Source: Alphaproteobacteria bacterium (GTDB taxonomy: Bacteria; Pseudomonadota; Alphaproteobacteria; Micavibrionales; Micavibrionaceae). Taken from it: 64,000 nucleotides of DNA. The translations under genes and the position numbers were made by a program. Of this stretch, positions 1-64,000 are shown piece after piece; the first letter of the stretch is position 1, and each line of letters opens with the position of its first letter. The notes under the pieces were generated by a model. It searched no databases. It was not told the DNA's origin and was given only the letters and a program-made list of their open reading frames with translations. The stretch spans positions 5,647-69,646 of the forward strand of contig JAKLKY010000004.1 of the NCBI GenBank assembly GCA_023150415.1. The letters run 5' to 3'.

Positions 1-1
1 C

Positions 2-397
2 GATGCCTATTTAGGATCGTTACCTGCCTGGCTCTCATTACTATCAAATAAGCTGCACAATGATGGTATTTTTCCGTCGGTTCCGGACCAAGTCATCGTG
101 AATGAATATTTGCCCGGCCAAGGCATTTCCGCTCACATCGATTGCGTACCGTGCTTTGCAGATACAATCGCTTCATTGAGTTTAGGCTCGCCCTGCATCA
201 TGGAATTCTCCAATCCTCGAACCGGCGAGAAACGATCCATCGTCTTAGAAGACCGCAGCCTGATCGTCCTCTCCGGCCCCGCCCGCTACGAATGGCAACA
301 CGCCATTCCCAGCAGAAAATCCGACATCATCAACGGCATCAAAACCGAACGCGCCCGCCGCGTCTCCCTGACTTTCCGCAACATCATCCTGAATTGA
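2..397 (+). CDS. 2OG-Fe(II) oxygenase, AlkB-like (N-terminus lies outside window)
   Basis: Frame stays open from the window edge into listed ORF 98-397. Motifs AHID (H-x-D), WQHAIP (distal His) and RVSLTFR match the AlkB-type dioxygenase signature. Confidence 0.7.
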   Translation, partial: DAYLGSLPAWLSLLSNKLHNDGIFPSVPDQVIVNEYLPGQGISAHIDCVPCFADTIASLSLGSPCIMEFSNPRTGEKRSIVLEDRSLIVLSGPARYEWQHAIPSRKSDIINGIKTERARRVSLTFRNIILN

Positions 398-812
398 GAT
401 CGCAGCGTGATAACAGCCGTTGTGAAAATGATTATGGCAATAATTGGTTGTTGTTAAATCTCACATTTCTTTCAATCTTTAGAGCCATTTTCCTTTAAAA
501 ATGCTTTTAAAAAGCAGCTAAATCAGTGTTCATATTGATACTTCCGCTTTTTTCTCTTAATTTCACAATACACCCATTTGAGAGAGATTCGCCATGCAGG
601 CAGACATCATGACCATACGTGAGGTTGCAGAATAGCCCCCTTCCGTACTTTTTAAGGCATAGAGCATATTTGAACTCGATATACCTTGTACTATACCTTA
701 AAAAATAATGGAAGAAGGCACACCGCGCCGAACCTTACAGGAAGAAAATCCGGCAAAGTTCTTTGTTTTTCAGTGTGTTATTGGCTTTATTGATCCGTAT
801 CGGACTTGAGAT

Positions 813-857
813 TGGTTGCGGGGGCCAGATTTGAACTGACGACCTTCAGGTTATGAG
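813..857 (-). repeat. attL: orphan 3' half of tRNA-fMet (anticodon loop to CCA); no D arm or 5' acceptor strand follows
   Basis: TGGTTGCGGGGGCCAGATTTGAACTGACGACCTTCAGGTTATGAG matches 60540-60584 at 39/45 nt. Sequence beyond 857 cannot pair as an anticodon stem or acceptor. Confidence 0.7.
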
Positions 858-983
858 TGCTGTGCGGCTCCCTTTCTCGCCCCTATGAAACATTACGCAC
901 ATCCACGCTAATGCGCTGATATTGCTTGATAATATCCTCTTTCCAAGCATCATGGACTTATACGCGCCTTGGCAGCTTTTCGC

Positions 984-1028
984 AGGAATTTGCTTCCGGA
1001 ATGCTTCCAAAGATGCAGGGCTGCATCG
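984..1028. repeat. Arm-type repeat, left copy (partner at 60442-60496)
   Basis: AGGAATTTGCTTCCGGAATGCTTCCAAA..GATGCAGGG..CTGCATCG recurs in the same orientation near the other island end. It contains a tandem TGCTTCC. Confidence 0.5.
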
Positions 1029-1077
1029 GCCAGCATCACCAGCGCATCGCCCATGATCAACGAAGGAGGATCCACAA

Positions 1078-2283
1078 ATGCCCATCAAACTCACCAAAAC
1101 CATCATCGATGAAACCAGACCGCAGGACAAAGAGCTGCTGATCTTCGACAGCCTGGTCTCCGGCTTTGGCCTGCGGGTCAGCCCGGGCGGGCGGAAAAGC
1201 TTCATCCTGCAATACCGGTTCCGCCGCCGCACCCGGCGTCTCACGCTTGGCGCTTATGGCACCATGACGCTGGATCAGGCACGCAGCCGCGCTGTTAAAT
1301 CCCTCGCGCTGGTGCAGGACGGCACCGATCCCGCCTACGAAAAACAGGCCGATAAAACCGCGCCGGATATGAACGATCTGTGCGACCGTTTCTGGGAGGA
1401 ACATGTACAGGTGCGCCTCAAACCCCGCACTGCCGCCGGTTATAAACGCGTGCTGGATAAATTCATCCGCCCGGCGCTGGGCGAGGTTTTGGTGCGGGAC
1501 ATCAAACGCGCCGACATCGCCGATTTGCATCACCGCATGCGCCGCACGCCCTATGATGCCAACCGCATGCTGGAGGTTATTTCCAAAATGTTCAATCTGG
1601 CCGAGATGTGGGGCTGGCGCGATGAGCACTCCAACCCGCGCCGTCACATCGCCAAATATCCCGAGCGCAAGCGAGAGCGGTATTTGACCCGGGAAGAGCT
1701 GCAGCGTCTGCTCTCCACCCTTGATTATGCCGAAGGGATTCTGGATGGCCGGATATTGGAGGGGCGCGAGGATCAAACCCCGCTGATCGTCCACCGCTCC
1801 GCTATCAACGCCTTTCGCCTGCTGGCCTTTACCGGCTGCCGCCTGATGGAGATCCAGACGCTGAAATGGAAATATATCGACCGCGAGCATCGCATCCTAC
1901 GCCTGCCCGATACCAAAACCGGAGCGCGCGCTGTGCCGGTCAGCCAGCATGTGATTGATCTTCTCACCGCCATCTGGAACCATGCCGACACGCCGCAGGA
2001 AAATGAGTTTGTGATTTACGGCACGCTGCCACTTGCGCATCTCACCGATCTGCAATCACCCTGGCGGCGCATCCGCAAGGCAGCGGGGTTGGAGGATGTG
2101 CGCATCCACGATCTGCGCCACAGCTTCGCCTCCTACGCCGTCTCTGCCGGGCATTCCCTGCCGATGATCGGCAAACTCCTCGGCCACACCCAGGTGCAGA
2201 CCACCGCCCGCTACGCGCATTTGATGACGGATCCGATGCATAAGGCAGCGGATGATATTGTCGGGAATATGCTGGGCGGGTAA
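1078..2283 (+). CDS. int: Tyrosine integrase, P4-like (DUF4102 arm-binding N-domain)
   Basis: N-terminus KELLIFDSLVSGFGLRVSPGGRKSFILQYR. Catalytic HDLRHSFAS and LGHTQVQTTARYAH (R-H-R-Y). RBS GAAGGAGGA lies upstream. The gene starts 220 bp from attL. Confidence 0.92.
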   Translation: MPIKLTKTIIDETRPQDKELLIFDSLVSGFGLRVSPGGRKSFILQYRFRRRTRRLTLGAYGTMTLDQARSRAVKSLALVQDGTDPAYEKQADKTAPDMNDLCDRFWEEHVQVRLKPRTAAGYKRVLDKFIRPALGEVLVRDIKRADIADLHHRMRRTPYDANRMLEVISKMFNLAEMWGWRDEHSNPRRHIAKYPERKRERYLTREELQRLLSTLDYAEGILDGRILEGREDQTPLIVHRSAINAFRLLAFTGCRLMEIQTLKWKYIDREHRILRLPDTKTGARAVPVSQHVIDLLTAIWNHADTPQENEFVIYGTLPLAHLTDLQSPWRRIRKAAGLEDVRIHDLRHSFASYAVSAGHSLPMIGKLLGHTQVQTTARYAHLMTDPMHKAADDIVGNMLGG

Positions 2284-2294
2284 AAAATAAAGAT

Positions 2295-3056
2295 TTATTT
2301 TTGTGCAGACTTCTTTTTCCAAACATCTTCTATGGATAAATATTCCTCTCCTGCAAGCGAAAGGGCGAATATTTTTGCTTCACTCACAGCAGATTCACCT
2401 TCAAACCAACTGCTTTGAATGAAAATCATATCAAAGCAAAGTAAATCTCTTGTTGGAAATAATGCTTTTATGTAAGGAATGAGAAGTTCTTGATTTAAAA
2501 ATGAGGTCGGAGAATTATCGTAGATTACAAGCCAGTTTTGATCAAATTTAGAAAAACTGTCTTCTTGAAGCTTCACTTGCTTCTTTTCAATCGCGTCTTT
2601 TATGAATAGTGACCACTCCCTTTCCGCTCCATCTCCTGCCCAGCCGCAACTTATTAACTTTTCAGCATTAAGAAGCTCTTTTTTCCGGTCATTTGACAAG
2701 GTCTTACCATGACGAAAAATGGCTGACTCTATAAAGTGTCCTGGTCTTTTATGTTCTACAAGAGCCTGATATGAGGAATAATCCTTTGACGTTGCTTCCG
2801 TCACCTCGACACCGATTTCTCGCCCATTACAAGTAAGCAAAAAATCAGGCCGCTCACGTTTTACCAGGGAAAGCGGATATGACAGATGTTCCGTATGTAC
2901 CAGGGTTGATAGTAACCGACATATAGAATATCGCTCAGTATGTTCTGTTGTCCGGCCTTTTGTTCTACCCGGCACAGAAATATCGACGCATGCTAAGGAC
3001 TTTAATAAATCATCTGCGCCGTTAGCAGATAAATAATTGTCGTTACCGTCCTTCAT
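2295..3056 (-). CDS. Hypothetical protein, AT-rich orphan; weak PD-(D/E)xK-like motif
   Basis: ORF 2295-3344 trimmed to ATG 3056, which has AAAGGAG 8 nt upstream. The longer form runs into the 3165-3734 gene. ERPDFLL...IGVEVTEA loosely resembles a nuclease core. Composition is unlike the neighbouring int. Confidence 0.5.
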   Translation of the reverse strand: MKDGNDNYLSANGADDLLKSLACVDISVPGRTKGRTTEHTERYSICRLLSTLVHTEHLSYPLSLVKRERPDFLLTCNGREIGVEVTEATSKDYSSYQALVEHKRPGHFIESAIFRHGKTLSNDRKKELLNAEKLISCGWAGDGAEREWSLFIKDAIEKKQVKLQEDSFSKFDQNWLVIYDNSPTSFLNQELLIPYIKALFPTRDLLCFDMIFIQSSWFEGESAVSEAKIFALSLAGEEYLSIEDVWKKKSAQK

Positions 3057-3164
3057 TCTCAATTCTCCTTTCAGCATAACATAATACAATGATTTCAAAG
3101 TGGTGCACATGAAAAGCAGATCAAGATCCCTAACAACTTGACTGTGTTTAGAACAGAAGCGTTC

Positions 3165-3734
3165 ATGTTTACCATGAGCGCTATAAACCTTTCCGCTGAT
3201 ATAACCGAAAGGTTGCTGGCCAAAGGCTATGCCGAGACACCCAGCGACAATAAACAGTGGCGCATTTTCTTTCAGCCCGCGAGCATGGACACGCGCTGGT
3301 TCGTGCATGAGGGCGGAAAAGTCCGGCGCGGCAAAAGCGTCCATAATTCTACCGCAATCACGCAGGAAGCCCGCCGTATGCTGGGGCGTTACTGGCTGGA
3401 AAAACGCGGCAGTAAGGCTGCGCCGGAAATGTCAGCGCCAGCCGCCGCCCGACACCGCACCACAAAGCCAGCCCCAGCGCCACAGCCACAAACCGCTAAA
3501 GACAAAATTCTCACCCTCATGCAAAGCCCGGGTGGCGCGACCACAGCGGAAATGATCAAAGCCTCTGGTTGGCAGGCGCATTCTGTGAGAGCGTTTTTGT
3601 CACGGTTACGCCAAAAACATGTCATCCTTACTCGCTCTTCCGGGAAGTTAAAATATTATCGCATAATAACATCGAAAAAGAAGGATAATCGTAGCAATCT
3701 CGAAGACATTAATCATAGAGTTGGCTATAATTAA
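3165..3734 (+). CDS. DUF3489-like protein
   Basis: C-terminal KILTLMQSPGGATTAEMIKASGWQAHSVRAFLSRL...YYRI matches the DUF3489 pattern common in alphaproteobacterial mobile elements. Start taken at ATG 3165. Confidence 0.6.
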   Translation: MFTMSAINLSADITERLLAKGYAETPSDNKQWRIFFQPASMDTRWFVHEGGKVRRGKSVHNSTAITQEARRMLGRYWLEKRGSKAAPEMSAPAAARHRTTKPAPAPQPQTAKDKILTLMQSPGGATTAEMIKASGWQAHSVRAFLSRLRQKHVILTRSSGKLKYYRIITSKKKDNRSNLEDINHRVGYN

Positions 3735-3770
3735 TAGAAAAATTCTTACACGAAACTATATCAAGTCATC

Positions 3771-4847
3771 ATGCGTTATAAACGACAAATAACCCTGCCT
3801 GAAATCGGCATTGACGGACAAGAGAAGATTGCCCGCGCCCATGTTCTATGCGTCGGTGCAGGCGGGCTGGGTTCTCCGGCGTTGTTATATTTGGCGGCGG
3901 CAGGAATAGGCCATATTGGAATCATCGATTTTGACCACGTCGATGAAAGCAACCTGCAGCGGCAGATTTTATTTACAATAGACGGCATTGGTCAGCCTAA
4001 AGCGGTTCAAGCTAAGGAACGGTTACAAGCCCTCAATCCTGAAATAGAGATCACAGTCTACGAAGATGAATTAAACGCTGAAAACGCACCGGATTTATTT
4101 CAGGCTTACGATATCATTCTTGACGGCACCGATAATTTCGAAACAAAATTTTTGATTAACGATGCTGCGGTGAAATACAAAAAACCATGGGTTTACGGGG
4201 CAATTCAGGGGTTCGATGGTCAAGCCAGCGTGTTTGATGCACAAACAGGCCCTTGTTACCGATGTCTTTATCCGGAAAAACCCAAGGCACGTATCGCCAA
4301 CTGCGCAGAAGCCGGAGTCATTGGCGCTGTCGCTGGTCTTATTGGCGTGACGCAGGCGTTGCAGGTTATTCAACTTGTAACAAGGCATGAAAGTTTTGAG
4401 CCTTTGTTCGGCAAGCTCTGGACGCTGGATACCAAAACGATGCAAACGCGCATTCTGAACATTCCTAAAAATCCTGACTGCCCGGCCTGCAGTAAAAAAC
4501 GGGATGATGTTATCCTTGCCTACAGCTCCCCTGTTTGCGGATTTGTGCCGGAATTAACGCCGCAGCAAGCGCGCGGCAGAAGCAATTCCTGCCTGATCGA
4601 TGTGCGTGAAAAGGAAGAATGGGATCAGGGGCATATTGATGGGGCGCAGCTCTGGCCGCTTTCAAAAATAATGGCGGGTGATCTGCCTGATTTGCCGCAA
4701 GAGACGGAAATTATCCTGCATTGTCAAAAAGGCATGCGCAGCCTGCAAGCCGCACAAATTCTTAAGGTGCAAGGATATTTAGAGGTTTACAGTGTGTCCG
4801 GAGGGTATGAAGCGTGGGTTAACTGCTTTGAGGACGCGTCAGAATAA
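3771..4847 (+). CDS. moeB: Molybdopterin-synthase adenylyltransferase MoeB/MoeZ with C-terminal rhodanese domain
   Basis: ThiF/MoeB fold GAGGLGSP...DFDHVDESNLQRQ, CYRCLYP...CPAC zinc site, and a rhodanese tail with HCQKGMRS. Confidence 0.85.
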   Translation: MRYKRQITLPEIGIDGQEKIARAHVLCVGAGGLGSPALLYLAAAGIGHIGIIDFDHVDESNLQRQILFTIDGIGQPKAVQAKERLQALNPEIEITVYEDELNAENAPDLFQAYDIILDGTDNFETKFLINDAAVKYKKPWVYGAIQGFDGQASVFDAQTGPCYRCLYPEKPKARIANCAEAGVIGAVAGLIGVTQALQVIQLVTRHESFEPLFGKLWTLDTKTMQTRILNIPKNPDCPACSKKRDDVILAYSSPVCGFVPELTPQQARGRSNSCLIDVREKEEWDQGHIDGAQLWPLSKIMAGDLPDLPQETEIILHCQKGMRSLQAAQILKVQGYLEVYSVSGGYEAWVNCFEDASE

Positions 4848-5175
4848 ATAGAGAAACAATGCTGAGTACTGTCATCTGAATTAAAATTACTACTAACGGC
4901 ACTTCTAAAATGACGCTCAACAAGAAGGTTATTAATATTGTCACTATAGCGTAAGTCTTATTCCGTTTACTGATACTCCCGTTCTCTCTCCAGTCTATTA
5001 TAGCCGGACCAAAAGAAGGGTGGCACAAAAGCCACGCGTGCAGTTTTTCAGAAGACCTTGCAAAACTAAATGCGCTTAACAGTAAAAAAGGTGTTGTTGG
5101 CAATAAGGGCAATACAATTCCTATGATCCCCAAGGCCAAGAAGATAAAACCTAAAATTTTCAATATCGTCTGCAT
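4819..5175 (-). CDS. YbaN/DUF454 family inner-membrane protein
   Basis: LGIIGIVLPLLPTTPFLLLSAFSFARSS is the DUF454 signature. Three predicted TM segments. Confidence 0.7.
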   Translation of the reverse strand: MQTILKILGFIFLALGIIGIVLPLLPTTPFLLLSAFSFARSSEKLHAWLLCHPSFGPAIIDWRENGSISKRNKTYAIVTILITFLLSVILEVPLVVILIQMTVLSIVSLFILTRPQSS

Positions 5176-5183
5176 ATAACTCT

Positions 5184-6500
5184 TTAAGCAATTTTCTTCA
5201 GCTCCGTCATAAACACACCCATTTTATCGAGCAGCAGATGTACGCGCTTCACGGCCTGCCCCGAAAGTTCACCTGTTGCCTGCATGACATCATTAGCCGC
5301 TTGTCCGACCTGCGCCATACTTTGATTGATCTCACGGACATTTCCTGCAACGCCGTGCGTTCCAGCGGAAGCATGCTCTGCACTGTTTGCAATTTCCTTG
5401 GAGGCCGCACTTTGCTCCTCAATCGCGGCAGCAACAGCTGTAGCAGCTTCGTTGACCTCCGATATAACAGAACCAATTGAAGTAAATGTTTTGACAACAT
5501 TACTAACGGATCCCCGTATACTGGTCACGAGGCCTGCAATCTCTTCGGTGGCCTTGCTGGTTTGCCCTGCCAGTTCCTTAACTTCGCTGGCCACAACAGC
5601 AAAGCCTTTTCCGGCTTCGCCCGCGCGCGCAGCTTCAATCGTGGCATTGAGCGCCAGAAGATTTGTTTGTCCTGCAATATCTTCGATCATACTGACCACT
5701 TCACCAATTTTATCGGCCATTTGTGAAAGTTCAGCAATGGTTTGTGTGGCGGCAGCAGATTCTTCAACGGCCATTCTGGAGATAGAGGAGGTTTTGTTCA
5801 TCTGCTGGGTAATCTCGGCAATGCAACTCGACATTTCTTCTGCAGCGGCGGATATCGTCTGCACACTCATCGAGGCGCTGTCAGAACTACGCATGGCAGC
5901 ATCAGCACCGTGAGAAGTTATAGAAACAGAATTTTGCATCGTTCCCGCGCTGCTCTCCAGCGTCTTTGCCGTCGCATTAATCTGCTGAACGACTTCGGTC
6001 AAGGACGTATCAAGATCGTTTGCTACATTCACAAACCCGTTCATTTTGTCTTCGACATTGTGCGCGGCACGGTTGATAATCCGCGCACCGTTCAGAAGAT
6101 TACCATGCATTCCGGCTTCCAGAATACGGCGAAAATACTGATTGCGACTCACATGTTCCATGGCGGCGGTAGCCTCGCGGATGAAGGAATCCACAGTATC
6201 GACCATCTCATTCAGCTTCCATTGAAATTCGCCAAATTCCCCTTTTTCCGTGATGTTGGTCAGGCGTGATTCAAAATCACCCTTGGCAAGTGCGCTGACG
6301 GTTTCGGTCATTCGTTCGATTTCAAATTCAGATTTTTTGATTTTAAGGAGAGCCATCACTTGACAAGCTGCAACCAAACCAACGCCTGCAAGCCCCATCC
6401 AAGATCCGCTAAAAAACAAAAAGCCGCCGGTTAGCACGCATGCAACCAGCGCAGTGCCATTAAGCAGCCTTGCGCTGGAGAGCGAAGATAAGTTCATCAT
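5184..6500 (-). CDS. Methyl-accepting chemotaxis protein (TM + signalling domain, no ligand domain of its own)
   Basis: Highly conserved MCP hairpin [34 protein letters not shown], with an N-terminal TM region. Confidence 0.85.
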
Positions 6501-7041
6501 AATTCATACCTTTCTGCTTGACGGCATCGAGCAACATCTCAAAGCCCTTGTTCATGCCCTCCTTGGCGTTTTTATGCCGGTTTTCTTCCTCAAGCACGGC
6601 CTTGTAGAGCGGAATAATGGTAGAATTCAGGACATCGCGGTCGGGCACGCGGCGGTTGGAATGATAGCCGACAATCTGGCCATTTTTATCAAAGGATGGC
6701 GTGACATGCGCCAGTACCCAATAATGGTCTCCGTTTTTACTCATATTGTTGACATAGGCAAAAATCTCACGGCCTGCGCCAATCGTATCCCAGAGAAGCT
6801 TAAACACACTGCGCGGCATTTCCGGGTTGCGGATAAGACTATGTGGCTCACCCAAAAGCTCCGGTTCCTGATAACCCGAAATATTGATAAAAACGCGATT
6901 GACATATGTAAGCCGACCCTTAAGATCCGTCTTGCTGACGATCACTTCATCTTCACGGAAAAACCGCTCAACGCCGGTTGGCACCATTTTCGTTCTTACA
7001 TTTTCAGTCATAACTTTCTCATACAAGCTCCTGTCGTTCAT
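6460..7041 (-). CDS. Stand-alone Aer-like PAS domain protein
   Basis: [53 protein letters not shown]...[12 protein letters not shown] matches the Aer-type FAD-PAS sensor. Confidence 0.8.
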
Positions 7042-7067
7042 TATGAACGAAGAAAAAAGAATTGAGG

Positions 7068-7081
7068 TTGATTCAGATCAA
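7068..7081. promoter_or_regulatory. FNR/Anr/Dnr-type box TTGATTCAGATCAA
   Basis: Perfect TTGAT-N4-ATCAA, centred 33.5 bp upstream of the PAS gene ATG (7041). Confidence 0.7.
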
Positions 7082-7104
7082 GGCGAAAAAAGGAGATTGT
7101 TGGC

Positions 7105-7863
7105 CTAAAGCATACTAATAAATTTCATAATGAGCCGGACTGACACATAAAGGATCAGCAGTGCAGTCATCTTCTTGACCATGGACATGTTAATTTGCAC
7201 TGCGCCCAGCCAGGATCCGATCTGTCCGCCGATTAAAACCGCGGGCAGCAAAATCCAGTAAGGGGAAAGAGCCGAGAATGAATCAATATCCTCAATTTTC
7301 AGGCTCTGACCGATAAGGCCTGCCAATGAATTGACCAGAATAAAAAACGCGCATGCTCCGGCGATCTGCTTGGCATTTCCCCAGCGCATAAAATGGAGAA
7401 CGGGCGCCAGAAAAATGCCGCCGCCTATCCCCGTTATTCCGGCCATAAAGCCCAGCAATGTGCCAAAAATAGCGGGCATAAAACTATGCTGTGGTACTTT
7501 CAAGTTTGGAAATGACGGGTCTTCTTTTTCCGGCCATAAAAGCCTGATTCCTGAGAGCAAGAGAGCAAACCCTAAGACTCCGGTGAAAATAACCTCTGGC
7601 ACCGGGATTAACCCACCAACAAAGGAGGCCGGAACTGAAAAAATAATCCACGGCGCAATGCGGGGAAGCCGGATATGCCTCTCTCTTGAGAAATGCCATA
7701 CCCCCCCGGAAACCACCACGATATTACAAATGAGGGAAATAACGGGGATCAGCTGATAATCCGTATCCCCAAGCACTAAAAGCGCGTTATAGGTCGATCC
7801 GCCGCCAAATCCGATACAGGCGTAAAGCAGGGCAGTCATAAAAAACAGAAAAGCCAGAACCAT
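7105..7863 (-). CDS. TauE/SafE (TSUP, DUF81) family anion exporter
   Basis: Polytopic membrane protein with N-terminal ACIGFGGGSTYNALLVL and an internal GITGIGGGIFLAPVL repeat typical of TSUP. Confidence 0.75.
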   Translation of the reverse strand: MVLAFLFFMTALLYACIGFGGGSTYNALLVLGDTDYQLIPVISLICNIVVVSGGVWHFSRERHIRLPRIAPWIIFSVPASFVGGLIPVPEVIFTGVLGFALLLSGIRLLWPEKEDPSFPNLKVPQHSFMPAIFGTLLGFMAGITGIGGGIFLAPVLHFMRWGNAKQIAGACAFFILVNSLAGLIGQSLKIEDIDSFSALSPYWILLPAVLIGGQIGSWLGAVQINMSMVKKMTALLILYVSVRLIMKFISML

Positions 7864-7866
7864 ATA

Positions 7867-8220
7867 TTATGCTTTCTGGCGTGGCCTGCTATCCGCCCTG
7901 AGGTCAACTTGAAGAAAGATATCAAGACCGTTCACACGCGCACAAAGTCCTTCTTTGCTGCGTCCCATATCAATGAGATTTTGTATCTGATCCTTACTTG
8001 TACAGAGCATCAGACAGGATTCATCCTTATCTAAAATGAGTTTGAGCGGGGCTTCTTTAAAATTTTCAAAATACTCTGCCGGATCGGGATCAATGACCAT
8101 CGCAAAATCATTCCCGCCAATGGACACAGCTTTTTCTATCGGCTGACCTGTACTCAGAATATTTAATTCATCTTCTGTGATTTTGAATGTCACGGATTTT
8201 TCGGTGATTTTTACATTCAT
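7867..8220 (-). CDS. Hypothetical protein, translationally coupled to mobA
   Basis: ATG 8220 overlaps the mobA stop as ATGA. No recognisable motif. Confidence 0.5.
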   Translation of the reverse strand: MNVKITEKSVTFKITEDELNILSTGQPIEKAVSIGGNDFAMVIDPDPAEYFENFKEAPLKLILDKDESCLMLCTSKDQIQNLIDMGRSKEGLCARVNGLDIFLQVDLRADSRPRQKA

Positions 8221-8744
8221 GAATTTACAACCTCCGCCCAATCCTGCGGCGTATTGGCATTTTTCATGGAAGAGGAAAAATGCTCCGGCAACGCTACAGG
8301 ATAGATGCCGTAATCATCTAATAAACCTTGAACTGATGTTTTCTCGCTCTGCTGATAAGGCGGAGTCATGAAGGCTGGCAAAGGCCAGTCAATAAAATAC
8401 CCTCCCTCTTTTTGTTGCAAAAGCAGGTGCAGCATATCCGGTTTTAACAAGGGCATATCAACGGGAATAAACAACAATCCCGCATAACTAGAAAGGCGCT
8501 TGATAACTAACTTTATCGCTTCAGCCGGCCCTGTAAATGGCTCCTGATCAGAAAGGCAGTCGTAACCATCAACATCGCCGCTGATAAATATTTCCTTGAT
8601 CCCGGTTGTTTTAAGTATCTCCATCATATGTTCGATGAGCGGCTTCCCTTGGTAATCCAGCAAAGCCTTATTCTGCCCCATGCGGCTTGAGCGCCCTCCT
8701 GCCAAAACGACTCCGGCGATAGCGTTAAAATCAACCATGCGCAT
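8217..8744 (-). CDS. mobA: Molybdenum cofactor guanylyltransferase
   Basis: VVLAGGRSSRMGQNKALLDYQGKPLIEHM is the MobA nucleotide-binding signature. Confidence 0.8.
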   Translation of the reverse strand: MRMVDFNAIAGVVLAGGRSSRMGQNKALLDYQGKPLIEHMMEILKTTGIKEIFISGDVDGYDCLSDQEPFTGPAEAIKLVIKRLSSYAGLLFIPVDMPLLKPDMLHLLLQQKEGGYFIDWPLPAFMTPPYQQSEKTSVQGLLDDYGIYPVALPEHFSSSMKNANTPQDWAEVVNS

Positions 8745-9216
8745 CCTCCTGACAATGGCCGCAACAGGTCATGGAGTGCTCCGCTTCCTCTGACAGGGAA
8801 TGTCCCGGCAACCAGTCGCTCATACCATCCACATAATGCTCTTTTTTCCAGATGGGAGCGCGTTTTTTAATTTCTTCGATGACGTAACGGCACGCTTCAA
8901 AACTCTCGGCGCGGTGCGGGGAACTCACAGCAATGATAATGCTGATCCCGCTGACATCCAGAGTGCCCTGATAGTGCGCAACATAATAGCGTGTATCAGG
9001 CCATAGCCCTTGTGCTTCCTCACAAATTTCATGAAAGGCTTTTTCTGCCAGGGCTTCATGCACATCGTATGTGATGCCTGTTACGCTTTTACCCTCATGC
9101 ATATTGCGCACTGTGCCGATAAACGTATCAATGGCCCCATGCGCCGGATCGATAACACTTTGCATTGCCGTTTCTAGGCTTAAAGGATCAGCGCTGACAA
9201 AAACTTGAATACTCAT
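8731..9216 (-). CDS. moaE: Molybdopterin synthase catalytic subunit MoaE with Cys-rich C-terminal tail
   Basis: GAIDTFIGTVRN...IIAVSSPHRAESFEACRYVIEEIKKRAPIWKKE, plus the extra tail SMTCCGHCQEDAHG. Confidence 0.85.
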   Translation of the reverse strand: MSIQVFVSADPLSLETAMQSVIDPAHGAIDTFIGTVRNMHEGKSVTGITYDVHEALAEKAFHEICEEAQGLWPDTRYYVAHYQGTLDVSGISIIIAVSSPHRAESFEACRYVIEEIKKRAPIWKKEHYVDGMSDWLPGHSLSEEAEHSMTCCGHCQEDAHG

Positions 9217-9219
9217 TCC

Positions 9220-9468
9220 TTAGCCCCCACAGACCGGCGGTAAAATGGAAAGAGGCGTTTCTTCCTGCAGGATATAAGCATTTGGCAAAATTGCATTGTC
9301 ATTGGCAAGAACGGATTCTTCCACCAGTGTTTTATGCTGCTCGCCCAATTGCTGCACCAAGGCTGCCTTAATTTGCTGCACAGAAGATCCGGCATCAACA
9401 GTAACGCAGAGCGTATCGCCAAATTGTCTGAAAACACCAAAACATTTGATAGAGTAATTTATCATCAC
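9220..9468 (-). CDS. moaD: Molybdopterin synthase sulfur carrier MoaD
   Basis: 82-aa ubiquitin-like protein ending in GG (LPPVCGG), immediately upstream of moaE. Confidence 0.8.
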   Translation of the reverse strand: MMINYSIKCFGVFRQFGDTLCVTVDAGSSVQQIKAALVQQLGEQHKTLVEESVLANDNAILPNAYILQEETPLSILPPVCGG

Positions 9469-10511
9469 TACGCTTTCTCATACCCTTGTTTTTTAATCTT
9501 GTTCAGCGCATCACCGATAAAAGGAGCGATAATATCCCAGCATTCCTTGACAGCATTGGGAGAGCCCGGAAAAGCGATGACAAGTGTTGAGCCAACCATG
9601 CCCGCCGTCATACGGGACAGCCATGCGGTATCCGTGAAATGAAGGCTTTCAGTGCGCAGCACATCGCCTAGCCCCTCAAGCATCCGGTCGCTTATTTTTT
9701 GCAAAACGTCAGGAGTCACATCGCGCGGCCCGGGCCCCGTACCGCCAGAAGCAATCAGGATATCCGGCTTATGCTGCGCAGAAATATCTTTAATCGCTGC
9801 AGCGATTTTATCCGCTTCGTCAGGTATGACCTCACAGCATTTGATATCGGCTCCCGCCGCGCTCAAAAGTTCCTTTAAAACGGGACCGGATTTGTCTTCA
9901 TACTCGCCTTTTGATGCGCGGTCGCTCATAACCAGAATGGCGGCGGATTTACCGACGAGATTTTTTTCATCGGGCAATTGCTTGGCCAGCCAGTCAGGTA
10001 TACCATTGGGGTTGATCCAAACACCGCTTTTTCCGCCGGTTTTCACAAGCAGGTGCACAGCCTCAATTGAAAGGTTAGAATCGGTACCTTTGGTTAAATC
10101 CCAGATTGTCAGAAGCGCAGCATTTGCACCCGCCAAGGCTTCCATCTCGACACCTGTTTTCGCAAAAGCAACGGCCTGTGCATAGACTGTAATGCTGTGA
10201 TCCTCCTCATTCATGGCACAATGGATGGTGACCTGATCCAGCGGCAATGTGTGGCACATAGGGATAAGATCCGGTGTTTTTTTTGCGCCTGTGATGCCTG
10301 CCGCTTCAGCGAGTGCCAAAACATTGCCTTTAGGCAACTTGCCATTTTTGATCGCTTCAAAGGCTTCCGCGTTCATATGAATAGTGCCGCAAGCTACAGC
10401 GCGCCTGCGCGTTGGTCTTTTGCGTCCGACATCAATCATTTTGAAATTGGGCTGCGCCGCCGTGGGAAAGGCAATAACTTCTTCTGGTTTTGACATGGTT
10501 TTATCCTCCAA
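9468..10511 (-). CDS. moaC: Bifunctional MoaC (cPMP synthase) / MogA-MoaB domain protein
   Basis: N-half has KTPDLIPMCHTLPLDQV...TGVEMEALAGANAALLTIWDLTK. C-half has ILVMSDRASKGEYEDKSGP...ASGGTGPGPRDVTPD. Confidence 0.85.
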   Translation of the reverse strand: MEDKTMSKPEEVIAFPTAAQPNFKMIDVGRKRPTRRRAVACGTIHMNAEAFEAIKNGKLPKGNVLALAEAAGITGAKKTPDLIPMCHTLPLDQVTIHCAMNEEDHSITVYAQAVAFAKTGVEMEALAGANAALLTIWDLTKGTDSNLSIEAVHLLVKTGGKSGVWINPNGIPDWLAKQLPDEKNLVGKSAAILVMSDRASKGEYEDKSGPVLKELLSAAGADIKCCEVIPDEADKIAAAIKDISAQHKPDILIASGGTGPGPRDVTPDVLQKISDRMLEGLGDVLRTESLHFTDTAWLSRMTAGMVGSTLVIAFPGSPNAVKECWDIIAPFIGDALNKIKKQGYEKA

Positions 10512-11490
10512 TACTTGCTAAATGGTCGCGAACACCACTGTTATTATCATGCAAGAAATGCGCTGATTTCTTAAAATTCATCAAGGCCATTATTTTTTCT
10601 TGTAGCTCTTCTTGCTGCTCGTCTGATTGTAGAAGATGCCGTAGGGGATACCCGCGTTCACCGAAAAGACAAAGGTGGAGCGCACCCTTGGCAGACATGC
10701 GCAGACGATTACAGCTTTTACAAAAGTCTTTTGAATAAGGGGCGATTAAACCAATTGTGCCTTTACTGCCTTTATGTGCAAATTCCTGGGCTGGTCCTGC
10801 GCCTTCTTCACGAGGTTTTAAATGCCATCCACGTGCCAGCAATTTTTCCGTGACAGCGGTACCGGGCAAATGATGCTCGCTGAAATAATCCTGATTATCT
10901 CCCGTGCGCATAAGCTCAATAAAGCGCAAGGAAACAGGTTTATCCTGAACAAAAGCGATAAAATCATCAAGCTCGTTATCATTATATCCTTTGAGCAGGA
11001 CAGTGTTAATTTTAACCGATTCAAACCCGGCGTTGTGACAGGCCTCCAGCCCGTCCAATATCTCTTCTAAACGGTCATGTTTTGTGATGGCTTTAAACTT
11101 CTCTGCATTCAGAGAGTCTATGCTGATATTAATCGCTCGAAGACCAGCGTCATAATAGCTCTGCGCCCGTTCGGGCAGCTTATAACCATTGGTCGTAAAG
11201 GCTAATTTTTTAATACCTTGTATTGAAGTAACGCGCTGCGCGATTTGGATAAAATCAGGGCGCACGGTCGGCTCCCCTCCTGTAAGGCGAATTTTCCAAA
11301 CACCAAGCGCGGCGAATGCCTTTACCAGCCTTACAATTTCCTCTTGATTCAGAAAGCTCTCACATCCCGTTTTTTTATATCCATCGGGCAAGCAATAGGA
11401 ACAGCTGAAATTACACACATCCGTTACGGACAGGCGCAAATAAGGAAACCGGCGACCAAAATTATCCGCAAGGTGCGGTTGGTTTATCAT
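10501..11490 (-). CDS. moaA: GTP 3',8-cyclase MoaA (radical SAM)
   Basis: CNFSCSYCLP radical-SAM motif and a C-terminal CKSCNRLRMSAKG cluster. Start set at ATG 11490, preceded by GGAAAGGAG. The ORF-track start 11514 would contain that RBS. Confidence 0.9.
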   Translation of the reverse strand: MINQPHLADNFGRRFPYLRLSVTDVCNFSCSYCLPDGYKKTGCESFLNQEEIVRLVKAFAALGVWKIRLTGGEPTVRPDFIQIAQRVTSIQGIKKLAFTTNGYKLPERAQSYYDAGLRAINISIDSLNAEKFKAITKHDRLEEILDGLEACHNAGFESVKINTVLLKGYNDNELDDFIAFVQDKPVSLRFIELMRTGDNQDYFSEHHLPGTAVTEKLLARGWHLKPREEGAGPAQEFAHKGSKGTIGLIAPYSKDFCKSCNRLRMSAKGALHLCLFGERGYPLRHLLQSDEQQEELQEKIMALMNFKKSAHFLHDNNSGVRDHLASIGG

Positions 11491-11625
11491 ATCAATAGAC
11501 TCCTTTCCAAACACGGGAGATCATGGCGTTTCCACACATAACCCCGGCCAATACGCCATATCCATTTAATAAGGACTTAGGACATAAAGGCTTCAGAGCG
11601 GCCATGCGCAAATGAACATGGCGAA
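11491..11625 (-). ncRNA. Candidate Moco riboswitch in the moaA leader
   Basis: Minus-strand leader contains GCTCTGAAGCC, the helix ATGGCG...GGAAAC...CGCCAT, then CTCCCGTG...GGAAAGGAG overlapping the RBS. These resemble the CUCCGAGCC / CCCG / AAAGGAG blocks of the Moco motif as I recall them. Not folded or scored. Confidence 0.35.
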
Positions 11626-11666
11626 TCTTCATATTTTCATTATGATGGAATTTAAAATGAAGAGAC

Positions 11667-11680
11667 TTGATCTGAATCAA
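11667..11680. promoter_or_regulatory. FNR-type box TTGATCTGAATCAA
   Basis: Perfect palindrome in the moaA / nnrU divergent gap. It lies ~180 bp upstream of moaA ATG and only 12 bp from nnrU ATG. Confidence 0.7.
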
Positions 11681-11691
11681 GAGGGATAAAA

Positions 11692-12381
11692 ATGCTGGAA
11701 TTCTGGGTATCGCTTGTTATTTTTATGGCTTCGCATTCTGTTATAGCCCGATCGGGGCTTCGCGGCCTCATAGTTCAAAAATGGGGAGAGAAAACCTATT
11801 TGACCCTTTATTCTTTGCTCAGCCTGATATTGCTCGCATGGCTGGTCATTGCGGCGCAGAACGCGCCTCGTATCCAGCTATGGCCCTGGCTTTATGAACT
11901 TTATTGGATACCTAACATTTTTATGCCCTTGGCATGCATCTTGCTGGTTTCGGGTTTCATTGTACCCAACCCCTTATCCATAGCGGCAAAAAACAAAGGA
12001 TTTGACCCAGAAAGGCCGGGATTTATTGTCACTCTGACCCGTCATCCGATTTTGTGGGGCTTTTTTCTCTGGTCTGTTTCTCATGTTGTCCCAAACGGTG
12101 AATATCCGCTGATTGTCATGTTTGGAATATTTGCTGGATTTTCGTTAATAGGACTGAAGATAGTTGATCGGAAGTGCAAAAAGGAATTGGGAATGGAGCA
12201 ATGGGACATACTGGCAAAAAACACACATGCTGTTCTTTTTGCTTCCCGCTCTTTATGGTCAGGACAATTCCAATTCACAAGATATGACATTACGGGAATT
12301 ATTTCAGGTTTATTTGTGTACTTTTTACTTTATAGTCTTCACGAGACTTTATTTGGAATAGGCCCAATGCCTCCCATGTAG
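11692..12381 (+). CDS. nnrU: NnrU family membrane protein
   Basis: Polytopic membrane protein with N-terminal LVIFMASHSVIARSGLRG, like NnrU. Sits in an NO-response neighbourhood. Confidence 0.6.
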   Translation: MLEFWVSLVIFMASHSVIARSGLRGLIVQKWGEKTYLTLYSLLSLILLAWLVIAAQNAPRIQLWPWLYELYWIPNIFMPLACILLVSGFIVPNPLSIAAKNKGFDPERPGFIVTLTRHPILWGFFLWSVSHVVPNGEYPLIVMFGIFAGFSLIGLKIVDRKCKKELGMEQWDILAKNTHAVLFASRSLWSGQFQFTRYDITGIISGLFVYFLLYSLHETLFGIGPMPPM

Positions 12382-12403
12382 TATTTAAAATGAGTGCAGA
12401 GCC

Positions 12404-13105
12404 ATGAACATTGTAGAAACCATCAAAAAAAGCACCCTGTTTCACAGTGTCGATATGCAGACAATCGAAGCATTGACTAAAGAATGTCATAAAAAAACAT
12501 TTGCCAAAGGGCGTGATATCTTCGCCATGGGTGACAAGGCTGATGCCTTTTTTATTATTCTTGAAGGTTGGGTCAAGCTCTATCGTATCTCCAAGGATGG
12601 TGAAGAAGCGATCATCCATGTCTTTGGCCCCGGCGAGTCTTTTGCTGAAGCGGCTGTTTTTAACGACACAAAAACCTATCCTGTGAATGCCCATGCATTG
12701 GATGAAGTCATTCTTGTCGAAATACCCCGCAGTTTTTTTATCCAGAAAATCGAGGAAGACAGCCAATTCGCTTTGCGTATGCTCGGCGCCATCGCCGCAC
12801 GACAGCATTACCTCGTCCAGCAAATAGAGCAGGTAACAACCCGCACTGCTCCACAGCGGATCGGCGCGTTTTTAATACGTTTTTGCAAGAAAAACAAGCA
12901 GGCCGAAGGCGAATGGGTTGTCCATTTACCTTACGATAAATCAGTGATTTCAACCCGCATGAACATCAAGCCCGAAACTTTTTCCCGCGCCCTGGCAAAA
13001 CTGGAACCTTTTGGCGTTCATGTAGAAAATAAGAAAATTCTGATTACAGACATGGAAGCTCTGGCTGAATTTTGTGACATCTCACCAAACGAAATACCTT
13101 GTTAG
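12404..13105 (+). CDS. Crp/Fnr family regulator, Dnr/NnrR-like (no N-terminal Cys cluster)
   Basis: cNMP-type beta-barrel plus HTH with the ETFSR recognition motif (equivalent to FNR E-xx-SR that reads TTGAT). No Cys-x2-Cys-x5-Cys at the N-terminus. Confidence 0.75.
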   Translation: MNIVETIKKSTLFHSVDMQTIEALTKECHKKTFAKGRDIFAMGDKADAFFIILEGWVKLYRISKDGEEAIIHVFGPGESFAEAAVFNDTKTYPVNAHALDEVILVEIPRSFFIQKIEEDSQFALRMLGAIAARQHYLVQQIEQVTTRTAPQRIGAFLIRFCKKNKQAEGEWVVHLPYDKSVISTRMNIKPETFSRALAKLEPFGVHVENKKILITDMEALAEFCDISPNEIPC

Positions 13106-14277
13106 GCTTCTCGCCCATCCGGTCGAGGGGCAAAGAGCATGGGGCTGTAAACCCATAAATAAGCTGCGAAACATAAAGACCATAAAGCAGCTGAGCCAAT
13201 AATCCATTCATTCATATGATCCGGCATCAATATCGGCCCGAACACGCGGGCAATGGCCGTGACCTGAATGGCAAAAAATGAAAGCGTGGTGAGTGCGACC
13301 ACTTTAAGCTCTCGTCCCGTATGCCCTAATGTAACGCGGCAAATCATACCCAATATCATGGAGCCTATCGAACCTGCGGTCAGAGCATGAATAACGGCTG
13401 TGACGCTCAAAAGACCAAACCCTGTTAAGGCAAGCAATCCAAGACCAACAACCAGCCAGCCATAACCGGCGTGAAGTATCCAGACGAGCGGATCATCAAA
13501 GGCTTTGAGCGTATGATAATGGCGCATTCTTAACCCGTGTATGAGGCAGGAAATACCTGCCGCAATACCGAGGATTGGAGTGTCTTTCGCAAAAATCAGA
13601 CACAGAGCGACAGCCACTAAAGAGGCAAGCGCCGCCATATCCATTTTCATTTGTGGCGTCTGATAAGCCTCTATGCCTTTCCTGCGCAAGGCGGCAACGG
13701 TAAAGGCCGGTATAATACGCCCGCCGATCAGGGAAACCATGATTAAAATCATCATCAATGCAACATGCAGCGCGGCCATATTGATGGTAAGAAGGAACCA
13801 GAGATCACAGGCAAAAAGGACGCTCAAAAGCGTCAGAAAAATGAAATTGCGCTTGTTCCAGCTGCGGATAAGCGGAATGGCAAGCGATAAGGCCAGCGCA
13901 GGTATAAAAGCACTTTCGACCACTATAATCGCCCATGCCGGCAGGCCGAAATCAAAATGCATGACAATTCGCCCCAGCAGCCACAGCAGGCAAAGCCCCG
14001 CCAAATGCATCTGCCGCGCCGGCGCGCCGCCCGTCCAGTTGGCAACGGCTGTTAAAAGAAAGCCCGCGACAATCGCCATGGAAAATCCGTAAATCATCTC
14101 ATGGGCGTGCCAGGAAACAGCGTCCAGCATAAAATAGGGAGGCACAACATATCCCGCATAAAACCCGCCCCACAGAGCCAAACTTATGACGCTATACAAA
14201 GCCCCAAAGAAAAAGAAAGGCCGGAACCCGCGCCCGAAGAATGGCCGTGAAAATATGGAGTCAAACAGCTTTAGCAT
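13102..14277 (-). CDS. nnrS: NnrS family haem-copper membrane protein
   Basis: FFFFGALYSVISLALWGGFY...SWHAHEMIYGFSMAIVAGFLLTAVANWTGG is the NnrS signature. Confidence 0.8.
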   Translation of the reverse strand: MLKLFDSIFSRPFFGRGFRPFFFFGALYSVISLALWGGFYAGYVVPPYFMLDAVSWHAHEMIYGFSMAIVAGFLLTAVANWTGGAPARQMHLAGLCLLWLLGRIVMHFDFGLPAWAIIVVESAFIPALALSLAIPLIRSWNKRNFIFLTLLSVLFACDLWFLLTINMAALHVALMMILIMVSLIGGRIIPAFTVAALRRKGIEAYQTPQMKMDMAALASLVAVALCLIFAKDTPILGIAAGISCLIHGLRMRHYHTLKAFDDPLVWILHAGYGWLVVGLGLLALTGFGLLSVTAVIHALTAGSIGSMILGMICRVTLGHTGRELKVVALTTLSFFAIQVTAIARVFGPILMPDHMNEWIIGSAALWSLCFAAYLWVYSPMLFAPRPDGREA

Positions 14278-15595
14278 GGCGGTTACTTTCTTTTTTAAAA
14301 TAAGGATCGAAGAGCGAAGCTACAACACGCACAAATGTTTTGCCGCTTTGCGTAACTTGCAGCTGTGAACCGGTTATTTCAATCAAGCCGTCTTGCTCCA
14401 GCAACGCAAGCTCGGATCGCGGCACAGGAATATTCTTATAATCTTCAAAATTGACAGTAAAATTACACATCAATTCCTCGATAAGTTTTCTTCTATCCTG
14501 ATCATCCTGCGTCAACGTCAGTACCCTTGCCAGCGGCACCTCTCCATTATCGACAGTTTTCCTGTATAAAGGCGCATCCGTGGTATTCTGGGTATAAGCC
14601 TCTTCAAACTGGCTGATTGACGACAAACCAAAACCCAATATGGTGCGGGCAGGATCATCCGTATAGCCTTGAAAATTACGGCGCATATTCCTGTTTTTCA
14701 AAGCACCAGCCAGCGGATCATCAGGGCGCGCAAAATGATCAATACCGATGGCTTCATATCCGGCTTCCTTTAAACGGGTTTCGGTGAGCTTGGCCATCTC
14801 GTAACGCAAAGATGTTTCTGGCATTTCATATTTCTCAAGCAGTTTCTGATGTTTTTTCATCCATGGCACATGGGCATAAGGGAAGACGGCAACGCGCGAC
14901 GGCTGAAGTTCCAAGACTTTATCCAGCGTTTCATTGACGGTTTCCAATGTTTGTTCGGGCAGGCCGATAATCAAATCAAAATTAATGTGGTGAATGTTGT
15001 TACGGCGCAGCGCCTCAATTTGCTTTTTGACCATATCAAAGGGCTGAATGCGGTTTATGGCCTTTTGTACGCCCGCGTCAAAATCCTGAATACCAAGGCT
15101 GATCCGTGACAGGCCAAGCGCGGCATACTCTGAAATTTTTTCTTCGCTCAAAAGCCGTGGGTCACACTCCATATCAATCTGCGCAGATGACAGATCAAAA
15201 TAACGCCCCAGAGTATTCAATATGCGTTTTATATCCTGCGTTTTTGCGTAATTGGGGGAGCCACCGCCGAAATGAATGCGTGAAACGGGCTGGCCGCCTT
15301 TAAAATTTCTACTCGCCAATTCTATTTCTTTGATCAGCGTATCGATATAGGACGCAATCGGGCTGTAGCTATGGACGATTTTGGTATGGCAGCCGCAATA
15401 ATGGCAAAGGCTATGGCAAAAGGGAATATGAACGTAAAGGGAAACAGGCTCGCACCGTATGAGCTTGTTCAGGCAATCAAAATAAGTGGTGGCATCCTGA
15501 GCAGGTTTAAACTGCACCGCCGTTGGGAAACTCGTGTAGCGCGGCACAGGAATATCATATTTGGCAAGCAAGGCCTTCATATCATTTTTATTCAT
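14261..15595 (-). CDS. hemN: Oxygen-independent coproporphyrinogen III oxidase HemN (radical SAM)
   Basis: YVHIPFCHSLCHYCGCH radical-SAM motif, GGGSPN, length and C-terminal domain typical of HemN. Confidence 0.9.
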   Translation of the reverse strand: MNKNDMKALLAKYDIPVPRYTSFPTAVQFKPAQDATTYFDCLNKLIRCEPVSLYVHIPFCHSLCHYCGCHTKIVHSYSPIASYIDTLIKEIELASRNFKGGQPVSRIHFGGGSPNYAKTQDIKRILNTLGRYFDLSSAQIDMECDPRLLSEEKISEYAALGLSRISLGIQDFDAGVQKAINRIQPFDMVKKQIEALRRNNIHHINFDLIIGLPEQTLETVNETLDKVLELQPSRVAVFPYAHVPWMKKHQKLLEKYEMPETSLRYEMAKLTETRLKEAGYEAIGIDHFARPDDPLAGALKNRNMRRNFQGYTDDPARTILGFGLSSISQFEEAYTQNTTDAPLYRKTVDNGEVPLARVLTLTQDDQDRRKLIEELMCNFTVNFEDYKNIPVPRSELALLEQDGLIEITGSQLQVTQSGKTFVRVVASLFDPYFKKESNRHAKAV

Positions 15596-15628
15596 GCGCC
15601 CATCCTACGAATATACGTTCAGGCGACC

Positions 15629-15642
15629 TTGATCTGAATCAA
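15629..15642. promoter_or_regulatory. FNR-type box TTGATCTGAATCAA
   Basis: Perfect palindrome in the 53-bp gap between ppiC stop and hemN start, centred ~41 bp from hemN ATG. Confidence 0.7.
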
Positions 15643-15648
15643 ATGATG

Positions 15649-16437
15649 CTACTGCACCAGTGGCGATTTTACGCCTTCGAAGCGGAAACCGCTGATTTTC
15701 GACCGTCCTGCCAGAAGCTGCACATATTGTTGAAAAGCCTTGTTCCAGCTTTTTTGTTCCAGATCATTTTTGATCCAATCGGCAACACTTTCATAGGGCA
15801 GTTGCGCACCTTCCGCGTATTCATGAACCTGGATAATGTGATAGCCGACTTCACTTGCCACAGGCTCCTCGCTGATATCACCCTCCCGCATCTGAAACAA
15901 AGCTGTTTCAAAGGCGGGCATGGTTTGCCCCTTGCTGATCTGCCCCAGCATTCCACCGTCCTTGGCGGAAGAGCATCCCGATTCCGCCCGTGCGATGCCG
16001 GCAAACAATTCCGGTGACTTCTTTATCTTTGCCAGCGCGGTATCCGCCTTGAGTTTGGCTGCTTTGCGTGCTTCCTCATCTTCCGGCGGAGCCAAATACA
16101 GGATATGAGACACTTCAAAAAGCGGTGAAGTAAAGAATTTGCTTTTGTTATTCTCGTAATACCGTCTGCACGTGTCTTCGTCAGCCTTTGGCGCGGTGAT
16201 TTCCTGCTCCAGCAAAGCTTCAATGATGTCGTCGGGCTTCTTAACTGCTTCATTCCGCTGACATAGCCCAAGTTCCGCCGCGCGCTGGATCAGGATTTCA
16301 CGTATCACAAGCGCCTTCATGGCTTCATATTTGGCGCTGAAAAGACTTTCTGCCGGGTGATACTGTACTTCCGCATTAATCTCATCTGGTGAGATTTTAA
16401 TGCCGTTGACTTCTATGCCGGGGGCGAGTGTTTGCAT
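15649..16437 (-). CDS. PpiC/parvulin-type peptidyl-prolyl isomerase (nar-cluster associated)
   Basis: Parvulin domain GGMLGQISKGQTMPAFETALFQMREGDISEEPVASEVGYHIIQV, directly downstream of narI. Confidence 0.75.
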   Translation of the reverse strand: MQTLAPGIEVNGIKISPDEINAEVQYHPAESLFSAKYEAMKALVIREILIQRAAELGLCQRNEAVKKPDDIIEALLEQEITAPKADEDTCRRYYENNKSKFFTSPLFEVSHILYLAPPEDEEARKAAKLKADTALAKIKKSPELFAGIARAESGCSSAKDGGMLGQISKGQTMPAFETALFQMREGDISEEPVASEVGYHIIQVHEYAEGAQLPYESVADWIKNDLEQKSWNKAFQQYVQLLAGRSKISGFRFEGVKSPLVQ

Positions 16438-17114
16438 TATGTTGCTCTCTTGCGAACGATTTGATAGGGACGGAAAACGTAACCAACCGGAGCGCTCAAT
16501 GCGTGAACCAGCCTTGTGAACGGGAAAATGACCAGTAGGAATAACCCAAGCGTGATATGCGCCTTGAAGACCAGGGCAACATCAGCAATATATTCATACG
16601 CGCCGCCACGGAATGTCACAATATGCTGTGCCCATTCCATGAACTTCACCATTTCATGGCCATCCAGATGGTGCATGGAAACCGGAATAGTCAACATACC
16701 CAATGTTAATTGAGCAAGCAGCAAGACCAGAACCATAATATCCGCAAACGAACTGTTAATCCGGATACGCGGATCAAACAAACGGCGATGCAGCAGCATT
16801 AAAAGACCGATAAAGCAGAAAACACCGGCAATCCCCCCTGCGGTAATCGCAAGAATCTGTTTTGCACCATGTGAAATGCCCAGCGCATCAAACACAGCAA
16901 TCGGTGTCAGTAATCCGACCGCGTGCCCGGCTAAAATAACCAATATGCCGAGGTGAAAGAGGATACTGCCGATAATCAGCTGCTTGCGGCGCAACAGTTG
17001 TGAGGATTTACTGCGCCAAGAATAAGGATCACGGTCAAAGCGCAGAATACTGCCCAATAAGAAAACGATGATCGCAATATACGGAAAAATTTGAAACAGG
17101 AAGTAATCTATCAT
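16437..17114 (-). CDS. narI: Respiratory nitrate reductase gamma subunit
   Basis: FQIFPYIAIIVFLLGSILRFDRDPYSWRSKSSQLL with 5 TM segments, following narJ. Confidence 0.9.
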   Translation of the reverse strand: MIDYFLFQIFPYIAIIVFLLGSILRFDRDPYSWRSKSSQLLRRKQLIIGSILFHLGILVILAGHAVGLLTPIAVFDALGISHGAKQILAITAGGIAGVFCFIGLLMLLHRRLFDPRIRINSSFADIMVLVLLLAQLTLGMLTIPVSMHHLDGHEMVKFMEWAQHIVTFRGGAYEYIADVALVFKAHITLGLFLLVIFPFTRLVHALSAPVGYVFRPYQIVRKRAT

Positions 17115-17818
17115 TTTTTAACCCTTTCCTCTTCCTTATAACCATTGATACGCGCCAGCATATCTTCGGCTTTCGGGCAGCCGCTATTCTGGCCGGTTGT
17201 TTGTTCTGTATTCTCAAAGGCGAACTGCTCTTCCCATTCCGCGTCAAGTTTTTCAAGGTCGTATGCTGCCCCCGATGCCTTCTGGAGCGCGATCTCTACC
17301 GCCTTCGGATCAGGCTTGCGCGCGGCTGTTTCTACCAGTGTTTCAAAGACAGTGGCATACTGTGATTCTCGGTTTTTCAAGCGTTCTGCAATAGCGGAAA
17401 GAATATTAACCACACTGCCTAAATTTTCTTTGGTATCTTCCGGCGGCAGGGTTGATACATATTCCAGAAATAGTGGCAAATAGTCAGGGGTTTCATCAGT
17501 ATTAATCAACAAACCAGCTTCTTCATAGACTTTGGTCAAATCAACCAAAGCCTGCCCACGTTCGCGTGAATCGCCGTGAATATGTTCAAATAAATGCAGC
17601 GACAAGGATGGCGTGCGATCAAACAAAGCAACATAGGTTTCCTGTAAATCAAGAAGATCGGTCACACGCATCTCTTCAAGAAACAACTCCAGAGAACGGA
17701 GTTCTTTTTCAGAAACCCATTTTTCATCTTTTAGGAAATTATAGCACTCATCCAGAACCTCTTTATGAGACTCGGAAGGATAGGTGAGTAGAAATCCCAG
17801 TATTTTAAGCGTTCTCAT
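17111..17818 (-). CDS. narJ: Nitrate reductase assembly chaperone NarJ
   Basis: LLTYPSESH...ALFDRTPSLSLHLFEHIHGDSRERGQALVDL. Start set at ATG 17818 (ORF-track upstream extension ignored). Confidence 0.85.
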   Translation of the reverse strand: MRTLKILGFLLTYPSESHKEVLDECYNFLKDEKWVSEKELRSLELFLEEMRVTDLLDLQETYVALFDRTPSLSLHLFEHIHGDSRERGQALVDLTKVYEEAGLLINTDETPDYLPLFLEYVSTLPPEDTKENLGSVVNILSAIAERLKNRESQYATVFETLVETAARKPDPKAVEIALQKASGAAYDLEKLDAEWEEQFAFENTEQTTGQNSGCPKAEDMLARINGYKEEERVKK

Positions 17819-17976
17819 GAGCCTTTTCCTTGTTGTCCTCCGCAAGAGCCGCAACATCCGCCATTAGCATGCGGGTCAGGCTTTTGTGTGTCCTGTTGCT
17901 TTTTACCTTCAGGGACATTCTCTTTTTTCGCGCTCTGCTTTTTGTCTTCAGAGTTTTGTTTTTTAAAAATATTCAT
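17815..17976 (-). CDS. Small ORF (53 aa), Lys-rich with a GGCCGSCGG motif, between narH and narJ
   Basis: Hand translation gives MNIFKKQNSEDKKQSAKKENVPEGKKQQDTQKPDPHANGGCCGSCGGQQGKGS. AAAGGA lies 8 nt upstream and the stop overlaps narJ ATG as ATGA. Below the ORF-track size cutoff. Confidence 0.4.
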   Translation of the reverse strand: MNIFKKQNSEDKKQSAKKENVPEGKKQQDTQKPDPHANGGCCGSCGGQQGKGS

Positions 17977-17999
17977 GATCTTCGTCCTTTCTTAATTGA

Positions 18000-19628
18000 T
18001 CAACCACAACCGCCGCCGCAAGAACCGCCGCCACATCCGGTATGCTTTTTCCCAATCTCTTCATACTTGTCCCGTTCGAAAATCGTATTCACACGATTGC
18101 TTTTTGTGCTGCCGGACTGGCCACGTGACTGTTTAGGGTTTTCAAACAGATCAATCGCGCTGTTGCTGTGGTCAGAACAGCCATTACCGAAGCTGAAACC
18201 GCAACCACCGCTTTCGCCAAAGGCATCAAGGGTTTCTTCACGATGGCTTGTCGGGATCACGTAACGATCTTCGTAATTGGCAATCGCCATGATTTTATAC
18301 ATGTCTTCGACCAATTCCGGCGTCAGACCGACTTCTTCCAAAATGCCGGAGTTATCCTTGCCCTCAATCATCTTGCCGCGCATGTAATGGCGCATCGCCA
18401 TCATACGTTTAAGGCCAAGACGCACAGGCTCTACTTTACCGGCAGTCAGCATATTGGCCAGATATTTAACCGGAATACGCATATCATCCAGATCCGGCAT
18501 AATACCGTCTTTGGTGGCTATTTTCCCCTGCGCTGCCGCTGATTGAACAGGAGAAAGGGGCGGAATATACCAGACCATCGGCAAGGTGCGATATTCCGGG
18601 TGAAGCGGGAACGCCACTTTCCAGTCCATTACCATTTTATAAATAGGAGAGTTTTGTGCACCCTCAATCCAGTTCTCAGGAATACCTTGTTTACGCGCTT
18701 CCGCGATGATTTCCGGATCGTGTGGGTTCAGAAAAATGCCAAGCTGCGCCTCATATAAATCTTCTTCATTAGGAACGCTCGCCGCCTCTTCAATACGGTC
18801 AGCGTCATAAAGAATGACCCCAAGATAACGAATACGCCCGACACAGGTTTCGGAACAGACAGTTGGCTCACCATTTTCAAGACGTGGGTAACATAGCGTG
18901 CATTTCTCGGCCTTGCCGGATTTCCAGTTGTAATAAATTTTCTTGTAAGGACAGCCCGACACGCACATCCGCCACCCACGGCATTTGTCCTGATCTATTA
19001 GAACAACGCCATCTTCTTCACGTTTATAGATGGAGCCAGAAGGACAAGAAGCAACGCAAGTTGGATTAATGCAATGCTCACACAAGCGAGGCAAATACAT
19101 CATAAAGGTGTTTTCAAACTCGCCATACATTTCTTCTTCAATGTCTTTGAAATTATAATCTTTGCGGCGATGTTCGAATTCAGTCCCCAGAATTTCTTCC
19201 CAGTTTGGGCCCCATTCGATTTTTTCCATGCGCTGCCCTGTGACCAGCGAGCGCGGACGCGCTGTTGGCATAGTTTTCATCTCGGGTGCTTTTTGCAAAT
19301 GATCGTAATCAAATGTGAAAGGTTCGTAATAATCATCAATTTCCGGCATGCTCGGGTTACCGAAAATATTGGCGAGAATGCGCCAGCGGCTGCCCTGTTT
19401 GGGATGAATTTTGCCGTTGGCATGGCGTTTCCAGCCACCTTTCCATTTTTCCTGGTTTTCCCAATCTTTGGGGTATCCAACGCCCGGCTTGGTTTCAACA
19501 TTATTAAACCATGCATATTCAACCCCTTCGCGGGATGTCCAGACATTCTTGCAAGTGACGGAGCAGGTATGACAGCCGATACATTTATCGAGATTGAGCA
19601 CCATACCAATTTGTGCGCGTATTTTCAT
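18000..19628 (-). CDS. narH: Respiratory nitrate reductase beta subunit with a Cys/Gly-rich C-terminal extension
   Basis: Ferredoxin-type Cys clusters (CIGCHTCSVTCK, CEHCINPTCVASCPSG, CRGWRMCVSGCPY). Extra ~45-aa tail ends HTGCGGGSCGGGCG. Confidence 0.95.
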   Translation of the reverse strand: MKIRAQIGMVLNLDKCIGCHTCSVTCKNVWTSREGVEYAWFNNVETKPGVGYPKDWENQEKWKGGWKRHANGKIHPKQGSRWRILANIFGNPSMPEIDDYYEPFTFDYDHLQKAPEMKTMPTARPRSLVTGQRMEKIEWGPNWEEILGTEFEHRRKDYNFKDIEEEMYGEFENTFMMYLPRLCEHCINPTCVASCPSGSIYKREEDGVVLIDQDKCRGWRMCVSGCPYKKIYYNWKSGKAEKCTLCYPRLENGEPTVCSETCVGRIRYLGVILYDADRIEEAASVPNEEDLYEAQLGIFLNPHDPEIIAEARKQGIPENWIEGAQNSPIYKMVMDWKVAFPLHPEYRTLPMVWYIPPLSPVQSAAAQGKIATKDGIMPDLDDMRIPVKYLANMLTAGKVEPVRLGLKRMMAMRHYMRGKMIEGKDNSGILEEVGLTPELVEDMYKIMAIANYEDRYVIPTSHREETLDAFGESGGCGFSFGNGCSDHSNSAIDLFENPKQSRGQSGSTKSNRVNTIFERDKYEEIGKKHTGCGGGSCGGGCG

Positions 19629-22600
19629 TATTCTGCTGCCTCCACTTGAGCCGGTTCATCCATCCAGTCCACCTTGTCCATTTTACGGACAATAACGAAT
19701 TCATCGCGGTTGGAGCCAACGGTTCCGTAATAATTAAATCCGTAAGAAAGCTGGGCATACGCGCCGATCATATGTGTTGGTTTGATCGTTGCCCGCGTGA
19801 CGGAGTTGTGAATACCGCCGCGTGCATTGGTAATTTTACTGCCCGGCGTATGCACCAGTTTTTCCTGCGCGTGATACATGAGCATCATGCCTTCATTGAC
19901 ACGCTGGGATACAACCGCCCGTGCAACGATTGCGCCGTTCGTATTGAAGACTTCCAGCCAGTCATTGTCTTTAATGCCGATTTTATTGGCATCGACCTCA
20001 CTGACCCAGACAATCGGCCCGCCGCGAGAAAGCGTCAGCATGTGCAGATTATCTGTATAGGTGGAGTGAATCCCCCATTTCTGGTGCGGCGTAATGAAGT
20101 TAAGCAGGATCGTTGGCGATTCCTCCCCATGCTTGTCCAGCATATTCTGGACAGTGCGTGTATTGATTGGCGGACGATAGGAAACCAGCGCCTCGCCAAA
20201 ATCAACCATCCATGGATGATCCTGATAAAGCTGCTGACGGCCTGTCAGCGTACGCCATGGAATAAATTCATGCACGTTTGTATAGTTAGCGGTGTAGGAT
20301 ACATGCTCTGATTCAAGACCGCTCCATGTGGGGGAGCTGATAATCTTGCGCGGCTGCGCCTGAATATCGCGGAAGCGAATTTTCTCCTCTTGCTTGGGCA
20401 AGGCCAGATGCGTGTGATCGCGTCCTGTAATTTTACTCAAGGCACTCCAGGCCTTAACCGCTACTTCACCGTTGGTTTCTGGCGCCAGCGATAAAACCAT
20501 CTCACATGCGTCGATATCCGTATCAATTTTGGCGCGCCCCTCTTTGTTCTCGCCGTTGAGCTTTTTCAGAAAATCCACTTCATGATCAGTGTTCCAGCCA
20601 ATCCCTTTGCCGCCATTGCCCAGTTTTTCCAGCAAAGGACCAAGCGATGTAAAGCGATCAAATGTGGCCGGATAATCGCGCTCGACGACTTTCATGCTGG
20701 GCGCAGTTTTACCCGGGATCAAGTCACATTCACCTTTGCGCCATTCTTTCACATCAGGCTGGGCAAGTTCGCCCGGCGTATCGTGCTGGATCGGGTTAAG
20801 AACAATTTCCTTCTCAACGCCCAGATGCCCTTCGCAAAGTTCAGAAAATTTCTTGGCAAAGCCTTTATAAATTTCCCAGTCTGATTTGCTTTGCCAGACC
20901 GGATCAATCGCCTTGGATAGTGGGTGGATGAATGGATGCATATCAGACGTATTGAGATCGTTTTTCTCATACCAACTCGCCGTTGGCAGAACAATATCCG
21001 AATAGACACAGGTCGTGGACATACGGAAATCAAGCGTGACCACCAGATCCAGCTTACCTTCCGGCGCTTCGCCATGCCAGACAACTTCGCTGCATTTTCC
21101 GGGACCTTCATCACCCAGATCCTTGCCTTGAACGCCGTGTTGTGTGCCAAGGAAATGTTTGAGGAAATATTCATGACCCTTACCGGAAGAGCCCAGAATA
21201 TTGGAGCGCCAGACAAACATGTTGCGTGGCCAGTTTTTCGGATTATCCGGATCTTCGCAGGACATGCGCAGATCACCGGATTTCAAACGATCCACGACGT
21301 AGTCAACAGGATCAACCTTTTTGTTCTCAGCCTGTTTTACCAGATCAATCGGGTTTTCTTCGAGTTGCGGCGCGGACGGTAGCCAGCCCATCCGCTCGGC
21401 GCGGATATTGCAATCAATCAGCGAACCTTTCCATTTTTCTTTATCCGCAAGGGGGGAAAGAACTTCGTCAACGTCCAGTGTTTCATAACGCCATTGATCC
21501 GTATGAGCATAGAAGAACGATGTTGAGTTTTGCTGGCGCGGCGGGCGTACCCAATCAAGGGCAAAAGCAAGCGGTGTCCAGCCTGTCTGCGGACGCAGTT
21601 TTTCCTGCCCGACATAATGTGACCATCCGCCGCCGGATTGACCGATACAACCACAGAAAGCCAGCATATTGATGGCCGCGCGGTAATTCATATCCATGTG
21701 ATACCAGTGGTTCATCGCTGCCCCGATGATGATCATCGACTTACCCTTGGTGATATGGGCGTTGTTGGCGAATTCTCTTGCAACCTGAATGACTTTTTCT
21801 ACCGGAACGCCAGTGATGCTTTCCTGCCATTTGGGAGTATAGGGGATATTATCTTCATAGCCGGAAGCCACATTATCACCGCCAAGGCCTTCACGGGAGA
21901 TACCATAATTGGCGCAAAGCAGGTCAAACACGCAGGCTACAGCCACTTTCTCGCCGTTCAGATCCAGATATTTGACCGGAATGTTGCGATCCAGAACATC
22001 TTCACCGGCGGAGGGTTCGAAATATCCGGTTTCATGGGTCTGACCGCCAAAATACGGGAAACCGACTTTGAGCACATCATCATGATCACCAAGCAAAGTT
22101 TTGCGTGGGCGAATATTCTCTCCTGTTTTGGAATCGGTCGGAACAATGTTCCATTTTCCTTCCTCACCCCAGCGGAAGCCAATAGAGCCTGTCGGAACGG
22201 TAATGTTACCGGTTTCTTCATCGAAACAGACAGTTTTCCATTCAGGATTATTATCTTCATCGAGATTGCCCTTGAAATCAGAGGCTCTCACCATGCGCCC
22301 GGGAACAAAACGGTCGCCCTGTTTGTCAAGTTTCACCAGAAACGGCATATCGGTATAGGAACGGCAATAATCATCGAAATATTCCGAAGGGTTATCGATA
22401 TGAAACTCTTTCAGGATCACATGCCCCATAGCCATGCCAAGGGCGGCGTCTGTTCCCTGACGCGGATTAAGCCAGATATCACCGAATTTCGAGGCTTCTG
22501 AATAATCCGGTGTGATCGTGACAATTTGCGTCCCCTTGTAACGCGCCTCAGTCATGAAGTGGGCGTCGGGTGTACGGGTTTGCGGGACATTTGATCCCCA

Positions 22601-23359
22601 CATGATAATAAAGCCGGAATTATACCAATCCGCACTTTCCGGTACGTCGGTTTGCTCCCCCCATGTCTGCGGACTTGCAGGAGGCAGGTCGCAATACCAG
22701 TCATAAAAGCTCATGCATACGCCGCCAATCAGGGACAAGTATCGTGCGCCGGCAGCGTAGGAAATCATCGACATGGCAGGGATGGGGGAAAAGCCGATCA
22801 CCCGATCAGGACCATGTTCTTTAATTGTATAAATATTGGCCGCAGCGACAATTTCGTTTGCTTCATCCCATCCGGCACGGACAAAGCCGCCCTGGCCGCG
22901 CACCTTTTGATAGGACTGGCGTAAAACTGGATCGGCCTGAATGGTTTTCCATGCCTCAACCGGATCCCCACCAACTTGCTTCTTTGTACGGCGCCATAGC
23001 TCTAACAGCCTTTTACGCACCATCGGATATTTCAAACGGTTGGCGGAATAAATATACCAGCTATAGCTTGCCCCTCTGGAACAGCCGCGCGGCTCATGAT
23101 TGGGAAGGTCAGGGCGTGTGCGCGGATAATCCGTTTGCTGCGTTTCCCATGTGATAAGGCCGTTCTTCACATAGATTTTCCAGGAGCAGGAACCGGTGCA
23201 GTTTACACCATGCGTCGAGCGAACAATCTTGTCATGCGACCAGCGATCCCGATACGCCTTTTCCCAGGCTCTGTTTTCTTCCGTCGTCACGCCATGACCG
23301 TTTGAGAATTTCTCTCGGTTCTGGGCGAAATAACTGATGCGGTCGATAAAATAGCTCAT
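19628..23359 (-). CDS. narG: Respiratory nitrate reductase alpha subunit
   Basis: 1243 aa with N-terminal HGVNCTGSCSWKIYVK (FS0 cluster motif) and a molybdopterin oxidoreductase body. Confidence 0.97.
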   Translation of the reverse strand: MSYFIDRISYFAQNREKFSNGHGVTTEENRAWEKAYRDRWSHDKIVRSTHGVNCTGSCSWKIYVKNGLITWETQQTDYPRTRPDLPNHEPRGCSRGASYSWYIYSANRLKYPMVRKRLLELWRRTKKQVGGDPVEAWKTIQADPVLRQSYQKVRGQGGFVRAGWDEANEIVAAANIYTIKEHGPDRVIGFSPIPAMSMISYAAGARYLSLIGGVCMSFYDWYCDLPPASPQTWGEQTDVPESADWYNSGFIIMWGSNVPQTRTPDAHFMTEARYKGTQIVTITPDYSEASKFGDIWLNPRQGTDAALGMAMGHVILKEFHIDNPSEYFDDYCRSYTDMPFLVKLDKQGDRFVPGRMVRASDFKGNLDEDNNPEWKTVCFDEETGNITVPTGSIGFRWGEEGKWNIVPTDSKTGENIRPRKTLLGDHDDVLKVGFPYFGGQTHETGYFEPSAGEDVLDRNIPVKYLDLNGEKVAVACVFDLLCANYGISREGLGGDNVASGYEDNIPYTPKWQESITGVPVEKVIQVAREFANNAHITKGKSMIIIGAAMNHWYHMDMNYRAAINMLAFCGCIGQSGGGWSHYVGQEKLRPQTGWTPLAFALDWVRPPRQQNSTSFFYAHTDQWRYETLDVDEVLSPLADKEKWKGSLIDCNIRAERMGWLPSAPQLEENPIDLVKQAENKKVDPVDYVVDRLKSGDLRMSCEDPDNPKNWPRNMFVWRSNILGSSGKGHEYFLKHFLGTQHGVQGKDLGDEGPGKCSEVVWHGEAPEGKLDLVVTLDFRMSTTCVYSDIVLPTASWYEKNDLNTSDMHPFIHPLSKAIDPVWQSKSDWEIYKGFAKKFSELCEGHLGVEKEIVLNPIQHDTPGELAQPDVKEWRKGECDLIPGKTAPSMKVVERDYPATFDRFTSLGPLLEKLGNGGKGIGWNTDHEVDFLKKLNGENKEGRAKIDTDIDACEMVLSLAPETNGEVAVKAWSALSKITGRDHTHLALPKQEEKIRFRDIQAQPRKIISSPTWSGLESEHVSYTANYTNVHEFIPWRTLTGRQQLYQDHPWMVDFGEALVSYRPPINTRTVQNMLDKHGEESPTILLNFITPHQKWGIHSTYTDNLHMLTLSRGGPIVWVSEVDANKIGIKDNDWLEVFNTNGAIVARAVVSQRVNEGMMLMYHAQEKLVHTPGSKITNARGGIHNSVTRATIKPTHMIGAYAQLSYGFNYYGTVGSNRDEFVIVRKMDKVDWMDEPAQVEAAE

Positions 23360-23423
23360 CGCTATGACTCCTTAAGATTCTTTATCTTTCTTTTTAGTTT
23401 TAACGGTTTTGCAACAGCGTCCC

Positions 23424-23437
23424 TTGATTCAGATCAA
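23424..23437. promoter_or_regulatory. FNR-type box TTGATTCAGATCAA
   Basis: Perfect palindrome between narK stop (23451) and narG ATG (23359), centred 71.5 bp from narG ATG. Confidence 0.7.
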
Positions 23438-23450
23438 GAGGCCTATTTAT

Positions 23451-26090
23451 TCAGCATTTTATTTCCGCATTTTTTCTGATGTAGAAATACCAGGTTAAAT
23501 ACAGGCACAAAGCATAGAACCCTGCGAAAACAAGCAAGGCCGCATCCGGCGCTCCCGTCAAAGAAATGGACGTGCCGTAGCTTTTGGGAATAAAGAACGC
23601 GCCGAATGCACCGATAGCGGAGCTAAAGCCGATAACGGCTGCGGATTCTCTTTCTGCCGTCTTGCGGATGTCTTCTTCTGGCTGACCTTTCAGGGCTTTT
23701 TTCCTGTCCTGCCAGAAAATGGATGGGATCATCTGGAAGGTAGAGGCGTTCCCTACGCCTGTCGTAATGAACAGGGCAAGGAACATGCCGAAAAATCCGT
23801 AGAATGCCATGGGATGATCCTTGATGGTCAGGAAGTAATACACCCCGAGCGCACCAACAATCATGGCAACAAAGACCCAAAGCGTAACGCGACCGCCGCC
23901 GAATTTATCGGAAATCCATCCACTCCCCGCACGGGACAGCGCGCCAAGCAGCGGGCCAATAAAAGCAAGCTGAAGAGAGTTCACCTCCGGAAATTGTGAC
24001 TTCGCCAGCAAGGGGAACCCTGCAGAAAATCCAATAAAGGAGCCGAATGTTCCAATATAAAGAACGCACATAATCCAGTTGTGTTTCCGCTGGAAGATAG
24101 CCATCTGGCTGGAAAACGACGCTTTGGCATCCGCAATATCATTCATGAAGAACCATGACAGGATTGCGGAAGCGGCAATAAATGGAATCCATATATAAGC
24201 GGCATTTTGAATCCAAAGGCTTGTGCCATCTGCCAATTGCGGAGCACCGCCGACGGCGCCGAACAGGCCAACCGTAATCACCAGCGGTACAAGGAACTGA
24301 ACGGCACTAACCCCCAGATTACCAAGGCCAGCGTTCAAAGCCAGAGCATTGCCTTTTTCTTTTTTAGGGAAGAAATAGGCAATATTCGCCATACTGGAAG
24401 CGAAGTTCCCGCCTCCAAAACCACAGAGCAAAGCCAAAATCAGAAAAACCGAATAAGGAGTAGAAGGATCCTGCACCGCTATACCGATGCCAAATGCCGG
24501 TATAAGAAGTGAAGCTGTGCTTAAGGATGTCCAGCGACGGCCACCGAAAACAGGCACCATAAAAGCATAGAAAATTCGTAAAGTTGCACCTGATAGTCCG
24601 GGCAGAGCCGTAAGCCAGAATAGCTGTTCTGTCGTAAAATCAAAACCCACCTTGGAAAGGTTCACAACAACGACACTCCATACCATCCACAGCGCAAAGG
24701 CCAAGAATAAAGCCGGAACGGAAAGCCAGAGATTGCGGCGGGCAATCCTTTGTCCTTCTGAGCGCCAGAAGCTGTCCTCTTCGGGCTTCCAGACTTTCAA
24801 AACATGTTTCTTCTCCATCTCGGTGAAAAAGGCAGGTTTTGTCAGCTCTGGGTAACGTGCTCGCTCCATTAGGCGGATAGAGACGTGCATCCACAGGAAT
24901 GCAATTGTAACCAATACGAAAAGCAACATAAAACAGCTTGTCCAGACGTTGAGATAATCATTCATCAGACCAAAGCTCAAAGGAAGAAAGAAGCCGCCAA
25001 GACCGCCAATCAGGCCAACAATACCGGCAACCGATCCAACATCATTCGGGTAATAGACAGGAATATGTTTATAGATTGCGGCCTTGCCCAGAGACATAAA
25101 GAAACCAAGAACAAATACAATCACTGTGAATGGGATAAAACCCCAGCCAAAACTGAATTCTATATTTCCATCAATTCCATGAACGACATAATCGGTTTGC
25201 GGATAAGCCAACAGAAAACAGCAAATAGCACTCACAAGAAACGTCCAATACATGACCGAGCGCGCGCCATATTTATCAGACAAGTACCCGCCTACGGCGC
25301 GGAACAATGAGGCCGCTATAGAAAAAGAAGCAGCCAGCATCCCTGCCGATTTAATATCCAGATCATAAACGCCAACATAATAGCGCGGCAGCCATAGTGC
25401 CAATGCAACGAAGCCGCCAAACACAAAAAAGTAGTAAAGAGAGAAACGCCAGACTTGCAGTTTCTTGAGAGGTTTAAGAGACTCCCACATCGATTTCGGG
25501 GCGGTCTTTGCAGCCCTTTGTTGCTGAATTTGAGGCTCATCCTTGGTAAAGAACCAGAATAGCAGTGCGATGACGACCAATGATAGCGCCCAGACTTGCG
25601 CAACCATATGCCAACCGTAGGAAACCATGACAAAGGGCGCTATAAATTTGGTTACTGCCGCACCGATATTGCCCATGCCATAGACACCCAACGCAGTCCC
25701 CTGACGTTCCTTGCCGTACCATTTCGAGAGATAGGCAATGCCGACCACGAAACTTCCCCCCGCCACGCCCACACCCAATGCCGTCAGCAGTAACATTTCA
25801 TAAGTATCCGCATAAGTCAGACACCATGTGAAAAAGGCTGATGACAGCATAACCGCCATAAAAATCGGGCGCCCCCCATACTGATCGGCCCAGATACCAA
25901 AAAAGAGTCTTACCAAAGAGCCAGTCAGGATCGGCGTCCCGATCAGCAGACTGAATTGCGTGTCTGTCAGCCCCATATCCTGTTGTATCTGGACACCGAT
26001 AATTGAAAATATCGTCCACACGGCAAAACACAGGGTGAATGCCACCGTACTCAAACTAAGGGCTCTGGTTTGATCTGTCTTGGTAATCAT
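23451..26090 (-). CDS. narK: Fused tandem NarK1-NarK2 nitrate/nitrite transporter (two MFS domains)
   Basis: 879 aa with two complete 12-TM MFS halves joined by a hydrophilic linker (...ELTKPAFFTEMEKKHVLKVWKPEEDSFW...), upstream of narG. Confidence 0.9.
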   Translation of the reverse strand: MITKTDQTRALSLSTVAFTLCFAVWTIFSIIGVQIQQDMGLTDTQFSLLIGTPILTGSLVRLFFGIWADQYGGRPIFMAVMLSSAFFTWCLTYADTYEMLLLTALGVGVAGGSFVVGIAYLSKWYGKERQGTALGVYGMGNIGAAVTKFIAPFVMVSYGWHMVAQVWALSLVVIALLFWFFTKDEPQIQQQRAAKTAPKSMWESLKPLKKLQVWRFSLYYFFVFGGFVALALWLPRYYVGVYDLDIKSAGMLAASFSIAASLFRAVGGYLSDKYGARSVMYWTFLVSAICCFLLAYPQTDYVVHGIDGNIEFSFGWGFIPFTVIVFVLGFFMSLGKAAIYKHIPVYYPNDVGSVAGIVGLIGGLGGFFLPLSFGLMNDYLNVWTSCFMLLFVLVTIAFLWMHVSIRLMERARYPELTKPAFFTEMEKKHVLKVWKPEEDSFWRSEGQRIARRNLWLSVPALFLAFALWMVWSVVVVNLSKVGFDFTTEQLFWLTALPGLSGATLRIFYAFMVPVFGGRRWTSLSTASLLIPAFGIGIAVQDPSTPYSVFLILALLCGFGGGNFASSMANIAYFFPKKEKGNALALNAGLGNLGVSAVQFLVPLVITVGLFGAVGGAPQLADGTSLWIQNAAYIWIPFIAASAILSWFFMNDIADAKASFSSQMAIFQRKHNWIMCVLYIGTFGSFIGFSAGFPLLAKSQFPEVNSLQLAFIGPLLGALSRAGSGWISDKFGGGRVTLWVFVAMIVGALGVYYFLTIKDHPMAFYGFFGMFLALFITTGVGNASTFQMIPSIFWQDRKKALKGQPEEDIRKTAERESAAVIGFSSAIGAFGAFFIPKSYGTSISLTGAPDAALLVFAGFYALCLYLTWYFYIRKNAEIKC

Positions 26091-26195
26091 AGGGCTAGCT
26101 CCGCCAACATATTCAGATAATTTACATTTTCAACGAAAGAGAGTTTATTTTCTCATCCATTTTCTTTAGTATTGCATGTGCGAATTTGACCGGAC

Positions 26196-26209
26196 TTGAT
26201 TCAGATCAA
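26196..26209. promoter_or_regulatory. FNR-type box TTGATTCAGATCAA
   Basis: Perfect palindrome in the narK / fnr-like divergent gap, 112 bp from narK ATG and 43.5 bp from the regulator ATG (26246). Confidence 0.7.
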
Positions 26210-26245
26210 GATGCTGTCAACAAAGAACAATGATTGGTAATAAAG

Positions 26246-26986
26246 ATGCAGTTGCCTGCAAATTTTAATGAACAAAAAAAGCCGCAGCTTTTTGAGGGAT
26301 TATCCGAAAACAGTCTTCAGACGTTACTTCAACGTTCTGTCATGCACGATTATGACAGTGGCAAAGTTCTTGTGCAGCAGGGCGATAGTCCGGAATGTAT
26401 TTTTCTTGTGCTGGACGGATCGTTAAAAACAACCCGCATAAACGAAGATGGCGGCGAAGCCATAATACGCATGCTTGAAGCTGGCGACACATGTATGGAA
26501 GCCGTTCTTTTTATGGGGATTCCTTCGCCGATCAACGTGCAAGCCATGAGCGCCGCCAAAATTCTTAAAATTCCGGATTCAGTTGTCAAAAAACATGTTC
26601 TTGAGGATCCTGCTTTTGCCGTTAATCTTTTGCGTATTGTCTCGCGCCATTATAAAAATGCTATGCATCAGATTGAAGCTATGAATATTAAATCACCGCT
26701 GCAGCGCGTGGGGTACTATTTTCTGCTCAAGCATATTGAACAAGGGCACGAAAATCTGGACTTTAAACTTCCCTTTAAAAAACAGGTCGTAGCGAATTAT
26801 TTAGGCATGACGCCAGAAACCTTCTCCAGAACACTCAAGCAAATGAAAGATATCGGCATCAAAGTGGAAGAAGATACAATCAGAATGCGGGATTCATTTG
26901 CGCTCTGCCATTTCTGTGATTCTGATACCGCTTCTTTATGCTCAAGGCACGATCAGCCCGAATGTGAAAAATGCCCGCTGCACTAA
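26246..26986 (+). CDS. Crp/Fnr family regulator with a C-terminal Cys cluster
   Basis: cNMP-type barrel, HTH with ETFSR, and tail FALCHFCDSDTASLCSRHDQPECEKCPLH (C-x2-C-x7-C-x8-C-x2-C). ATG 26246 preferred over TTG 26234. Confidence 0.8.
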   Translation: MQLPANFNEQKKPQLFEGLSENSLQTLLQRSVMHDYDSGKVLVQQGDSPECIFLVLDGSLKTTRINEDGGEAIIRMLEAGDTCMEAVLFMGIPSPINVQAMSAAKILKIPDSVVKKHVLEDPAFAVNLLRIVSRHYKNAMHQIEAMNIKSPLQRVGYYFLLKHIEQGHENLDFKLPFKKQVVANYLGMTPETFSRTLKQMKDIGIKVEEDTIRMRDSFALCHFCDSDTASLCSRHDQPECEKCPLH

Positions 26987-26999
26987 AACTTCCTCATAT

Positions 27000-28232
27000 T
27001 CAAGTGCGGGGCAGCAACGGATAAAACTCCACCACTTCACCGGGCTTGATGATTTCCAAGGCTTCAGGAACATGCAACCAGCAGTTCATGTTCAAAAACG
27101 GATTGACCATAAAGGAAGCCTGACCGTCCAGAATATCTACACTGCGCGTTCCATCTTCCCAGCTTTCGCTTTTACCCTTTAAAATCATATGCAGCCCTGA
27201 TTTTTTAACAAACTTTGTCATAGCGCGCGCATGCAGCGGTTTTTCTGGTTCCTGCCCCATCATCGCGCGCAAAGCCGAAACAACAAAAAAGCGTAGTCCC
27301 ACTGCGCTCGCAACCGGATTTCCGGGCAGCCCGAAATAAAATGCTCCGTTGGGTAGAATTGCAAATAAATTGGGCTTCCCCGGTTTGAGCTTTACCTTGT
27401 GAAAGATGATGTCAGCACCTATTTTTTCCAGCCCCTCTTTTACAAAATCAAATTCACCGGCTGAAACCGCGCCGCTGGAAATAATGATATCGCATTTTTC
27501 GCTCATCAAATTTTTTAGCTCTTTACAAAAAACTTCCAGATCATCTCGCACCGTCTCGCAAGGCAATACATCACACCCCAATGCCTCCAGCATGGCCAGC
27601 GCATAGGGACGGTTTGAATTATAAATCTGGCCTGATTCCAGAGGAGTCGATAAGTCATCAACAATCTCCCGTCCGGTTGCCATGAAAGCTACTTTTGGTT
27701 TTTTAAAGACACGTAGCTGGGAAACACCCAATGTCGCTAAGGGCAATATATGCGCAACCCCCAACGTATCACCGGTTTTCAAGATTTCATCGCCTTTCTG
27801 GAAATCCTCCCCGGCCCGGCGAATATTCGCCATAAGCTTTGGAACAGATTTAAACGTGATTTTTTGATCCTGCACATCGACATTTTCAATAGGCACCACA
27901 GCATCCGTGCCTTTCGGAACAGGCGCGCCCGTCATAATATGAATACATTTTTCAGCCCTCAGCGCCTCTTCAGGCACAGGATCGCCCGCCGCGATAACGC
28001 CGGATTTTTCAAGAACAACCGGAGCTTCCTCACTCGCGCCCTCCAGATCGCACATGCGAACGGCAAAGCCATCCATCGCAGAATTATCAAAAGGCTGGAT
28101 ACTTAGCGGCGCCAGCACATCTTCTGCACAGACACGCCCCACAGCCTCATGCAGCGCAATTACCTCTGTATCCAGACGATATGTGCTTGCCCGTTCCCGA
28201 ATAATTCTCTGTGCAGTTTCAAAAGAAATCAT
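27000..28232 (-). CDS. moeA: Molybdopterin molybdenumtransferase MoeA
   Basis: SFETAQRII...QPFDNSAMDGFAV...IISSGAVSAGEFDFVKE...LPGNPVASAV. Start at MISFETAQ (28232) by analogy with MoeA N-termini. Confidence 0.85.
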   Translation of the reverse strand: MISFETAQRIIRERASTYRLDTEVIALHEAVGRVCAEDVLAPLSIQPFDNSAMDGFAVRMCDLEGASEEAPVVLEKSGVIAAGDPVPEEALRAEKCIHIMTGAPVPKGTDAVVPIENVDVQDQKITFKSVPKLMANIRRAGEDFQKGDEILKTGDTLGVAHILPLATLGVSQLRVFKKPKVAFMATGREIVDDLSTPLESGQIYNSNRPYALAMLEALGCDVLPCETVRDDLEVFCKELKNLMSEKCDIIISSGAVSAGEFDFVKEGLEKIGADIIFHKVKLKPGKPNLFAILPNGAFYFGLPGNPVASAVGLRFFVVSALRAMMGQEPEKPLHARAMTKFVKKSGLHMILKGKSESWEDGTRSVDILDGQASFMVNPFLNMNCWLHVPEALEIIKPGEVVEFYPLLPRT

Positions 28233-28476
28233 GAGCGTAATCTTATCAGTCCGTAGCCTGATCGCAAGCCGCACTCTCTTTTTTATTCAGCGTAAACGGT
28301 CTGTTATGCGAAGTTAAAATGCGCTTCTGCGATACTTGCTTGTTCTGGTTATCGGGGAAAAGCTTCTGTTCTATTTTCGGCGGGTTTTTTATAGGTGCGC
28401 GCTTATTATTCACAATACGTCTCCTGTCTTTGGATGCTTCAAGCATAAACTATAATCAAGATATCCAGCCTGTAAC

Positions 28477-28490
28477 TTGATCTGGATCAA
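28477..28490. promoter_or_regulatory. FNR-type box TTGATCTGGATCAA
   Basis: Perfect palindrome in the moeA / ubiT divergent gap, centred 41.5 bp from ubiT ATG 28525. Confidence 0.7.
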
Positions 28491-28524
28491 TCCCCAAAGC
28501 ATACCCAGCGCTTATTGTCTGGTT

Positions 28525-29070
28525 ATGATGACAGCGCAGGCCGATTACAGATCAGAAACTGAAAAGCAGGAGTACAGGTATTTACCAAGGCTACTGCGCC
28601 TTATACTTGCGCCTGTGCCACTTTTTGCCATCCAACCTGTTTTACACAAAATCGTTCATCACATAACACAGAAACGACCGGAGTTATTTGACCGTATCGG
28701 GCCACATAAAGACAAGCTTTTCTTGATTGATCCGGTAAATTTGCCCTTTGCCTTTGCATTAAGAGCTAATCCGGACAATCTTTCCTTTTGTGCATACCGG
28801 CGGCGCAATCTGCCTCAGGTCGAAGCCCGCATTGCAGGAACGTTCTTAACATTGCTGGATATGGTGGATGGACAGCTGGATGGGGATGCCCTGTTTTTCA
28901 CACGCGAGCTTGTGGTGGAAGGTGATACCGAGGCCGTTGTCTGCCTGCGCAATGCAATTGATGACGTAGAGGGAAGTATCGCCGAGGACACTGCGAATTT
29001 ATTCGGATTTGCCGGACGAAATGCTTTGAAGATTTTAAGAAAGGCGAGGAATCATGGTCGAAAACACTGA
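28525..29070 (+). CDS. ubiT: SCP2-domain ubiquinone-pathway accessory protein UbiT (YhbT-like)
   Basis: SCP2-like ...ARIAGTFLTLLDMVDGQLDGDALFFTRELVVEGDTEAVVCLRNAID, directly upstream of ubiU/ubiV. ORF-track start 28477 lies inside the FNR box, so ATG 28525 is used. Confidence 0.6.
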   Translation: MMTAQADYRSETEKQEYRYLPRLLRLILAPVPLFAIQPVLHKIVHHITQKRPELFDRIGPHKDKLFLIDPVNLPFAFALRANPDNLSFCAYRRRNLPQVEARIAGTFLTLLDMVDGQLDGDALFFTRELVVEGDTEAVVCLRNAIDDVEGSIAEDTANLFGFAGRNALKILRKARNHGRKH

Positions 29071-30067
29071 GCCTGTGGGGGAACTTGTCTGTCCCGCAGG
29101 AACGCCAGCATCCCTGCGCACTGCCGTGGATGCTGGCGCGGATGCTGTCTATTGCGGGTTTCAGAATGCAACCAACGCCCGCAATTTCCCGGGACTGAAC
29201 TTTACACTTCCAGAGATGGAAAAAGCTGTCGTCTATGCCCATGAACGCGGGACAAAAGTGTTGCTGGCGGCCAATACATTTCCGCCTGCCGGCAAGATAC
29301 AACTCTGGAAGGACGCTGTTGATTCAGCTGTTCGCATGGGAATTGATGCCATTATCGTGGCTGATATCGGCGTTGCCGGTTACATCAAGAAAAATCATCC
29401 TGATCAGCGCATCCACTTATCCGTTCAGGCCGGTGCGCCTTCTGTTGAAGCCATTAAATATTATTGCGAGGAATTTGGCGTCAGGCGTGTTGTCTTGCCG
29501 CGTATATTGACGATCCCTGAAATCAAATCACTGAAAAAAGAGATCCCTTGCGAAATTGAATGTTTTATTTTCGGCAATCACGGCCTTATGGCGGAAGGAC
29601 GGTGCAGCCTGACAAATTATGTTACCGGATTATCCACCAATATGGACGGGGTGTGTTCCCCCGCCGGCGATGTGAAATATGAGGAAGATGCACAGCGCAA
29701 TCTGACGACCAAACTCGGCGCCTTCACCATTGATTGCTTTTCCTGCACGCAAAACCCCGGATATCCAACCATTTGCAAAGGGCGCTACCGCGCACCGCAT
29801 AGGCCGGATGGTTATTATGCCTTTGAAGAACCGATCAGCCTTAACCTGGCGCGCTTGCTGCCGGAACTTATCAAGGCGGGCGTTCATGCTTTCAAGATTG
29901 AGGGACGCCAACGCTCCCGCGCCTATGTGCGTGAGGTCGTATCATCATGGCGCAAGGCCATAGATGATGTGATGGCGGGACAGGACGTGGAGCTGGCGCA
30001 TCTATTGTCCCTGACCGAAGGTCATAAACAAACGCAGGGCGCTTATGAAACAAAGAGATGGAGATAA
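29054..30067 (+). CDS. ubiU: U32-family O2-independent ubiquinone hydroxylase subunit UbiU (YhbU-like)
   Basis: ELVCPAGTPASLRTAVDAGADAVYCGFQNATNARNFPGLNFT... aligns closely by eye with E. coli YhbU (ELLCPAGNLPALKAAIENGADAVYIGLKDDTNARHFAGLNFT). Cys motif EGRCSLTNY...GVCSP. Confidence 0.8.
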   Translation: MVENTEPVGELVCPAGTPASLRTAVDAGADAVYCGFQNATNARNFPGLNFTLPEMEKAVVYAHERGTKVLLAANTFPPAGKIQLWKDAVDSAVRMGIDAIIVADIGVAGYIKKNHPDQRIHLSVQAGAPSVEAIKYYCEEFGVRRVVLPRILTIPEIKSLKKEIPCEIECFIFGNHGLMAEGRCSLTNYVTGLSTNMDGVCSPAGDVKYEEDAQRNLTTKLGAFTIDCFSCTQNPGYPTICKGRYRAPHRPDGYYAFEEPISLNLARLLPELIKAGVHAFKIEGRQRSRAYVREVVSSWRKAIDDVMAGQDVELAHLLSLTEGHKQTQGAYETKRWR

Positions 30068-30071
30068 GCCA

Positions 30072-30974
30072 ATGATGGCGCAATTGACAATGGGACCAAT
30101 TTTATTCCACTGGCCTGCTGAGAAAAAACGTGACTTTTATTTTCGTATTGCCGATGAAGCGCCGGTTGAAACGGTCTATCTGGGCGAGGTTATCTGCTCC
30201 AAGCGGACACCGTTTTTTGAACAGCATTATAGCGAGGTTGCCGAGCGCCTTATGGCGGGCGGGAAAAAAGTCGTATTTTGCTCTCTGGCTGAAATCATGA
30301 TCCCCCGTGAACGCAAAATGACCGAAGGATTATGCGAACTTGAAGATTTTGAGGTTGAAGCCAATGATGCCGCCGCACTCTATCATTTGCGCGGGAAGCC
30401 ACACCGGATTGGCCAGTATTTTAATGTCTATAACGAAGACGTGATGGAACATCTGGCCTCTGGTGGGGCAACCCACTTTACTCTGCCTGCGGAATTACCG
30501 GCGGAGTCTATATCCGCTCTGGGACAAAAAGCCGATGATATCGGGGTCGGTCTTGAGGTGCAGGTTTTCGGACGCGTTGGCCTTGCGCTTTCGGCACGGT
30601 GTTATCATGCGCGTGCTCATGGCCGGGTTAAAGATAATTGCCAGTTTGTCTGTGAAGAAGATCCGGACGGCATGATATTAAAAACGCTGGAAGAAAAAGA
30701 TTTTTTATGCGTCAACGGTGTACAGACATTATCTTACACTTACCTGAACCTTGTTCATGAATTGCATGAAATGGCAGATATGGGCGTAAAGTCCTTCCGC
30801 CTTTCCCCGCACACGCATGATATGAAGCAGGTTGCTTGCCTGTTTAGAAACGTGCTTGATAAAAAGATCGATGCCGGTGAAGCTGAAGCACAATTAAAAG
30901 AACTAATACCAAACGTGCCGTTTTCAAATGGCTTTTATCACAAAACTCTCGGCTATTCCTGGAAGGCGGCGTGA
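30072..30974 (+). CDS. ubiV: U32-family UbiV (YhbV-like)
   Basis: MMAQLTMGPILFHWPAEKKRDFY resembles the YhbV N-terminus (MKYSLGPVLWYWPKETLEEFY). Cys motif SARCYHARAHGRVKDNCQFVC. GGAG RBS lies before ATG 30072. Confidence 0.75.
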   Translation: MMAQLTMGPILFHWPAEKKRDFYFRIADEAPVETVYLGEVICSKRTPFFEQHYSEVAERLMAGGKKVVFCSLAEIMIPRERKMTEGLCELEDFEVEANDAAALYHLRGKPHRIGQYFNVYNEDVMEHLASGGATHFTLPAELPAESISALGQKADDIGVGLEVQVFGRVGLALSARCYHARAHGRVKDNCQFVCEEDPDGMILKTLEEKDFLCVNGVQTLSYTYLNLVHELHEMADMGVKSFRLSPHTHDMKQVACLFRNVLDKKIDAGEAEAQLKELIPNVPFSNGFYHKTLGYSWKAA

Positions 30975-32014
30975 TTATACCGTCCGGAAAACAATAAAAA
31001 ATCATCATTCTCTTCTCCAGTTTCAATGTAATGTGCAATACATCGCGCCATGATCGGGGAAAGCAAATACCCATGCCGAAACAGCCCGTTGCTGCGGATA
31101 TATCTTTTTTCTCCATCAATGATGATGCGCGGCAAATTATCCTGATAGGCGGCTCTGATACCCGACGACATATCCAGTACCTTCGATTCACCAAAACTGG
31201 GGTGCAGGCTGTAACACGCGCTCATCAGTTCCATGGCTGAACGCAACATCACCAAACCATCGTCTTCATCTGCATTTTCTATCGCTGTCGCGCCGACGGC
31301 AAAGACGTGATCCGGCCTTGGGACGATATAAAGCGGATAACGCGGATGCATTAACCGTACGGGCCGTTTCAGAGAAAATTCAAAATTCCGAATTAAAAGA
31401 ATTTCGCCCTTAATGCCGCGTAAATCCTGGTCGAATTGCGGCGCATAGCCACGGCAATCGATCACCCAGTCATAATCCAGCGCCAAATCTTCCGGCTGCA
31501 CCTCCTGCTTTATCATTTGTCCGTTTAAAGATATGAATTTTTTAAAAAGAGCTTCTAACGCCAGCAACGGCACAAGATGCGCTTCTTCCGGAATATAAAG
31601 TCCTTTGGTAAAGCGACTGCGTAAATCCGGTTCTAGCGCACGGATTTCTTTTTCATTGACCCATTGCCACGCCCCACTCACAGAGTTTAGATGTTGCACA
31701 AACCTATCTAGATAAACTTCATCTGCCAGATGCGCCACAAACAGGCTGCCTTCTTTGCTAAACACAAAATCTGCGCCGCCATCTAACATAGCCTTCCACA
31801 TTGCAATGCCTTTCACCCCCGCCTTCACAAAACTCAGCGGCAAAGTGTCGATTTCGCTGTATGGCGCCATCATGCCGCCTGCAATTGTGCTGGGATTGAC
31901 GGGCGGAAAATCCTGTTTCTCGAAAATCGTAACCTGATAGCCTTTTTCGGCATTCATACACGCCGCCAGTAATCCTGATATCCCTGCGCCTATAATAGCA
32001 ATCTTTTTACTCAT
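30953..32014 (-). CDS. FAD-dependent glycine/amine oxidase, ThiO paralogue
   Basis: KIAIIGAGISG dinucleotide fold. Blocks shared with the host thiO at 60710: HPRYPLYIVPRPDHVFAVGAT, LHPSF, YQDNLPRI and FRHGYLLSPIMA. Start at MSKK (32014), with AAGGAAAA upstream. Confidence 0.75.
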   Translation of the reverse strand: MSKKIAIIGAGISGLLAACMNAEKGYQVTIFEKQDFPPVNPSTIAGGMMAPYSEIDTLPLSFVKAGVKGIAMWKAMLDGGADFVFSKEGSLFVAHLADEVYLDRFVQHLNSVSGAWQWVNEKEIRALEPDLRSRFTKGLYIPEEAHLVPLLALEALFKKFISLNGQMIKQEVQPEDLALDYDWVIDCRGYAPQFDQDLRGIKGEILLIRNFEFSLKRPVRLMHPRYPLYIVPRPDHVFAVGATAIENADEDDGLVMLRSAMELMSACYSLHPSFGESKVLDMSSGIRAAYQDNLPRIIIDGEKRYIRSNGLFRHGYLLSPIMARCIAHYIETGEENDDFLLFSGRYNHAAFQE

Positions 32015-32031
32015 TATTTTTTCCTTATCGT

Positions 32032-32730
32032 TTATGCTTTTGTGATGCAGCCATATAAAATATGCCACGTGACATGCTCAAAATTCTGGGAATCAAAAGC
32101 TGCACAAGCCTTTTTGATTTGTGGGAGAGTAAGAGGCGCATAGTTTTCTCTACCGCAGGACGCTCCCATATTTTTTAAACTGGAAAGAAAAGCCCAACTA
32201 TCTCTGCAACTTTTTTTGATCTTTTCTTCTCTGTATATCCCCTCGGAATAGCTAAAATTGGGCATGCCGGAAGGAAGCCCCAATTGATCAAGGGTACTCC
32301 GCCATTCTTTAAAGCAATCTGGCCCGGGCAGCGAAAAATAAAATGTGCCGTCTGGCTTTAGCATGCTTTTCAGATTGTCTAACCCTTCCTCCAGATCTTC
32401 AAACCACTGACAAACCATACTGGCGGTAATCAGATCATATGTTTCTCCGGTTTGTTCTTTTTCTGCGTCCAGAATGAAAAAGCGTGTCGACATCCCCGAA
32501 AATCTACTTTTTGTCTGCTCAAGCATACGGGGACTCACATCCGTAATATGAAGCTGATGCCCAGCATATTTCCTGGCTAACTGTGCGGTCAAAAAACCTG
32601 TGCCGCACCCTGTTTCCAAAATGGCGGCATTTTTAAGACAAGGAAGATCGCAGGCCAGACTATCGGCTACATGGGCTTGCACATCACCATACTGATCATA
32701 CAGATGCGCCTGAGTATCAAAATTGCGCAT
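32032..32730 (-). CDS. SAM-dependent methyltransferase, BioC-like
   Basis: FDTQAHLYDQYGDVQ...ILETGCGTGFLT...DLITASMVCQWFEDL...LKPDGTFYFSLPG follows the BioC pattern. Start could be 32763 or 32730. Confidence 0.65.
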   Translation of the reverse strand: MRNFDTQAHLYDQYGDVQAHVADSLACDLPCLKNAAILETGCGTGFLTAQLARKYAGHQLHITDVSPRMLEQTKSRFSGMSTRFFILDAEKEQTGETYDLITASMVCQWFEDLEEGLDNLKSMLKPDGTFYFSLPGPDCFKEWRSTLDQLGLPSGMPNFSYSEGIYREEKIKKSCRDSWAFLSSLKNMGASCGRENYAPLTLPQIKKACAAFDSQNFEHVTWHILYGCITKA

Positions 32731-32734
32731 TACT

Positions 32735-33376
32735 TTATCTTTCCAACTTAAGGCCACTGACAAACTCCTTTATTGTATTGGCGCACCATTCAGGATGCGA
32801 CCACGGCATAATGTGCCCGCCGCCCATAAGCGTTTTAATCGGAAAACCCGACCACTCCTTTTTCATGATGTCCTGATCTAGTATCGGATCGGCATCGCCA
32901 CACAAACAAAGAACAGGCTTTGCATACGCACCAAGCTCTTTTGCGGCGCTGATTTTACTGATCCAGACCATGCCTTCTTGCAGTCTTTGCAAGTTCAGGT
33001 GAGCTTTATCTTTCGTGATTCCGCATTTCTTCCAGAAATCCCCCATTTGCGGAATAGGATCACGCTCCAGCCTTAATTTCATGGCCTGCAAGGAACGCTC
33101 GTCTGAAAAACTCTTGAAACGATAAAATCCATTGATAGCGATCAGCACGTCAATATCTGCGACTTTGTTCTTTAACGCCCACAAGGTTCCTAAAGAGTGC
33201 GTGATATAGACACGCTTGCTGTCGCTCGGTGCTTTGTGATTTTCGATTCTTTGATCGTGTCCAATAAAGCCAAGATTTAAAAAATGAGATTGTTTTTTTG
33301 GAAAATGCGGGCGCAATCTTTCCCAGAAATCTGGATCAGTTCCCCAGCCATGCACAAATACATAATGAACGCTCAA
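32735..33376 (-). CDS. Alpha/beta hydrolase, BioH-like
   Basis: VFVHGWGTDPDFW, nucleophile elbow THSLGT, and C-terminal GGGHIMPWSHPE (His of triad). First gene of the operon with the BioC-like and ThiO-like genes. Confidence 0.55.
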   Translation of the reverse strand: MSVHYVFVHGWGTDPDFWERLRPHFPKKQSHFLNLGFIGHDQRIENHKAPSDSKRVYITHSLGTLWALKNKVADIDVLIAINGFYRFKSFSDERSLQAMKLRLERDPIPQMGDFWKKCGITKDKAHLNLQRLQEGMVWISKISAAKELGAYAKPVLCLCGDADPILDQDIMKKEWSGFPIKTLMGGGHIMPWSHPEWCANTIKEFVSGLKLER

Positions 33377-33436
33377 GCAGTCTTCCTCTCTGTTTTCAGG
33401 AAAACTCTATTATCAGAAAAAAATATTCTGATCGAC

Positions 33437-33450
33437 TTGATCTAGATCAA
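33437..33450. promoter_or_regulatory. FNR-type box TTGATCTAGATCAA
   Basis: Perfect palindrome in the divergent gap, 67.5 bp from the BioH-like ATG (33376) and 147.5 bp from nrdD ATG. Confidence 0.7.
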
Positions 33451-33489
33451 ATTTGAAGCCCTTTATTTAGTATACCGTTTAATAAGAAC

Positions 33490-33505
33490 ACACAATATGT
33501 AGTGT
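33490..33505. promoter_or_regulatory. Candidate NrdR box ACACAATATGTAGTGT
   Basis: Matches the 16-bp NrdR palindrome consensus (acaCwAtATaTwGtgt) at all but one position, 86 bp upstream of nrdD. Part of the longer palindrome AACACACAATATGTAGTGTGTT. No second box seen. Confidence 0.5.
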
Positions 33506-33590
33506 GTTTTGAAATTCCTCCTCGTTTTCTCCTTCCGAGAAGCAAGGTTCCAAAAATTCTTATGAAACAAACATGTAAAGGAGAAAAACC

Positions 33591-35633
33591 ATGTCCGACG
33601 CCTCTGCTGCCAGATCCAAAACCACCGATTCTGTAGAGAAAAAATCAGTGATCGCTTTTCCGGCGACTCACCCCGCCAACCCTGAAACAGATCAGATCGT
33701 TACGCTTTTTGGCGGAACATCTGTGGATTGCTCCGAGGCGATCAGCGAGTATATTTCCGGATCTGACTGGAGAATCAAGGCCAATGCCAATACCGGGTAC
33801 TCCAATGCCGGCCTGATCAATAATGTCGCCGGAAAAGTGATCGCCAATTTCTGGCTGGATGAAGTTTACTCCCCCGAAGAGGGACAGGCGCACCGCAATG
33901 GCGATGTTCACATCCACGATCTGGACTGCCTGACCGGATATTGCGCGGGCTGGTCACTTCGTGCCCTGCTCAATGACGGATTTAATGGCGTTGGCGGACG
34001 TGTTTCCTCTCGCCCCCCACGTCATTTCCGTGAGGCTTTAGGGCAAATGTCCAATTTCCTTGGCATCCTGCAATCCGAATGGGCGGGCGCGCAGGCGTTC
34101 AGCTCCTTTGATACCTATCTTGCGCCATACGTCTTTTATGATCAACTGAGCTTTAAAGAAGTTAAAAAGGCGATTCGTCAGTTTGTTTATAATCTGAACG
34201 TGCCCGCACGCTGGGGACAATCACCCTTCACCAATATCACGCTGGATATTACAGTGCCCGAAGATCTGCAGAATCAGTTCCCAACATATAGCAACCTGCA
34301 TCTCTTTAAAGGGATCGAGAACGATGAATTGCTGTTAAAGGCACAGCAGCGTGACATGGGTTTGCGCAGTCTTGAAGACACCACATTTAAACATTTTGCC
34401 CCTGAAATGGAGATGATCAATATCGCTTATTACGAGGTGATGACCGAAGGCGATTCAACTGGGCAGCCTTTTACCTTCCCGATTCCAACCGTCAATATCA
34501 CCGAGGATTTTGACTGGGACAGCAAAGTGGCAGCGGCTATTTTTGAAAATACGGCAAAAGTCGGTTCCTCTTATTTCCAAAATTTCGTTGGTTCCCAATG
34601 GATGAAAAATGAAAAAGGGGAGCGCGTACGCAATCCGGAAGCCTATTCCCCCGGCGCGGTACGTTCCATGTGCTGCCGCCTGCAACTGGATTTGCGCGAG
34701 CTACTTAAGCGCGGGAACGGCCTATTTGGCTCAGCAGAGATGACCGGCTCTATCGGCGTTGTGACTCTGAACATGGCGCGCCTGGGCTACCGCTTCAAAG
34801 GCGACTTCAAGGGCTTGATGGCGGAAGTTGACCGCCTGATGGATATAGGCAAATCCACATTGGAGAAAAAACGGGTCTTCGCACAGAAAATGTATGATCG
34901 CGGGCTCTACCCCTATACATCCCGCTACCTGCCGTTTTTCCGCAATCACTTCTCCACCATCGGTGTCAACGGTATGAATGAGATGATCCGTAATTTCACC
35001 GATGACGAGCATGACATTACAGACGAGCAAGGCATTCAGATGAGTATTGATATTCTGGATCATATGCGCACAAAACTCCTTGGTTATCAGGAAGAAACTG
35101 GCAATCTCTATAATCTGGAGGCTACGCCGGCGGAAGGAACGACATACCGTTTTGCCAAGGAAGACAAGAAGCGCTTCCCCGATATCCTGCAGGCAGGCTT
35201 TGGTGAAAACATATACTACACCAATTCATCCCAAATTCCTGCCGATCACACAGAAGACCCGTTTGAAGCTCTGGAGCTGCAAAACCGTCTGCAGTGCAAA
35301 TATACGGGCGGTACGGTGTTGCATCTTTACATGAATGAGAAGCTGAGCAGCGCCGAAGCCTGTAAGGGGTTCGTCAAAAAAGTGATTGGCAATTACCAGC
35401 TTCCCTATATCACCGTGACGCCTGTTTTCTCGGTTTGTGATACGCATGGCTATCTCAACGGAGAGCAGCCAGAATGCCCGACCTGCGGTGAAAACACCAA
35501 AGTGTGGACACGTGTCATGGGCTATTTCCGTCCCGTGGACAGCTTTAACAAAGGCAAACAGGGCGAACACCGTGAACGCAAGCACTTCAAGGAAGACTGG
35601 GTTGATACCGGTAGTCTTTTCACTGGCGTGTAA
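33591..35633 (+). CDS. nrdD: Anaerobic ribonucleoside-triphosphate reductase (class III)
   Basis: C-terminal Zn site CDTHGYLNGEQPECPTCG and glycyl-radical motif TRVMGYFRPV. 680 aa. Confidence 0.93.
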   Translation: MSDASAARSKTTDSVEKKSVIAFPATHPANPETDQIVTLFGGTSVDCSEAISEYISGSDWRIKANANTGYSNAGLINNVAGKVIANFWLDEVYSPEEGQAHRNGDVHIHDLDCLTGYCAGWSLRALLNDGFNGVGGRVSSRPPRHFREALGQMSNFLGILQSEWAGAQAFSSFDTYLAPYVFYDQLSFKEVKKAIRQFVYNLNVPARWGQSPFTNITLDITVPEDLQNQFPTYSNLHLFKGIENDELLLKAQQRDMGLRSLEDTTFKHFAPEMEMINIAYYEVMTEGDSTGQPFTFPIPTVNITEDFDWDSKVAAAIFENTAKVGSSYFQNFVGSQWMKNEKGERVRNPEAYSPGAVRSMCCRLQLDLRELLKRGNGLFGSAEMTGSIGVVTLNMARLGYRFKGDFKGLMAEVDRLMDIGKSTLEKKRVFAQKMYDRGLYPYTSRYLPFFRNHFSTIGVNGMNEMIRNFTDDEHDITDEQGIQMSIDILDHMRTKLLGYQEETGNLYNLEATPAEGTTYRFAKEDKKRFPDILQAGFGENIYYTNSSQIPADHTEDPFEALELQNRLQCKYTGGTVLHLYMNEKLSSAEACKGFVKKVIGNYQLPYITVTPVFSVCDTHGYLNGEQPECPTCGENTKVWTRVMGYFRPVDSFNKGKQGEHRERKHFKEDWVDTGSLFTGV

Positions 35634-35635
35634 TC

Positions 35636-36382
35636 ATGGCTCTTGCGCTTGCCAATAAACCGGAAGCCAGGCCCCCTGTCAAAAAACAGGGGGCGCTTCC
35701 CATATACTCTGTCACCCCCTTCACGATGCTCGATTTTCCGGGACAGACGGCCTGTATTGTCTGGTTTTCCGGATGCAACATGCGCTGTCCTTACTGTCAC
35801 AATCCTCAAATCGTCAAAGGCAAGGGGCGAGGCGATGTGGGTCAGGTTTTCGATTTCCTGAAAAAACGCGCAGGACTTCTGGATGGAGTCGTTCTCTCCG
35901 GCGGTGAGGCCTCGGCCTATCCCGGGTTGCCCGATTTTATCAAACAGGTAAAAAAACTTGGTTATGCCGTCAAACTTGATACGAACGGTCTAAGACCCGA
36001 TATCATTGACGATTTCTTGCGTCAGGGATTTTTGAATTACATTGCGCTGGATTACAAAGCCCCGCCCCATAAATTCAAGAAAGTCACGGGCGTTGATAAA
36101 TACAACGAATTCACCAAAACGCTTGATCTTTTATGCGCGCAAAAAGCCGTGCCATTTGAGGTGCGCACGACTGTTCACACAAATCTGATGGATGAAGATG
36201 ATGTCAATGCCATTATCCATGATCTTGAAAATCGTGGTTACCAAGGCCGGCACGCCATACAGAATTTCACCCATAGCGATGATCGCCCGACATTGGGCTT
36301 TATGCGTGAACAAGAGCGCGTCTTGAATACGGACGCTCTCTATGCTCCTCCAAATTTCACCTTGGAATTTCGTAACTTTTAA
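35636..36382 (+). CDS. nrdG: Anaerobic RNR activating protein (radical SAM)
   Basis: FSGCNMRCPYCHNP motif, immediately after nrdD. Confidence 0.88.
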   Translation: MALALANKPEARPPVKKQGALPIYSVTPFTMLDFPGQTACIVWFSGCNMRCPYCHNPQIVKGKGRGDVGQVFDFLKKRAGLLDGVVLSGGEASAYPGLPDFIKQVKKLGYAVKLDTNGLRPDIIDDFLRQGFLNYIALDYKAPPHKFKKVTGVDKYNEFTKTLDLLCAQKAVPFEVRTTVHTNLMDEDDVNAIIHDLENRGYQGRHAIQNFTHSDDRPTLGFMREQERVLNTDALYAPPNFTLEFRNF

Positions 36383-36395
36383 AAAACCTGAGTTT

Positions 36396-36794
36396 TTAAG
36401 AAACTGTATCACCAAGCGTATGTTGGTTGAGGGTGTTTATAAATTCATTGCTGGCATCAAACAGATAATGCTTCAGATTACAGGTCTGCGTCACACGGCA
36501 GGTATTTGTTACGGCATCAAAGCATTCCACCATGAACATGTTTGGCTCCAGCTGCTTTACAATATCGCCAAGCCGCAGGTCTTGTGCCCCTTCGGCAAGC
36601 CGGATGCCGCCGCCCTTACCCTTGCTGGTTTCGATATATCCAAGCTGTGACAGGCGGTGAACAATTTTAACCAGATGGTTGCGGGAAATTTTATAATATT
36701 CGGAAATTTCCTTCACGCTGGATAGGTCATCAGGGCGCGCAGCCAGATACATCAGGCAACGCAGGCCGTAATCGGTAAATCGTGTTAACTGCAT
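36396..36794 (-). CDS. nsrR: Rrf2-family NO-sensing repressor NsrR
   Basis: MQLTRFTDYGLRCLMYLA...ISRNHLVKIVHRLSQLGYIETSKGKGGGIRLA, with three C-terminal Cys (ECFD...NTCRVTQTCNL). Divergent from hmp. Confidence 0.85.
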   Translation of the reverse strand: MQLTRFTDYGLRCLMYLAARPDDLSSVKEISEYYKISRNHLVKIVHRLSQLGYIETSKGKGGGIRLAEGAQDLRLGDIVKQLEPNMFMVECFDAVTNTCRVTQTCNLKHYLFDASNEFINTLNQHTLGDTVS

Positions 36795-36854
36795 AATGCT
36801 GTACTCATCATAAAATTTATCGTGGACAGGGTTGCATAATTAGCCGCGATCTAT

Positions 36855-36877
36855 AATATACATACCAAATACATATT
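36855..36877. promoter_or_regulatory. Candidate NsrR operator AATATACATACCAAATACATATT
   Basis: Imperfect inverted repeat. The right half AAATACATATT fits the AAATGCATNTT half-site and the left half is weaker. It overlaps a TATAAT-like -10 in the nsrR/hmp gap. Confidence 0.4.
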
Positions 36878-36894
36878 AAGAAAGGCAATTCCCC

Positions 36895-38130
36895 ATGCTG
36901 TCCCAACAAACCATCGATATCGTCAAATCCACTGCGCCTATTTTGAATGAACATGGCGAAACGCTGACCAAGCATTTTTACAAACGCATGTTCAGCCACA
37001 ACCCGGAAGTAGCACCGTTTTTTAATCCGGCCAATCAGGCGGGCGGTACGCAGCAACGCGCACTCGCGGCGGCAATTTGCGCGTATGCGGCGAATATCGA
37101 CAATCTGGAAGTGCTGGGCGGTGCGGTGGAACTGATCGCCCATAAACATGCCTCCCTGATGATCAAGCCGGAGCATTATCCAATTGTCGGTGAAAACCTG
37201 CTTGCTTCTATCCGTGAGGTGCTCGGCGAAGGTGCAACCGATGATGTGATCAACGCATGGGGTGAAGCGTATGGCTTTCTGGCCGATATCCTGATTGGGC
37301 GGGAAAAGCAGCTTTACAGTGAGAATGCGGACAAGACCGGAGGCTGGGAGGGCTTCCGTAACTTTGTGATAGATCGCAAAGAAAAGGAAAGCAGCATTAT
37401 TACGTCCTTTTACCTAAAGCCCAAAGACGGCGGCGCTTTGCCGTCCTATATGGCTGGGCAGTATATTACGGTGCGGATGCCTACAAAGGATGGTTCAACC
37501 ACCATGCGTAATTACAGCCTGTCCGACAAACCCGGTCAGGACTATTTCCGCATCAGTGTAAAACGCGAAGTTGGCGCGAAAGCTGATACGCCGAAGGGCT
37601 ATGTGTCCAACACACTTCATGATGCAATCAATGTCGGTGATACGCTTGAAATTGGGCCGCCATGCGGCGAATTCTTCCTGAACACGAATGACAAGCACGA
37701 ACGCCCGCTGGTTTTGCTGGCGGCGGGGGTTGGCATTACCCCGATCCTCAGCATTTTGCAAACCGCGTTGGAGGTCATGCCGCATCGTGAAATTATTCTG
37801 ATCCATGGCTGCCTGAACAGGGATGTGCAGCCGTTTAAGGACACGATTGATACGCTGGCGGCAAAACATGAAAACCTGACCGCTCACTACCGTTACAGTG
37901 AGCCAACGGGCGGTGAAGATAGCGCCGGTGATAATTGCTCCGGCGGATTTGTTGATGCAGTACTGATTGAAAGCCTCGTACCCTCACGCCATGCGGATTA
38001 TTATTTCTGCGGCCCGAAGCCTTTCATGGTGAATATTTATCACGAGCTTCTGGCTTGGGGCATTCCTGGTAATCAGGTGCATTTTGAATTCTTCGGTCCG
38101 CGGGAAGAGCTAAAGCGGAAAGCCGCCTGA
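36895..38130 (+). CDS. hmp: Flavohaemoglobin (NO dioxygenase)
   Basis: Globin N-domain MLSQQTIDIVKSTAPILNEHGETLTKHFYKRMF, then FAD/NAD reductase domain (RNYSLSD, LLAAGVGITP). Confidence 0.93.
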   Translation: MLSQQTIDIVKSTAPILNEHGETLTKHFYKRMFSHNPEVAPFFNPANQAGGTQQRALAAAICAYAANIDNLEVLGGAVELIAHKHASLMIKPEHYPIVGENLLASIREVLGEGATDDVINAWGEAYGFLADILIGREKQLYSENADKTGGWEGFRNFVIDRKEKESSIITSFYLKPKDGGALPSYMAGQYITVRMPTKDGSTTMRNYSLSDKPGQDYFRISVKREVGAKADTPKGYVSNTLHDAINVGDTLEIGPPCGEFFLNTNDKHERPLVLLAAGVGITPILSILQTALEVMPHREIILIHGCLNRDVQPFKDTIDTLAAKHENLTAHYRYSEPTGGEDSAGDNCSGGFVDAVLIESLVPSRHADYYFCGPKPFMVNIYHELLAWGIPGNQVHFEFFGPREELKRKAA

Positions 38131-38157
38131 TCAAAGCCTGCGGAAAGGACAAAAATT

Positions 38158-38487
38158 ATGGCATTACCACATGCAAAACCGGGAGAGAGTGTCGATCTGA
38201 ACCCTTTGGGAGAGGCACTGAAAGATGCTAGAACGCAAGCCATCATCAAGACTGATAGTTTTGAGGCCATTCGTCTTGTCCTTCAGGCAGGCACAGAAAT
38301 TCCGTCACATAAAGTCCCTGGAGAAATCACCCTGCACTGTCTTGAAGGGTGCGTATCACTTGGGCTGACAGGATCCGTCATAAATCTGCGAGCCGGTGAA
38401 TGGCTGTATTTAAATGGCGGAGAACCCCATTCCGTAAAAGCGGAAGAAGATTCTTCGCTTTTGCTCACAATTATTCTCAAGACATAA
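38158..38487 (+). CDS. Small cupin-domain protein
   Basis: 109 aa with GTEIPSHKVPGEITLHCLEG...GEWLYLNGGEPHSV, a cupin two-motif layout. Co-directional with hmp. Confidence 0.55.
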   Translation: MALPHAKPGESVDLNPLGEALKDARTQAIIKTDSFEAIRLVLQAGTEIPSHKVPGEITLHCLEGCVSLGLTGSVINLRAGEWLYLNGGEPHSVKAEEDSSLLLTIILKT

Positions 38488-38492
38488 GAAAC

Positions 38493-38506
38493 TTGATCTG
38501 GGTCAA
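38493..38506. promoter_or_regulatory. FNR-type box TTGATCTGGGTCAA (one mismatch)
   Basis: 13/14 to the palindrome, centred 40.5 bp upstream of ribB ATG 38540. Confidence 0.6.
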
Positions 38507-38539
38507 GGCCTTGAAGCGCATTTTTGTTTTTGATAACGC

Positions 38540-39166
38540 ATGAAAACAAAGCTGGCATCCGTGAAAGATATTATAGAGGATCTGCGTGAAAAACGGATGG
38601 TCATACTGGTCGATGACGAATGCCGTGAAAACGAAGGCGATCTTGTAATTCCGGCCTCCATCGCTACGCCGGAGCATATCAATTTTATGGCCACACACGG
38701 GCGTGGACTGATCTGTCTGGCGATGAGCGCCGATAATATTGATCGCCTCGGCCTGCCCTTGATGACAGAAAATAATGATTGCAGGCTCGGCACGGCCTTT
38801 ACTGTCTCCATAGACGCAAGGGACAAGACCACAACAGGCATATCTGTTCATGATCGCTCTCACACTGTTCGATTGGCCGCCGACCCCCAAAGCAGCCACA
38901 GCGATTTTCGTATCCCCGGTCATATCTTCCCCTTGCGCGCCCGCGAAGGCGGCGTTTTAGAGCGCGCAGGTCATACAGAGGCGTCTGTAGAATTAGCAAG
39001 TTTGGCGGACTTTGGTGAGGCCGCTGTTATATGCGAAATCATGAAAGAAGACGGCACAATGGCGCGGCTGCCTGATTTGGTAAGGTTCGCAGAAAAACAC
39101 AACCTTCATATTGCCAGCATCAGTGACGTTATTGATTACATCCATCAGAAAAGGAACGCCGCATGA
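38540..39166 (+). CDS. ribB: 3,4-dihydroxy-2-butanone-4-phosphate synthase
   Basis: VILVDDECRENEGDLVIPA...HGRGLICLAM...RAGHTEASVELA is the DHBP synthase signature. Confidence 0.88.
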   Translation: MKTKLASVKDIIEDLREKRMVILVDDECRENEGDLVIPASIATPEHINFMATHGRGLICLAMSADNIDRLGLPLMTENNDCRLGTAFTVSIDARDKTTTGISVHDRSHTVRLAADPQSSHSDFRIPGHIFPLRAREGGVLERAGHTEASVELASLADFGEAAVICEIMKEDGTMARLPDLVRFAEKHNLHIASISDVIDYIHQKRNAA

Positions 39167-39600
39167 GCAAGATCCTTATCATTGAGGCCTGCTTTTACCA
39201 GGACATTGCCATCCTGTTACGGGAAGGCGCCATCGACGTGCTGAATAAGCAAGGGCATGAGTACGAGATTGAAACAGTTCCAGGGGTGCTGGAAATCCCA
39301 GCGGCATTAAATTTCTTTATCTCCGGCAAGAAAAATTACGATGCCTATGTCGTTCTGGGCTGCGTTATTCGCGGCGAAACTTCCCATTACGATATTGTCT
39401 GCAACGAAAGTGCGCGGGGCGTTTATGATTTGGTTCTAAAACATAATCTGGCTTTGGGGAACAGCATACTCACCGTTGAAAACAAAGATCAGGCTATTGC
39501 ACGCGCAGACCCGCAAAAGAAAAACAAAGGGGGCGATGCCGCTAAAGCCGCCCTGCATATGTTGGGACTTCGCCAGAAAATTTTGATTGGTACCGCTTGA
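39163..39600 (+). CDS. ribH: 6,7-dimethyl-8-ribityllumazine synthase
   Basis: VPGVLEIPAAL...VVLGCVIRGETSHYDIVCNE...ALGNSILTVEN. Start overlaps the ribB stop. Confidence 0.85.
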   Translation: MSKILIIEACFYQDIAILLREGAIDVLNKQGHEYEIETVPGVLEIPAALNFFISGKKNYDAYVVLGCVIRGETSHYDIVCNESARGVYDLVLKHNLALGNSILTVENKDQAIARADPQKKNKGGDAAKAALHMLGLRQKILIGTA

Positions 39601-39610
39601 TCCAGATCAA
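39597..39610. promoter_or_regulatory. FNR-type box TTGATCCAGATCAA
   Basis: Perfect palindrome overlapping the ribH stop, centred 62.5 bp upstream of ytfE ATG (39666). That ATG has an AGAGGAG RBS. Confidence 0.7.
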
Positions 39611-39665
39611 GGCCTCATGCCTGAAATCTATGAGAATACTCATAGTCAGTAGAGGAGATAAAATT

Positions 39666-40349
39666 ATGAATGAAATAGCCATACAAAATAAAACAGTTCG
39701 TGAAATAGCCGGACAGCATACCGACAGCTATAAAATCTTTCATAAATACGGAATTGATTTTTGTTGCGGCGGGAAGCGTTTGTTATCCGATGTTTGCGAA
39801 GAAAAAGGCATCGAAATCTCTGAGATCGCTAATGATTTTGTGGCATTAGAAAAAACCCCAAGTGACCAAAAAGATTGGAAGACTGAAACACTTGAAAATC
39901 TTATCAACCATATTGTTGATACGCATCATCAATATTTACGGGATGATTTGCCGAGGCTGTTTCATTTGACACAAAAAGTGGCATCGCGCCATGGTGAAAG
40001 GGACACGCATCTCTATAAGGTCCTTGAAGTGTATGTTTCTATGGCAAACGAACTTCTCGCACACATTGAAAAAGAGGAAAGGGTTCTCTTTCCTATGATA
40101 ATCGAGATGGAAAAAGCCGGTGACATATCCTCACAAATCATGATGCCGATATTGGCTATGGAAGCTGAGCACGAAGAAGCCGGAGCAGCGCTGGAAGAAC
40201 TGAATCGCTTAACAGAAAGTTATGCCATCAAGCCTAATATGTGCGCCTCGTATCAGGCTCTTTATGTCGGATTGAAACAATTGGAAAAGGATTTAAAGCT
40301 CCATATTCACAAAGAAAACAACATTCTATTTCCCCGGGTTCAAAAATAA
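39666..40349 (+). CDS. ytfE: Iron-sulfur cluster repair di-iron protein (YtfE/RIC/DnrN)
   Basis: FHKYGIDFCCGGKRLL (ScdA_N motif) plus hemerythrin-like HH..YL, HEEAG and HIHKENNILFP. Confidence 0.85.
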   Translation: MNEIAIQNKTVREIAGQHTDSYKIFHKYGIDFCCGGKRLLSDVCEEKGIEISEIANDFVALEKTPSDQKDWKTETLENLINHIVDTHHQYLRDDLPRLFHLTQKVASRHGERDTHLYKVLEVYVSMANELLAHIEKEERVLFPMIIEMEKAGDISSQIMMPILAMEAEHEEAGAALEELNRLTESYAIKPNMCASYQALYVGLKQLEKDLKLHIHKENNILFPRVQK

Positions 40350-40361
40350 CGGCCTAGAAAA

Positions 40362-41627
40362 ATGCTCAAAACAAAACTCTTAAAGGCGCTGCTGCTCCCG
40401 ACTGTTTGTGGATTCATGATACAGGGCGCATCATCAGCATTTGCCGGAGAAGATGTTGAGAGCATTATTAAAGAAGGCGATTTTTTTGGGGAGATGCGCT
40501 ATCGCTATGAACATGCCGATCAGGATAACATAGCAAATGATGCCAAAGCCTCGACCGTTCGCACTAATCTTGGCTTCAAAACCGGTGTGTACAAAGATTT
40601 TCAAGCCTTGCTTGAAGGACAGATTGTTCAGAATATAGGCGCAAATGATTTTAACGACACAACAAACGGGAAAACGGCTTATCCGGTTGTTGCTGACCCG
40701 GATGTGGCTGAAATTAATGAGCTATGGCTTTCATGGGCAGGATTGCCGCAAACATCTATTGCAATTGGCCGCCAGAAAATGAATCTGGATAATCAGCGCT
40801 TCATCGGCACAGTTGACTGGCGGCAGAACGATCAGACCTTTGATGCCTTACAAGTGACAAATGCCAGCATCGAAAATCTGAATGTGATGTACGCCTATGT
40901 GGGAAATGTAAATCGTATCTTCGGTGACGATAATCCATTGGGCGATCTGGACTCAAATATTCACATCGCGCATGCGTCTTATGCCTTCGCGGATTGGCTA
41001 AAATTAACGGGCTACGGATACTGGCTTGATTTTGACAGTTTGGCAACCAGCTCCTCTAAAACTTTTGGCACACGGGCAACGGGTAAAATTCCTGTGAATG
41101 AACATTGGGCCTTTTCTTATGAGGCGGAAGCCGCCACGCAAGACGACCATGGCAATAATGCCACGAGCTACGATGAAGGATATTACCATATTTCACCTTC
41201 ATTCTCCGGCCATGGTTTTACGTTCACAGCAGGGTACGAAGTATTGGGTGGAGATGGTACAAATGCCTTTCAGACACCACTTGCGACCTTGCACAAATTC
41301 AATGGCTGGGCTGATGCGTTCTTGAGTACACCAAATGCCGGTCTTGAAGATGTCTATGTGAGTGGGGCTTATAAAGTATCGGGCACAAAGAGCTTCTTTG
41401 ACGATACAACATTTACTGCCATCTATCATGATTTTGATAGTAACGATTCCAGCACCGGCGATTTTGGTGATGAGCTTGATTTGTCTGTTGGAAAAAGTTT
41501 CATGCTTCCTGATGCAGGCCAACCATTTAAGAAATTGGATGTTCTGCTGAAATATGCTGATTATAATGGCGATAGCGGGGTTGCCAGCCGTGAGAAATTT
41601 TGGCTGCAGGTAGGCGTGAAGTTCTGA
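40362..41627 (+). CDS. Outer-membrane beta-barrel porin (alginate-export-like family)
   Basis: Signal peptide, alternating beta-strand pattern, C-terminal ...LQVGVKF. RYRYEHADQ...IGRQKMNLDNQRFIGTVDWRQN resembles AlgE-type porins. Confidence 0.5.
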   Translation: MLKTKLLKALLLPTVCGFMIQGASSAFAGEDVESIIKEGDFFGEMRYRYEHADQDNIANDAKASTVRTNLGFKTGVYKDFQALLEGQIVQNIGANDFNDTTNGKTAYPVVADPDVAEINELWLSWAGLPQTSIAIGRQKMNLDNQRFIGTVDWRQNDQTFDALQVTNASIENLNVMYAYVGNVNRIFGDDNPLGDLDSNIHIAHASYAFADWLKLTGYGYWLDFDSLATSSSKTFGTRATGKIPVNEHWAFSYEAEAATQDDHGNNATSYDEGYYHISPSFSGHGFTFTAGYEVLGGDGTNAFQTPLATLHKFNGWADAFLSTPNAGLEDVYVSGAYKVSGTKSFFDDTTFTAIYHDFDSNDSSTGDFGDELDLSVGKSFMLPDAGQPFKKLDVLLKYADYNGDSGVASREKFWLQVGVKF

Positions 41628-41628
41628 C

Positions 41629-41775
41629 ATGGAAATAGTTCATAAACTGAGTTCTAAGAACATACGCAAAACAGGGCATAAAGCTTTCTGGATCTGGATT
41701 GCCTATCAAACCATCAAAGGCACGCTGACAACCTCCCTGATCTGGCTTCCGCTTTTATGGGCGTGGCTTGGGTAA
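41629..41775 (+). CDS. Possible small membrane protein (48 aa)
   Basis: Hand translation gives MEIVHKLSSKNIRKTGHKAFWIWIAYQTIKGTLTTSLIWLPLLWAWLG. It starts 2 nt after the porin stop and has no clear RBS. Confidence 0.25.
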   Translation: MEIVHKLSSKNIRKTGHKAFWIWIAYQTIKGTLTTSLIWLPLLWAWLG

Positions 41776-41787
41776 TATATGTTCCTC

Positions 41788-43995
41788 TTACCAGCCAGAA
41801 GTTTTTAGGCGCAAGGCATTTAAAATCACGCTCACCGAAGATAGAGACATGGCTGCTGCCGCGATAATCGGCGAGAGCAGGATACCAAAGAATGGGTAGA
41901 GGACACCAGCCGCGATTGGTACGCCCGCTGCATTGTATACAAATGCAAAAAACAGGTTCTGGCGGATATTGTTCATCGTCGCCACGGATAACTTGCGAGC
42001 ACGGACAATGCCGGTTAGATCACCTTTTAGCAGCGTGACACCCGCACTTTCCATCGCCACATCCGTGCCAGTGCCCATGGCAATCCCAACATCGGCGGCA
42101 GCCAGCGCCGGGGCATCATTGGTGCCGTCCCCCGCCATAGCAACAACGCGGCCTTCATCGCGTAATTTTTTAACGATCTTGCCTTTATCTTCCGGCAAAA
42201 TTTCAGCCTCAACCTCTGTGATGCCCAGCGTTTTTGCCACGGCCTCGGCAGTACGACGATTATCGCCGGTAAGCATGACAATGCGAATGCCCTGAGCGTG
42301 CAGGGCTTTGATAGCGGCGGGCGTTGTTTCTTTGATCGGATCAGCAATAGCCAGAAGCCCAGCGATTTTTCCATCAACGGCTATAAAAATCACCGTTGCC
42401 CCGTCGCTGCGCAGTTCATCGGCTTGTGCAGACAAAGCTGATACATTAATGGATTTTTCTTCCATCAGCATCACATTGCCGAGCGCAATATCTTGGGCTT
42501 TTATTTTACCGATAACACCTTTACCTGTTGGAGAGTCAAAATCTTGCGTCTGTGATAAATCCAGTCCCTTGTCCTTCGCCGCCATAACAATGGCATGAGC
42601 CAGCGGGTGTTCGCTTCCCTGTTCCAGTGATGCCGCCAGCGCCAGCAATTCATCCTCGCCAAAACCTTCGGCGGCGACACTTTTTGTGACAGTCGGTTTG
42701 CCTTCTGTCAGCGTGCCAGTTTTATCAATCACCAGTGTATCGACCTTTTCCATGCGTTCCAGCGCCTCGGCGTTTTTAATCAGCACGCCCGCCTGCGCCC
42801 CTTTACCAACCCCGACCATGATAGACATAGGCGTGGCCAACCCCAAAGCGCAGGGACAAGCGATAATCAGAACACTGACGGCGGCGATCAGGCCGTAACT
42901 AAAGGCAGGCACAGGGCCAAATATGAGCCATGCAATAAAGGCTATAACGGCAACCAGAATAACCGCAGGCACAAACCATCCTGAAACAATATCGGCCAGC
43001 CTTTGAATAGGTGCGCGGCTGCGCTGCGCCTCGGCAACCATATGCACAATTTGCGAGAGCATAGTGTCTTTACCGACACGCTCGGCTTTCATGACAAAAC
43101 TGCCGGTCTGGTTCATTGTTGCGCCAATGACTTTGTCGCCCGCTTCTTTCATTACAGGCATGGACTCGCCCGTGACCATGGACTCATCAACGGCGCTTTT
43201 TCCTTCCGTCACGATACCGTCCAGCGGCACTTTCTCGCCGGGGCGAACGCGCAAGAGATCACCAACCTTGATTTGATCCAGCGGCACATCTTCATCATCG
43301 CCATTCTCACTGACCCGCCGGGCGGTTTTCGGAGCGAGATCAAGCAGTGCGCGAATTGCGCCGCCCGTTTGTTCGCGGGCTTTAAGCTCCAATACCTGAC
43401 CCAGCAACACCAGCACCGTAATCACGGCGGCGGCTTCAAAATAAACCGCAACGGCGCCATCTTGCCGGAATGTATCGGGGAAGATGCCGGGAACAAGGGT
43501 TGCCACAACGCTGTAAAGCCAGGCCACGCCTGTTCCCATGGCAATTAACGTGAACATATTCAGATTGCGGGTTTTTAAGGATGCCCAGCCGCGTTCAAAA
43601 AACGGTTTTCCGGCCCATAGGACGACAGGCGTAGCCAGCACAAGCTGTATCCAGTTAGATGCTGTGCCGCTGATATAATGGTGCAAATCCAGAAGATGCG
43701 CGCCCATCTCCAAGGCAAAAACAGGCAGAGTTAAAATCAAACCAATCCAGAAGCGTCTTTTAAAATCAGTTAATTCAGGATTTTCACCTTCCGCGCCGGT
43801 AATCGTTTCCGGCTCCAGCGCCATGCCGCAAATCGGGCAGTTGCCGGGGCCGCTTTGCCGCACTTCCGGATGCATGGGACAGATATAAATCACATCCCCG
43901 CCAGCAGGCACCGTGACAGGTTTCGCTTTGTCGCCATGCTCGTGATGACAACAAGAATGCTCTTCTGCTCCGTGTTTATCGTGTTCCTGTCCCAT
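41788..43995 (-). CDS. copA: Copper-translocating P1B-type ATPase
   Basis: CPC ([12 protein letters not shown]), [16 protein letters not shown]-terminal His/Cys stretch [10 protein letters not shown] and zinc-ribbon-like [22 protein letters not shown]. Start at ATG 43995, after AAGGAG. Confidence 0.93.
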
Positions 43996-44012
43996 ATGTA
44001 TCTCCTTGTTTT

Positions 44013-45380
44013 CTATTTTTCTTTCCACCCGCCGCCCATGGCTTTGAATAGCTCAATGCAGGCGGACAGCGTTTCGTATCGGGCGCGTTCATACTGATCT
44101 TCGGACTCCAGCATCATGCGCTGTGAATCTAAAACATCCTGAAACTCAATAACGCTCAAACTATATTGGTTTTTTGCTATATCGTACGCTTCATGCGCTT
44201 TAGCGGCTGTCTGTTTCAAAGCTTTTTCCCTTTCCAGAGTTTTTTGTACTTTCGTCAACGCATTTTCTGCCTCCTGAAAAGCCACAAGCACCGTTTGCTG
44301 ATAATTCTCTGCCAGTTCTTTTTGACGCGCCGTCACGCGATCCAGCTTGCCTTCCAGACGCCCGCCCTGAAAAATCGGCACAAATATCGATCCTGCCATT
44401 GTGAAGGCGGACCCCGACGGGTTGGCAGCAAACAACAAACTGGGGCCAATATTCATCGATGGATAAAAAGCCGCCCGCGCCGCGCCGATATCCGCATTGG
44501 CAGCCTTTAGACTTGCTTCCATGCTTTTAATATCTGGTCTGCGTTCCAGCAAATCGGAGGGCTGCACTACGGCCACGTTCGGAATATGCAGTCCCTTATA
44601 ACTTTTTGCCTCAACATTAAAACTCTGCGGCGGCTCACCCACCAAAACAGCCAGCGCATTTTGTGCCAAGGCCAGTTCCTGCTCTAAAGCCGTTACAACA
44701 GCACCAGCCTTAGACACTTGCATTTCCTGCCTTGTGATATCCAACTGTGTACGCGCCCCGGTTTGAAAGCGAGCTTCGGCTACTTCCAGCAAATCGTGCG
44801 TGGCTTCAAGATTATTCTGCGCTATACGGCGGCGCTCTTTTAAATTCAGGACATTGAAATAATTTTGCGCCACATCACCCATGATAACTAGCGCCAACGC
44901 ATCGTGGGCATATTGGGTTCCTTTAAGCCCGGATTTTGATGCATCAACTTTCGCACGGTTTGCACCGAACAAATCCAGCTCATAGGAAAGACCTGCATCG
45001 GCTGTGTAATCAGGAATGCCTTTATTTCGCATATCGGTGATATTCATCGCTTGCGTAGAACCGCTCATATAAGAGGCCGTCACATCGGCGGAAGGTAAAA
45101 GCGATGCCCCGGCAATTTTTAAATCCGCGCGCGCTTGTTCGATACGCTGCAAAGACGCTTGTAGATTATTGTTATTGACAAGGGCGCGCTCCATCAACTC
45201 GTTTAATTCCACGCTTTCAAAACTCGTCCACCAGTCAGCAGCGACTTCAGCGTTCTTTATGCTCTGCGCATCCTGCCAGGCAGGTGTTTGGGCCTCCGGT
45301 CTATGATAGTCCGGCGTCATGGAACAAGCCGAAAGTAAGATCAGCACTGATTTTAAAATCAAAAAATTCTTATGCTTCAT
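44013..45380 (-). CDS. cusC: Outer-membrane efflux factor (NodT/CusC family lipoprotein)
   Basis: Lipobox LLSAC, two OEP repeats, C-terminal ALGGGW-like KAMGGGWK. Confidence 0.85.
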
Positions 45381-48300
45381 GGCCTGTATCCTTCGGCAGT
45401 TTGAGCTTCCATTGCATATACACAGCGTAGAGCACGGGGATCAGGATTAGCGTTAAGATGAGTGTGCTGACCATGCCGCCAACCATCGGCAAGGCAATAC
45501 GCCGCATCACATCCGAACCCGGCCCATCTGTCAGGAAAATCGGGATCAGGCCGAGAATGATCGTGCTCACCGTCATCAGCTTGGGCCGCAGACGTTGCAA
45601 GGCCCCATGGCGAACATTTTCCAGCAGTTTCTCAAACGTATCCGGCCAGTGTTCCCGCATTTCATGATCAATATAGATCAGCATGACAATCGCGGTTTCT
45701 ACAGCAATCCCGGCCAGAGCGATAAACCCGACGACCACGGCTACAGAGAGATTATAGTCCGCCAGCCACAGCCACCAGACTCCGCCAATCACACCAAACG
45801 GAACGGACAGCATAATCAGGATTGTGCGGTCCCACCGGCCAAAATGGAGGTAAAGCAGCGTGATAATAATCAGCAGCGTCGCCGGAACAGCAATCTTTAA
45901 CCGCTCATTCGCCTCCTGCATCTGCTCAAATTGACCGGAGAATTTAAGAGTATAGCCTACGGGAAGCTCTAGCGTTTTAAGCGCTTCTTGCAAATCGGCG
46001 ATGTAAGAACCGATATCCCGATTCTCAATATCAACGAACACCCAGCCATTGAGCCGCGCATCTTCGGATTTGATCATAGACGGCCCTTCTGCTACGCGAA
46101 TGTCGGCGAGGGTCGCCAGCGGAATATGCGCGCCATTAGGGCTACTGACCAGAATATTATCCAGATCAGTGATATGCTCGCGGAAAGGCTGGTCATAGCG
46201 CACCATAATGGGGTAGCGTTCGCGCCCCTCTACGGCTTCATCAAGCTGCATGCCGCCAAGCGCGGTCTGGATCACCTGCTGCACGGTTTTCAGCGCTATG
46301 CCATAGCGGGCAAGTTCGCGGCGGTCAGGAATAATCTCTATATATTTCCCACCAACAACACGATCAGCAATGGCGCTGCGGGTGCCCGGAACGTTTTTAG
46401 CACGAGCTTCAACGTCTTTTGCAATCCTGTCGATTTCTTGCAAGTCAGACCCGGCAATCTTAACCCCGATGGGTGTGCGAATACCTGTCGTCAGCATATC
46501 GAGCCGTATTTTGATCGGATAACCCCAGCTATTCATCATGCCCGGCAGCCCGACACGCTCATTCAAATCAGCAATCAGCTTTTGCGGCGTCATGCCCTCG
46601 CGCCATTGATCGCGGGGTTTGAGTTTAATCCATGTTTCAATCATCGCCAGTGGCGCGGGGTCAGTGGCGGTATTTGCACGTCCGGCTTTGGCGAAGACCT
46701 GCTCAATTTCAGGGGCCTCCATCAACTGACGGTTTGTAACCTGCAATATTTCGCGGACCTTGGCAGGTGATACGCCCGGCAAGGTCATCGGCATATAGAG
46801 CAGCCCGCCTTCATAAAGCGGGGGCATGAATTCACTGCCAAGTTTGGACGCCGGAAGTGCTGTGCTCATAAGCGCGATCAGCGCCAGTACCATCGTTGTC
46901 TTGCGCCACTTTAAAGCGGCATTGAGACACGGGCGGTAAAGCGCAATAAAAAACCGGTTGATCGGGTTTTCATCCTCTCGTTTGATTTTCCCGCGTATCA
47001 GCCAGAGCATCAAAACCGGTACCACCGTCACCGACAATAGTGCCGCTGCCGCCATCGCATATGTCTTGGTAAAGGCCAGCGGCGTGAACATGCGTTCTGA
47101 TTGACCAGTCAATGCAAAGACCGGAAAGAACGACACAGTGATAATCAGCAGGGAGAAAAACAGACCCGGCCCGACCTCCTTGGCCGCCTGTATTAGCGCT
47201 TTTTGTCTGTCCGCCTTATCGGCATCCGGTTCCATATCGGAGAGTTTCCGGTGTGCATTCTCCACCATAACAATCGAGGCATCGACCATGGCACCAATCG
47301 CAATCGCAATGCCCCCCAGCGACATGATATTGGCGGTAATGCCCTGCGCATTCATCACGATAAAAGCGGCCAGAATACCAAGCGGTATTGTAATAATAGC
47401 AACCAAAGCACTGCGCGCATGGAGCAGAAAGAGGAAGGCAATCAGCGCCACCATCAAGCTTTCTTCAATCAACTTGTCTTTGAGATAATCAACGGAACCT
47501 TCAATCAACTGGCTACGGTCATAAACGGTTTTCAGCTCTACGCCTTCGGGCAAACCCTGCTTTACGCTTTCCAAACGCTCTTTAACGTTATGAATGACAT
47601 CCAGCGCATTGGCTCCGGGACGCATCACAACGATGCCGCCGACCGCTTCACCTATACCGTTGAGTTCGGTAATGCCGCGCCGGATCGCCGGACCTTCCAC
47701 CACACGGGCAACATCACCCACCGTAATCGGCGTGCCATCCACATTCTTTAAAACCGCTTGCTGCAAATCCTCCGGCTTGTTCACGTAGCCGAATGACCGG
47801 ATCAAATATTCCGTCTCCGCCATTTCCAGCGTCCTGCCCCCAGTTTCCTGATTGGAAGAACGCACAGCCTCAATCACTTTTTGCAGCGGAATGTCATAAG
47901 CACGCAGCTTGTTGGGCTCAACCAGCACCTGATATTCTTTGACAAACCCGCCGACACTCGCCACTTCCGCCACACCGTCAATCGTGGCCAGCTCAAATCG
48001 GACAAACCAGTCCTGCAAGCTGCGCAGTTCTGCTAAATCATGCTGGCCTGTTTTATCAAATAACGCATATTGAAACACCCAGCCCACGCCGGTGGCATCC
48101 GGCCCTAGCTCCGGCTCCACGCCCTCCGGCAACATGCCACGCGCCTGCGAGAGATATTCCAGCGTCCGGCTGCGTGCCCAGTACATGTCAACATTATCTT
48201 CAAAAATGATATAGACAAACGATGTGCCGAACATAGAAAACCCGCGCACGACTTTAGTTTTCGGCAGGGATAGCATTTGTGTGGAAAGCGGATAGGTGAT

Positions 48301-48531
48301 CTGATCCTCAATCACCTGCGGTGCCTGTCCGGGGAAGTCTGTGCGGATAATCACCTGCGTATCGGATAAATCGGGGATAGCGTCCAACGGTATTTTGGTT
48401 ACGGAGACAATCCCAGCCACCAATAATACCAGTGCGCCCAGCATGACGAAAAACTGGTTTGCCACCGACCAGTCTATGATTTTGGCGGCAAAACTTTTGG
48501 ACGGATCGTGTATGTGATTAGTGCTGTCCAT
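45370..48531 (-). CDS. cusA: Heavy-metal RND efflux pump CusA
   Basis: 1053 aa with 12 TM segments, HME-RND layout and N-terminus IIDWSVANQFFVMLGALVLLVAGI. Confidence 0.95.
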   Translation of the reverse strand: MDSTNHIHDPSKSFAAKIIDWSVANQFFVMLGALVLLVAGIVSVTKIPLDAIPDLSDTQVIIRTDFPGQAPQVIEDQITYPLSTQMLSLPKTKVVRGFSMFGTSFVYIIFEDNVDMYWARSRTLEYLSQARGMLPEGVEPELGPDATGVGWVFQYALFDKTGQHDLAELRSLQDWFVRFELATIDGVAEVASVGGFVKEYQVLVEPNKLRAYDIPLQKVIEAVRSSNQETGGRTLEMAETEYLIRSFGYVNKPEDLQQAVLKNVDGTPITVGDVARVVEGPAIRRGITELNGIGEAVGGIVVMRPGANALDVIHNVKERLESVKQGLPEGVELKTVYDRSQLIEGSVDYLKDKLIEESLMVALIAFLFLLHARSALVAIITIPLGILAAFIVMNAQGITANIMSLGGIAIAIGAMVDASIVMVENAHRKLSDMEPDADKADRQKALIQAAKEVGPGLFFSLLIITVSFFPVFALTGQSERMFTPLAFTKTYAMAAAALLSVTVVPVLMLWLIRGKIKREDENPINRFFIALYRPCLNAALKWRKTTMVLALIALMSTALPASKLGSEFMPPLYEGGLLYMPMTLPGVSPAKVREILQVTNRQLMEAPEIEQVFAKAGRANTATDPAPLAMIETWIKLKPRDQWREGMTPQKLIADLNERVGLPGMMNSWGYPIKIRLDMLTTGIRTPIGVKIAGSDLQEIDRIAKDVEARAKNVPGTRSAIADRVVGGKYIEIIPDRRELARYGIALKTVQQVIQTALGGMQLDEAVEGRERYPIMVRYDQPFREHITDLDNILVSSPNGAHIPLATLADIRVAEGPSMIKSEDARLNGWVFVDIENRDIGSYIADLQEALKTLELPVGYTLKFSGQFEQMQEANERLKIAVPATLLIIITLLYLHFGRWDRTILIMLSVPFGVIGGVWWLWLADYNLSVAVVVGFIALAGIAVETAIVMLIYIDHEMREHWPDTFEKLLENVRHGALQRLRPKLMTVSTIILGLIPIFLTDGPGSDVMRRIALPMVGGMVSTLILTLILIPVLYAVYMQWKLKLPKDTGHEA

Positions 48532-49906
48532 GACCCTGCGGCTCCTGTGTTTCTGTCATGCCGCCGTGATCGTGCCCCATTGCCGCCATACCGCCTTTCA
48601 GATTGCTTTCGGCATCCAGCATAAACTGGCCGGATTTAACAATTTTTTGGCCGTGAGACAGGCCGCTTGTAATCTCAGTAAGGCCGCTCGCTGTAATCCC
48701 CGTTTCCACCATAACAGGACGGAAATACCCATCTCCGGCATCTTCAATCACGTACGCGCCCATGCCGCCATACAGAACGGCTTCGGCTGGTACGGCCAAA
48801 CGTGATTGCACTTTAGCATTAAATGCAGCGTCCACATATGTATCGGGCTTTAATGCGCCGTCCGGATTATCCAGCACCAGACGCACAGTGACGGTGCGAT
48901 TTTGCGGGTCATTCACAGGGTGAATAAAATCAACCAGCGCTTCATATTTTTTGCCTGTTTCGGGGATAGTGATTTTTGCGGGGATGCCAACTTCCAGAAA
49001 CCGAACATCACGCAGCGGGACATCCGCATTGACCCACACTTTGGTAAAATCCTGTAACTTTAACACGCTGCTGCCTTCATTCACATATGCGCCTTTGCGC
49101 ACATTCAGCCATGTAACTGTCCCATCGGCAGGGGCATAAAACGGCGTTTCCTCAAAAAATTTACCGCGTTCTTTTAGCTGCTCAATCGCCTTATCCTCCA
49201 TGCCGTACAAACGCAAACGCTGCGCAGCATTTCCTACGCGGGAGCCGATTAAAAAATCAGATTGGGCATTCATCAAATCAGGACTGTAATAAGTAAACAG
49301 CAAGTCGCCTTTCTTGACAGAATCTCCAACAGCATCCGTATTCAGATCGACAATCCAGCCTTTCGTACGAACATCAATCGCATATTCCAGCCGCGTGCTA
49401 GGCTCTATCCGGCCAAAGGCGCGAATGTTCAGACCAAATTCATGGTGGGCAACGCCGGAGGTTTTCACCCCCAGCGTTTGAATATAAGAAGGGTCAATCA
49501 AAAACGCGCCTTCCGGCTTGTCTTCATGATTTTCATGGGATTGGCTACCCTCATTTTTTGGCACCAGCGTCATGCCGCAGATCGGGCAGGTATCGCCTTC
49601 CTCCCCGTTAATATGAGGATGCATAGGGCAAATATAGACAGGAGGTCCGTCTACACTATCTGATGCGGGCGGAGGGGTTTGCATTTTATGTTCTGGGTTT
49701 TGCTCCGAAGAAGAGCCTTCTTCCATAGGGACAAGATGCATGCCGCAAATCGGGCAATTATCGCCCTCTACACCGGTTTCTTCTGGATGCATGGGGCAGT
49801 AGTGGGTATGGGCTTCGGTTTGAGATGAAGCTGTAACCCCGTTTTCTGCGGCCATTACGAATGGAGCAAAAGTAAATAAAAATAGGGTGAAAAGTAAAAT
49901 ACGCAT
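48518..49906 (-). CDS. cusB: Membrane-fusion protein CusB with two N-terminal zinc-ribbon-like metal-binding modules
   Basis: HYCPMHPEETGVEGDNCPICGM and YICPMHPHINGEEGDTCPICGM, followed by an HlyD/CusB body. Confidence 0.85.
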   Translation of the reverse strand: MRILLFTLFLFTFAPFVMAAENGVTASSQTEAHTHYCPMHPEETGVEGDNCPICGMHLVPMEEGSSSEQNPEHKMQTPPPASDSVDGPPVYICPMHPHINGEEGDTCPICGMTLVPKNEGSQSHENHEDKPEGAFLIDPSYIQTLGVKTSGVAHHEFGLNIRAFGRIEPSTRLEYAIDVRTKGWIVDLNTDAVGDSVKKGDLLFTYYSPDLMNAQSDFLIGSRVGNAAQRLRLYGMEDKAIEQLKERGKFFEETPFYAPADGTVTWLNVRKGAYVNEGSSVLKLQDFTKVWVNADVPLRDVRFLEVGIPAKITIPETGKKYEALVDFIHPVNDPQNRTVTVRLVLDNPDGALKPDTYVDAAFNAKVQSRLAVPAEAVLYGGMGAYVIEDAGDGYFRPVMVETGITASGLTEITSGLSHGQKIVKSGQFMLDAESNLKGGMAAMGHDHGGMTETQEPQGHGQH

Positions 49907-49956
49907 AATAAAGCTCCTTTCTTAGGGCGTGAAAAACCATCAAGAAAAGAGCGTAT

Positions 49957-50358
49957 TTAGATTCGCAGGCGCCGCGTTGTCAGATAAAGATCGTGATTAT
50001 TGAGGTGGGACGGACTGGTATCAAAAGGCGGCCCGCGAATGAAATGACCGGATACCAAAAGGGAATCATAGTTCGGTGTTAAATCTGCCCATGCGAAATC
50101 AATATGATCAACGGATAGGTCGGGCTGCACGACATCGGCTTGAACATCGGACTGAAACAAATCAACACCCATGCAATCGAGCGCAAACATGGGACCTGAT
50201 TTCTGTCCGTCTTTTTGCGCTTCTTCACTTTGATGGCAGGGCTTTGGCTCAGCAGCCTGCGCAGATTGCATCGGGCAAAACGCCATCACACACGTCAAAA
50301 CAGGCGTGAGCATCAAAAACGTCATAAATCCAAGCAATATTTTGCGCATAATCCTCAT
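49957..50358 (-). CDS. Hypothetical secreted protein, first gene of the cus operon
   Basis: Signal-peptide-like N-terminus (ILLGFMTFLMLTPVLTCVMA). No recognised motif. Start is 50358 or 50349. Confidence 0.45.
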   Translation of the reverse strand: MRIMRKILLGFMTFLMLTPVLTCVMAFCPMQSAQAAEPKPCHQSEEAQKDGQKSGPMFALDCMGVDLFQSDVQADVVQPDLSVDHIDFAWADLTPNYDSLLVSGHFIRGPPFDTSPSHLNNHDLYLTTRRLRI

Positions 50359-50463
50359 AATATACTATTCGCGTAAAAAAGTCTTAAAGTTTCAATTGTT
50401 ACGAATAATATGATGAATGATAGAACATCCATAATGCCACCAAATATACATTTAACAGAAAAA

Positions 50464-50630
50464 GTAAACCAAAGGGTAAACTGGGGCAGTTTACCGGTCA
50501 ACTAAACTATTCAATAAAATCAAACACTTATAATGTCAAGTAAGTTGACAGTTTACCCCGTTACTTGACGCTTTTATTTAAAGAAAACAAAGGCTTGTAC
50601 TAAATCTGTCAAGTAGCTGTGTCAACTAAG
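50464..50630. repeat. Iteron-like repeat cluster (GTCAA[GC]TAA x5, CAGTTTACC/GGTAAACTG x3-4)
   Basis: Perfect inverted repeat GGTAAACTG-GGG-CAGTTTACC at 50475-50495. GTCAACTAA at 50497. GTCAAGTAAGTTGAC plus CAGTTTACC at 50535-50557. GTTACTTGAC at 50560. GTCAAGTAG at 50608. GTCAACTAAG at 50621. Confidence 0.5.
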
Positions 50631-50792
50631 TTTTTTCCCCAGACGCTAGCGAAATGCCGCACGTTCCCCGCCCCTATAGGAAATGCCCCCACAGGACCCG
50701 CGCGAATTCCTGCGAGAATGCCAGACCGCTCTGCGCAGGCTTGCGTGCATCACTGAATCACCTGCGAAACTCTGCATATTCCACTGGCTATT

Positions 50793-51098
50793 GTGGGCGA
50801 AGGAAGCATTCATATTCACATGGATGAGATACCGACCATCACGATTTACTCACGCGGCCACCCATTGGAGACCATCATCCTGGGCATGAACAAGCTGAAC
50901 ATGGGACAGGTTGACAGTGCGCTGGAGATTTATGCTGAGCAGAACGACATTGTTGTTGGAACCGTTCTTGGCGTTACGAATGATGCTGCCGTGTTTACAC
51001 CCACGGAAAACTGGACGCGTGATCTGGAGTTTGAAGAAAACACCGTTCATTTTGTAACGTGGGAAGAGATCCGCACGCTTCTCGGAATCGCACCCTGA
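50793..51098 (+). CDS. Hypothetical small protein
   Basis: ORF only. GTG start at 50793 or ATG at 50820, with no convincing RBS. Convergent with the primase gene. Confidence 0.3.
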   Translation: MGEGSIHIHMDEIPTITIYSRGHPLETIILGMNKLNMGQVDSALEIYAEQNDIVVGTVLGVTNDAAVFTPTENWTRDLEFEENTVHFVTWEEIRTLLGIAP

Positions 51099-51109
51099 CC
51101 GACCGGGAT

Positions 51110-51155
51110 GGGGTGCGTGGATCTGTATCCCACGCCCCCTCCCTTTAGGGAGGGG
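51110..51155. terminator. Two adjacent GC-rich hairpins between convergent genes
   Basis: GGGGTGCGTGG-N8-CCACGCCCC (bulged), and the perfect hairpin CCCCTCCC-TTTA-GGGAGGGG. Confidence 0.35.
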
Positions 51156-51322
51156 TGGAGAGAGTGACATCTGTTCACATGCCGTAAACCCATATGCATC
51201 AAGCCTTACAGCCAGAAAAGCAGACGGCAGATGCAGATACACCAGAATTTCTGCTCTGCGCGTAAGCTGTTGTAATAAAACAAAAGCAGATGTTACTGCC
51301 CGGCAGATCTGCTGCAGATTCA

Positions 51323-53464
51323 TCATCGCGTCTTCTCTTCATCATGATAAACCCAGCTGTGTGCATTCTCGACCTGACGCACACCACCGGATCCTTCATC
51401 CTTGTAATGCGTGGGCAAGACAGCAATGGCCGACGTCATAATCTCGCCGGTATCCTCATCAATGTCATCCTGCCCCAGCTGCATATTCTCAACCACCAGA
51501 TAGCCATACTTGCTGCGCTCCGCCGTTTGTTTTGTCAGCGGATGCGGGGTTTTGAGGCATTTGATATAGCCTTTACCCATCAGAACGCTAATCCGTTTTT
51601 TGATGGTCGTCTGACTGCCGAGTCCGTCGATGTCTTCATAGGCTTCGCTGAAGCTCTCAATCGTGTAGAGCTTTTGATCAAACTGCGCATCCTCCAGCAA
51701 CCGCTGCAAAATCTGGTCATGCTGGCGATGGCGTTCGGATTTGAGCTTGTTAGAATAATCCTGCCGGATTAGCGGCTGCGTGTCCGGATCAATCTCGACC
51801 CATTGCCCGGCGCGTTTGACAACATGCATGTTTACAATGCCGGGGCCGTTGCGCAGCTCAAAATGCAGCGAGCGGACATCCTCCGCTTCATCAGGCCGAA
51901 AAATCAACATGCCGCTGGTGTAATAACTGCGTAGGGAACTGGCGCCGCTCAAGGCCTGAAACGGGTCATCTTTGAACATGGCCTTGCTGATTTTCTTGGT
52001 GTGGTGGACGAGGATAATCCCGGCGCGCGGATTGATCATATCGCGCAGCATTTCCACGCGTTGCTGCAGAAAAAACAGCATGGCATTGTTGTCATTCTCG
52101 CCGAGATTGCCAAAGTCCGGCCCGCCGTCAAACACATTGCGGATGGGGTCGATGACGATAATATCCGGCGGTGCGTCGGGAAACCTCTCATGGATAAGGT
52201 CTTTGATAATCTCCAACCCGTCATCATTCAGCAGCATCTTTAATTGCGGCGTAATGTGAATGTTCTGCCCGGCTTTGTTTATGGCCTCCTCAGACAGTCC
52301 CATTTTCTGCAGACGCTCGCGCAGATAATCATACTGGATTTCTGCCTGCAGCACGAATATACGCAATGGCCTGGGCGGTATGAATTTCAGGAATGGCTGC
52401 CCGGCGGCCATATGGGTCAACAGCGAGAGCGTAAAATCACTCTTGCCGGATTTGGGCGCACCGCCAATCACCAGCATACCGGAGGGTGTGAGCAGACGCG
52501 GCGCGATCAGATCATCCGGCATCGGGCTTTTATCAGCGATCAGCTCGGCCAGCGAGAAGGCTTCATAGCGTTGCAGTTGGATTTTTGATTGTGGTACAGA
52601 ATTCAAAAAGCCCGGAATATGAAGCCCCTCCAGCACCGCATCGGCGGCGTCCCATTTCTCCGGCTTGTCGGCGGGCGGAATGATAACCCGCAGGCTTTTG
52701 GGCTTAATATTTTTCAAACCCGCTTTAAGATTTTCCAGATAGGCCTGTCCGGCTTCGTCTTTATCTGGCCAGATTAGGATGTCTTTGCCAGATAGAGGAG
52801 AGAAGTCAGTTTTTGCCGGATCAAAATTTGCGCCGCCCATGACGGTCGTGGCCGGAATACCTAAATCGATCAGCACCTGCGCGCACTTCTCGCCTTCGGT
52901 GATGACAACCATGTCTGCGATGGCAAGGCCGGGCAAATTATACAAAGGCCTGATCTCCGGCATGGCATGCTTTTTAGCAATATGATCATAGGGCAGAAAA
53001 GTCTTTTTGCCGTCTGCACCGTCTGTGCGTTTGACGGTGACCAGCGGTTTGCCGGATACATCCGTATATATCCATTCCCTGCGCTCCAGTGATACTGACG
53101 GCACAACCGGCGACATTCCCAGCCAGTCCGCGCATGAGCGCAACACACCCTGAAAGTACCGCTGAGTATCCAGCCCATGCACCGCCGCCCATAGGTCAAA
53201 AATATCGCCGCCGTGACCGCTTTCGAAATCCTGCCATAGCCCGGCTTTGTCACCAGACATGCTGACTTTCAGGCTCCGGCCTTTTTCACCCTGCAGACTG
53301 CCGATCTGAAATTCCCGTTTCAGCTGTCTGCCGTTCGGGAACAAATGCCGCAACACTTCCGGCAACCGCGCCAGCATCGCAGTCTTTATCTCATCCCGGG
53401 GCGGCAAGTCGGGATCATTGTAATCCAGTGTTTTAAGGGGCATGATATCAATACAGCTCCTCAT
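51323..53464 (-). CDS. Bifunctional primase (Toprim) / AAA_25 RepA-like helicase, P4-alpha-like
   Basis: GGDIFDLWAAVHGL primase N-region. Toprim VVITEGEKCAQVL...WPDKDEAGQAY. Walker A GGAPKSGKS. IIVIDPIRN...ILVHHTKK RecA-like core. Confidence 0.8.
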   Translation of the reverse strand: MRSCIDIMPLKTLDYNDPDLPPRDEIKTAMLARLPEVLRHLFPNGRQLKREFQIGSLQGEKGRSLKVSMSGDKAGLWQDFESGHGGDIFDLWAAVHGLDTQRYFQGVLRSCADWLGMSPVVPSVSLERREWIYTDVSGKPLVTVKRTDGADGKKTFLPYDHIAKKHAMPEIRPLYNLPGLAIADMVVITEGEKCAQVLIDLGIPATTVMGGANFDPAKTDFSPLSGKDILIWPDKDEAGQAYLENLKAGLKNIKPKSLRVIIPPADKPEKWDAADAVLEGLHIPGFLNSVPQSKIQLQRYEAFSLAELIADKSPMPDDLIAPRLLTPSGMLVIGGAPKSGKSDFTLSLLTHMAAGQPFLKFIPPRPLRIFVLQAEIQYDYLRERLQKMGLSEEAINKAGQNIHITPQLKMLLNDDGLEIIKDLIHERFPDAPPDIIVIDPIRNVFDGGPDFGNLGENDNNAMLFFLQQRVEMLRDMINPRAGIILVHHTKKISKAMFKDDPFQALSGASSLRSYYTSGMLIFRPDEAEDVRSLHFELRNGPGIVNMHVVKRAGQWVEIDPDTQPLIRQDYSNKLKSERHRQHDQILQRLLEDAQFDQKLYTIESFSEAYEDIDGLGSQTTIKKRISVLMGKGYIKCLKTPHPLTKQTAERSKYGYLVVENMQLGQDDIDEDTGEIMTSAIAVLPTHYKDEGSGGVRQVENAHSWVYHDEEKTR

Positions 53465-53888
53465 ATTTCCCAGGCAGAAAAGCGCGCGTTAAGTCCGGTT
53501 CATAACCGCCAAGAGAAAATATATGCCGCGCTTTCAGGGTGTTCTGCTCTATGTAGGGCCTAGCTATCGGATACTGCTTTTGTGATGTTAAAATCCAAGC
53601 TTCATCTCTTCCCGCAAAAGGAGGAATCCGAAGAGAATAAAAATCTTCAACCTTATTACAGATCCAGACTGGCCGCTTTCGCACCTGATGAAAATATGCC
53701 CCGATGCGGGCATGTGTTGTAAGCAGGAAAAACTCCGTACTGACAGGCATAACCTCCGACATGTAAAAAGGAGAAGCTACGACTTTATTATTATGGATTA
53801 CACCAAAATACCCTTCTTCTACCCTATCAGGAAGAGTCATTGGATAGTCTAGGATATCAGCTGCCGCTTCCAACTGTATTTCAAACAT
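53448..53888 (-). CDS. Hypothetical protein between alpA-like and primase genes
   Basis: Start set at ATG 53888 (MFEIQ), which overlaps the AlpA-like gene's 3' end by 8 nt. The 3' end overlaps the primase start by 17 nt, consistent with a coupled operon. Confidence 0.5.
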   Translation of the reverse strand: MFEIQLEAAADILDYPMTLPDRVEEGYFGVIHNNKVVASPFYMSEVMPVSTEFFLLTTHARIGAYFHQVRKRPVWICNKVEDFYSLRIPPFAGRDEAWILTSQKQYPIARPYIEQNTLKARHIFSLGGYEPDLTRAFLPGKYEELY

Positions 53889-54153
53889 TGCTCCCCCCAT
53901 GCTGCTCATCCATGGTGGAGGTGAAGCTGCGGCCATTCTCGAACTCTTCGATATCCGAGAGCCTGTAAACGACCCGCCCGCCGATCTTATGATAGCGCGG
54001 TCCATTGCCCAGCCAGCGCCAGCGCTCCAGCGTGCGCGGTGATATTTTCCACCGCTTGGACAACTCGTATTGATTGAGGAATTCCTCCGCCTTTCGGGGC
54101 GTTTGTATGATCGGTGATTGTGCCGCTCCGGGTTTTATAAATTGTTCGCTCAT
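53881..54153 (-). CDS. AlpA/excisionase-family helix-turn-helix protein
   Basis: LSKRWKISPRTLERWRWLGNGPRYHKIGGRVVYRLSDIEEF matches HTH_17/AlpA. AAGGAG lies 7 nt before ATG 54153. Confidence 0.75.
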   Translation of the reverse strand: MSEQFIKPGAAQSPIIQTPRKAEEFLNQYELSKRWKISPRTLERWRWLGNGPRYHKIGGRVVYRLSDIEEFENGRSFTSTMDEQHGGSNV

Positions 54154-54264
54154 CTGTTTCTCCTTTCGCATGTGTTAGAACCGATGATGGGTTCAGTGTG
54201 CGAAAATGAGAAAATGCGCGCTACGTTGTCACGGCGGGAACCGTATGGGTGTCAGGGTATCGCC

Positions 54265-55302
54265 CTAATATTTGCGCCCGCCGCCTTTGCGTGATTTCGG
54301 GGAACGAATGAAGGAGGCCATATACGAAGCATCATTGGCGCTGATGGCTTCGCCATTGATGGTCTGCTCAATGAACCAGGCCTCCAGCTCTTTTTTCAAA
54401 GGCTGGTGCTGATCAGTAATGCGGTGAACATCAATTGCCCTTTGCATCAACTGAAGATACGGCGTTGAATAGCCGGATTGGCTTAAAGCATTATCGCTTA
54501 CTGAGCGTGGCTCCAGCCCTAACTCCTCCAGCAATTGCGGCGGCGGGGCATAGCCCTTATCCTGCGCCCAGAGCAGGAATGGCTTGGGGAAGACTTCCGC
54601 CTGCGGGTGAGAAGAATCAAGGAGCGTAAAAAGTGACAGATCTGCTTCAACCTCCTTGGGGTTAACAATCTCCAGCTTTCCAGAGCGCCAGCTGCCGCGC
54701 GCGGTATCCGCCAGATAACTTGCTCGCGCCAGAGCGTCGCGCTCGAAATGATCGCAGCCCGGCTGCAGGTTCGGGCGCCGGATCAGTGCAGCCATGCTTA
54801 TTTCCGGATTGAAGCCCAACGTCAAAAGCACTGCATCCCATAAGAGCCATGAATCCTGCTTTGCCAGTCTTTTGATAACACGCAACATACTGCTGTTTTC
54901 GGAATAACGAAATGTCTGGCCAGTTTCGTCCAGATGATACTGCAGCCGTTCATGCCAGGGAATATGATGATCGAAACAGAGCTTCAAAAATGAAACAGGT
55001 GTCAAATCTGAAAGGCTTCCGCTTTGTGCCTTTCGAACCAGTACATCATGCAGCAAATCTCGATATTGATCGACCAGCATCAAATGTTTGCCAAACGCCA
55101 TCTCATACTGGCGCAGTTCTTCTTGCGCGGCCTCCGACAAAGCGCAATTATTTATGCCCGCCATCGCTGGATCCAAACCGACCAGAAGCCACGCAGCGTC
55201 TTCCAGCCCCCATGACGCCGCCTCCAACCAGACATCATAATCCGGATAAATGCTCACCAGACTATGTGTGGTTTCTTCTGTCTGTTTTAATGCCTGTTCC
55301 AT
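54265..55302 (-). CDS. Hypothetical protein with an internally repeated W-x3-DA-x-LL-x-G-x-[DN]P motif
   Basis: WGLEDAAWLLVGLDP and WLLWDAVLLTLGFNP. Basic tail KSRKGGGRKY. Start is ATG 55302 (no SD) or TTG 55380 (AAGGGG upstream). Confidence 0.5.
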   Translation of the reverse strand: MEQALKQTEETTHSLVSIYPDYDVWLEAASWGLEDAAWLLVGLDPAMAGINNCALSEAAQEELRQYEMAFGKHLMLVDQYRDLLHDVLVRKAQSGSLSDLTPVSFLKLCFDHHIPWHERLQYHLDETGQTFRYSENSSMLRVIKRLAKQDSWLLWDAVLLTLGFNPEISMAALIRRPNLQPGCDHFERDALARASYLADTARGSWRSGKLEIVNPKEVEADLSLFTLLDSSHPQAEVFPKPFLLWAQDKGYAPPPQLLEELGLEPRSVSDNALSQSGYSTPYLQLMQRAIDVHRITDQHQPLKKELEAWFIEQTINGEAISANDASYMASFIRSPKSRKGGGRKY

Positions 55303-55354
55303 TACGCATAAATATGCAACTGCTTGCTTTACCTTTGAAATTCTACGATATACT

Positions 55355-57013
55355 ATGTGTACAAAACAAGAACACTTCAAGCAAGCCCCTTTTCTAAAAA
55401 CCGGTTACGGTGGCATGCAAACAAGCAGGCAAGATATGGCAGAAAAACAAATTTTAAGCGATCACGTCAGAAAGAAGAAAAAACTCATTCCCCCTTTGTT
55501 AAACCTGCCAGGCGGTATGAGTCCTTATTCCTGGGCACAGGAGTTGATGCCGGACCTGCTCTGGCTGGCTCTCTTGCATGAAACACTGGGCATGCACCGT
55601 GGAGTCGAATGCGCGATTAAGGTCGTTTCAATCGCCAATGAACTGTGTTCGTGCGAGCCCAAACCCTTTTTCTGCCGGGCCGGATCGTTTTTAAAGCTGT
55701 CGGATAAGGAGAAACAGGACTTGGTGCAGACACTGCAGTCTGAAGGATATTTGGGCGATATCCGTAACGGGCTCATGCCCATCTTTCACTTTTTTCCAGA
55801 GTGTCCGTTATTGTTTTTGAAGCCTGAAAATGAGCCTCTTCCAAACAAAGAGGACGCAGAAAATCTTCTAAACAGCCTTCTGCCATCCCTGTATGACCGT
55901 TATTCCCGGACAGCCGCTTTTACACAGGCAACGGCATTATGCTCCGGTTTCGAACAGGGCAAAATAAAAATTGCCATGGAAAAAGCACCGATTTTTACAG
56001 ATTTCAATGAAATCGAAAATTATCCGAATACGGAAAAATCAGAACAGGTCGCAGCCTCCCTGCGGGCGGCAATGCCGATGCTTCTTATAGGTGCCGATAA
56101 GGATAATGAAACCGCCGATTGGATAGACAGCTTTTGGAAGGAATTATCCGGCTTCGGGGAATGCGAACTGGAAGAACAAATGCAGTATTACGACGAAGAA
56201 AATGCGGGTGACGATTTTGAAAAATGTATTTTCCGTTTTTGCAATGCGGCCAGAAGAGAGCTTCAGGAGCGGATCGACAAATGGCACTTTAACCTGAACA
56301 ATATTGAACTTTACGAAGTGATCGGCGCATTGCTGGCACGGCAGACAACCTTGGCTGTAGATCTCGCGGTTTCCCCCATGATATGGACGCCGCACTCTGC
56401 AGCCCTGTTTCACCGCGCCATGGCGGACGTCTACATCACAATCGCCTGGATTTTCAAAGATCCAGTGAAGAGATCGAAACAGTTCGTTGAAGACGGCATC
56501 GGCGCTGTCAAACTTGAAATAGAGCATAGAAAAAAAGATCAGGAAAAAAGAGATAATGACGATCCCCGCATCGATGCGATGATTGAGTTTCAGGAGAAAT
56601 GGGTTTCCTCTCAGCGTATCGCCGATCTGGTCGAAGTCAACCTCGGCTCATGGTCGGGTATTACGACACGTCAGATGGCTATCGAAGCAGATTGCCTTGA
56701 TTTTTACAATTACGTGTATCAACCGTTTAGCGCCGCAGTTCATTCAGCATGGCCTCATATCAGTGTAAAAAACCTGCAATATTGTTCAAACCCGGCACAC
56801 AGGCATCATAGAGTGCCTATCAGTGCCGATTATCAGCCCGATCCACACTTTCTTTATCTGGCGGCAAAATATCTGCAAAAAGCCTTTGCAAGATTTGATG
56901 AAGAAACAGGTGTAAAAACGGAAGCACCATCGGCTTTTGATTTGCTTTACGAAGATTTATATGGTGCGCCGGAAGATGCGGACGCTATTATCGAAGACGA
57001 AAAAGAAGCGTGA
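55355..57013 (+). CDS. Hypothetical large protein; C-terminal half resembles a DUF5677-type helical domain (unverified)
   Basis: ELYEVIGALLARQTTLAVDLAVSPMIWTPHSAALFHRAMADVYITIAWIFKDPVKRSKQFVEDG. Acidic C-terminus. Start uncertain (ATG 55355, 55415 or 55436). Confidence 0.55.
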   Translation: MCTKQEHFKQAPFLKTGYGGMQTSRQDMAEKQILSDHVRKKKKLIPPLLNLPGGMSPYSWAQELMPDLLWLALLHETLGMHRGVECAIKVVSIANELCSCEPKPFFCRAGSFLKLSDKEKQDLVQTLQSEGYLGDIRNGLMPIFHFFPECPLLFLKPENEPLPNKEDAENLLNSLLPSLYDRYSRTAAFTQATALCSGFEQGKIKIAMEKAPIFTDFNEIENYPNTEKSEQVAASLRAAMPMLLIGADKDNETADWIDSFWKELSGFGECELEEQMQYYDEENAGDDFEKCIFRFCNAARRELQERIDKWHFNLNNIELYEVIGALLARQTTLAVDLAVSPMIWTPHSAALFHRAMADVYITIAWIFKDPVKRSKQFVEDGIGAVKLEIEHRKKDQEKRDNDDPRIDAMIEFQEKWVSSQRIADLVEVNLGSWSGITTRQMAIEADCLDFYNYVYQPFSAAVHSAWPHISVKNLQYCSNPAHRHHRVPISADYQPDPHFLYLAAKYLQKAFARFDEETGVKTEAPSAFDLLYEDLYGAPEDADAIIEDEKEA

Positions 57014-57037
57014 TATTTCAAGAATTGGCATAGAAGG

Positions 57038-57490
57038 ATGAAACAGTTTAAAGACACACAAAGGGTCGGAGAATTTTGTATAGAAGGAAATTATCTACCA
57101 GGAGACTTAAAACTTAACGGATCGGAAACCACGTTAGAATTGCATTCAAAATCCGAGTTGCAAGGTACGCTGGAAAGGCACGGTGATATCCACGGGGTAT
57201 TGGGCGGTAATGAAAAAGTTTCTTTATTGGACTGCATAACAAGAAACTACAGCAGTAATTATAGCGGGGTTTCTGATGAACGGCGTTTTTCTGCATTTAT
57301 CTTTCCGCATTATGCTGTATTCGGACCGCTCCACATAAATCGCTCAGAACCAAAAATAACGGCATTGAATTTTGTTATTCAGGATGCGACAGAGCTCTTT
57401 TATGATTTTGGAGCTTTTGGGACAATTCTCAATAAAGACCTTGATATAAAATCAACGCTTGAACAGGTACTGTGTCATCCACACCGATAA
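57038..57490 (+). pseudogene. N-terminal-domain-only fragment resembling ApeA-type (HEPN-associated) NTD
   Basis: GEFCIEGNYLPGDLKLNGSETTLELHS...IHGVLGGNEKVSLLDCITRNYSS...FIFPHYAVFG follows the ApeA_NTD1 pattern as I recall it. It stops after 150 aa with no effector domain. Confidence 0.4.
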
Positions 57491-57857
57491 AACACAAAAG
57501 CTGACGCCGGAAGATACGCTCAAATTTCATGAACGCTATGTAGAAAACCTGATTAAATGGTTTGAGATTGATTTATCAGGGCCACGAGTTGTTTTATCGC
57601 ATCACGCACCAATACCAGGGCCGACAGGATTAAACCGTCATGGGATGAGGGAGATTGAACCAGCATACACGTCCCGAGATATGATCAAAATTATTGATCA
57701 GTATCAGCCCGATCTCTGGGTTTACGGCCACACACATCAGCCCAATGATCAGATCTTTGGCAAAACCCGGATAATTTCTAATCCGCGCGGTTATGCCTTC
57801 AGGCACGAGCTGTGCGAAGGTTTCGCCCCTTACGGCAAGCCGGTGGAGGTCAAATGA
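57459..57857 (+). pseudogene. C-terminal fragment of a calcineurin-like metallophosphoesterase
   Basis: Has VVLSHHAP and LWVYGHTHQP (late MPE motifs) but lacks the DxH / GDxxD / GNH(D/E) N-terminal motifs. Overlaps the preceding fragment in another frame. Confidence 0.6.
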
Positions 57858-57910
57858 ACGACAGCGAAAAAATAAAGCACGAGCAGTGAATGTCACTCTC
57901 TGTCCTGCCC

Positions 57911-59353
57911 TTACTTTACCTCCGTTAAGTATCCTGTCCGACCAGAACAAGGATAGCCATTTTTGTTTTTATGCTTATTAAGCTTGGAATCGTTTTTGCT
58001 GCGTGTGAATTTTTTCTGACACATAGGGCATTGAAAAACGTATTTAGGCCCGAAAGAAGAAGATCCTGCTCTTCTGACAGGCCGGGTTGCTCTTCGGATG
58101 GGTGTACCGAATGGTTTTATTTTTCTGGATTCGGCAACGGTCGGAGCCAGAACGACAGGTCCGCCCGAGGTCAGTTCAACCTCATAACGCGGCGTAAAGG
58201 CCCTGTTCGTCACGCGCGCCCCACGAATACGGTCCGTACGGTAGCTTCTATGTTCCCCATTCTCAACTTTAATGCCGTGCAAAATCACATCACCATTTTG
58301 TGTGGATCTCAGGGAATAAGGTTCAATGATAGGAGATGAATGACGGCCTTTATCATCAACATAGTCCAGTTCAACACACAATCTGTTGGCCGCCGCGAAG
58401 CGGATTATTTCAAGATGCTGTGCGCCATGCCTTACGGTCAAGCTGCGGCCAGGGCGCTCGCGGATAATCGTTTCGCCGGGCTTTAAAGGGTACGCTGTCG
58501 GAATGACCGGCTCGTGTCCATGTTCAATCCACTCAAAAATCGCGGGTAACTCGTTCCAGTAACTTTCAACCGGCGGAAGGTTCGGCAACTGGTGTCCCAG
58601 CATACTCGCCCACGAGCCTTCCAGGCTTTCTTTGTGTGATTCAAGATCGGCCAAAACCGGAACGGAAATCCCTTTAAATTCACATTTCTGCCGCAGAATA
58701 TCGAGAAGAACGCCTGCCGCCGGTTTGATGGTTGAGTTTCTGAACAGATTGACCACATCGTATAAATCGCGGGGGCGGGTTCTTTCCGCCAATGCCCTGA
58801 ATTTTTCGCCGAACACTTCTTCATAGACGTAGCAAAGCGCCTGAATACCGCCCTCCGGCTCATCCGAATAAGGGTGGTAAACGGGCTGCAGCGCAGGTGA
58901 CAACACAAGTTTTTCATCGGCTGTCAGATCAAGTTTGATTTTTGGATAGCCGCCTGAGGTCGGCGAAACAGGGCCGCGATAAGAAACTTTCCCCTGGCAT
59001 GATATTTTTCCGCGCGGATTTGTGTAGATATCAAAGGACAGGCCGTCTTTCGGAACCTCGATCCCCGTCTGTTCATATACCCATTCGGCTATGGTTTCGA
59101 ATGTGCCGCGCAGGAAATCTTTGTCAATCTGGCTTTCATCGATCAGCGTGAAATCGAGATCCTCGGAAAACCGGTATGTTTCGAAATAGCATTTTTTAAG
59201 ACAGGTTCCGCCCTTGAACACCCAGTTTTTATTTATTGCCGGATGATTATAGATACCGGCCAGCAGCCACCCCAAGACGTAATCTTTCTCGATAACGTCC
59301 GGGCGCAGGCTTACGGTGGCGGCCATGGCCAGAATTTCACGGCGGTCGATCAT
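57911..59353 (-). CDS. abiEii: AbiEii/DUF1814 nucleotidyltransferase toxin fused to a WYL-like domain and a C-terminal zinc ribbon
   Basis: IEKDYVLGWLL, FKGGTCLKK, FSEDLDF (NTase) in aa 1-300. aa ~305-392 has IIEPYSLRSTQNGDVILHGIKVENGEHRSYRTDRIRGARVTNRAFTPRY (WYL-type). aa 441-470 has CPMC...H...C. Confidence 0.85.
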   Translation of the reverse strand: MIDRREILAMAATVSLRPDVIEKDYVLGWLLAGIYNHPAINKNWVFKGGTCLKKCYFETYRFSEDLDFTLIDESQIDKDFLRGTFETIAEWVYEQTGIEVPKDGLSFDIYTNPRGKISCQGKVSYRGPVSPTSGGYPKIKLDLTADEKLVLSPALQPVYHPYSDEPEGGIQALCYVYEEVFGEKFRALAERTRPRDLYDVVNLFRNSTIKPAAGVLLDILRQKCEFKGISVPVLADLESHKESLEGSWASMLGHQLPNLPPVESYWNELPAIFEWIEHGHEPVIPTAYPLKPGETIIRERPGRSLTVRHGAQHLEIIRFAAANRLCVELDYVDDKGRHSSPIIEPYSLRSTQNGDVILHGIKVENGEHRSYRTDRIRGARVTNRAFTPRYEVELTSGGPVVLAPTVAESRKIKPFGTPIRRATRPVRRAGSSSFGPKYVFQCPMCQKKFTRSKNDSKLNKHKNKNGYPCSGRTGYLTEVK

Positions 59354-59365
59354 GGGTTCCTTCCG

Positions 59366-60154
59366 TTAAGCCCAGGTTTCGGGAATCCAGAGATTCCATT
59401 TACTGATCAAACGCGGGCTGGAAATAGCGGGATCAAGCTTGGCGTTTCCGGTTGTCATGCGGTCACGGCAGGGCTGAAGTAAAGCTTCGACGCCTGCTTG
59501 TTCTGCCAGAAAACCAAGCCTCTTGAATACGGCACCGTTTCCAAGCCGTGCGGCATAATCAATCAATTGATTTATATCCGATTCTTGATCTTTCAGGTAG
59601 GCTTTAAGGCATTCAAAAACATGCGTGATGCCGCCGCCCGTTTCCGGCGTATCGAGCATATCGACAATCGTGCGGTGCTTATCGGAGATGGACAGCTTTG
59701 TGCCGCCGCGCCATAGCGTTTTAAGGCCGAACAGATTTTCTTCTTTCGTGTGCTTCAGCGCAAAATCCGTTCCATGATAGGTCTGCGTTTTATGACGCAC
59801 TTCATGAGTTGTGAAAACGAAGATGCTGCGGAATATTTGTTCCGTGAAATCGTGGTGGCCCGCCGCCGTCCATCCGCCGATATAACAAGGTCCGAAAAGT
59901 GAAGGAGCCAGTATCCAAGGGTCTTCGATAACCTGTTGCGTTGTAAGGGCGTCCAGCGGCACAGGTGCGTAAAGACCGGGACCGACCCGCGCCAGCCAGC
60001 CTTGATGCGTCCAGCGGGCCAGCATTTTGGCAGCGTCCTGCCTTTCAAGGTCAAGTGCCTCCGCAGCGTCATCAATAGACACCAGCCTTCCTGCCGCCTG
60101 CAAAACAGTGGAAAGCCGCGCCCGGCCTTGACTTATAGAAGTTTCCTGTTCCAT
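59366..60154 (-). CDS. abiEi: AbiEi family type IV antitoxin / transcriptional regulator
   Basis: N-terminal wHTH (VSIDDAAEALDLERQDAAKMLARWTHQGWLARVGPGLY) and C-terminal AbiEi domain. ATG 60154 preferred over GTG 60181. Confidence 0.8.
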   Translation of the reverse strand: MEQETSISQGRARLSTVLQAAGRLVSIDDAAEALDLERQDAAKMLARWTHQGWLARVGPGLYAPVPLDALTTQQVIEDPWILAPSLFGPCYIGGWTAAGHHDFTEQIFRSIFVFTTHEVRHKTQTYHGTDFALKHTKEENLFGLKTLWRGGTKLSISDKHRTIVDMLDTPETGGGITHVFECLKAYLKDQESDINQLIDYAARLGNGAVFKRLGFLAEQAGVEALLQPCRDRMTTGNAKLDPAISSPRLISKWNLWIPETWA

Positions 60155-60213
60155 TGCTATACTATTGCTCCGTTTTTTCACGAAAAACGTGAATTTATAG
60201 ATTAATAATATAG
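60151..60213. repeat. 63-bp abiE promoter/operator unit, proximal copy (contains TTCACG-N5-CGTGAA)
   Basis: Near-identical to 60237-60299 at an 86-bp offset. This copy ends in the abiEi ATG. Confidence 0.6.
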
Positions 60214-60236
60214 TAAAAACCTTACGATTGCACGAA

Positions 60237-60299
60237 CAATAGCTATACTATCGATCCATTTTTTCACGAAAAATGTGAATTTATGGATCAGTAATATAG
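60237..60299. repeat. 63-bp abiE promoter/operator unit, distal copy (contains TTCACG-N5-TGTGAA)
   Basis: Same unit as 60151-60213. ATT replaces the ATG at the equivalent position. Confidence 0.6.
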
Positions 60300-60441
60300 C
60301 AGAGTTAACGCAAGTAGGGGGAGGATCGGTTTAAATTTTCGCCGATAAGGGTACTCACAGTACCGTTACAGCAACAAATTTAAACCCTGAGGCCTGACGC
60401 CGATGCACCACTTATTTTCGCTTGTTTTCGAAGGGGTTGTA

Positions 60442-60496
60442 AGGAATTTGCTTCCGGATTGCTTCCAAATCCGATGCAGGGTATCGATCTGCATCG
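60442..60496. repeat. Arm-type repeat, right copy (partner at 984-1028)
   Basis: AGGAATTTGCTTCCGGATTGCTTCCAAATCCGATGCAGGGTATCGATCTGCATCG, 43 bp inside attR. Confidence 0.5.
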
Positions 60497-60539
60497 CATC
60501 GAAACACCAATTAAGTCATTGAAATATAAAGAAAAAAAT

Positions 60540-60616
<77 letters not shown>

Positions 60617-60709
60617 ATAAACCGAGTGAGAGTGCTTATATAGTGCTTATTAACGAAAAGCAAGTCTGCAAACATTGCTCTCATTCCTGGAAACTGTGTA
60701 CAACGGAGC

Positions 60710-61798
60710 ATGGTAAAAAAAGCAGGGCATATCGCGGTCGCAGGGGCGGGGGTCATTGGCCTGTGCGTCGCGCTGGCGGCGGCGCGCGCCGGGCATCGGG
60801 TTACGATTTACGACCCTGGCGGCTTTCCGGCGCTGGGCAGCGCCAGCGCCATAGCCGGGGGGATGCTGGCCCCCTTTGCCGAGGCTGATCACATGCCCGC
60901 CCCGTGGGTGGCCGCAGGGCTGCGCAGCATTGAATTGTGGCAGGAGCTGGAGGCTTTTTGCGGCACGGATTTCGGGCTGCGCCGGGCGGGGTCTTTGCTG
61001 GTGGCACATGGGGCGGATGCGCATATTCTGGCGCGGTTTCAGACCTATTTGCGTGCGCATGGGGATTTTCTCTGGCTGCGCGCGCCGGAGATTGCGGAGC
61101 ATGCGCCGATGCTGGGCGCTGGTTTCGATGCCGGACTTTACTTGCCGCAGGAGGCGCATCTGAACCCGGCGGCGGCGCTGACGGCGCTGGTGGATGCTCT
61201 GCGCGATCAGAATGTGATGTTGGTGGAGCAGGCGGTTGAACCGGCGACGCTGGCGGATGATTATGCGGCCGTCATCGATTGCCGCGGTATGGATGCGGCG
61301 CGGGATGAGCCGGAACTGCGCGGTGTGAAAGGCGAGGTTGCGATGATCCGCAATCCGGATTTCACGTTGGATCTGCCGGTGCGGGTAATGCATCCCCGCT
61401 ATTCGCTTTATGTGGTGCCGCAACCCGAACACGTGTTTATCATCGGCGCAACGCAAATTGAAAGCGAGGCAGATACGCATGTCAGTTTACGCTCGGCGCT
61501 GGAGTTGCTGAGCGCGCTGTCATCCCTGCATCCCAGTTTTTTGAATGCGCAAATTATTGCGCTGCGCGCCGGCATTCGTCCGACTTATCCCGATAATCTG
61601 CCGCGTATCACGCACAAGGGAAAGGTGATAGCCTGTAACGGCGCGTTTCGCCATGGTTGGCTGTTGGCGCCGGTGATGGCGGAATGTGTGGTTGCGCATC
61701 TTGCGGGCGCGGCCCATAAATATATCTCACTGTTTTGGAGAAATCATGATCACGATCACCATCAACGGCCACAGCAAAACCTTTCCTGCCGCGCTTGA
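60710..61798 (+). CDS. thiO: Glycine oxidase ThiO (host copy)
   Basis: IAVAGAGVIGL FAD fold, upstream of thiS-thiG, GC-rich host-type composition. The 3' end overlaps thiS by ~50 nt. Confidence 0.88.
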   Translation: MVKKAGHIAVAGAGVIGLCVALAAARAGHRVTIYDPGGFPALGSASAIAGGMLAPFAEADHMPAPWVAAGLRSIELWQELEAFCGTDFGLRRAGSLLVAHGADAHILARFQTYLRAHGDFLWLRAPEIAEHAPMLGAGFDAGLYLPQEAHLNPAAALTALVDALRDQNVMLVEQAVEPATLADDYAAVIDCRGMDAARDEPELRGVKGEVAMIRNPDFTLDLPVRVMHPRYSLYVVPQPEHVFIIGATQIESEADTHVSLRSALELLSALSSLHPSFLNAQIIALRAGIRPTYPDNLPRITHKGKVIACNGAFRHGWLLAPVMAECVVAHLAGAAHKYISLFWRNHDHDHHQRPQQNLSCRA

Positions 61799-61949
61799 TA
61801 TCGCGGCGTTACTGGCGCAAGAAGGCTATGCCGGCATGACCGTGGCCGTGGCGCGCAACGGTACGTTTGTGCCGAAAGCAAAACAAAGCCAGACGGCTGT
61901 ACAAAATGGCGATACGATTGATATCGTCGCGCCGATGCAGGGGGGATAA
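61746..61949 (+). CDS. thiS: Thiamine sulfur-carrier protein ThiS
   Basis: 67 aa, MITITINGH...DIVAPMQGG (C-terminal GG). Start at the internal ATG of ORF 61686-61949. Confidence 0.8.
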   Translation: MITITINGHSKTFPAALDIAALLAQEGYAGMTVAVARNGTFVPKAKQSQTAVQNGDTIDIVAPMQGG

Positions 61950-61958
61950 CGCATACCC

Positions 61959-62741
61959 ATGCAGATCTTCGATCAAACACTACACGCCCGCCTCTTTCTG
62001 GGCACGGCGCAATATCCGTCGCCGGAGATTTTGCAGCGCGCGATCGAAGCGGCGCGACCGGGATTGATCACCGTGTCTTTAAGGCGGGAGAGCGCGGCCG
62101 GGCACGGGCAGAAATTCTGGGATCTTATCAAGAACACAGGCATTCCCGTTCTGCCCAACACTGCCGGATGCCACAGCGCGGCCGAGGCCGTGACCACCGC
62201 CCAGATGGCGCGCGAGATCTTTGAGACGGATTGGATCAAACTCGAAGTCATCGGCGATGATTACATGCTGCAGCCTGATCCGTTTGGTCTGATTGACGCG
62301 GCGGAGAAACTCAACGCGCTGGGCTTTACCGTTTTCCCCTACATGACGGAGGATCTTGTGCTGGCGCAGCGTCTGGTGGATGCGGGGTGCAAGATCCTGA
62401 TGCCCTGGGGGGCGCCCATCGGCTCGGGCCGCGGGTTGAATAATCCTTATGCGTTGAAATTGCTGCGCCAGAGATTCCCGCAGCAAATCATGGTTGTCGA
62501 TGCAGGATTAGGCGCGCCATCACACGCGGCAGCGGCGATGGAGCTGGGCTATGACGCCGTGCTGGTCAATACGGCGGTGGCGAAGGCGGGCGATCCGGTG
62601 GCAATGGCGCGCGGTTTTGCGCAGGCGGTCGCAGCGGGGCGCGCCGGGTATGAGGCTGGAATTATCGCGCCACAGGACAATGCTACGCCGTCAACGCCTT
62701 TGATTGATCGTCCCTTTTGGCATCAAGCCAAAGGCGGCTAA
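61959..62741 (+). CDS. thiG: Thiazole synthase ThiG
   Basis: [10 protein letters not shown]...NTAGC...IKLEVIGD...VFPY...[13 protein letters not shown]...[12 protein letters not shown] is the canonical ThiG pattern. Confidence 0.93.
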
Positions 62742-63193
62742 CGCCGCGCCTGGAAAAAATCGCGCAGGATCTGCCCGCATTCATCAGATAAAATTCCGTC
62801 CGTCACGCTGGGCCGCCAGTGGCAGGTCGGCTGTTCAAAAAATTTGACACCATTGATAATGGCACCGCCTTTGGGATCGGACGCACCGAACACAACGCGG
62901 TCGATGCGGGCGAAGCTGATGGCCGCTGCGCATTGCGTACAAGGCTCCAGCGTCACGTAGAGAACTGTGCCCGGAATACGCTGCGCGCCGCGTCGGGCGC
63001 AGATTTCGCGGATCACCAGCAATTCGGCATGGGCGCTGGGGTCATGGCGGGCGATGGTTTCATTTCCAGCGCAGGCCAAGATTTCACCGCTGGCGGCATC
63101 GACCAGCACAGCGCCAATTGGCACTTCGGCCCGGGCTGCCGCTTTCCGGGCCTCTTCCAGCGCGAGGCGCATTGCCGTAAGATCATCCACCAT
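62738..63193 (-). CDS. tadA: tRNA adenosine(34) deaminase TadA
   Basis: HAELLVI and [11 protein letters not shown] (H-A-E / P-C-x2-C zinc site). Start set at MVDDLTAM (63193). The upstream ORF extension is a GC-rich shadow frame. Confidence 0.88.
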
Positions 63194-63938
63194 GAGCACA
63201 GAAAAGCACAAAGGGGAGCGGATTGCCAAGCGGATTGCGCGGGCCGGCATTTGTTCGCGCCGTGAGGCCGAGGCGATGATCGAACAGGGACGGGTCAGCC
63301 TGAATGGCACCGTTCTCAAGAGCCCAGCCGTCAATGTGCAGGAAAGCGATGATATCCGCGTCGATGGCAAAGCTCTGCCAAAGGCAGAAGCTACGCGCCT
63401 GTTCCTGTATCACAAGCCGGCCGGGCTGGTGACAACGCGTTCGGATGAAAAAGGCCGCGCCACGGTGTTTGCCAGCCTGCCTCCGGGCCTGCCGCGTGTG
63501 GTGAGTGTGGGACGGCTCGATTTGAATACGGAGGGATTACTTTTGCTGACGAATGATGGGGGACTGGCGCGGTATTTGGAATTGCCTGCAACGGGTTGGC
63601 AGCGTCGCTACCGCGTGCGGGTGCATGGGCGTGTTGATGAACAGCGCCTGGCGGCGCTGAAGGATGGTTTAACGCTCGATGGTGTGCGCTATCGCGCTAT
63701 TATCGCCAAGTTGGAAAAGACACAGGGCAGCAATGCCTGGCTGAATGTGCAGATCCGCGAAGGCAAAAATCGTGAAATTCGTAAGGTCATGGAATCACTA
63801 GGACTTCAGGTCACACGGTTGATCCGCACAGATTTCGGTCCGTTCAGTATCGGAACTTTGAGCAGCGGTTCCGTGGCCGAGGTGCCGCCAAAAACACTGC
63901 ACGATCAGATCGCCGGGTATTTTAAAAAGGGAGGCTAG
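63192..63938 (+). CDS. Pseudouridine synthase, RsuA/RluB family
   Basis: S4 domain (RIAKRIARAGICSRREAEAMIEQGRVSLNG) plus catalytic GRLDLNTEGLLLLTNDG. Start at ATG 63192. Confidence 0.8.
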   Translation: MSTEKHKGERIAKRIARAGICSRREAEAMIEQGRVSLNGTVLKSPAVNVQESDDIRVDGKALPKAEATRLFLYHKPAGLVTTRSDEKGRATVFASLPPGLPRVVSVGRLDLNTEGLLLLTNDGGLARYLELPATGWQRRYRVRVHGRVDEQRLAALKDGLTLDGVRYRAIIAKLEKTQGSNAWLNVQIREGKNREIRKVMESLGLQVTRLIRTDFGPFSIGTLSSGSVAEVPPKTLHDQIAGYFKKGG

Positions 63939-64000
63939 ATGCGCATCGTGGCCGGAGAATTTGGCGGACGGCGCCTGAAAACGCCCGCGGGGCGGGATAT
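63939..64000 (+). CDS. rsmD: 16S rRNA (guanine966-N2)-methyltransferase RsmD, 5' end only
   Basis: MRIVAGEFGGRRLKTPAGRD matches the RsmD N-terminus. Truncated by the window edge. Confidence 0.5.
   Translation, partial: MRIVAGEFGGRRLKTPAGRD

Follow-up and report, generated by a model that had tools for sequence, protein, structure and literature searches.

An integrase island at an initiator-type tRNA-Met gene carries nitrate respiration genes alongside cofactor, biosynthesis and nitric oxide defence genes in an uncultured alphaproteobacterium

The window analysed here (the whole 64,000-nt stretch of DNA), from an uncultured alphaproteobacterium, contains a 59.7-kb genomic island at 858-60569, whose target is a tRNA-Met gene of initiator type. 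Region 3771-41627 is likely to be the main cargo of this site-specific island and to act by the mechanism proposed below. Oxygen-free growth on nitrate may thus be transferable as a single block, since nitrate respiration, cofactor supply, biosynthesis and NO defence lie nearly all behind one shared promoter motif for low oxygen. Our literature search found no paper describing the full combination of this kit on an integrase island; the concept already has precedents in the Thermus NCE, the Sphingopyxis granuli TFA cluster and a Thioclava plasmid.

Gene content and regulation of the kit

All the genes that the earlier note had listed from the sequence were found in this region by NCBIfam and Pfam matching (Table 1). 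Its list did not include the three genes at 30953-33376, the TauE-family permease, a DUF454 gene, the cupin gene, the porin-like gene and the Moco riboswitch. The ThiO-like oxidase among the three genes (normally O2-dependent) lies behind an FNR-type box and fits poorly with a purely anaerobic reading. Also in agreement with the earlier note, no nitrite, NO or N2O reductase was matched among the longest non-overlapping ORFs scanned (NCBIfam, Pfam, PHROGs and PADLOC); the island's own pathway therefore ends at nitrite, and the prediction of nitrite as end product stands for that pathway, being limited to the island. Molybdate uptake genes and a dedicated electron-donor dehydrogenase are likewise absent from the island.

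Exact FNR-type palindromes (TTGAT-N4-ATCAA; TTGATNNNNATCAA) occur eight times against 0.11 expected, all between 7068 and 39610, and none of 100 shuffles reached eight. Together with a ninth box that has one mismatch, all precede kit transcription units and are intergenic or at an operon start. Three stand at the same positions in L047, a relative with 57-87% identity in which narG through nrdG are present. The real start of ubiT is probably downstream of 28477, the first position of its box.

Both island Crp/Fnr regulators have an E--SR recognition helix, and neither has the classical N-terminal FNR cysteines, so oxygen sensing may rest on the host. Among named relatives with a solved structure, Pseudomonas aeruginosa DNR comes closest to Crp no. 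1 (1.6e-27; FNR, 1.5e-9), and the cysteine-rich tail of Crp no. 2 is kept in its L047 orthologue. The single-regulon wiring proposed earlier holds insofar as the boxes are far above chance, but control is layered: besides the boxes it involves NsrR, the Moco riboswitch and the pair of Crp/Fnr paralogues.

In the mechanism that we propose, an FNR-family activator (either host FNR or Crp no. 2, which has the cysteine-rich tail, or the two together) would bind the boxes of about nine transcription units as oxygen falls. These units would provide antiport of nitrate and nitrite, quinol-dependent reduction of nitrate, the entire Moco to bis-MGD pathway (on which the riboswitch would act as a further brake), O2-independent synthesis of haem, dNTPs and ubiquinone via HemN, NrdDG and UbiTUV, steps of riboflavin synthesis, and a PAS/MCP taxis receptor. 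NO made from nitrite would be sensed by NsrR and the Dnr-like Crp no. 1 and handled by Hmp, YtfE, NnrS and NnrU.

Table 1. Features of the island and its tRNA target, by position in the window
Feature	Position	Strand	Remarks
attL	811-857	-	displaced host 3' half of tRNA-Met; 15-nt core CCTTCAGGTTATGAG at 843-857
28-nt repeat, left copy	984-1011	+	candidate arm-type integrase site
P4-type tyrosine integrase	1078-2283	+	tyrosine recombinase models; Arm-DNA-bind_3 and Phage_integrase domains; phrog_1 integrase, 3.6e-66; ORF intact
349-aa gene, no assigned function	within 2295-3734	-	backbone; variable
DUF3489 gene	3378-3734	+	backbone
moeB-rhodanese fusion	3771-4847	+	MoeB models 379, 341 bits; rhodanese/GlpE residues 266-353
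MCP (methyl-accepting chemotaxis protein)	5184-6500	-
PAS protein	6460-7041	-
FNR-type box	7068-7081		upstream of PAS/MCP pair
moa operon	7105-11514	-	moaA, moaC-mog, moaD, moaE, mobA-like, 124-aa gene of no assigned function, TauE-family permease
MobA-like NTP transferase	8217-8744	-	58 bits, cut-off 152; weakest assignment
moaE	8731-9216	-
moaD	9220-9468	-	82 aa, C-terminal GG; assigned on weak score
moaC-mog fusion	9468-10511	-	bifunctional MoaC/MoaB model 326.7 bits, cut-off 285
moaA	10501-11514	-
Moco riboswitch	11484-11612	-	moaA leader; Rfam RF01055, 49.2 bits, gathering score 36; full-length
FNR-type box	11667-11680		between moa operon and nnrU; ~55 nt upstream of riboswitch 5' end
nnrU	11692-12381	+	Pfam NnrU
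Crp/Fnr no. 1	12404-13105	+	Dnr/NnrR type
nnrS	13102-14277	-	Pfam NnrS
hemN	14261-15595	-	TIGR00538, 440 bits
FNR-type box	15629-15642		hemN; centre 40.5 nt from start codon
nar block	15649-23359	-	narG, narH, narJ, narI, ppiC
ppiC	15649-16437	-	profile match
narG, narH, narJ, narI	16437-23359	-	narG 2156 bits
FNR-type box	23424-23437		nar block
fused narK-narK	23451-26090	-	nitrate/nitrite transporter; 879 aa, two NarK stretches
FNR-type box	26196-26209		common to narK-narK and Crp no. 2
Crp/Fnr no. 2	26234-26986	+	divergent from narK; cysteine-rich C-terminal tail
moeA	27000-28274	-	NF007960, 331 bits
FNR-type box	28477-28490		ubiT/U/V
ubiT, ubiU, ubiV	28477-30974	+	UbiT, UbiU, UbiV equivalog models, all above cut-off
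alpha/beta hydrolase, BioC/UbiG-like methyltransferase, ThiO-like FAD oxidoreductase	30953-33376	-	between ubiV and nrdD
FNR-type box	33437-33450		common to 30953-33376 genes and nrdD
nrdD, nrdG	33591-36382	+	NF006126, 1014 bits; TIGR02495, 202 bits
nsrR, hmp, cupin gene	36396-38487	-, +, +	block
nsrR	36396-36794	-
hmp	36895-38130	+
FNR-type box, one mismatch	38493-38506		ahead of ribB
box, ribB, ribH, box, ytfE, porin-like gene	38493-41627	+	block
ribB, ribH	38540-39600	+
FNR-type box, exact	39597-39610		ytfE
ytfE	39597-40349	+
copper/silver module	41788-49906	-	copA-type P-type ATPase; cusC, cusA, cusB-like RND efflux
primase/helicase	51323-53464	-	AAA_25, PRK07078; phrog_239 DNA primase/helicase
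185-aa gene, no assigned function	within 51323-54171	-	backbone
AlpA/excisionase-like HTH gene	53881-54171	-	phrog_66 excisionase
defence cargo	55250-60181		DitA/DUF5677-like gene, ApeA N-terminal fragment, AbiEii-WYL, AbiEi
28-nt repeat, right copy	60442-60469	+	candidate arm-type site
tRNA-Met(CAT), intact, initiator-like	60540-60616	-	ARAGORN, Rfam; holds attR (core 60570-60584); island-supplied 3' part 60540-60569

Comparable systems and the role of the kit

Canonical nar loci (narR-narK(fused)-narGHJI in Paracoccus; narK1K2GHJI-ppiC-moaA in Pseudomonas) are chromosomal and lack accreted biosynthetic, NO-defence and taxis modules. We take the island to match them in its fused NarK1/NarK2, in a divergent cysteine-less Crp/Fnr gene in the NarR position, and in the PpiC-type gene after narI. 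The cargo appears to be a supercluster assembled from modules, with crp, narK, narGHJI and ppiC as its conserved core; a Sneathiella-type contig has this same nar core and only these genes, L047 has narG through nrdG, and an Alcanivorax-labelled MAG has a rearranged version.

The NCE of Thermus thermophilus is a mobile island of ~30 kb that encodes nitrate/nitrite transporters and oxygen/nitrate regulators of its own in addition to the nar operon, and it makes a formerly aerobic strain a nitrate respirer (PMC5748679). Like our island, it offers transferable anaerobic respiration with on-board control, but it belongs to another phylum, is located on a megaplasmid, spreads by transjugation or transformation and has no tRNA/integrase architecture. 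Its regulators are DnrS/DnrT rather than Crp/Fnr proteins with FNR boxes, and it has a dedicated NADH dehydrogenase (nrc) that the island lacks. Moco, HemN, NrdDG, UbiTUV and NO-defence genes are not among the contents given in PMC5748679.

S. granuli TFA grows anaerobically on nitrate, which it reduces to nitrite, a compound toxic to the strain; it has no nirS/nirK (PMC4741004, PMC7713065). Its cluster (SGRAN_3844-3861) includes ftrB, narUGHJI, moeA, ubiTUV and fixK, of which ftrB-narUGHJI is strain-exclusive (other Sphingopyxis strains reportedly lack both ftrB and the operon) and ubiTUV and fixK have adjacent locus tags; Fnr boxes lie at about -41.5 for nar, ubiT, hemN, an RNR gene and a cupin gene (PMC4741004, PMC7713065). 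This cluster and the island are both alphaproteobacterial, with an FtrB-like Crp/Fnr gene divergent from the nar transporter and moeA adjoining ubiTUV. The differences are that TFA hemN2 has a distant locus number, moeB is described as unlinked, a quinol NO reductase is found elsewhere in the genome, and the FNR proteins FnrN and FixK have N-terminal cysteines, unlike the island Crp/Fnr proteins; att sites or an integrase are not described in PMC4741004 and PMC7713065.

Plasmid NZ_CP019438 of Thioclava nitratireducens (repABC, 214 kb), which is also a mobile replicon, holds a Crp/Fnr-like gene, narK, narGHJI, ppiC, hemN, ubiV-U-T and an Rrf2 regulator within ~18 kb, the proteins being from ~23% (the Crp/Fnr-like regulator) to 73% identical to those of the island. 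Moco, nrdDG, hmp/ytfE/nnrS and riboflavin genes are absent from the 44 kb read, and the vehicle is a plasmid with interspersed IS elements, not an integrase island.

The island could be mobile and its kit still be a redundant or upgraded set for a facultative host, or serve mainly micro-oxic life and nitrosative-stress defence, a reading that we regard as rather unlikely. Among Alphaproteobacteria, Rhodospirillales and Micavibrio-labelled MAGs, NarG relatives with 78-88% identity are frequent, and some of them lie on contigs >1 Mb, so Nar is widespread in the group. In Pseudomonadota, ubiTUV is reported to be of ancestral origin and passed on mainly by vertical descent (PMC11707229). At least one host function is duplicated (the flanking thiO and the ThiO-like gene of the island share 45% identity), and NO defence (hmp, ytfE, nnrS, nnrU and nsrR) makes up a large share of the kit; yet stress defence alone hardly explains O2-independent haem, dNTP and quinone enzymes together with Nar and full Moco synthesis under one motif, and S. 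granuli TFA, whose strain-exclusive set is smaller, does grow anaerobically.

Boundaries, recurrence and backbone of the island

The att-bounded element proposed in the earlier note is real (a 47-nt repeat, a tRNA gene and an integrase), but the island is larger than 3771-41627, and "integrase-bounded" applies in the sense of a single integrase with att sites, not of two flanking integrases. The att copies form a direct repeat (811-857 and 60538-60584, 87% identity) with an identical 19-nt stretch, outside of which identity is only 87%. The left junction comes directly after the 15-nt core and is kept in four other sequences; in four more, the right arm including T-arm sequence is kept and the outside sequence differs. 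Both tRNA halves join into a folding tRNA (ARAGORN, Rfam). The two 28-nt repeats are 96% identical, and their motif occurs on 7 metagenome contigs, at island-like ends or beside a related integrase. GC content is 0.476 in the kit and 0.596 in the right flank, a 12-point step at the tRNA, with GC3 of about 0.48-0.57 and 0.63-0.70, respectively.

The P4-type integrase would recombine at the core, which lies where the initiator-like tRNA-Met gene encodes the region of the anticodon stem-loop. By supplying its own tRNA 3' half, the island would keep the gene intact and leave the old host 3' half at the far end; the 28-nt repeat on each arm is a likely arm-type integrase site. The excisionase-like protein and the primase-helicase suggest that the island is excised and replicates transiently. 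Genes for conjugation, a relaxase or a capsid were not found on the island and, as it encodes no transfer machinery, passage from cell to cell would need a helper element, transduction or transformation.

The same island occurs in GCA_021463545.1 at 93.5% nucleotide identity; there, both the tRNA 3' half and the neighbour are different, and another integrase island adjoins it. With ~6.5% nucleotide difference between these two best-compared copies and 87% identity between the att copies, transfer may not be recent. A 49-kb contig (L036) has a related right end with an intact tRNA and a different chromosomal flank (UbiB/COQ9/IcmL-like), and three more right ends are each joined to different non-tRNA sequence. 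Identical proteins in the same layout are found in assemblies of four run-accession series (SRR17665xxx, SRR34831xxx, DRR4384xx and SRR28480386). Integrase identity is 98-99.5% among elements, whether their cargo is the same, a variant or wholly different; one 99.5% identical copy carries unrelated defence genes (SIR2/HEPN/AAA_13/methylase), which marks the kit as swappable cargo. Junctions, tRNA target, composition step, recurrence and an integrase with other cargo thus bear out the kit as mobile cargo.

It is very improbable that the region is instead an old, vertically inherited part of the chromosome with a tRNA and a decayed integrase next to it. The imperfect att copies would suit such an origin, as would narG-nrdG core synteny deep in a contig of 757 kb (of which the 22 kb read hold no integrase) and the lack of a recovered empty site (attB); an unambiguous circular junction (attP) was not recovered either. 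But both junctions fall exactly at the core with island-side arms kept and outside sequence varying, the integrase ORF is intact and nearly identical across different cargoes, and GC content steps at the tRNA. We give hardly any credence to a chimera in which assembly or binning wrongly joined a mobile contig to host flank. In its favour, the sequence comes from a MAG, short-read assemblies from the same samples end precisely at the two att cores, and a near-identical, rearranged kit was binned to an Alcanivorax-labelled MAG, but an independent assembly spans the left junction within a 1.53-Mb contig, L036 spans the right one with an intact tRNA, the internal gene order is repeated in at least 10 independent contigs, and the tRNA halves fit together.

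The mobile island resembles P4-family tRNA islands in several ways: its integrase has an Arm-DNA-binding domain at the N-terminus, it targets the 3' half of a tRNA gene and regenerates the tRNA, its backbone includes AlpA-like and primase-helicase genes, and its cargo can be swapped. At 59.7 kb it greatly exceeds P4-like satellites in size, and it has no capsid-related genes; its initiator-like tRNA-Met target and its respiratory/biosynthetic supercluster, in place of virulence/defence cargo, also set it apart from the family. The kit is one among several cargo modules, with copper efflux and defence genes on the same island, and independent assemblies belonging to several run-accession series likewise have the copper/silver module next to it. 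The DUF3489 gene is retained in related islands with other cargo, where its neighbouring gene differs.

Gene content of the nitrate-respiration block

Annotation was performed on the longest non-overlapping ORFs of the window, which were compared with NCBIfam, Pfam, PHROGs and PADLOC. Every gene that the earlier note had named as part of a self-contained kit for anaerobic nitrate respiration was found within this block, mostly as full-length matches above curated cut-offs. A Nar locus is defined by narG, narH, narJ, narI and a NarK-type transporter; all are present, and all their equivalog models score above the curated cut-offs. The NarK protein is double (879 aa), and narGHJI is followed by the gene for a PpiC-type isomerase.

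The set leading through Moco to bis-MGD is complete (moaA, a moaC-mog fusion, moaD, moaE, a MobA-like gene, moeA and a moeB-rhodanese fusion). Its weakest assignments are MoaD, a weak ThiS-family match with a C-terminal GG, and the MobA-like gene, which at 58 bits falls below the cut-off; modABC and mobB are absent among the annotated island ORFs. The kit also holds genes for biosynthesis (hemN, nrdDG, ubiTUV and ribBH), for defence against NO (hmp, nsrR, ytfE, nnrS and nnrU), and for regulation and taxis (two Crp/Fnr proteins, a PAS protein and an MCP). UbiTUV loci are recognized by co-location, ubiV directly after ubiU and an upstream FNR site (PMC11707229); here ubiT, ubiU and ubiV are co-located, all three equivalog models exceed their cut-offs, and an FNR-type box lies upstream of ubiT. 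Genes for nitrite, NO and N2O reductases are, as had been claimed, absent, with no match among the scanned ORFs of the window.

The earlier list did not include a TauE permease, a DUF454 protein, a cupin, a porin-like gene, a Moco riboswitch, and an operon that ends up facing ubiV (see the table). The ThiO-like protein of this operon is 45% identical to the product of the host thiO. The operon could be a so far unnoticed partner of O2-independent ubiquinone synthesis; alternatively, it would place an odd O2-dependent enzyme in an anaerobic regulon.

From the gene content we infer the following route to a phenotype. Low oxygen, and later nitrate, nitrite or NO, would turn on the boxed promoters; NarK would swap nitrate for nitrite, and NarGHI would oxidize ubiquinol, the supply of which would be sustained via UbiTUV. 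NarJ and the Moa, Moe, Mog and Mob enzymes would deliver bis-MGD, HemN would maintain haem b for NarI and Hmp, NrdDG would provide dNTPs, and the PAS/MCP pair would steer the cell. Damage by NO arising from accumulating nitrite would be limited by Hmp, YtfE, NnrS and NnrU.

Features of the island and its flanks (window coordinates; att sequences are predicted)
Feature	Position	Strand	Remark
AlkB-like dioxygenase gene, C-terminal part	2-397	+	last gene of left flank
Repeat of tRNA-Met 3' end	811-857		left end
Island	858-60569
28-nt repeat	984-1011 and 60442-60469		inside each end
Integrase gene	1078-2283		start at 1078
Nitrate-respiration kit	3771-41627
moaD	9220-9468
Moco riboswitch RF01055	11484-11612	-	moaA strand; 49.2 bits against a gathering threshold of 36; model positions 1-135 matched
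Crp/Fnr no. 1	12404-13105	+
Crp/Fnr no. 2	26234-26986	+	divergent from narK
Box upstream of ubiT	28477-28490
Alpha/beta hydrolase, BioC/UbiG-like methyltransferase and ThiO-like FAD oxidoreductase operon	30953-33376	-	FNR-type box in front; convergent on ubiV
Box sites 1-5			in front of PAS-MCP; moa operon/nnrU spacer; in front of hemN; in front of narG; narK/crp no. 2 spacer
Box sites 6-9			moeA/ubiT spacer; hydrolase operon/nrdD spacer; in front of ribB; in front of ytfE
Copper/silver resistance module	41788-49906	-	copA-type ATPase and cusCAB-like RND pump; directly adjoins kit
61-nt AbiEi repeats	60153-60213 and 60239-60299		5' end of AbiEi gene
3' 47 nt of tRNA-Met	60538-60584		right end
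tRNA-Met(CAT)	60540-60616	-
Host thiO	60710-61798
Deduced attB junction			...GGGGGCCAGATTTGAACTGACGACCTTCAGGTTATGAG joined to CCTGACGAGCTACCGGGCTGCTCC
Deduced attP junction			...GGGAGTAGGATTTGAACCTACGACCTTCAGGTTATGAG joined to TGCTGTGCGGCTCCCTTTCTCG

Regulatory sequences and candidate regulators

The FNR-type box TTGATNNNNATCAA occurs in eight exact copies, compared with 0.11 expected, and none of 100 shuffles reached eight. A ninth box, with one mismatch, lies at 38493; all nine fall within 7068-39610, either in intergenic sequence or at annotated operon 5' ends, and share the extended form TTGATYYRRRTCAA. Three of them are kept at equivalent positions in a Micavibrio-labelled contig whose proteins are 57-87% identical (L047), which argues for function.

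We propose that the boxes are read by a host FNR, by the island Crp/Fnr paralogues, or by both. The two paralogues carry the E--SR recognition motif, and neither possesses the N-terminal Cys-X2-Cys-X5-Cys and central cysteine that form the [4Fe-4S] oxygen sensor of FNR. The gene for Crp/Fnr no. 1 lies between nnrU and nnrS, and the closest named solved structure is Pseudomonas aeruginosa DNR; this protein is probably of the NO-responsive NnrR/Dnr type. Crp/Fnr no. 2 stands in the NarR position and ends, in its last 27 residues, in a CxxC-x7-C...CxxC tail (CHFCDSDTASLC...CEKCPLH) that is conserved in its L047 orthologue (66% identical). Fnr of Bacillus subtilis has a C-terminal cluster and, by analogy, one might speculate that the tail is a C-terminal metal or Fe-S sensor.

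The Moco riboswitch sits in the moaA leader, ~55 nt downstream of an FNR-type box, so that the moa operon would be under dual control by oxygen and cofactor. The earlier idea of single-regulon wiring therefore stands for the shared motif (eight exact boxes) and oversimplifies the regulators, since control is layered across the FNR-type boxes with their host or island readers, the riboswitch on moa and NsrR beside hmp. We do not claim an NsrR regulon from sequence: the half-site AANATGYATTT occurs once in the nsrR-hmp spacer and twice in the window, a count reached by 12 of 100 shuffles and thus not above chance. Scans for promoters and terminators gave counts within ~1.3 sd of the shuffle means and were not used.

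Island ends and evidence for mobility

The sole tRNA gene of the window, a tRNA-Met(CAT), has a C1/A72 mismatch and, in our reading, resembles an initiator tRNA. A copy of its 3' 47 nt (87% identity, with an identical stretch of 19 nt) stands at the other end of the island, and a 28-nt repeat is found ~100-130 nt inside each end. The integrase is an intact 401-aa ORF of the P4 type with Arm-DNA-bind_3, Phage_int_SAM_3 and Phage_integrase domains. Three of the features by which tRNA-integrating islands are known, namely a tyrosine recombinase at one end, a repeat of the tRNA 3' end and a distinct composition, are present, and the position of the junction is kept in relatives.

When all junctions recovered from public assemblies were aligned, the island side was conserved up to the core CCTTCAGGTTATGAG, a 15-nt stretch shared by both ends, and the sequence outside varied, which sets the length of the island at 59.7 kb. 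The left arm begins TGCTGTGCGGCTCCC and the right arm terminates ...AAAAAATTGGTTGCGGGAGTAGGATTTGAACCTACGA. On these alignments, the island equips the tRNA with a new 3' half and pushes out the host's own.

No empty attB site was recovered, flanking thiO being found only on contigs of 1-2 kb that end at the tRNA, and no record of the left-flank ORF was found. In a single scan of genome contigs, the flanking ThiO matched just two Hyphomicrobium loci (41-42% identity), where ubiTUV stands beside a ThiO-like gene; these are not host relatives. As neither close host relatives nor an empty site were recovered, the choice between vertical and horizontal inheritance was made on the diversity of the junctions. 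An unambiguous attP was not found among the sequences either. Positions 1-30 of locus L006 join an island-type T-arm (GATTTGAACCTACGA plus the core) directly to the island left arm, an overlap of only k-1 = 30 nt, at which an attP, a tandem copy and a host allele with that T-arm look the same.

Five lines of evidence argue against vertical inheritance and support the proposal that the kit is mobile cargo: composition, the context of the island in GCA_021463545.1, the contexts of its right ends, the same integrase with other cargo, and recurrence across run series. In the source sequence, a 76-kb MAG contig, GC is 0.486 for the island and 0.476 for the kit versus 0.596 for the right flank, of which only 3.4 kb is available, and GC3 is ~0.48-0.57 for the kit versus 0.63-0.70. 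A 1.53-Mb contig of GCA_021463545.1 contains the same island (93.5% nucleotide identity over the first 11 kb), there adjoining a tRNA 3' half of different sequence and a further element with an integrase. Next to a related right end stands an intact tRNA-Met, and beyond it UbiB-like, COQ9-family and IcmL-like genes take the place of thiO-thiS-thiG. Three more right ends each adjoin a sequence of their own, a sign of tandem arrays at a hot spot; in all, the sequences outside the island arms are of at least five kinds. An integrase with 99.5% protein identity is found at the head of islands with SIR2-like, HEPN, AAA_13 and methylase cargo that have only a DUF3489 backbone gene in common. Lastly, islands of the window type, with identical proteins and order, occur in assemblies of four run-accession series (SRR17665xxx, SRR34831xxx, DRR4384xx and SRR28480386). 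Locus L005, considered as a further alternative cargo, proved identical to the window, its gene being truncated at the contig end.

The tRNA-Met site is seen elsewhere as a hot spot with tandem arrays of unrelated elements (L026 1-9700; L040 1-8370; L037, L039, L042; L043 1-9400), among them other integrases, a serine recombinase, DISARM-like and methylase genes, and a second primase.

The integrase gene (GC 0.60, GC3 0.74) resembles the host flank, as opposed to the kit with its low GC, so platform and cargo have different histories; the platform seems, on this composition, to be native to the host group and the kit to have been imported into it. The 810-nt left flank, which carries the end of an AlkB-like dioxygenase gene, has a GC of 0.449, unlike the right flank, and may therefore itself be foreign DNA.

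No relaxase, coupling protein, type IV secretion or capsid match was obtained among the scanned island ORFs; the island is non-conjugative and is not an ICE. A phage or satellite origin was rejected because the arm-site motif had no match in IMG/VR and capsid and packaging genes are absent.

Relatives, precedents and companion modules

A large protein search gave a gradient of NarG identity: 98-99% for island copies, 92% for a MAG labelled Alcanivorax, 86% for Sneathiella, 82-84% for Rhodospirillales and other alphaproteobacterial MAGs, 78% for Micavibrio-labelled MAGs, and ~73% for beta- and gammaproteobacteria. This search told more than the NarG matches on plasmids, which level off at ~69-70% in alpha-, beta- and gammaproteobacteria alike and identify no donor. 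The Sneathiella-type contig has crp-narK(fused)-narGHJI-ppiC only, amid unrelated genes; the 757-kb L047 has narG-narK-crp-moeA-ubiTUV-nrdDG (57-87% protein identity); a Thioclava plasmid has crp-narK-narGHJI-ppiC-hemN-ubiVUT-rrf2; and Hyphomicrobium has an nnrS-crp ... ubiTUV-DAO arrangement. As its modules are found separately elsewhere, the 38-kb block is an accretion of modules, which supports the completeness of the kit as the point of interest. In two Hyphomicrobium genomes (L009/L010, ~9900-10980), a homologue of the island ThiO-like oxidoreductase lies directly after ubiV.

The Alcanivorax-labelled MAG (L049, GCA_051967755.1) has a rearranged kit that keeps the moa-to-ubi order, with the copper module (cusB/cusA) straight after ubiV and an unfused narK; its NrdD clusters with that of the island at 90% identity. 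Its binning to a gammaproteobacterium reflects either cross-class spread or mis-binning; we do not claim alpha-to-gamma transfer, as the 64-kb contig could be mis-binned.

The proposed mechanism matches an experimentally studied strain, Sphingopyxis granuli TFA, whose ftrB-narUGHJI cluster is exclusive to it, with ubiTUV and fixK at neighbouring locus tags, and which uses class II Fnr promoters; it grows anaerobically on nitrate and forms nitrite from it without nirS or nirK, nitrite being toxic (PMC4741004, PMC7713065). For the Thermus NCE, too, it is established that nitrate respiration can be transferred together with its regulators (PMC5748679). The latter differs in being a transjugative megaplasmid region with an nrc NADH dehydrogenase and DnrS/DnrT; the annotated ORFs include neither an nrc-like dehydrogenase nor a regulator of the DnrS type (GAF-BTAD), and the two share a concept, not membership. 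Because the concept is already known from these two systems, the surprise is limited.

The Thioclava plasmid is a precedent for nar-hemN-ubiTUV on a mobile replicon. In the searchable literature, we found no att- and integrase-bounded island that joins Nar, the full Moco pathway, all three O2-independent biosynthetic replacements and NO defence behind one motif, and searches on ubiU and genomic islands led only to S. granuli TFA. A 2024 survey reported ubiTUV as vertically inherited, with a single transfer detected (PMC11707229); these genes have clear mobile carriers in the island and in the Thioclava plasmid, and the island is a counter-example to near-exclusive vertical inheritance.

The range of oxygen tolerance is usually seen as a deep, slowly evolving trait, and loss of oxygen disables haem, dNTP and quinone syntheses and respiration at once. 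Here, a single site-specific element packs replacements for all three syntheses together with the respiratory enzyme, its cofactor pathway, by-product defence, taxis and a common promoter motif. It offers a concrete path, open to testing, along which anaerobic nitrate respiration might be acquired in one event, and it predicts that nitrite-accumulating nitrate reducers arise by island transfer in the sampled habitats. A bolder reading, which we consider doubtful, is that the island circulates as an "aerobe-to-facultative-anaerobe conversion cassette", its carriers being uncultured Alphaproteobacteria, possibly host-associated or with small genomes, the core genomes of which lack Nar, HemN, NrdD and UbiUV. 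If true, no integrase-borne vehicle for O2-independent ubiquinone synthesis would have been described before it, and it would bring its own oxygen and NO sensing via a hitherto uncharacterized subtype of proteobacterial Crp/Fnr protein that bears a cluster of C-terminal cysteines.

Beyond the kit, the island carries a primase-helicase, an excisionase-like HTH protein, an AbiE toxin-antitoxin pair, other defence-like genes and the copper/silver module, which accompanies the kit in several independent assemblies; this co-carried copper efflux suggests co-selection. The two AbiEi repeats (87% identity) lie one across the start codon and the other upstream of it, each with an internal palindrome, TTTTTTCACGAAAAA(C/T)GTGAA, and are probably autoregulatory operators.

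Follow-up and report, generated by a model that had tools for sequence, protein, structure and literature searches.

Candidate FNR-type operators and two CRP/FNR-family regulators on an island for nitrate respiration in a Micavibrio-like alphaproteobacterium

Introduction

Nine near-identical inverted repeats, eight exact TTGAT-N4-ATCAA boxes and one box with a single mismatch, lie at 7068–39610 of the window (the whole stretch of 64 000 nucleotides that was analysed). The repeat is the site of FNR, Anr and Dnr proteins, for which a position of -41.5 is optimal (PMC5398030). The locus therefore raises the question of whether these boxes act as operators, which regulators read them and what keeps them so uniform. 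An initial annotation, made from the letters, had proposed that they join the whole cargo of an island into one regulon whose regulators and operators the cargo itself carries. Here, the boxes are assigned with high confidence to functional operators for dimeric CRP/FNR-family activators that would co-induce the island genes; very probably two regulators encoded on the island act through them to induce these genes jointly. Control of the island would thus be of a conventional kind.

The island

On sequence grounds, the 60-kb element is a genuine integrated and horizontally spread island. At its att-like end the 3' part of tRNA-Met is partially duplicated over 47 nt (811–857, minus strand; 87% identical to 60538–60584), next to an integrase gene (1078–2283). 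The intact tRNA-Met (60540–60616, minus strand; identified by ARAGORN and Rfam) lies at the other end, and past it the G+C content rises from about 47–50% in the island to 55–60%. The cargo was found in five other genera with 88–94% identity, compared with 66–70% for the host flank. Its predicted gene products would enable the Micavibrio-like bacterium to respire nitrate and to carry out further functions in the absence of oxygen; a narXL-type nitrate sensor was not among the gene families found in the island.

Occurrence and placement of the boxes

Eight exact boxes were counted in the window against 0.11 expected from dinucleotide shuffles; the largest count in 100 shuffles was two and none reached eight. 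With up to one mismatch allowed, 13 matches were found (4.46 expected), among them the box at 38493 (TTGATCTGGGTCAA). The whole genome (1.92 Mb) contains 16 exact boxes, eight of which fall inside the 32.5-kb stretch that makes up 1.7% of its length. The enrichment for which the initial annotation had proposed a genome-wide scan was thus found, although the motif is not exclusive to the cargo. The eight exact boxes elsewhere in the genome all lack the extended form cTTGAT-YYRR-ATCAAg. A 16-mer matrix scored the nine sites at 22.8–27.5 and the next-best genomic site at 16.3, having been built from, and hence trained on, those nine sites.

The coordinates and sequences first given for the boxes were all reproduced, as was the flanking preference: the base 5' of the box is C in eight of nine sites and the 3' base is G in six, A in two and T in one. 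Placement at gene ends or between genes also held. With curated gene starts, non-coding DNA makes up 4.1% (1496 nt) of 5184–41627, yet eight boxes lie entirely within it and the ninth overlaps only the final 4 nt of ribH. The integrase, cus/copA, backbone and host-flank parts of the window were confirmed to lack an exact box. The nsrR/hmp-cupin and moeB genes are likewise without a box, so that any common regulon would cover the boxed promoters and not the cargo as a whole.

Because a single 14-mer, in either orientation, recurs in five of the eight exact boxes, it was considered whether the boxes are chance palindromes, or left over from a dispersed repeat or mobile element, and devoid of a regulatory role. 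Comparison of the nine flanks detected no similarity between sites beyond the box ±1 nt, which argues against a repeat element. This reading is further contradicted by the shuffles, by the confinement of the boxes to the small non-coding fraction and by their retention at orthologous gaps while the surroundings diverged (see below), and can be regarded as extremely improbable.

Promoter geometry

The spacing between box and -10 element was examined for 69 boxes from the window and from diverged loci (138 oriented flanks). In 29 cases a -10-like hexamer began exactly 23 nt past the box, compared with 4.2 ± 2.0 at other offsets, with just 37 of the 69 boxes passing in at least one direction. With this spacing the box is centred at -41.5, as at class II FNR promoters. 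In the window, all exact boxes but one (seven of eight) are followed by such a hexamer at 22–23 nt. These data support the assignment of the boxes as putative FNR/Dnr-type operators in promoter positions, and the genes initially listed beside them agree with the annotation throughout.

Box 1 (TTGATTCAGATCAA, 7068–7081, exact) precedes the PAS-MCP pair (minus strand), with CATAAT 23 nt after it at 7045–7040; transcription is predicted to start near 7033, so the PAS start codon is more likely to be the ATG at 7011 than that at 7041. Box 2 (TTGATCTGAATCAA, 11667–11680, exact) separates the moaA operon (minus strand) from nnrU-regA (plus strand). On the moaA side CATAAT follows at 23 nt (11644–11639). 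Transcription is predicted to start at about 11632, and a Moco riboswitch in the moaA leader (11484–11612, minus strand; Rfam RF01055, scoring 49.2 bits where the gathering threshold is 36) begins 20 nt further downstream. Box 3 (TTGATCTGAATCAA, 15629–15642, exact), upstream of hemN-nnrS (minus strand), has TAGGAT 22 nt after it; transcription is predicted to start at the hemN ATG (15595), so that the transcript would be leaderless. Box 4 (TTGATTCAGATCAA, 23424–23437, exact), located between narK and narG and ahead of narGHJI-PPIase, is the sole exact box in the window for which no -10-like hexamer passed the filter. Box 5 (TTGATTCAGATCAA, 26196–26209, exact) lies between narK (minus strand) and regB (plus strand); the extended -10 of narK (TGcAATACT, 26176–26168, minus strand) has the spacing of the 23-nt peak.

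Box 6 (TTGATCTGGATCAA, 28477–28490, exact), between moeA (minus strand) and ubiTUV (plus strand), is accompanied on either side by a -10-like hexamer at 23 nt (TATAGT, 28454–28449; TATTGT, 28513–28518), and the ubiT ATG at 28525 coincides with the predicted transcription start. Box 7 (TTGATCTAGATCAA, 33437–33450, exact) is a perfect 14-nt palindrome and separates the hydrolase-bioC-thiO-like operon (minus strand) from nrdDG (plus strand); GATAAT is found at 33414–33409, 23 nt away on the side of the minus-strand operon. Box 8 (TTGATCTGGGTCAA, 38493–38506, one mismatch) precedes ribBH and ranks as the weakest of the set because a convincing -10 is missing at the canonical spacing; the corresponding box in an island copy of 93% identity (G091:C5:4395) matches perfectly (TTGATCTGGATCAA). 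Box 9 (TTGATCCAGATCAA, 39597–39610, exact) lies upstream of ytfE-porin and overlaps the ribH stop codon. GAGAAT follows at 22 nt, and the ytfE start was reassigned to the ATG at 39666, preceded by a GGAGA Shine–Dalgarno sequence.

At most of these promoters a signal-activated regulator bound at -41.5 would recruit RNA polymerase to an activator-dependent promoter with a -10 element, and at the divergent pairs narK/regB, moeA/ubiT and hydrolase operon/nrdD one palindromic box would serve both directions. In this way some ten transcription units for anaerobic life would probably be co-induced, covering nitrate uptake and reduction, synthesis of molybdenum cofactor, oxygen-independent synthesis of haem, ubiquinone and deoxyribonucleotides, Fe–S cluster repair and the PAS-MCP taxis pair. 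A box is in itself no proof of regulation, since at P. aeruginosa nrdD, which has an Anr/Dnr box, neither Anr nor Dnr nor NarL had a measurable effect (PMC4860495).

The nnrU-regA side of box 2 differs from this arrangement. Only 18.5 nt separate the nnrU ATG from the centre of the box, so that the predicted geometry is repressing and not activating; the centre lies 18.5–25.5 nt before the start codon in eight of 14 lineages. FNR-family proteins can act as repressors at positions of this kind. The proposed activator box of moaA would also cover the promoter or 5' end of nnrU-regA and so exert negative feedback on regA. Were this the general case, the boxes would mainly be repressor operators that silence the cargo, for example in air, and repression has been reported for the Dnr paralogues of Dinoroseobacter shibae (PMC5398030). 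Repressor sites would, however, be expected over the -10 or the start, whereas the -10 peak exactly 23 nt past the box is class II activator geometry and the conserved extended -10 of narK shows the same spacing. General silencing is accordingly rated as very unlikely, and activation is retained as the main role of the boxes.

Conservation among relatives

In 28 Micavibrio-like loci, whose regB is 54–99% identical, the boxes recur in the orthologous gaps between genes. Among the 26 related loci with sequence extending to the narK-narG gap (L018 and L030 fall short of it), 19 retain box 4, and a perfect box was found in the moaA/regA gap of 14 of 15 diverged genomes. In an alignment of the narK/regB gap from 22 diverged loci only the box and the extended -10 are conserved, and a box upstream of nrdD is kept in several diverged loci. 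Identical boxes, often with the same TCAG/CTGA spacer, thus occur at the same gaps in clusters whose regulators are 54–71% identical, while the intergenic DNA around them has diverged. The uniformity had initially been ascribed to recent assembly or strong selection; retention at the same gaps in diverged clusters speaks for selection and against recent assembly, and purifying selection accounts for it.

Among the 151 family genomes, boxes with a YYRR spacer number 4.8 per genome in the 34 with regA or regB and 0.59 in the 117 without; these genomes are mutually related, so that a Mann–Whitney test on the counts overstates their independence. For boxes with any other spacer the two groups are alike (7.2 and 7.9). 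Only the YYRR subclass is, on these counts, specific to the cluster.

The regulators

Two CRP/FNR-family regulators are encoded on the island: regA (12404–13105, plus strand), between nnrU and nnrS, and regB (26246–26986, plus strand). Their orthologues co-occur, about 13 kb apart, in 23 family genomes. Both carry the recognition helix PETFSR, which is invariant across regB orthologues. An N-terminal Cys cluster is absent from both, and neither is therefore strictly an FNR. Among solved structures, regB is closest to a Crp-family protein (3H3Z) and to P. aeruginosa DNR (3DKW); its conserved C-terminal motif C-x2-C-x7-C-x7-C-x2-C may bind an Fe–S cluster through which regB would sense O2 or NO. 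In regA no conserved Cys cluster was found; since it is also flanked by nnrU and nnrS, it is a candidate NO sensor of the Dnr/NnrR type.

The helix that the initial annotation had recognized in both island regulators is also present in a third, chromosomal paralogue (contig C25), which has a C-terminal C-x2-C-x5-C motif; with three paralogues sharing one helix, sites cannot be assigned to individual regulators from sequence. The chromosomal protein might then be the main reader, in which case the island would join an existing host FNR regulon and bring no control of its own. Its orthologues occur in 72 of the 151 family genomes, and genomes without the cluster contain on average about eight exact boxes, compared with 0–3 for a reversed-pattern control, which indicates that a host FNR-type regulon exists. 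The YYRR boxes nevertheless track regA and regB, and some genomes (such as G001, G014, G021 and G022) possess the cluster with no orthologue of this paralogue at E ≤ 1e-40; G001 has regA, regB and six YYRR boxes. The island regulators are moreover 93–99% identical in the five genera whose host flanks are 66–70% identical, which favours self-contained control. Reading mainly by the host is thus considered unlikely, although some cross-talk may occur, and regA and regB are the most likely readers of the boxes. The proposal that the cargo carries its own regulators as well as its operators is borne out by their helices and by their co-inheritance with YYRR boxes across the family.

Comparison with known systems

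In Paracoccus, the three paralogues FnrP, NNR and NarR divide O2, NO and nitrate/nitrite signals among them. NarR is encoded divergently from narK across a shared box-containing gap, as regB is; NarR is not known to have a Cys cluster, unlike regB with its conserved C-terminal one.

Class II FNR promoters of Escherichia coli share with the island the inverted repeat, the deduced -41.5 spacing, the E-xx-SR helix and the target classes nar, narK, moa, nrdDG and hemN. E. coli FNR has the N-terminal Cys cluster that the island regulators lack, whereas the island operators are flanked by C/G and show a strong bias to YYRR in the spacer, several of their targets have an ATG at the predicted transcription start (leaderless) and a narXL-type nitrate sensor is missing.

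Pseudomonas aeruginosa also uses two CRP/FNR paralogues, Anr and Dnr, with an indistinguishable box (PMC5398030) and with hemN and nar targets; hemN is part of the core Anr regulon of Pseudomonas (PMC6588701). Its division of labour between an Fe–S O2 sensor and a cluster-free NO sensor may apply to regB and regA, the former having DNR among its closest solved relatives. On the island, in contrast, both regulators and their targets are on one mobile element and regB carries its Cys motif at the C-terminal end; in Pseudomonas NarXL is used in addition.

The system in D. shibae (FnrL, DnrD, DnrE and DnrF) is not an island transferable across genera; FnrL has the classical Fe–S arrangement, and the boxes are degenerate (TTAAC-N4-GTCAA and similar), whereas those of the island are almost all perfect. 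It is likewise alphaproteobacterial, with several CRP/FNR paralogues together, and, as proposed for the island, single bidirectional boxes lie between divergent genes at -39.5/-41.5, one box adjoins a regulator gene, and the same type of site both activates and represses (PMC5398030).

Operator sites and gene map

An exact pattern search of the window for TTGAT-N4-ATCAA returned eight matches (boxes at 7068, 11667, 15629, 23424, 26196, 28477, 33437 and 39597), whereas dinucleotide-preserving shuffles gave a mean of 0.11 and a maximum of 2. Both the coordinates and the sequences agreed with the eight exact boxes of the initial annotation. The ninth site, box 8 (38493, TTGATCTGGGTCAA), belongs to a set of 13 sites in the window with at most one mismatch; 4.46 are expected, and by this count alone the site could be explained by chance. 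A chance match is unlikely because the site is intergenic, shares the C/G flanks and the YYRR spacer of the other boxes and has a perfect box as its counterpart (contig C5, position 4395) in the 93% identical island copy of another genome, G091. When curated gene starts were used, 4.1% of the stretch 5184–41627 was non-coding and all nine boxes lay in that fraction, one overlapping the final 4 nt of ribH. Beyond the first flanking base on each side the sites were unrelated in sequence, which ruled out a longer repeat or a mobile element as the origin of the boxes.

The genome assembly (1.92 Mb, 96 contigs, 92.5% complete) contained 16 exact boxes, of which this 32.5 kb stretch accounts for half. 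The motif had been described as absent outside the cargo, which held within the window and failed genome-wide, where eight further exact boxes were present. Three of these lay within long coding frames (secD-like, pseudouridine-synthase-like and ammonium-transporter-like), two were ambiguous and three were intergenic (OmpW-like, downstream of a FixI-like ATPase; PhaZ-like/CobD-like; mdh), all products being named by eye. Two of the intergenic boxes (C68:2012 and C25:15852), one upstream of the OmpW-like gene and the other between the PhaZ-like and CobD-like genes, had A/T-only spacers (AAAA, ATTT); both are possible targets of the chromosomal CRP/FNR paralogue. A genome-wide matrix scan parted the nine sites sharply from the rest, and on this contig gave no additional site scoring at least 12; since the matrix had been trained on the same nine sites, weight was put on untrained tests, namely counts of the exact pattern, the −10 offset and the distribution of the YYRR class over 151 genomes.

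The gene map was built from family searches of the window. The minus strand carries a PAS protein with a sensor-less MCP (7011–5184), moaA-moaCB-(moaD)-moaE-mobA-unknown-TauE-like (11514–7105), hemN-nnrS (15595–13102), narGHJI-PPIase (23359–15649), a fused double NarK (26090–23451; 879 amino acids, two NarK-type MFS transporters, matched by NCBIfam in two stretches), moeA (28274–27000) and a hydrolase operon with BioC-like and ThiO-like genes (33376–30953). Between and beyond these lie an integrase (1078–2283), moeB (3771–4847), nnrU-regA (11692–13105), regB (26246–26986), ubiTUV (28525–30974), nrdDG (33591–36382), nsrR divergent from hmp-cupin (36396–38487), ribBH (38540–39600), ytfE-porin (39666–41627), copA with cusCBA (41788–49906) and, at about 50–60 kb, genes for an AAA_25 protein, DUF5677, ApeA and AbiEi/AbiEii. 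Reading-frame starts inside a box were rejected for ubiT (28477; 28525 preferred) and ytfE (39597; 39666 preferred), as was a PAS start at 7041 in favour of 7011.

About ten transcription units have a box ahead of them, with one box shared by the two sides in each of three divergent gene pairs. The proposal that the whole cargo forms one regulon went too far: there is no box at the integrase, moeB, nsrR/hmp-cupin or cus/copA. No FNR box was found in the nsrR–hmp gap (36795–36894). In this gap an A/T-rich imperfect repeat (ATATACATACCAAATACATATT) comes after a TATAAT; it is a candidate NsrR operator at hmp. The moaA leader contains a Moco riboswitch (RF01055, 49.2 bits; 11612–11484, minus strand), which begins about 20 nt downstream of the transcription start predicted from box 2 (11667); metabolite control is stacked here behind an FNR-type promoter.

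Promoter geometry

For the −10 test, 69 boxes were pooled from the window and diverged related loci, near-identical copies being left out. Hexamers were accepted if they agreed with TATAAT at four or more of the six positions, the A at position 2 and the T at position 6 being required. Such hexamers started at offset 23 after the box in 29 cases, against an average of 4.2 ± 2.0 at the other offsets (1–49). With the hexamer taken as −12 to −7, the box centre would lie at −41.5, the class II FNR position. The hexamers at this spacing were CATAAT (PAS and moaA), TATAGT (moeA), TATTGT (ubiT), GATAAT (hydrolase operon), AATACT with a TG extension (narK), TAGGAT (hemN) and GAGAAT (ytfE); narG and ribB had none that passed the filter at this spacing. 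When the narK/regB gap was aligned across 22 loci, conservation was confined to two blocks, the box and an extended −10 at a spacing in accordance with −41.5.

Taken together, the sequence evidence makes it highly probable that the boxes are operators with an activating function in a class II, activator-dependent regulon. Their readers would be the island's own CRP/FNR paralogues; the paralogue acting at each site and the signal sensed are points that we only infer. As a caution, a box need not mean regulation, since no effect could be measured for the Anr/Dnr box at nrdD in Pseudomonas aeruginosa (PMC4860495).

The start codons of hemN (15595), regB (26246), ubiT (28525) and ribB (38540) lie 34–37 nt past the box. 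In hemN, ubiT and regB the ATG falls at the predicted transcription start, which suggests that their messages may be leaderless transcripts from class II promoters; ribB has the same spacing, but without a filter-passing −10.

Conservation and operator subclass

A search with regB returned 28 loci (54–99% identity), all in metagenome-assembled genomes labelled Micavibrio, Alphaproteobacteria or similar. The gene order narGHJI-narK-regB-moeA-(ubiTUV)-(hydrolase module)-nrdDG was kept, with perfect boxes in the same gaps, and the moaA/regA (or nnrU) gap contained a perfect box in 14 of 15 further genomes. The sites are thus conserved at orthologous promoters, as would be expected of FNR/Anr/Dnr-type operators. 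The uniformity of the boxes had been attributed to recent assembly or to strong selection; their retention at orthologous gaps of diverged loci contradicts the former and indicates that the uniformity is old and maintained.

The N4 spacer read YYRR in all eight exact boxes of the window, in 50 of 61 boxes of the diverged clusters and in none of the eight boxes of the genome outside the island; one in 16 is expected by chance. C at position −1 and G at position +15 were present in 72% of boxes. Across 151 family genomes, the 34 with regA or regB had 4.8 YYRR boxes per genome (40% of all boxes) versus 0.59 (7.0%) in the 117 without, while boxes with other spacers numbered 7.2 and 7.9 per genome, respectively; as the genomes are related, their independence is overstated in this comparison, and the direction of the effect is clear. 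A reversed-pattern control gave 0–3 matches per family genome, and the box numbers set against it indicate that a family-wide FNR-type regulon also exists.

The inheritance of a spacer-defined operator subclass with the island regulators is the sole point that goes beyond the textbook, and it offers a testable case of how CRP/FNR paralogues with identical recognition helices might separate their regulons. One tentative reading, to which we give rather less than even weight, is that regA and regB prefer cTTGAT-YYRR-ATCAAg, unlike the operators of the chromosomal paralogue, which have other and often A/T-rich spacers. The island would then be an insulated module, an anaerobic kit that could be moved between genera of predatory Micavibrio-like bacteria and work at once, neither disturbing nor needing the low-oxygen regulon of the host, and new modules such as PAS-MCP would join by bringing a box.

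Regulators

Three CRP/FNR-family proteins scored above the Pfam cut-off in the genome: regA (12404–13105, plus strand), regB (26246–26986, plus strand) and the chromosomal paralogue on contig C25. All three have cNMP_binding and HTH_Crp_2 domains and the PETFSR recognition helix (E-xx-SR); because the helix is common to all of them, it cannot be used to assign sites to regulators. The N-terminal FNR cysteine cluster was absent from all three. With neither the N-terminal C-x2-C-x5-C nor its accompanying central cysteine, regA and regB are not FNR sensu stricto. Against the NCBIfam models Fnr, FixK and FnrL both fell below the cut-off, and the best match, FtrB, was also below its own.

The C-terminus of regB carries C-x2-C-x7-C-x7-C-x2-C, conserved in nearly all orthologues. 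Bacillus subtilis Fnr also carries its cluster at the C-terminus. The orthologues share a near-invariant LCHF-CD-x6-C-x7-C-x2-C (window 26897–26983) and a conserved cysteine in GDTCMEAV; the chromosomal paralogue (L001, 1012–1773) ends in C-x2-C-x5-C. In the window the regB box lies 43.5 nt before the ATG, a distance compatible with activation.

No conserved cysteine cluster was found in regA, which neighbours NnrU (PF07298) and NnrS (PF05940). The CRP/FNR fold, the missing cluster and the linkage to NO genes would fit an NO-responsive regulator of the Dnr/NnrR type. The box centre lies 18.5–25.5 nt ahead of the nnrU or regA start codon in eight of 14 lineages (window 11667–11692; loci L036, L037, L040, L041 and L044–L047). 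This would be a repressing position and points to negative feedback on regA, so that the same site probably has opposite effects, activating moaA and repressing the operon of the regulator. The two island regulators occur together in 23 genomes, about 13 kb apart. The chromosomal paralogue is present in 72 of 151 genomes, independent of the cluster, and has a neighbouring PAS paralogue (L001, 332–895).

Comparison with known systems

Escherichia coli FNR, Pseudomonas Anr/Dnr and the Dinoroseobacter FnrL/Dnr cascade resemble the island in box sequence, box position, target genes and the presence of multiple paralogues, the last also in bidirectional boxes (PMC5398030). The regulatory result is accordingly confirmatory. 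It is a clean case, drawn from sequence alone, of a class II FNR-type regulon; its operators are unusually perfect and the comparative support is strong. Literature searches pairing Micavibrio with nitrate reductase or with FNR yielded no specific reports. The host lineage is new, as are the movement between genera of an anaerobic kit with its own regulation, the regulator type with C-terminal cysteines and the spacer subclass inherited with the regulators.

Genomic island

Beside the integrase lie 47 nt of tRNA-Met, a partial copy from its 3′ part (811–857), 87% identical to the intact tRNA-Met at 60540–60616, 59.7 kb away; the integrase thus sits at the opposite end of the island from the intact tRNA. 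The entire island, with cus/copA and the defence-like AbiE/ApeA/DUF5677 genes, is delimited by these two tRNA-Met sequences. The G+C content is about 47–50% inside the island, versus 52.8% for the genome and 55–60% past the tRNA. regB was present in 33 of the 151 sampled family genomes and in 21 of 60 genera. Its copies in five other genera are 93–99% identical, and in the same five genomes the cargo shows 88–94% nucleotide identity versus 66–70% for the host flank past the tRNA. Integrase, tRNA repeat, composition, patchy distribution and identity contrast all identify an integrated genomic island.

Cultured Micavibrio species are described as predators with an aerobic lifestyle. The island shows that certain uncultured relatives have gained a complete kit, with its own regulation, for nitrate-based life without oxygen. 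The kit, nearly unchanged across genera, comprises respiration of nitrate, synthesis of cofactors and dNTPs that needs no O2, and defence against NO. Two cluster versions were observed in G091 (contigs C5 and C9; regB 93 and 63% identical; 18 YYRR boxes), which may represent two strains given the contamination estimate of 8%. The islands of G059, G040 and G091 lack the PAS-MCP module (5123–7142) and its box, whereas those of G128 and G007 have both, and the hydrolase module is missing from one island copy; modules have thus been gained or lost along with their boxes.

Follow-up and report, generated by a model that had tools for sequence, protein, structure and literature searches.

In facultative anaerobes, ubiTUV, nrdDG and hemN replace oxygen-dependent steps, and in E. 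coli nrdDG is a textbook target of FNR. To our knowledge, neither BioC and BioH nor the flavoenzyme ThiO is known as an anaerobic substitute. Glycine oxidase has been described as an oxygen-dependent enzyme that cannot be used under anaerobiosis, and ThiO counts as the alternative to ThiH that requires oxygen (PMC9046217). We describe here a cassette, conserved in Micavibrio-like bacteria, that joins a hydrolase, a methyltransferase and an FAD oxidase of the ThiO type, and which in the alphaproteobacterial DNA studied here (the window, a stretch of 64,000 nucleotides) lies close to a perfect FNR box. An earlier note, made from the same sequence, did not recognise this combination as a described system; the combination is real and conserved, and it is apparently new to description.

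The three genes are tightly packed on the minus strand between ubiTUV and nrdDG, as the earlier note had it, with coordinates that we correct slightly. The first (32735..33376) encodes a short BioH-type serine esterase of 213 amino acids (PF12697), predicted to be a pimeloyl-ACP methyl ester esterase; it begins with TTG, and GAGGAAG precedes this start codon. The second, which shares 23 nt with the end of the hydrolase gene, most likely occupies 32032..32757 and encodes a BioC-type SAM-dependent methyltransferase (TIGR02072), a predicted malonyl-ACP O-methyltransferase of 241 amino acids, the length of the database copy P0121. The third (30953..32014) encodes an FAD-dependent glycine oxidase paralogue of the ThiO clade (PF01266, E = 1.3e-42) and belongs to a biotin-gene-linked group. 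It most likely begins at ATG 32014 rather than at GTG 32068, since this start gives 353 amino acids, the length of nearly all close homologues, and leaves a gap of 17 nt behind the methyltransferase stop. Tight packing is weak evidence for a common function, because unrelated genes also overlap in these compact genomes (by 4 nt in L002).

The cassette is carried by a 59.7-kb integrative island (811..60584), bounded by direct repeats at 811-857 and 60538-60584, the right one being the 3' half of tRNA-Met (60540-60616), with an integrase at 1078-2283. The repeats, the tRNA gene and the integrase support the status of the cassette as island cargo independently of composition. The composition itself agrees with the AT-rich, cargo-type character noticed earlier for the oxidase gene: GC content is 45.7% in the trio, 48.6% in the island and 59.6% in the chromosomal flank with the thiO operon, and third-codon-position GC is 0.42-0.50 in the trio versus 0.66-0.70 in thiO and thiG. 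The island's cargo further includes hemN, narGHJI, narK, moa/moe/mob, ubiTUV, nrdDG, nsrR-hmp and ytfE. Profile scores bear out the position of the trio between its two neighbours. On one side, convergent with it, are the plus-strand genes for oxygen-independent ubiquinone hydroxylation, ubiT-ubiU-ubiV (28477..30974; UbiT 66.7 bits with a cutoff of 46.9, UbiU 447 with 440, UbiV 364 with 275), and on the other, divergent from it, those for the anaerobic ribonucleotide reductase and its activase, nrdD-nrdG (33591..36382, plus strand; 1014 and 201.8 bits). The true start of ubiT lies downstream of the listed one, since the latter is the TTG of an FNR box. That neighbouring genes are oxygen-independent replacements, as had been proposed, holds for ubiTUV and nrdDG and also for hemN, and synteny of the island core around the cassette extends to at least eight lineages.

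We identify the first two genes, at family level, as a short BioH-type esterase and BioC from the place of their relatives: some lie in complete biotin operons, with bioF on one side and bioA/bioD/bioB on the other, and others are fused to BioD. At 33-37% identity, relatives of the pair are arranged as bioB<->bioF-esterase-bioC with bioA-bioD alongside at loci L092 and L093, and as bioF-esterase-bioC::bioD at L094; the BioA, B, F and D proteins of L092-L094 are 29-59% identical to those of E. coli. Aligned over its full length, the esterase is about 32% identical to the 203-aa hydrolase that L092 and L093 encode between bioF and bioC. A Pfam scan assigns it to generic alpha/beta-hydrolase families only, and the BioH model TIGR01738 is the only family common to all 13 esterase relatives, but far under its cutoff; this short form of the esterase, about 205-215 aa long, scores 21-46 bits on it, and the catalytic triad of Ser61, Asp163 and His188 is invariant. 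The methyltransferase matches TIGR02072 over its full length at 138.5 bits (cutoff 184.95), the next unrelated family reaching 54.8 bits, and its relatives in complete bio operons or fused to BioD are sub-cutoff as well, at 163-170 bits. Judged by sequence, the two genes are orthologues of the biotin-operon esterase and BioC, which makes the new methyl-ester-protected pathway offered by the earlier note unnecessary.

The oxidase, as claimed before, is a paralogue of the host ThiO encoded at 60710-61798 (45% identity over 355 residues, E = 4e-93), and the sequence blocks quoted in support are present. The host gene opens a canonical chromosomal operon, thiO-thiS-thiG (60710..62741, plus strand), which lies outside the island, continues with thiS (about 61746-61949) and thiG (61959-62741), and coexists with the oxidase. 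Against TIGR02352 (cutoff 250.8 bits) the oxidase scores 221.9 and the host ThiO 236.9, and the next family for the oxidase reaches 43.6. The solved structures that match it best are all glycine oxidases, and both the GIR Arg and the FRHG Arg/His align with them. The oxidase clade and the host ThiO have 66 invariant alignment columns in common, with the catalytic residues retained; only about 7 positions are specific to the clade, and a neighbour-joining tree is free of long branches.

The perfect FNR-type box TTGATCTAGATCAA (33437..33450), common to the divergent cassette and nrdDG promoters, is centred 147.5 bp upstream of the nrdD start and, as reported earlier, 67.5 bp from the hydrolase, a distance that refers to the start codon and not to a mapped transcription start. 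The window contains 8 perfect FNR boxes where 0.11 are expected by chance; all 8 lie outside annotated gene bodies, and two overlap the TTG codons listed as the starts of ubiT and ytfE. A putative -10 hexamer of the cassette promoter, GATAAT within TGATAAT (33409..33414, minus strand; inferred, not mapped), would put the start of transcription near 33402 and the FNR box at about -41.5. A TGATAAT/GTAATAAT-like element is retained with the same spacing in the diverged lineages L025 and L027, and lineages whose proteins are no more than 44-56% identical still keep the box and, facing the esterase at class II spacing, a -10-like element. The nrdD side of this region holds an NrdR-box-like palindrome, ACACAATATGTAGTGT (33490..33505, plus strand), which is the only 1-mismatch match in the window and is conserved in the intergenic alignment. 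A candidate reader of the FNR boxes is a regulator of the FNR/FtrB family (26234..26986, plus strand), whose recognition helix reads ETFSR and whose Cys cluster is C-terminal; a second copy is found at 12404-13105, and FNR-type regulators are encoded by the island itself.

The earlier claim that the cassette is FNR-controlled stands in part. Here the cassette is tied to an FNR-type, oxygen-responsive regulon, but the box does not belong to the cassette as such: it is kept in seven lineages with the nrdD<>hydrolase arrangement and is absent at cassette loci in other contexts, occurring only where nrdDG is the divergent neighbour (island-type loci). The low-oxygen link is therefore specific to one lineage group, and the FNR site could serve nrdDG alone.

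We tentatively favour the interpretation that the cassette is a low-oxygen-induced operon for vitamin precursors with an extra ThiO isozyme, all three genes being transcribed together. The esterase and BioC would jointly make pimeloyl-ACP for biotin: malonyl-ACP would be methylated by BioC and elongated by fatty-acid synthesis, and the esterase would then take off the methyl group, a route that needs no oxygen. The ThiO-type flavoenzyme would convert glycine, its probable substrate, to the imine (dehydroglycine), which would be delivered to ThiG for the thiazole of thiamine. The island would equip this Micavibrio-like alphaproteobacterium for nitrate respiration, and the operon would be read from an FNR-dependent promoter of class II type, whose single FNR site is common to the divergent nrdDG promoter. 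When oxygen is scarce, the cell would thereby add a further pimelate route and a further ThiO isozyme to its chromosomal thiO-thiS-thiG. Since glycine oxidase is described as oxygen-dependent (PMC9046217), an FNR-induced ThiO copy would be surprising if it could neither work at low oxygen nor use another acceptor; its flavin may be reoxidised at low oxygen because there is more enzyme, because its oxygen affinity is higher, or by some other acceptor.

The strongest clue, which the earlier note missed, is that biotin genes, and never thiS/thiG, accompany the oxidase clade as a whole. The oxidase belongs to a distinct ThiO clade, and a neighbourhood survey of its homologues, as the note had suggested, shows the clade with an esterase-BioC pair upstream at 19/19 informative loci, that is, those with enough upstream DNA, and with thiS/thiG downstream at 0/22, whereas 102 of the 104 ThiO genes outside the clade precede thiS/thiG. 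One member, at L009, falls inside the clade in 81/100 bootstraps and immediately precedes a true bioD (TIGR00347, 108.9 bits, cutoff 83.3). This linkage fits a role in biotin synthesis at least as well as one in thiamine synthesis, and it is conceivable, if somewhat unlikely, that the clade was recruited into biotin synthesis itself. The enzyme could, for example, introduce the C7 amino group in the step from KAPA to DAPA through glycine-dependent amino transfer, in which a glycine adduct is oxidised on its glycine side and the amine and glyoxylate are released; it would replace or back up BioA, with its flavin cycling without oxygen. Besides the clean switch of context across the clade, at least four assemblies hold the oxidase clade alongside a canonical thiO-thiS-thiG (on one contig in the window and in PRO23), and BioA substitutes such as BioU exist. 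The chemistry would also have a precedent if the structure 6j38, a match to the oxidase entitled 'FAD-dependent glycine oxydase' (E = 4.4e-12), is CmiS2, as we presume 6j38/6J39 to be: CmiS2 oxidises N-carboxymethyl-aminononanoate and hands a glycine-derived amine to a fatty-acid chain. The active site, on the other hand, hardly departs from that of ThiO, and changes specific to the clade are few; esterase-BioC pairs occur without the oxidase (L095 and L096) and with an ordinary bioA (L092-L094); both biotin linkages can go back to a single ancestral event that inserted thiO between bioC and bioD; and the genomes shown to carry both copies all have an island-type locus, so the duplication may be mere imported cargo.

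The main idea of the earlier note, that the oxidase is a strictly oxygen-independent glycine dehydrogenase passing electrons to quinone or another carrier, appears to us unlikely. Such a paralogue would replace the host ThiO anaerobically, just as ubiTUV, nrdDG and hemN replace oxygen-dependent steps. The island does form a coherent set of oxygen-independent replacements that stand under FNR boxes, genes homologous to its own (nrdDG, ubiV, moeZ, PAS-MCP) are also met near the cassette where the arrangement differs, the host thiO is of the oxygen type and no ThiH was found in the 64-kb window, and ThiO turnover is impossible without an acceptor (PMC9046217). The oxidase sequence, however, bears no mark of a dehydrogenase-type variant: it keeps the ThiO active-site residues, and no membrane segment, electron-transfer partner gene or signature separating it from oxidases was identified. 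Many denitrifiers, moreover, appear to cope with an ordinary thiO, cassettes outside island-type loci have no FNR box, and the fixed linkage to the esterase and BioC is left unexplained.

It is distinctly unlikely that the cluster is a passenger without functional or regulatory meaning, the FNR box being there for nrdDG only and a housekeeping block having hitch-hiked onto the island. This would account for a box that occurs only where nrdD adjoins, for the NrdR-like operator on the nrdD side and for the status of nrdDG as an FNR target, and it gains from the overlaps between unrelated genes in this group. Yet the block stays intact through at least four genomic contexts, down to 36-60% protein identity, the -10-like element facing the cassette persists in diverged lineages, and no alternative promoter with -35/-10 consensus was found in the hydrolase-nrdD spacer. 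Highly improbable, finally, is a wholly new methyl-ester-protected pathway or a split MnmC-like tRNA modification system, in which the oxidase would strip a glycine-derived carboxymethyl group and the methyltransferase add a methyl: the pairing of oxidase and methyltransferase recalls MnmC, its oxidase domain TIGR03197 is a weak secondary match (E = 2.8e-11), and in one lineage group the gene after the cassette encodes an adenylyltransferase-rhodanese, but ThiO beats MnmC by about 180 bits, the methyltransferase is BioC-like throughout, with relatives in biotin operons or fused to BioD, and the hydrolase is orthologous to the biotin-operon esterase.

The vitamin-precursor operon that we favour can be compared with known systems part by part. 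With ThiO of the B. subtilis type (TIGR02352; PDB 1NG3/1RYI) the oxidase has in common its fold, FAD motif, best-matching family and structures, and conserved substrate-binding Arg residues; it differs in never adjoining thiS/thiG, in standing behind an esterase-BioC pair or, in one lineage, before bioD, in forming its own clade, and in lying here behind an FNR site. As in the BioC-BioH pathway of E. coli and in bioF-bioH-bioC operons, a Ser-Asp-His esterase is encoded immediately upstream of a full-length BioC-like methyltransferase, but the esterase is of the short form and the pair stands apart from bioF/A/D/B, linked instead to a ThiO-like gene. The CmiS2-type system (presumably PDB 6J38/6J39) likewise combines a ThiO-like flavoenzyme, a fatty-acid-derived substrate and a hydrolase-type partner; our oxidase, however, is only distantly similar, there is no polyketide context here, and the cassette hydrolase is an orthologue of the biotin-operon esterase, not a homologue of the glycine-adding thioesterase. 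The control region resembles E. coli class II FNR promoters in its perfect TTGAT-N4-ATCAA and its -10-like element at -41.5 spacing, and the FNR/NrdR control of E. coli nrdDG in its NrdR-like operator before nrdD; unlike them, the single site appears to serve two divergent promoters, of which that of the cassette is inferred and unmapped, and the Cys cluster of the candidate regulator is C-terminal, not N-terminal. With the ubiTUV, nrdDG and hemN genes of facultative anaerobes, the cassette shares its island, its regulon motif and its synteny.

The trio consists of three tightly packed minus-strand open reading frames between ubiV and nrdD. The hydrolase gene (32735-33376, minus strand) starts with a TTG codon six bases past the sequence GAGGAAG, and it overlaps by 23 nt the methyltransferase gene, which most likely occupies 32032-32757 (minus strand) and would encode 241 amino acids, the length of an identical database entry, P0121. 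The oxidase gene most likely spans 30953-32014 (minus strand); its ATG at 32014 lies 17 nt past the methyltransferase stop, its 353 amino acids are the length of nearly all close homologues, and at its 3' end it shares 22 nt with the convergent ubiV. Family scores put UbiT, UbiU and UbiV each above the curated cutoff and clearly identify NrdD and NrdG. The gene at 60710-61798 is the first of a thiO-thiS-thiG operon; its product, which we call the host ThiO, shares 45% identity with the oxidase (E 4e-93), and the sequence blocks quoted in the earlier note are present. The analysis confirms what that note observed, namely a packed trio with these neighbours, an FNR box and a thiO paralogue.

The methyltransferase matches the BioC model TIGR02072 from end to end with 138.5 bits, compared with a curated cutoff of 184.95 and with 54.8 bits for the best unrelated family, and BioC is the top family for all ten cassette methyltransferases that were scored. 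A profile search built from ten cassette methyltransferases found relatives at 33-37% identity in biotin loci of other genomes. In two of these loci (L092 and L093) the order is bioB<->bioF-hydrolase-methyltransferase, with bioA-bioD alongside; in a third (L094) it is bioA<->bioF-hydrolase-methyltransferase::BioD, the last two domains being fused. The BioA, BioB, BioF and BioD proteins of these three loci are 29-59% identical to those of E. coli. The fusion in L094 (5212-6624) follows bioF and a gene for a 221-aa esterase, and BioC::BioD fusions are represented by the database proteins P0219 and P0224 (the fusions of L094 and P0224 have 470 and 465 aa, respectively). Since relatives that lie in bio operons or are fused to BioD score only 163-170 bits on the BioC model, and so fall short of 184.95 as well, the failure of the window's methyltransferase to reach that cutoff is uninformative. 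The proximity of ubiTUV raised RquA or UbiE/UbiG as other identities for this protein, which we rejected: UbiG and UbiE give 35-36 bits, against 138.5 for BioC.

Aligned along its entire length, the hydrolase shares about 32% identity with the L092 hydrolase of 203 aa (E 3e-28). Residues H60-S61-x-G63, D163 and H188 do not vary among 13 sequences and supply the Ser-Asp-His triad of an alpha/beta hydrolase; PF12697 matches all 13 hydrolases, and the Pfam matches are limited to generic alpha/beta-hydrolase families. BioH is the sole family matched by all 13, although the scores on TIGR01738 (21-46 bits) fail its equivalog cutoff of 206.95. The gene always lies directly upstream of bioC, and in L092-L094 it sits between bioF and bioC. 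A PDB sequence search with the esterase returned no match, and its single-sequence structure model (pLDDT 41) was unusable. Because of the bio-operon relatives, the family matches and the invariant triad, we read the first two genes of the trio as BioC plus a short, divergent, predicted BioH-type esterase, whose BioH-like function is predicted by context while its sequence stands outside the BioH equivalog. As both proteins match biotin-operon genes, the new methyl-ester-protected pathway that the earlier note had offered as an alternative is not needed.

We gathered at least 154 distinct ThiO-like loci by genome and metagenome scans and by contig look-ups, scored their neighbours with tblastn, and defined the clade of the window's oxidase as those loci at least 52% identical to it. 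Among the matches listed, the hydrolase and methyltransferase genes are present at all 19 clade loci with enough upstream DNA, so that the combination, which the earlier note had proposed to pursue through the gene neighbourhoods of the oxidase's closest homologues, does recur across the clade. Again among the matches listed, thiS/thiG lies downstream of the oxidase at none of 22 clade loci; outside the clade thiS/thiG lies downstream at 102 of 104, and a hydrolase or methyltransferase gene at none. One of the two exceptions outside the identity-defined clade, L009, is followed immediately by a true bioD (108.9 bits against a cutoff of 83.3), and it falls inside the clade by tree: a clade that includes L009 appears in 81 of 100 neighbour-joining bootstraps, and one that excludes it in 1 of 100.

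The cassette occurs in several contexts: nrdDG<>trio><ubiVUT, queCDEF-trio, EamA-trio-MoeZ, and CorC-like-phosphatase-trio. At least four assemblies possess a clade member as well as a canonical thiOSG operon, all of them with island-type loci: the window, its relative PRO23 (where clade member and thiOSG share one 1.2-Mb contig), JBQDYD01 and CAZBNG01. There are also hydrolase-methyltransferase pairs that lack the oxidase, at L095 and L096, and when hydrolase and methyltransferase sequences are joined for a tree, one of these pairs groups close to the cassette clade. The esterase-BioC pair of L095 (4344-9747) comes directly after nrdHIEF, which encodes the aerobic class Ib reductase, and so mirrors the linkage of the cassette to nrdDG. 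As a separate observation, homologues of other island genes (PAS protein and chemoreceptor, MoeZ, a 349-aa protein, nrdDG, ubiV and copA) are found near the cassette in otherwise unrelated contexts (L002 13045-14866; L004 9034-10107; L023 11775-14459; L099 4034-4740; L020 1 and 19857).

The oxidase itself has retained sequence features of glycine oxidases. It matches PF01266 over residues 22-346 (E 1.3e-42) and contains the motif IIGAGISG, i.e. the GxGxxG of the DAO-family FAD fold. ThiO (TIGR02352) is by far its best family, with 221.9 bits; the cutoff of 250.8 is not discriminating in this lineage, because the host operon ThiO (236.9 bits) and the protein of L020 (226 bits) also miss it. All solved relatives of the oxidase are glycine oxidases, with which the arginines of its GIR and FRHG motifs align, and the Arg of GxR, the Arg/His of FRHG and the Tyr of PLY are invariant in an alignment that includes the host ThiO. 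The clade and the host ThiO share 66 invariant columns; the clade is set apart by only about seven positions of its own (Q34, P38, A239 instead of Met, G253, S283, Y305 and S343), and it has no long branch in the neighbour-joining tree.

The trio is carried by a genomic island of 59.7 kb (811-60584) between direct repeats at 811-857 and 60538-60584. The first of these repeats (47 nt, 87% identity) duplicates the 3' half of the tRNA-Met gene at 60540-60616, another pair of repeats is found at 984-1011 and 60442-60469, and a tyrosine-recombinase integrase is encoded at 1078-2283. The GC content is 48.6% for the island, 59.6% for the thiOSG flank and 45.7% for the trio. With its tRNA-duplicating repeats, integrase and contrast in composition, the element is a tRNA-integrated genomic island. 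Its cargo includes genes of molybdenum cofactor synthesis (a MoeZ-type adenylyltransferase-rhodanese, mobA, moaE, moaC/B, moaA and moeA); of sensing and regulation (a PAS protein, a chemoreceptor and two FNR/FtrB-family regulators); of respiration and anaerobic synthesis (hemN, narGHJI, a narK-narK fusion, ubiTUV, the trio and nrdDG); and, in addition, nsrR, hmp, ribB, ytfE, copper efflux genes, a primase-like gene and an AbiE pair. The narK-narK gene (23451-26090, minus strand) encodes a protein of 879 aa in which two NarK-type nitrate/nitrite transporters are fused. The AbiEii/AbiEi-like pair (57911-60299) lies at the end of the island beside the tRNA gene, and a 61-nt repeat, in two copies (60153-60213 and 60239-60299), overlaps the start of the antitoxin gene and reaches upstream of it; these copies could be operator repeats.

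The closest relatives among the matches listed are metagenome-assembled genomes labelled Micavibrio or Alphaproteobacteria. The core gene order x421-(ytfE-ribB-hmp-nsrR)-nrdG-nrdD<>trio><ubiVUT-moeA-fnr-narK-narG is shared by at least eight lineages, whose proteins range from 44% to 100% identity. The tRNA-Met gene upstream of thiOSG is conserved in relatives (L066 6321-7694; L051 9473-9549; L046 3878-3954), and in PRO23, to which L066 belongs, an integrase homologue lies beside tRNA-Met, about 35 kb from the cassette of that genome; the same attachment site may have been used repeatedly. A search with the thiG product for sequence beyond the window recovered a 2.4-kb contig only. In a variant locus, L013 (10001-16900), the cassette is followed by the x158-primase-integrase backbone of the island in place of ubiVUT-nar, and therefore the cassette and nrdDG travel even without nitrate reductase. 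Micavibrio is described as an aerobic predator. Among its relatives a complete anaerobic kit can move as one integrative element, comprising nitrate respiration, molybdenum cofactor, the oxygen-independent steps of heme, ubiquinone and dNTP synthesis, and nitric oxide defence.

The FNR box upstream of the trio is the perfect palindrome TTGATCTAGATCAA at 33437-33450, whose centre lies 67.5 bp from the start codon of the hydrolase gene and 147.5 bp from that of nrdD. The window contains eight perfect TTGAT-N4-ATCAA boxes (at 7068, 11667, 15629, 23424, 26196, 28477, 33437 and 39597), where 0.11 are expected, and all eight are on the island and outside annotated gene bodies. For ubiT (28477) and ytfE (39597), the TTG start as listed coincides with the opening bases of an FNR box, and hence the true starts of these two genes lie downstream. 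Upstream of the hydrolase gene, the box is confined to loci with nrdD as divergent neighbour; seven lineages have it in perfect form, and in L007 it reads TTGACCCAGGTCAA. We found no perfect FNR box in 5-21 kb of cassette loci in other contexts, and none in oxidase-less or bio-operon loci.

In the intergenic alignment, an element resembling TGATAAT/GTAATAAT is conserved between the box and the hydrolase gene, at a distance of about 22 nt from the box; L025 and L027 still have it at 44-56% protein identity to the window. This spacing would put the transcription start of the cassette near 33402, with the FNR box centred near -41.5. A box centred there has the class II FNR geometry of E. coli. 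The spacer contains no consensus -35/-10 promoter. Between the box and nrdD lies an NrdR-box-like palindrome, ACACAATATGTAGTGT (33490-33505), which is the sole match in the window at one mismatch and is conserved in related loci. We infer from this arrangement a putative single FNR site serving two divergent promoters. Of the two FNR/FtrB-family regulators on the island (26234-26986 and 12404-13105), the former is a candidate reader of the boxes: its recognition helix is ETFSR, and its Cys cluster, CHFC...C...C..C, is C-terminal as in Bacillus Fnr, whereas the cluster of E. coli FNR is N-terminal. No TPP riboswitch was found before the cassette or the host thiO (window, L002, L004, L009 and L020), the matches being to tRNA and to a molybdenum-cofactor riboswitch, and a scan upstream of 26 cassettes for the alphaproteobacterial BioR operator, TTATMKATAA, gave no meaningful match. 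The molybdenum-cofactor riboswitch (RF01055, 11484-11612, minus strand, 49.2 bits) lies ahead of moaA with the FNR box at 11667 just upstream, which suggests double control of cofactor synthesis. As for the trio, the earlier note had proposed an undescribed anaerobic cofactor module, and this holds in part: the combination is real, apparently undescribed and, in this genome, probably wired to low oxygen, but it is not intrinsically anaerobic, and with its first two genes it belongs to ordinary biotin synthesis.

The reading to which we lean, tentatively and a little short of an even call, is that the trio is a vitamin-precursor operon, induced here by low oxygen, in which the oxidase is an extra ThiO isozyme. 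BioC and the esterase would provide an oxygen-independent supply of pimeloyl-ACP, and the oxidase would provide dehydroglycine for ThiG. On the island this operon would have been brought under FNR control, and a switch to nitrate respiration would raise both supplies, with the oxidase acting beside the chromosomal ThiO. Glycine oxidase is regarded as an enzyme that anaerobic cells cannot use, ThiO being the oxygen-requiring route to the thiazole precursor (PMC9046217). Because of this requirement, the isozyme would have to serve micro-oxic conditions or use another electron acceptor.

It is important to weigh against this the possibility, which we judge unlikely, that the oxidase clade was recruited into biotin synthesis, for example to carry out the KAPA-to-DAPA step by an amino transfer that depends on glycine. 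The clade-wide change from thiS/thiG to biotin partners fits such a role at least as well as it fits an isozyme, and there is chemical precedent in one of the oxidase's PDB matches, which we take to be a CmiS2-type enzyme. However, the active site is unchanged, hydrolase-methyltransferase pairs exist without the oxidase, and one ancestral insertion between bioC and bioD possibly explains both linkages. In its stronger form, in which the clade joined to bioH-bioC, and in one lineage to bioD, is a biotin-pathway flavoenzyme with no thiamine role, e.g. one replacing BioA by a glycine-dependent, oxygen-independent conversion of KAPA to DAPA, the proposal seems to us rather unlikely; if true, it would be a third solution to that step after BioA and BioU. 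The idea of the earlier note, that the oxidase is a strict dehydrogenase, follows the island's logic of oxygen-independent replacements and agrees with the recurrence of island-gene homologues near the cassette elsewhere, but it is without sequence support and we consider it quite doubtful. Pure hitch-hiking of the trio on the island is improbable in our estimate. An MnmC-like enzyme or a wholly new pathway is very improbable, the MnmC-like reading being rejected on the family scores and by the biotin-operon orthology of the hydrolase and methyltransferase.

In the literature we found no description of a thiO/bioC/bioH cluster or of a ThiO clade permanently joined to bioH-bioC, none of such a clade as part of an FNR regulon carried by a mobile anaerobic island, and nothing relevant on vitamin synthesis in Micavibrio or on BioA substitutes. 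To our knowledge, the question of thiamine synthesis by ThiO-only bacteria during anaerobic respiration has rarely been asked. A ThiO paralogue behind an FNR site on a mobile island of anaerobic genes and an ordinary thiOSG in the same genome form a defined isozyme pair, whose comparison could cover oxygen affinity, electron acceptor and physiological role. In comparative-genomic terms, the clade's strict linkage to biotin genes is a clean signal and, if functional, would indicate a new enzyme in biotin synthesis. The parts, taken singly, are all of known kinds: a ThiO-like oxidase, BioC, a BioH-like esterase, FNR sites and a tRNA-integrated island.
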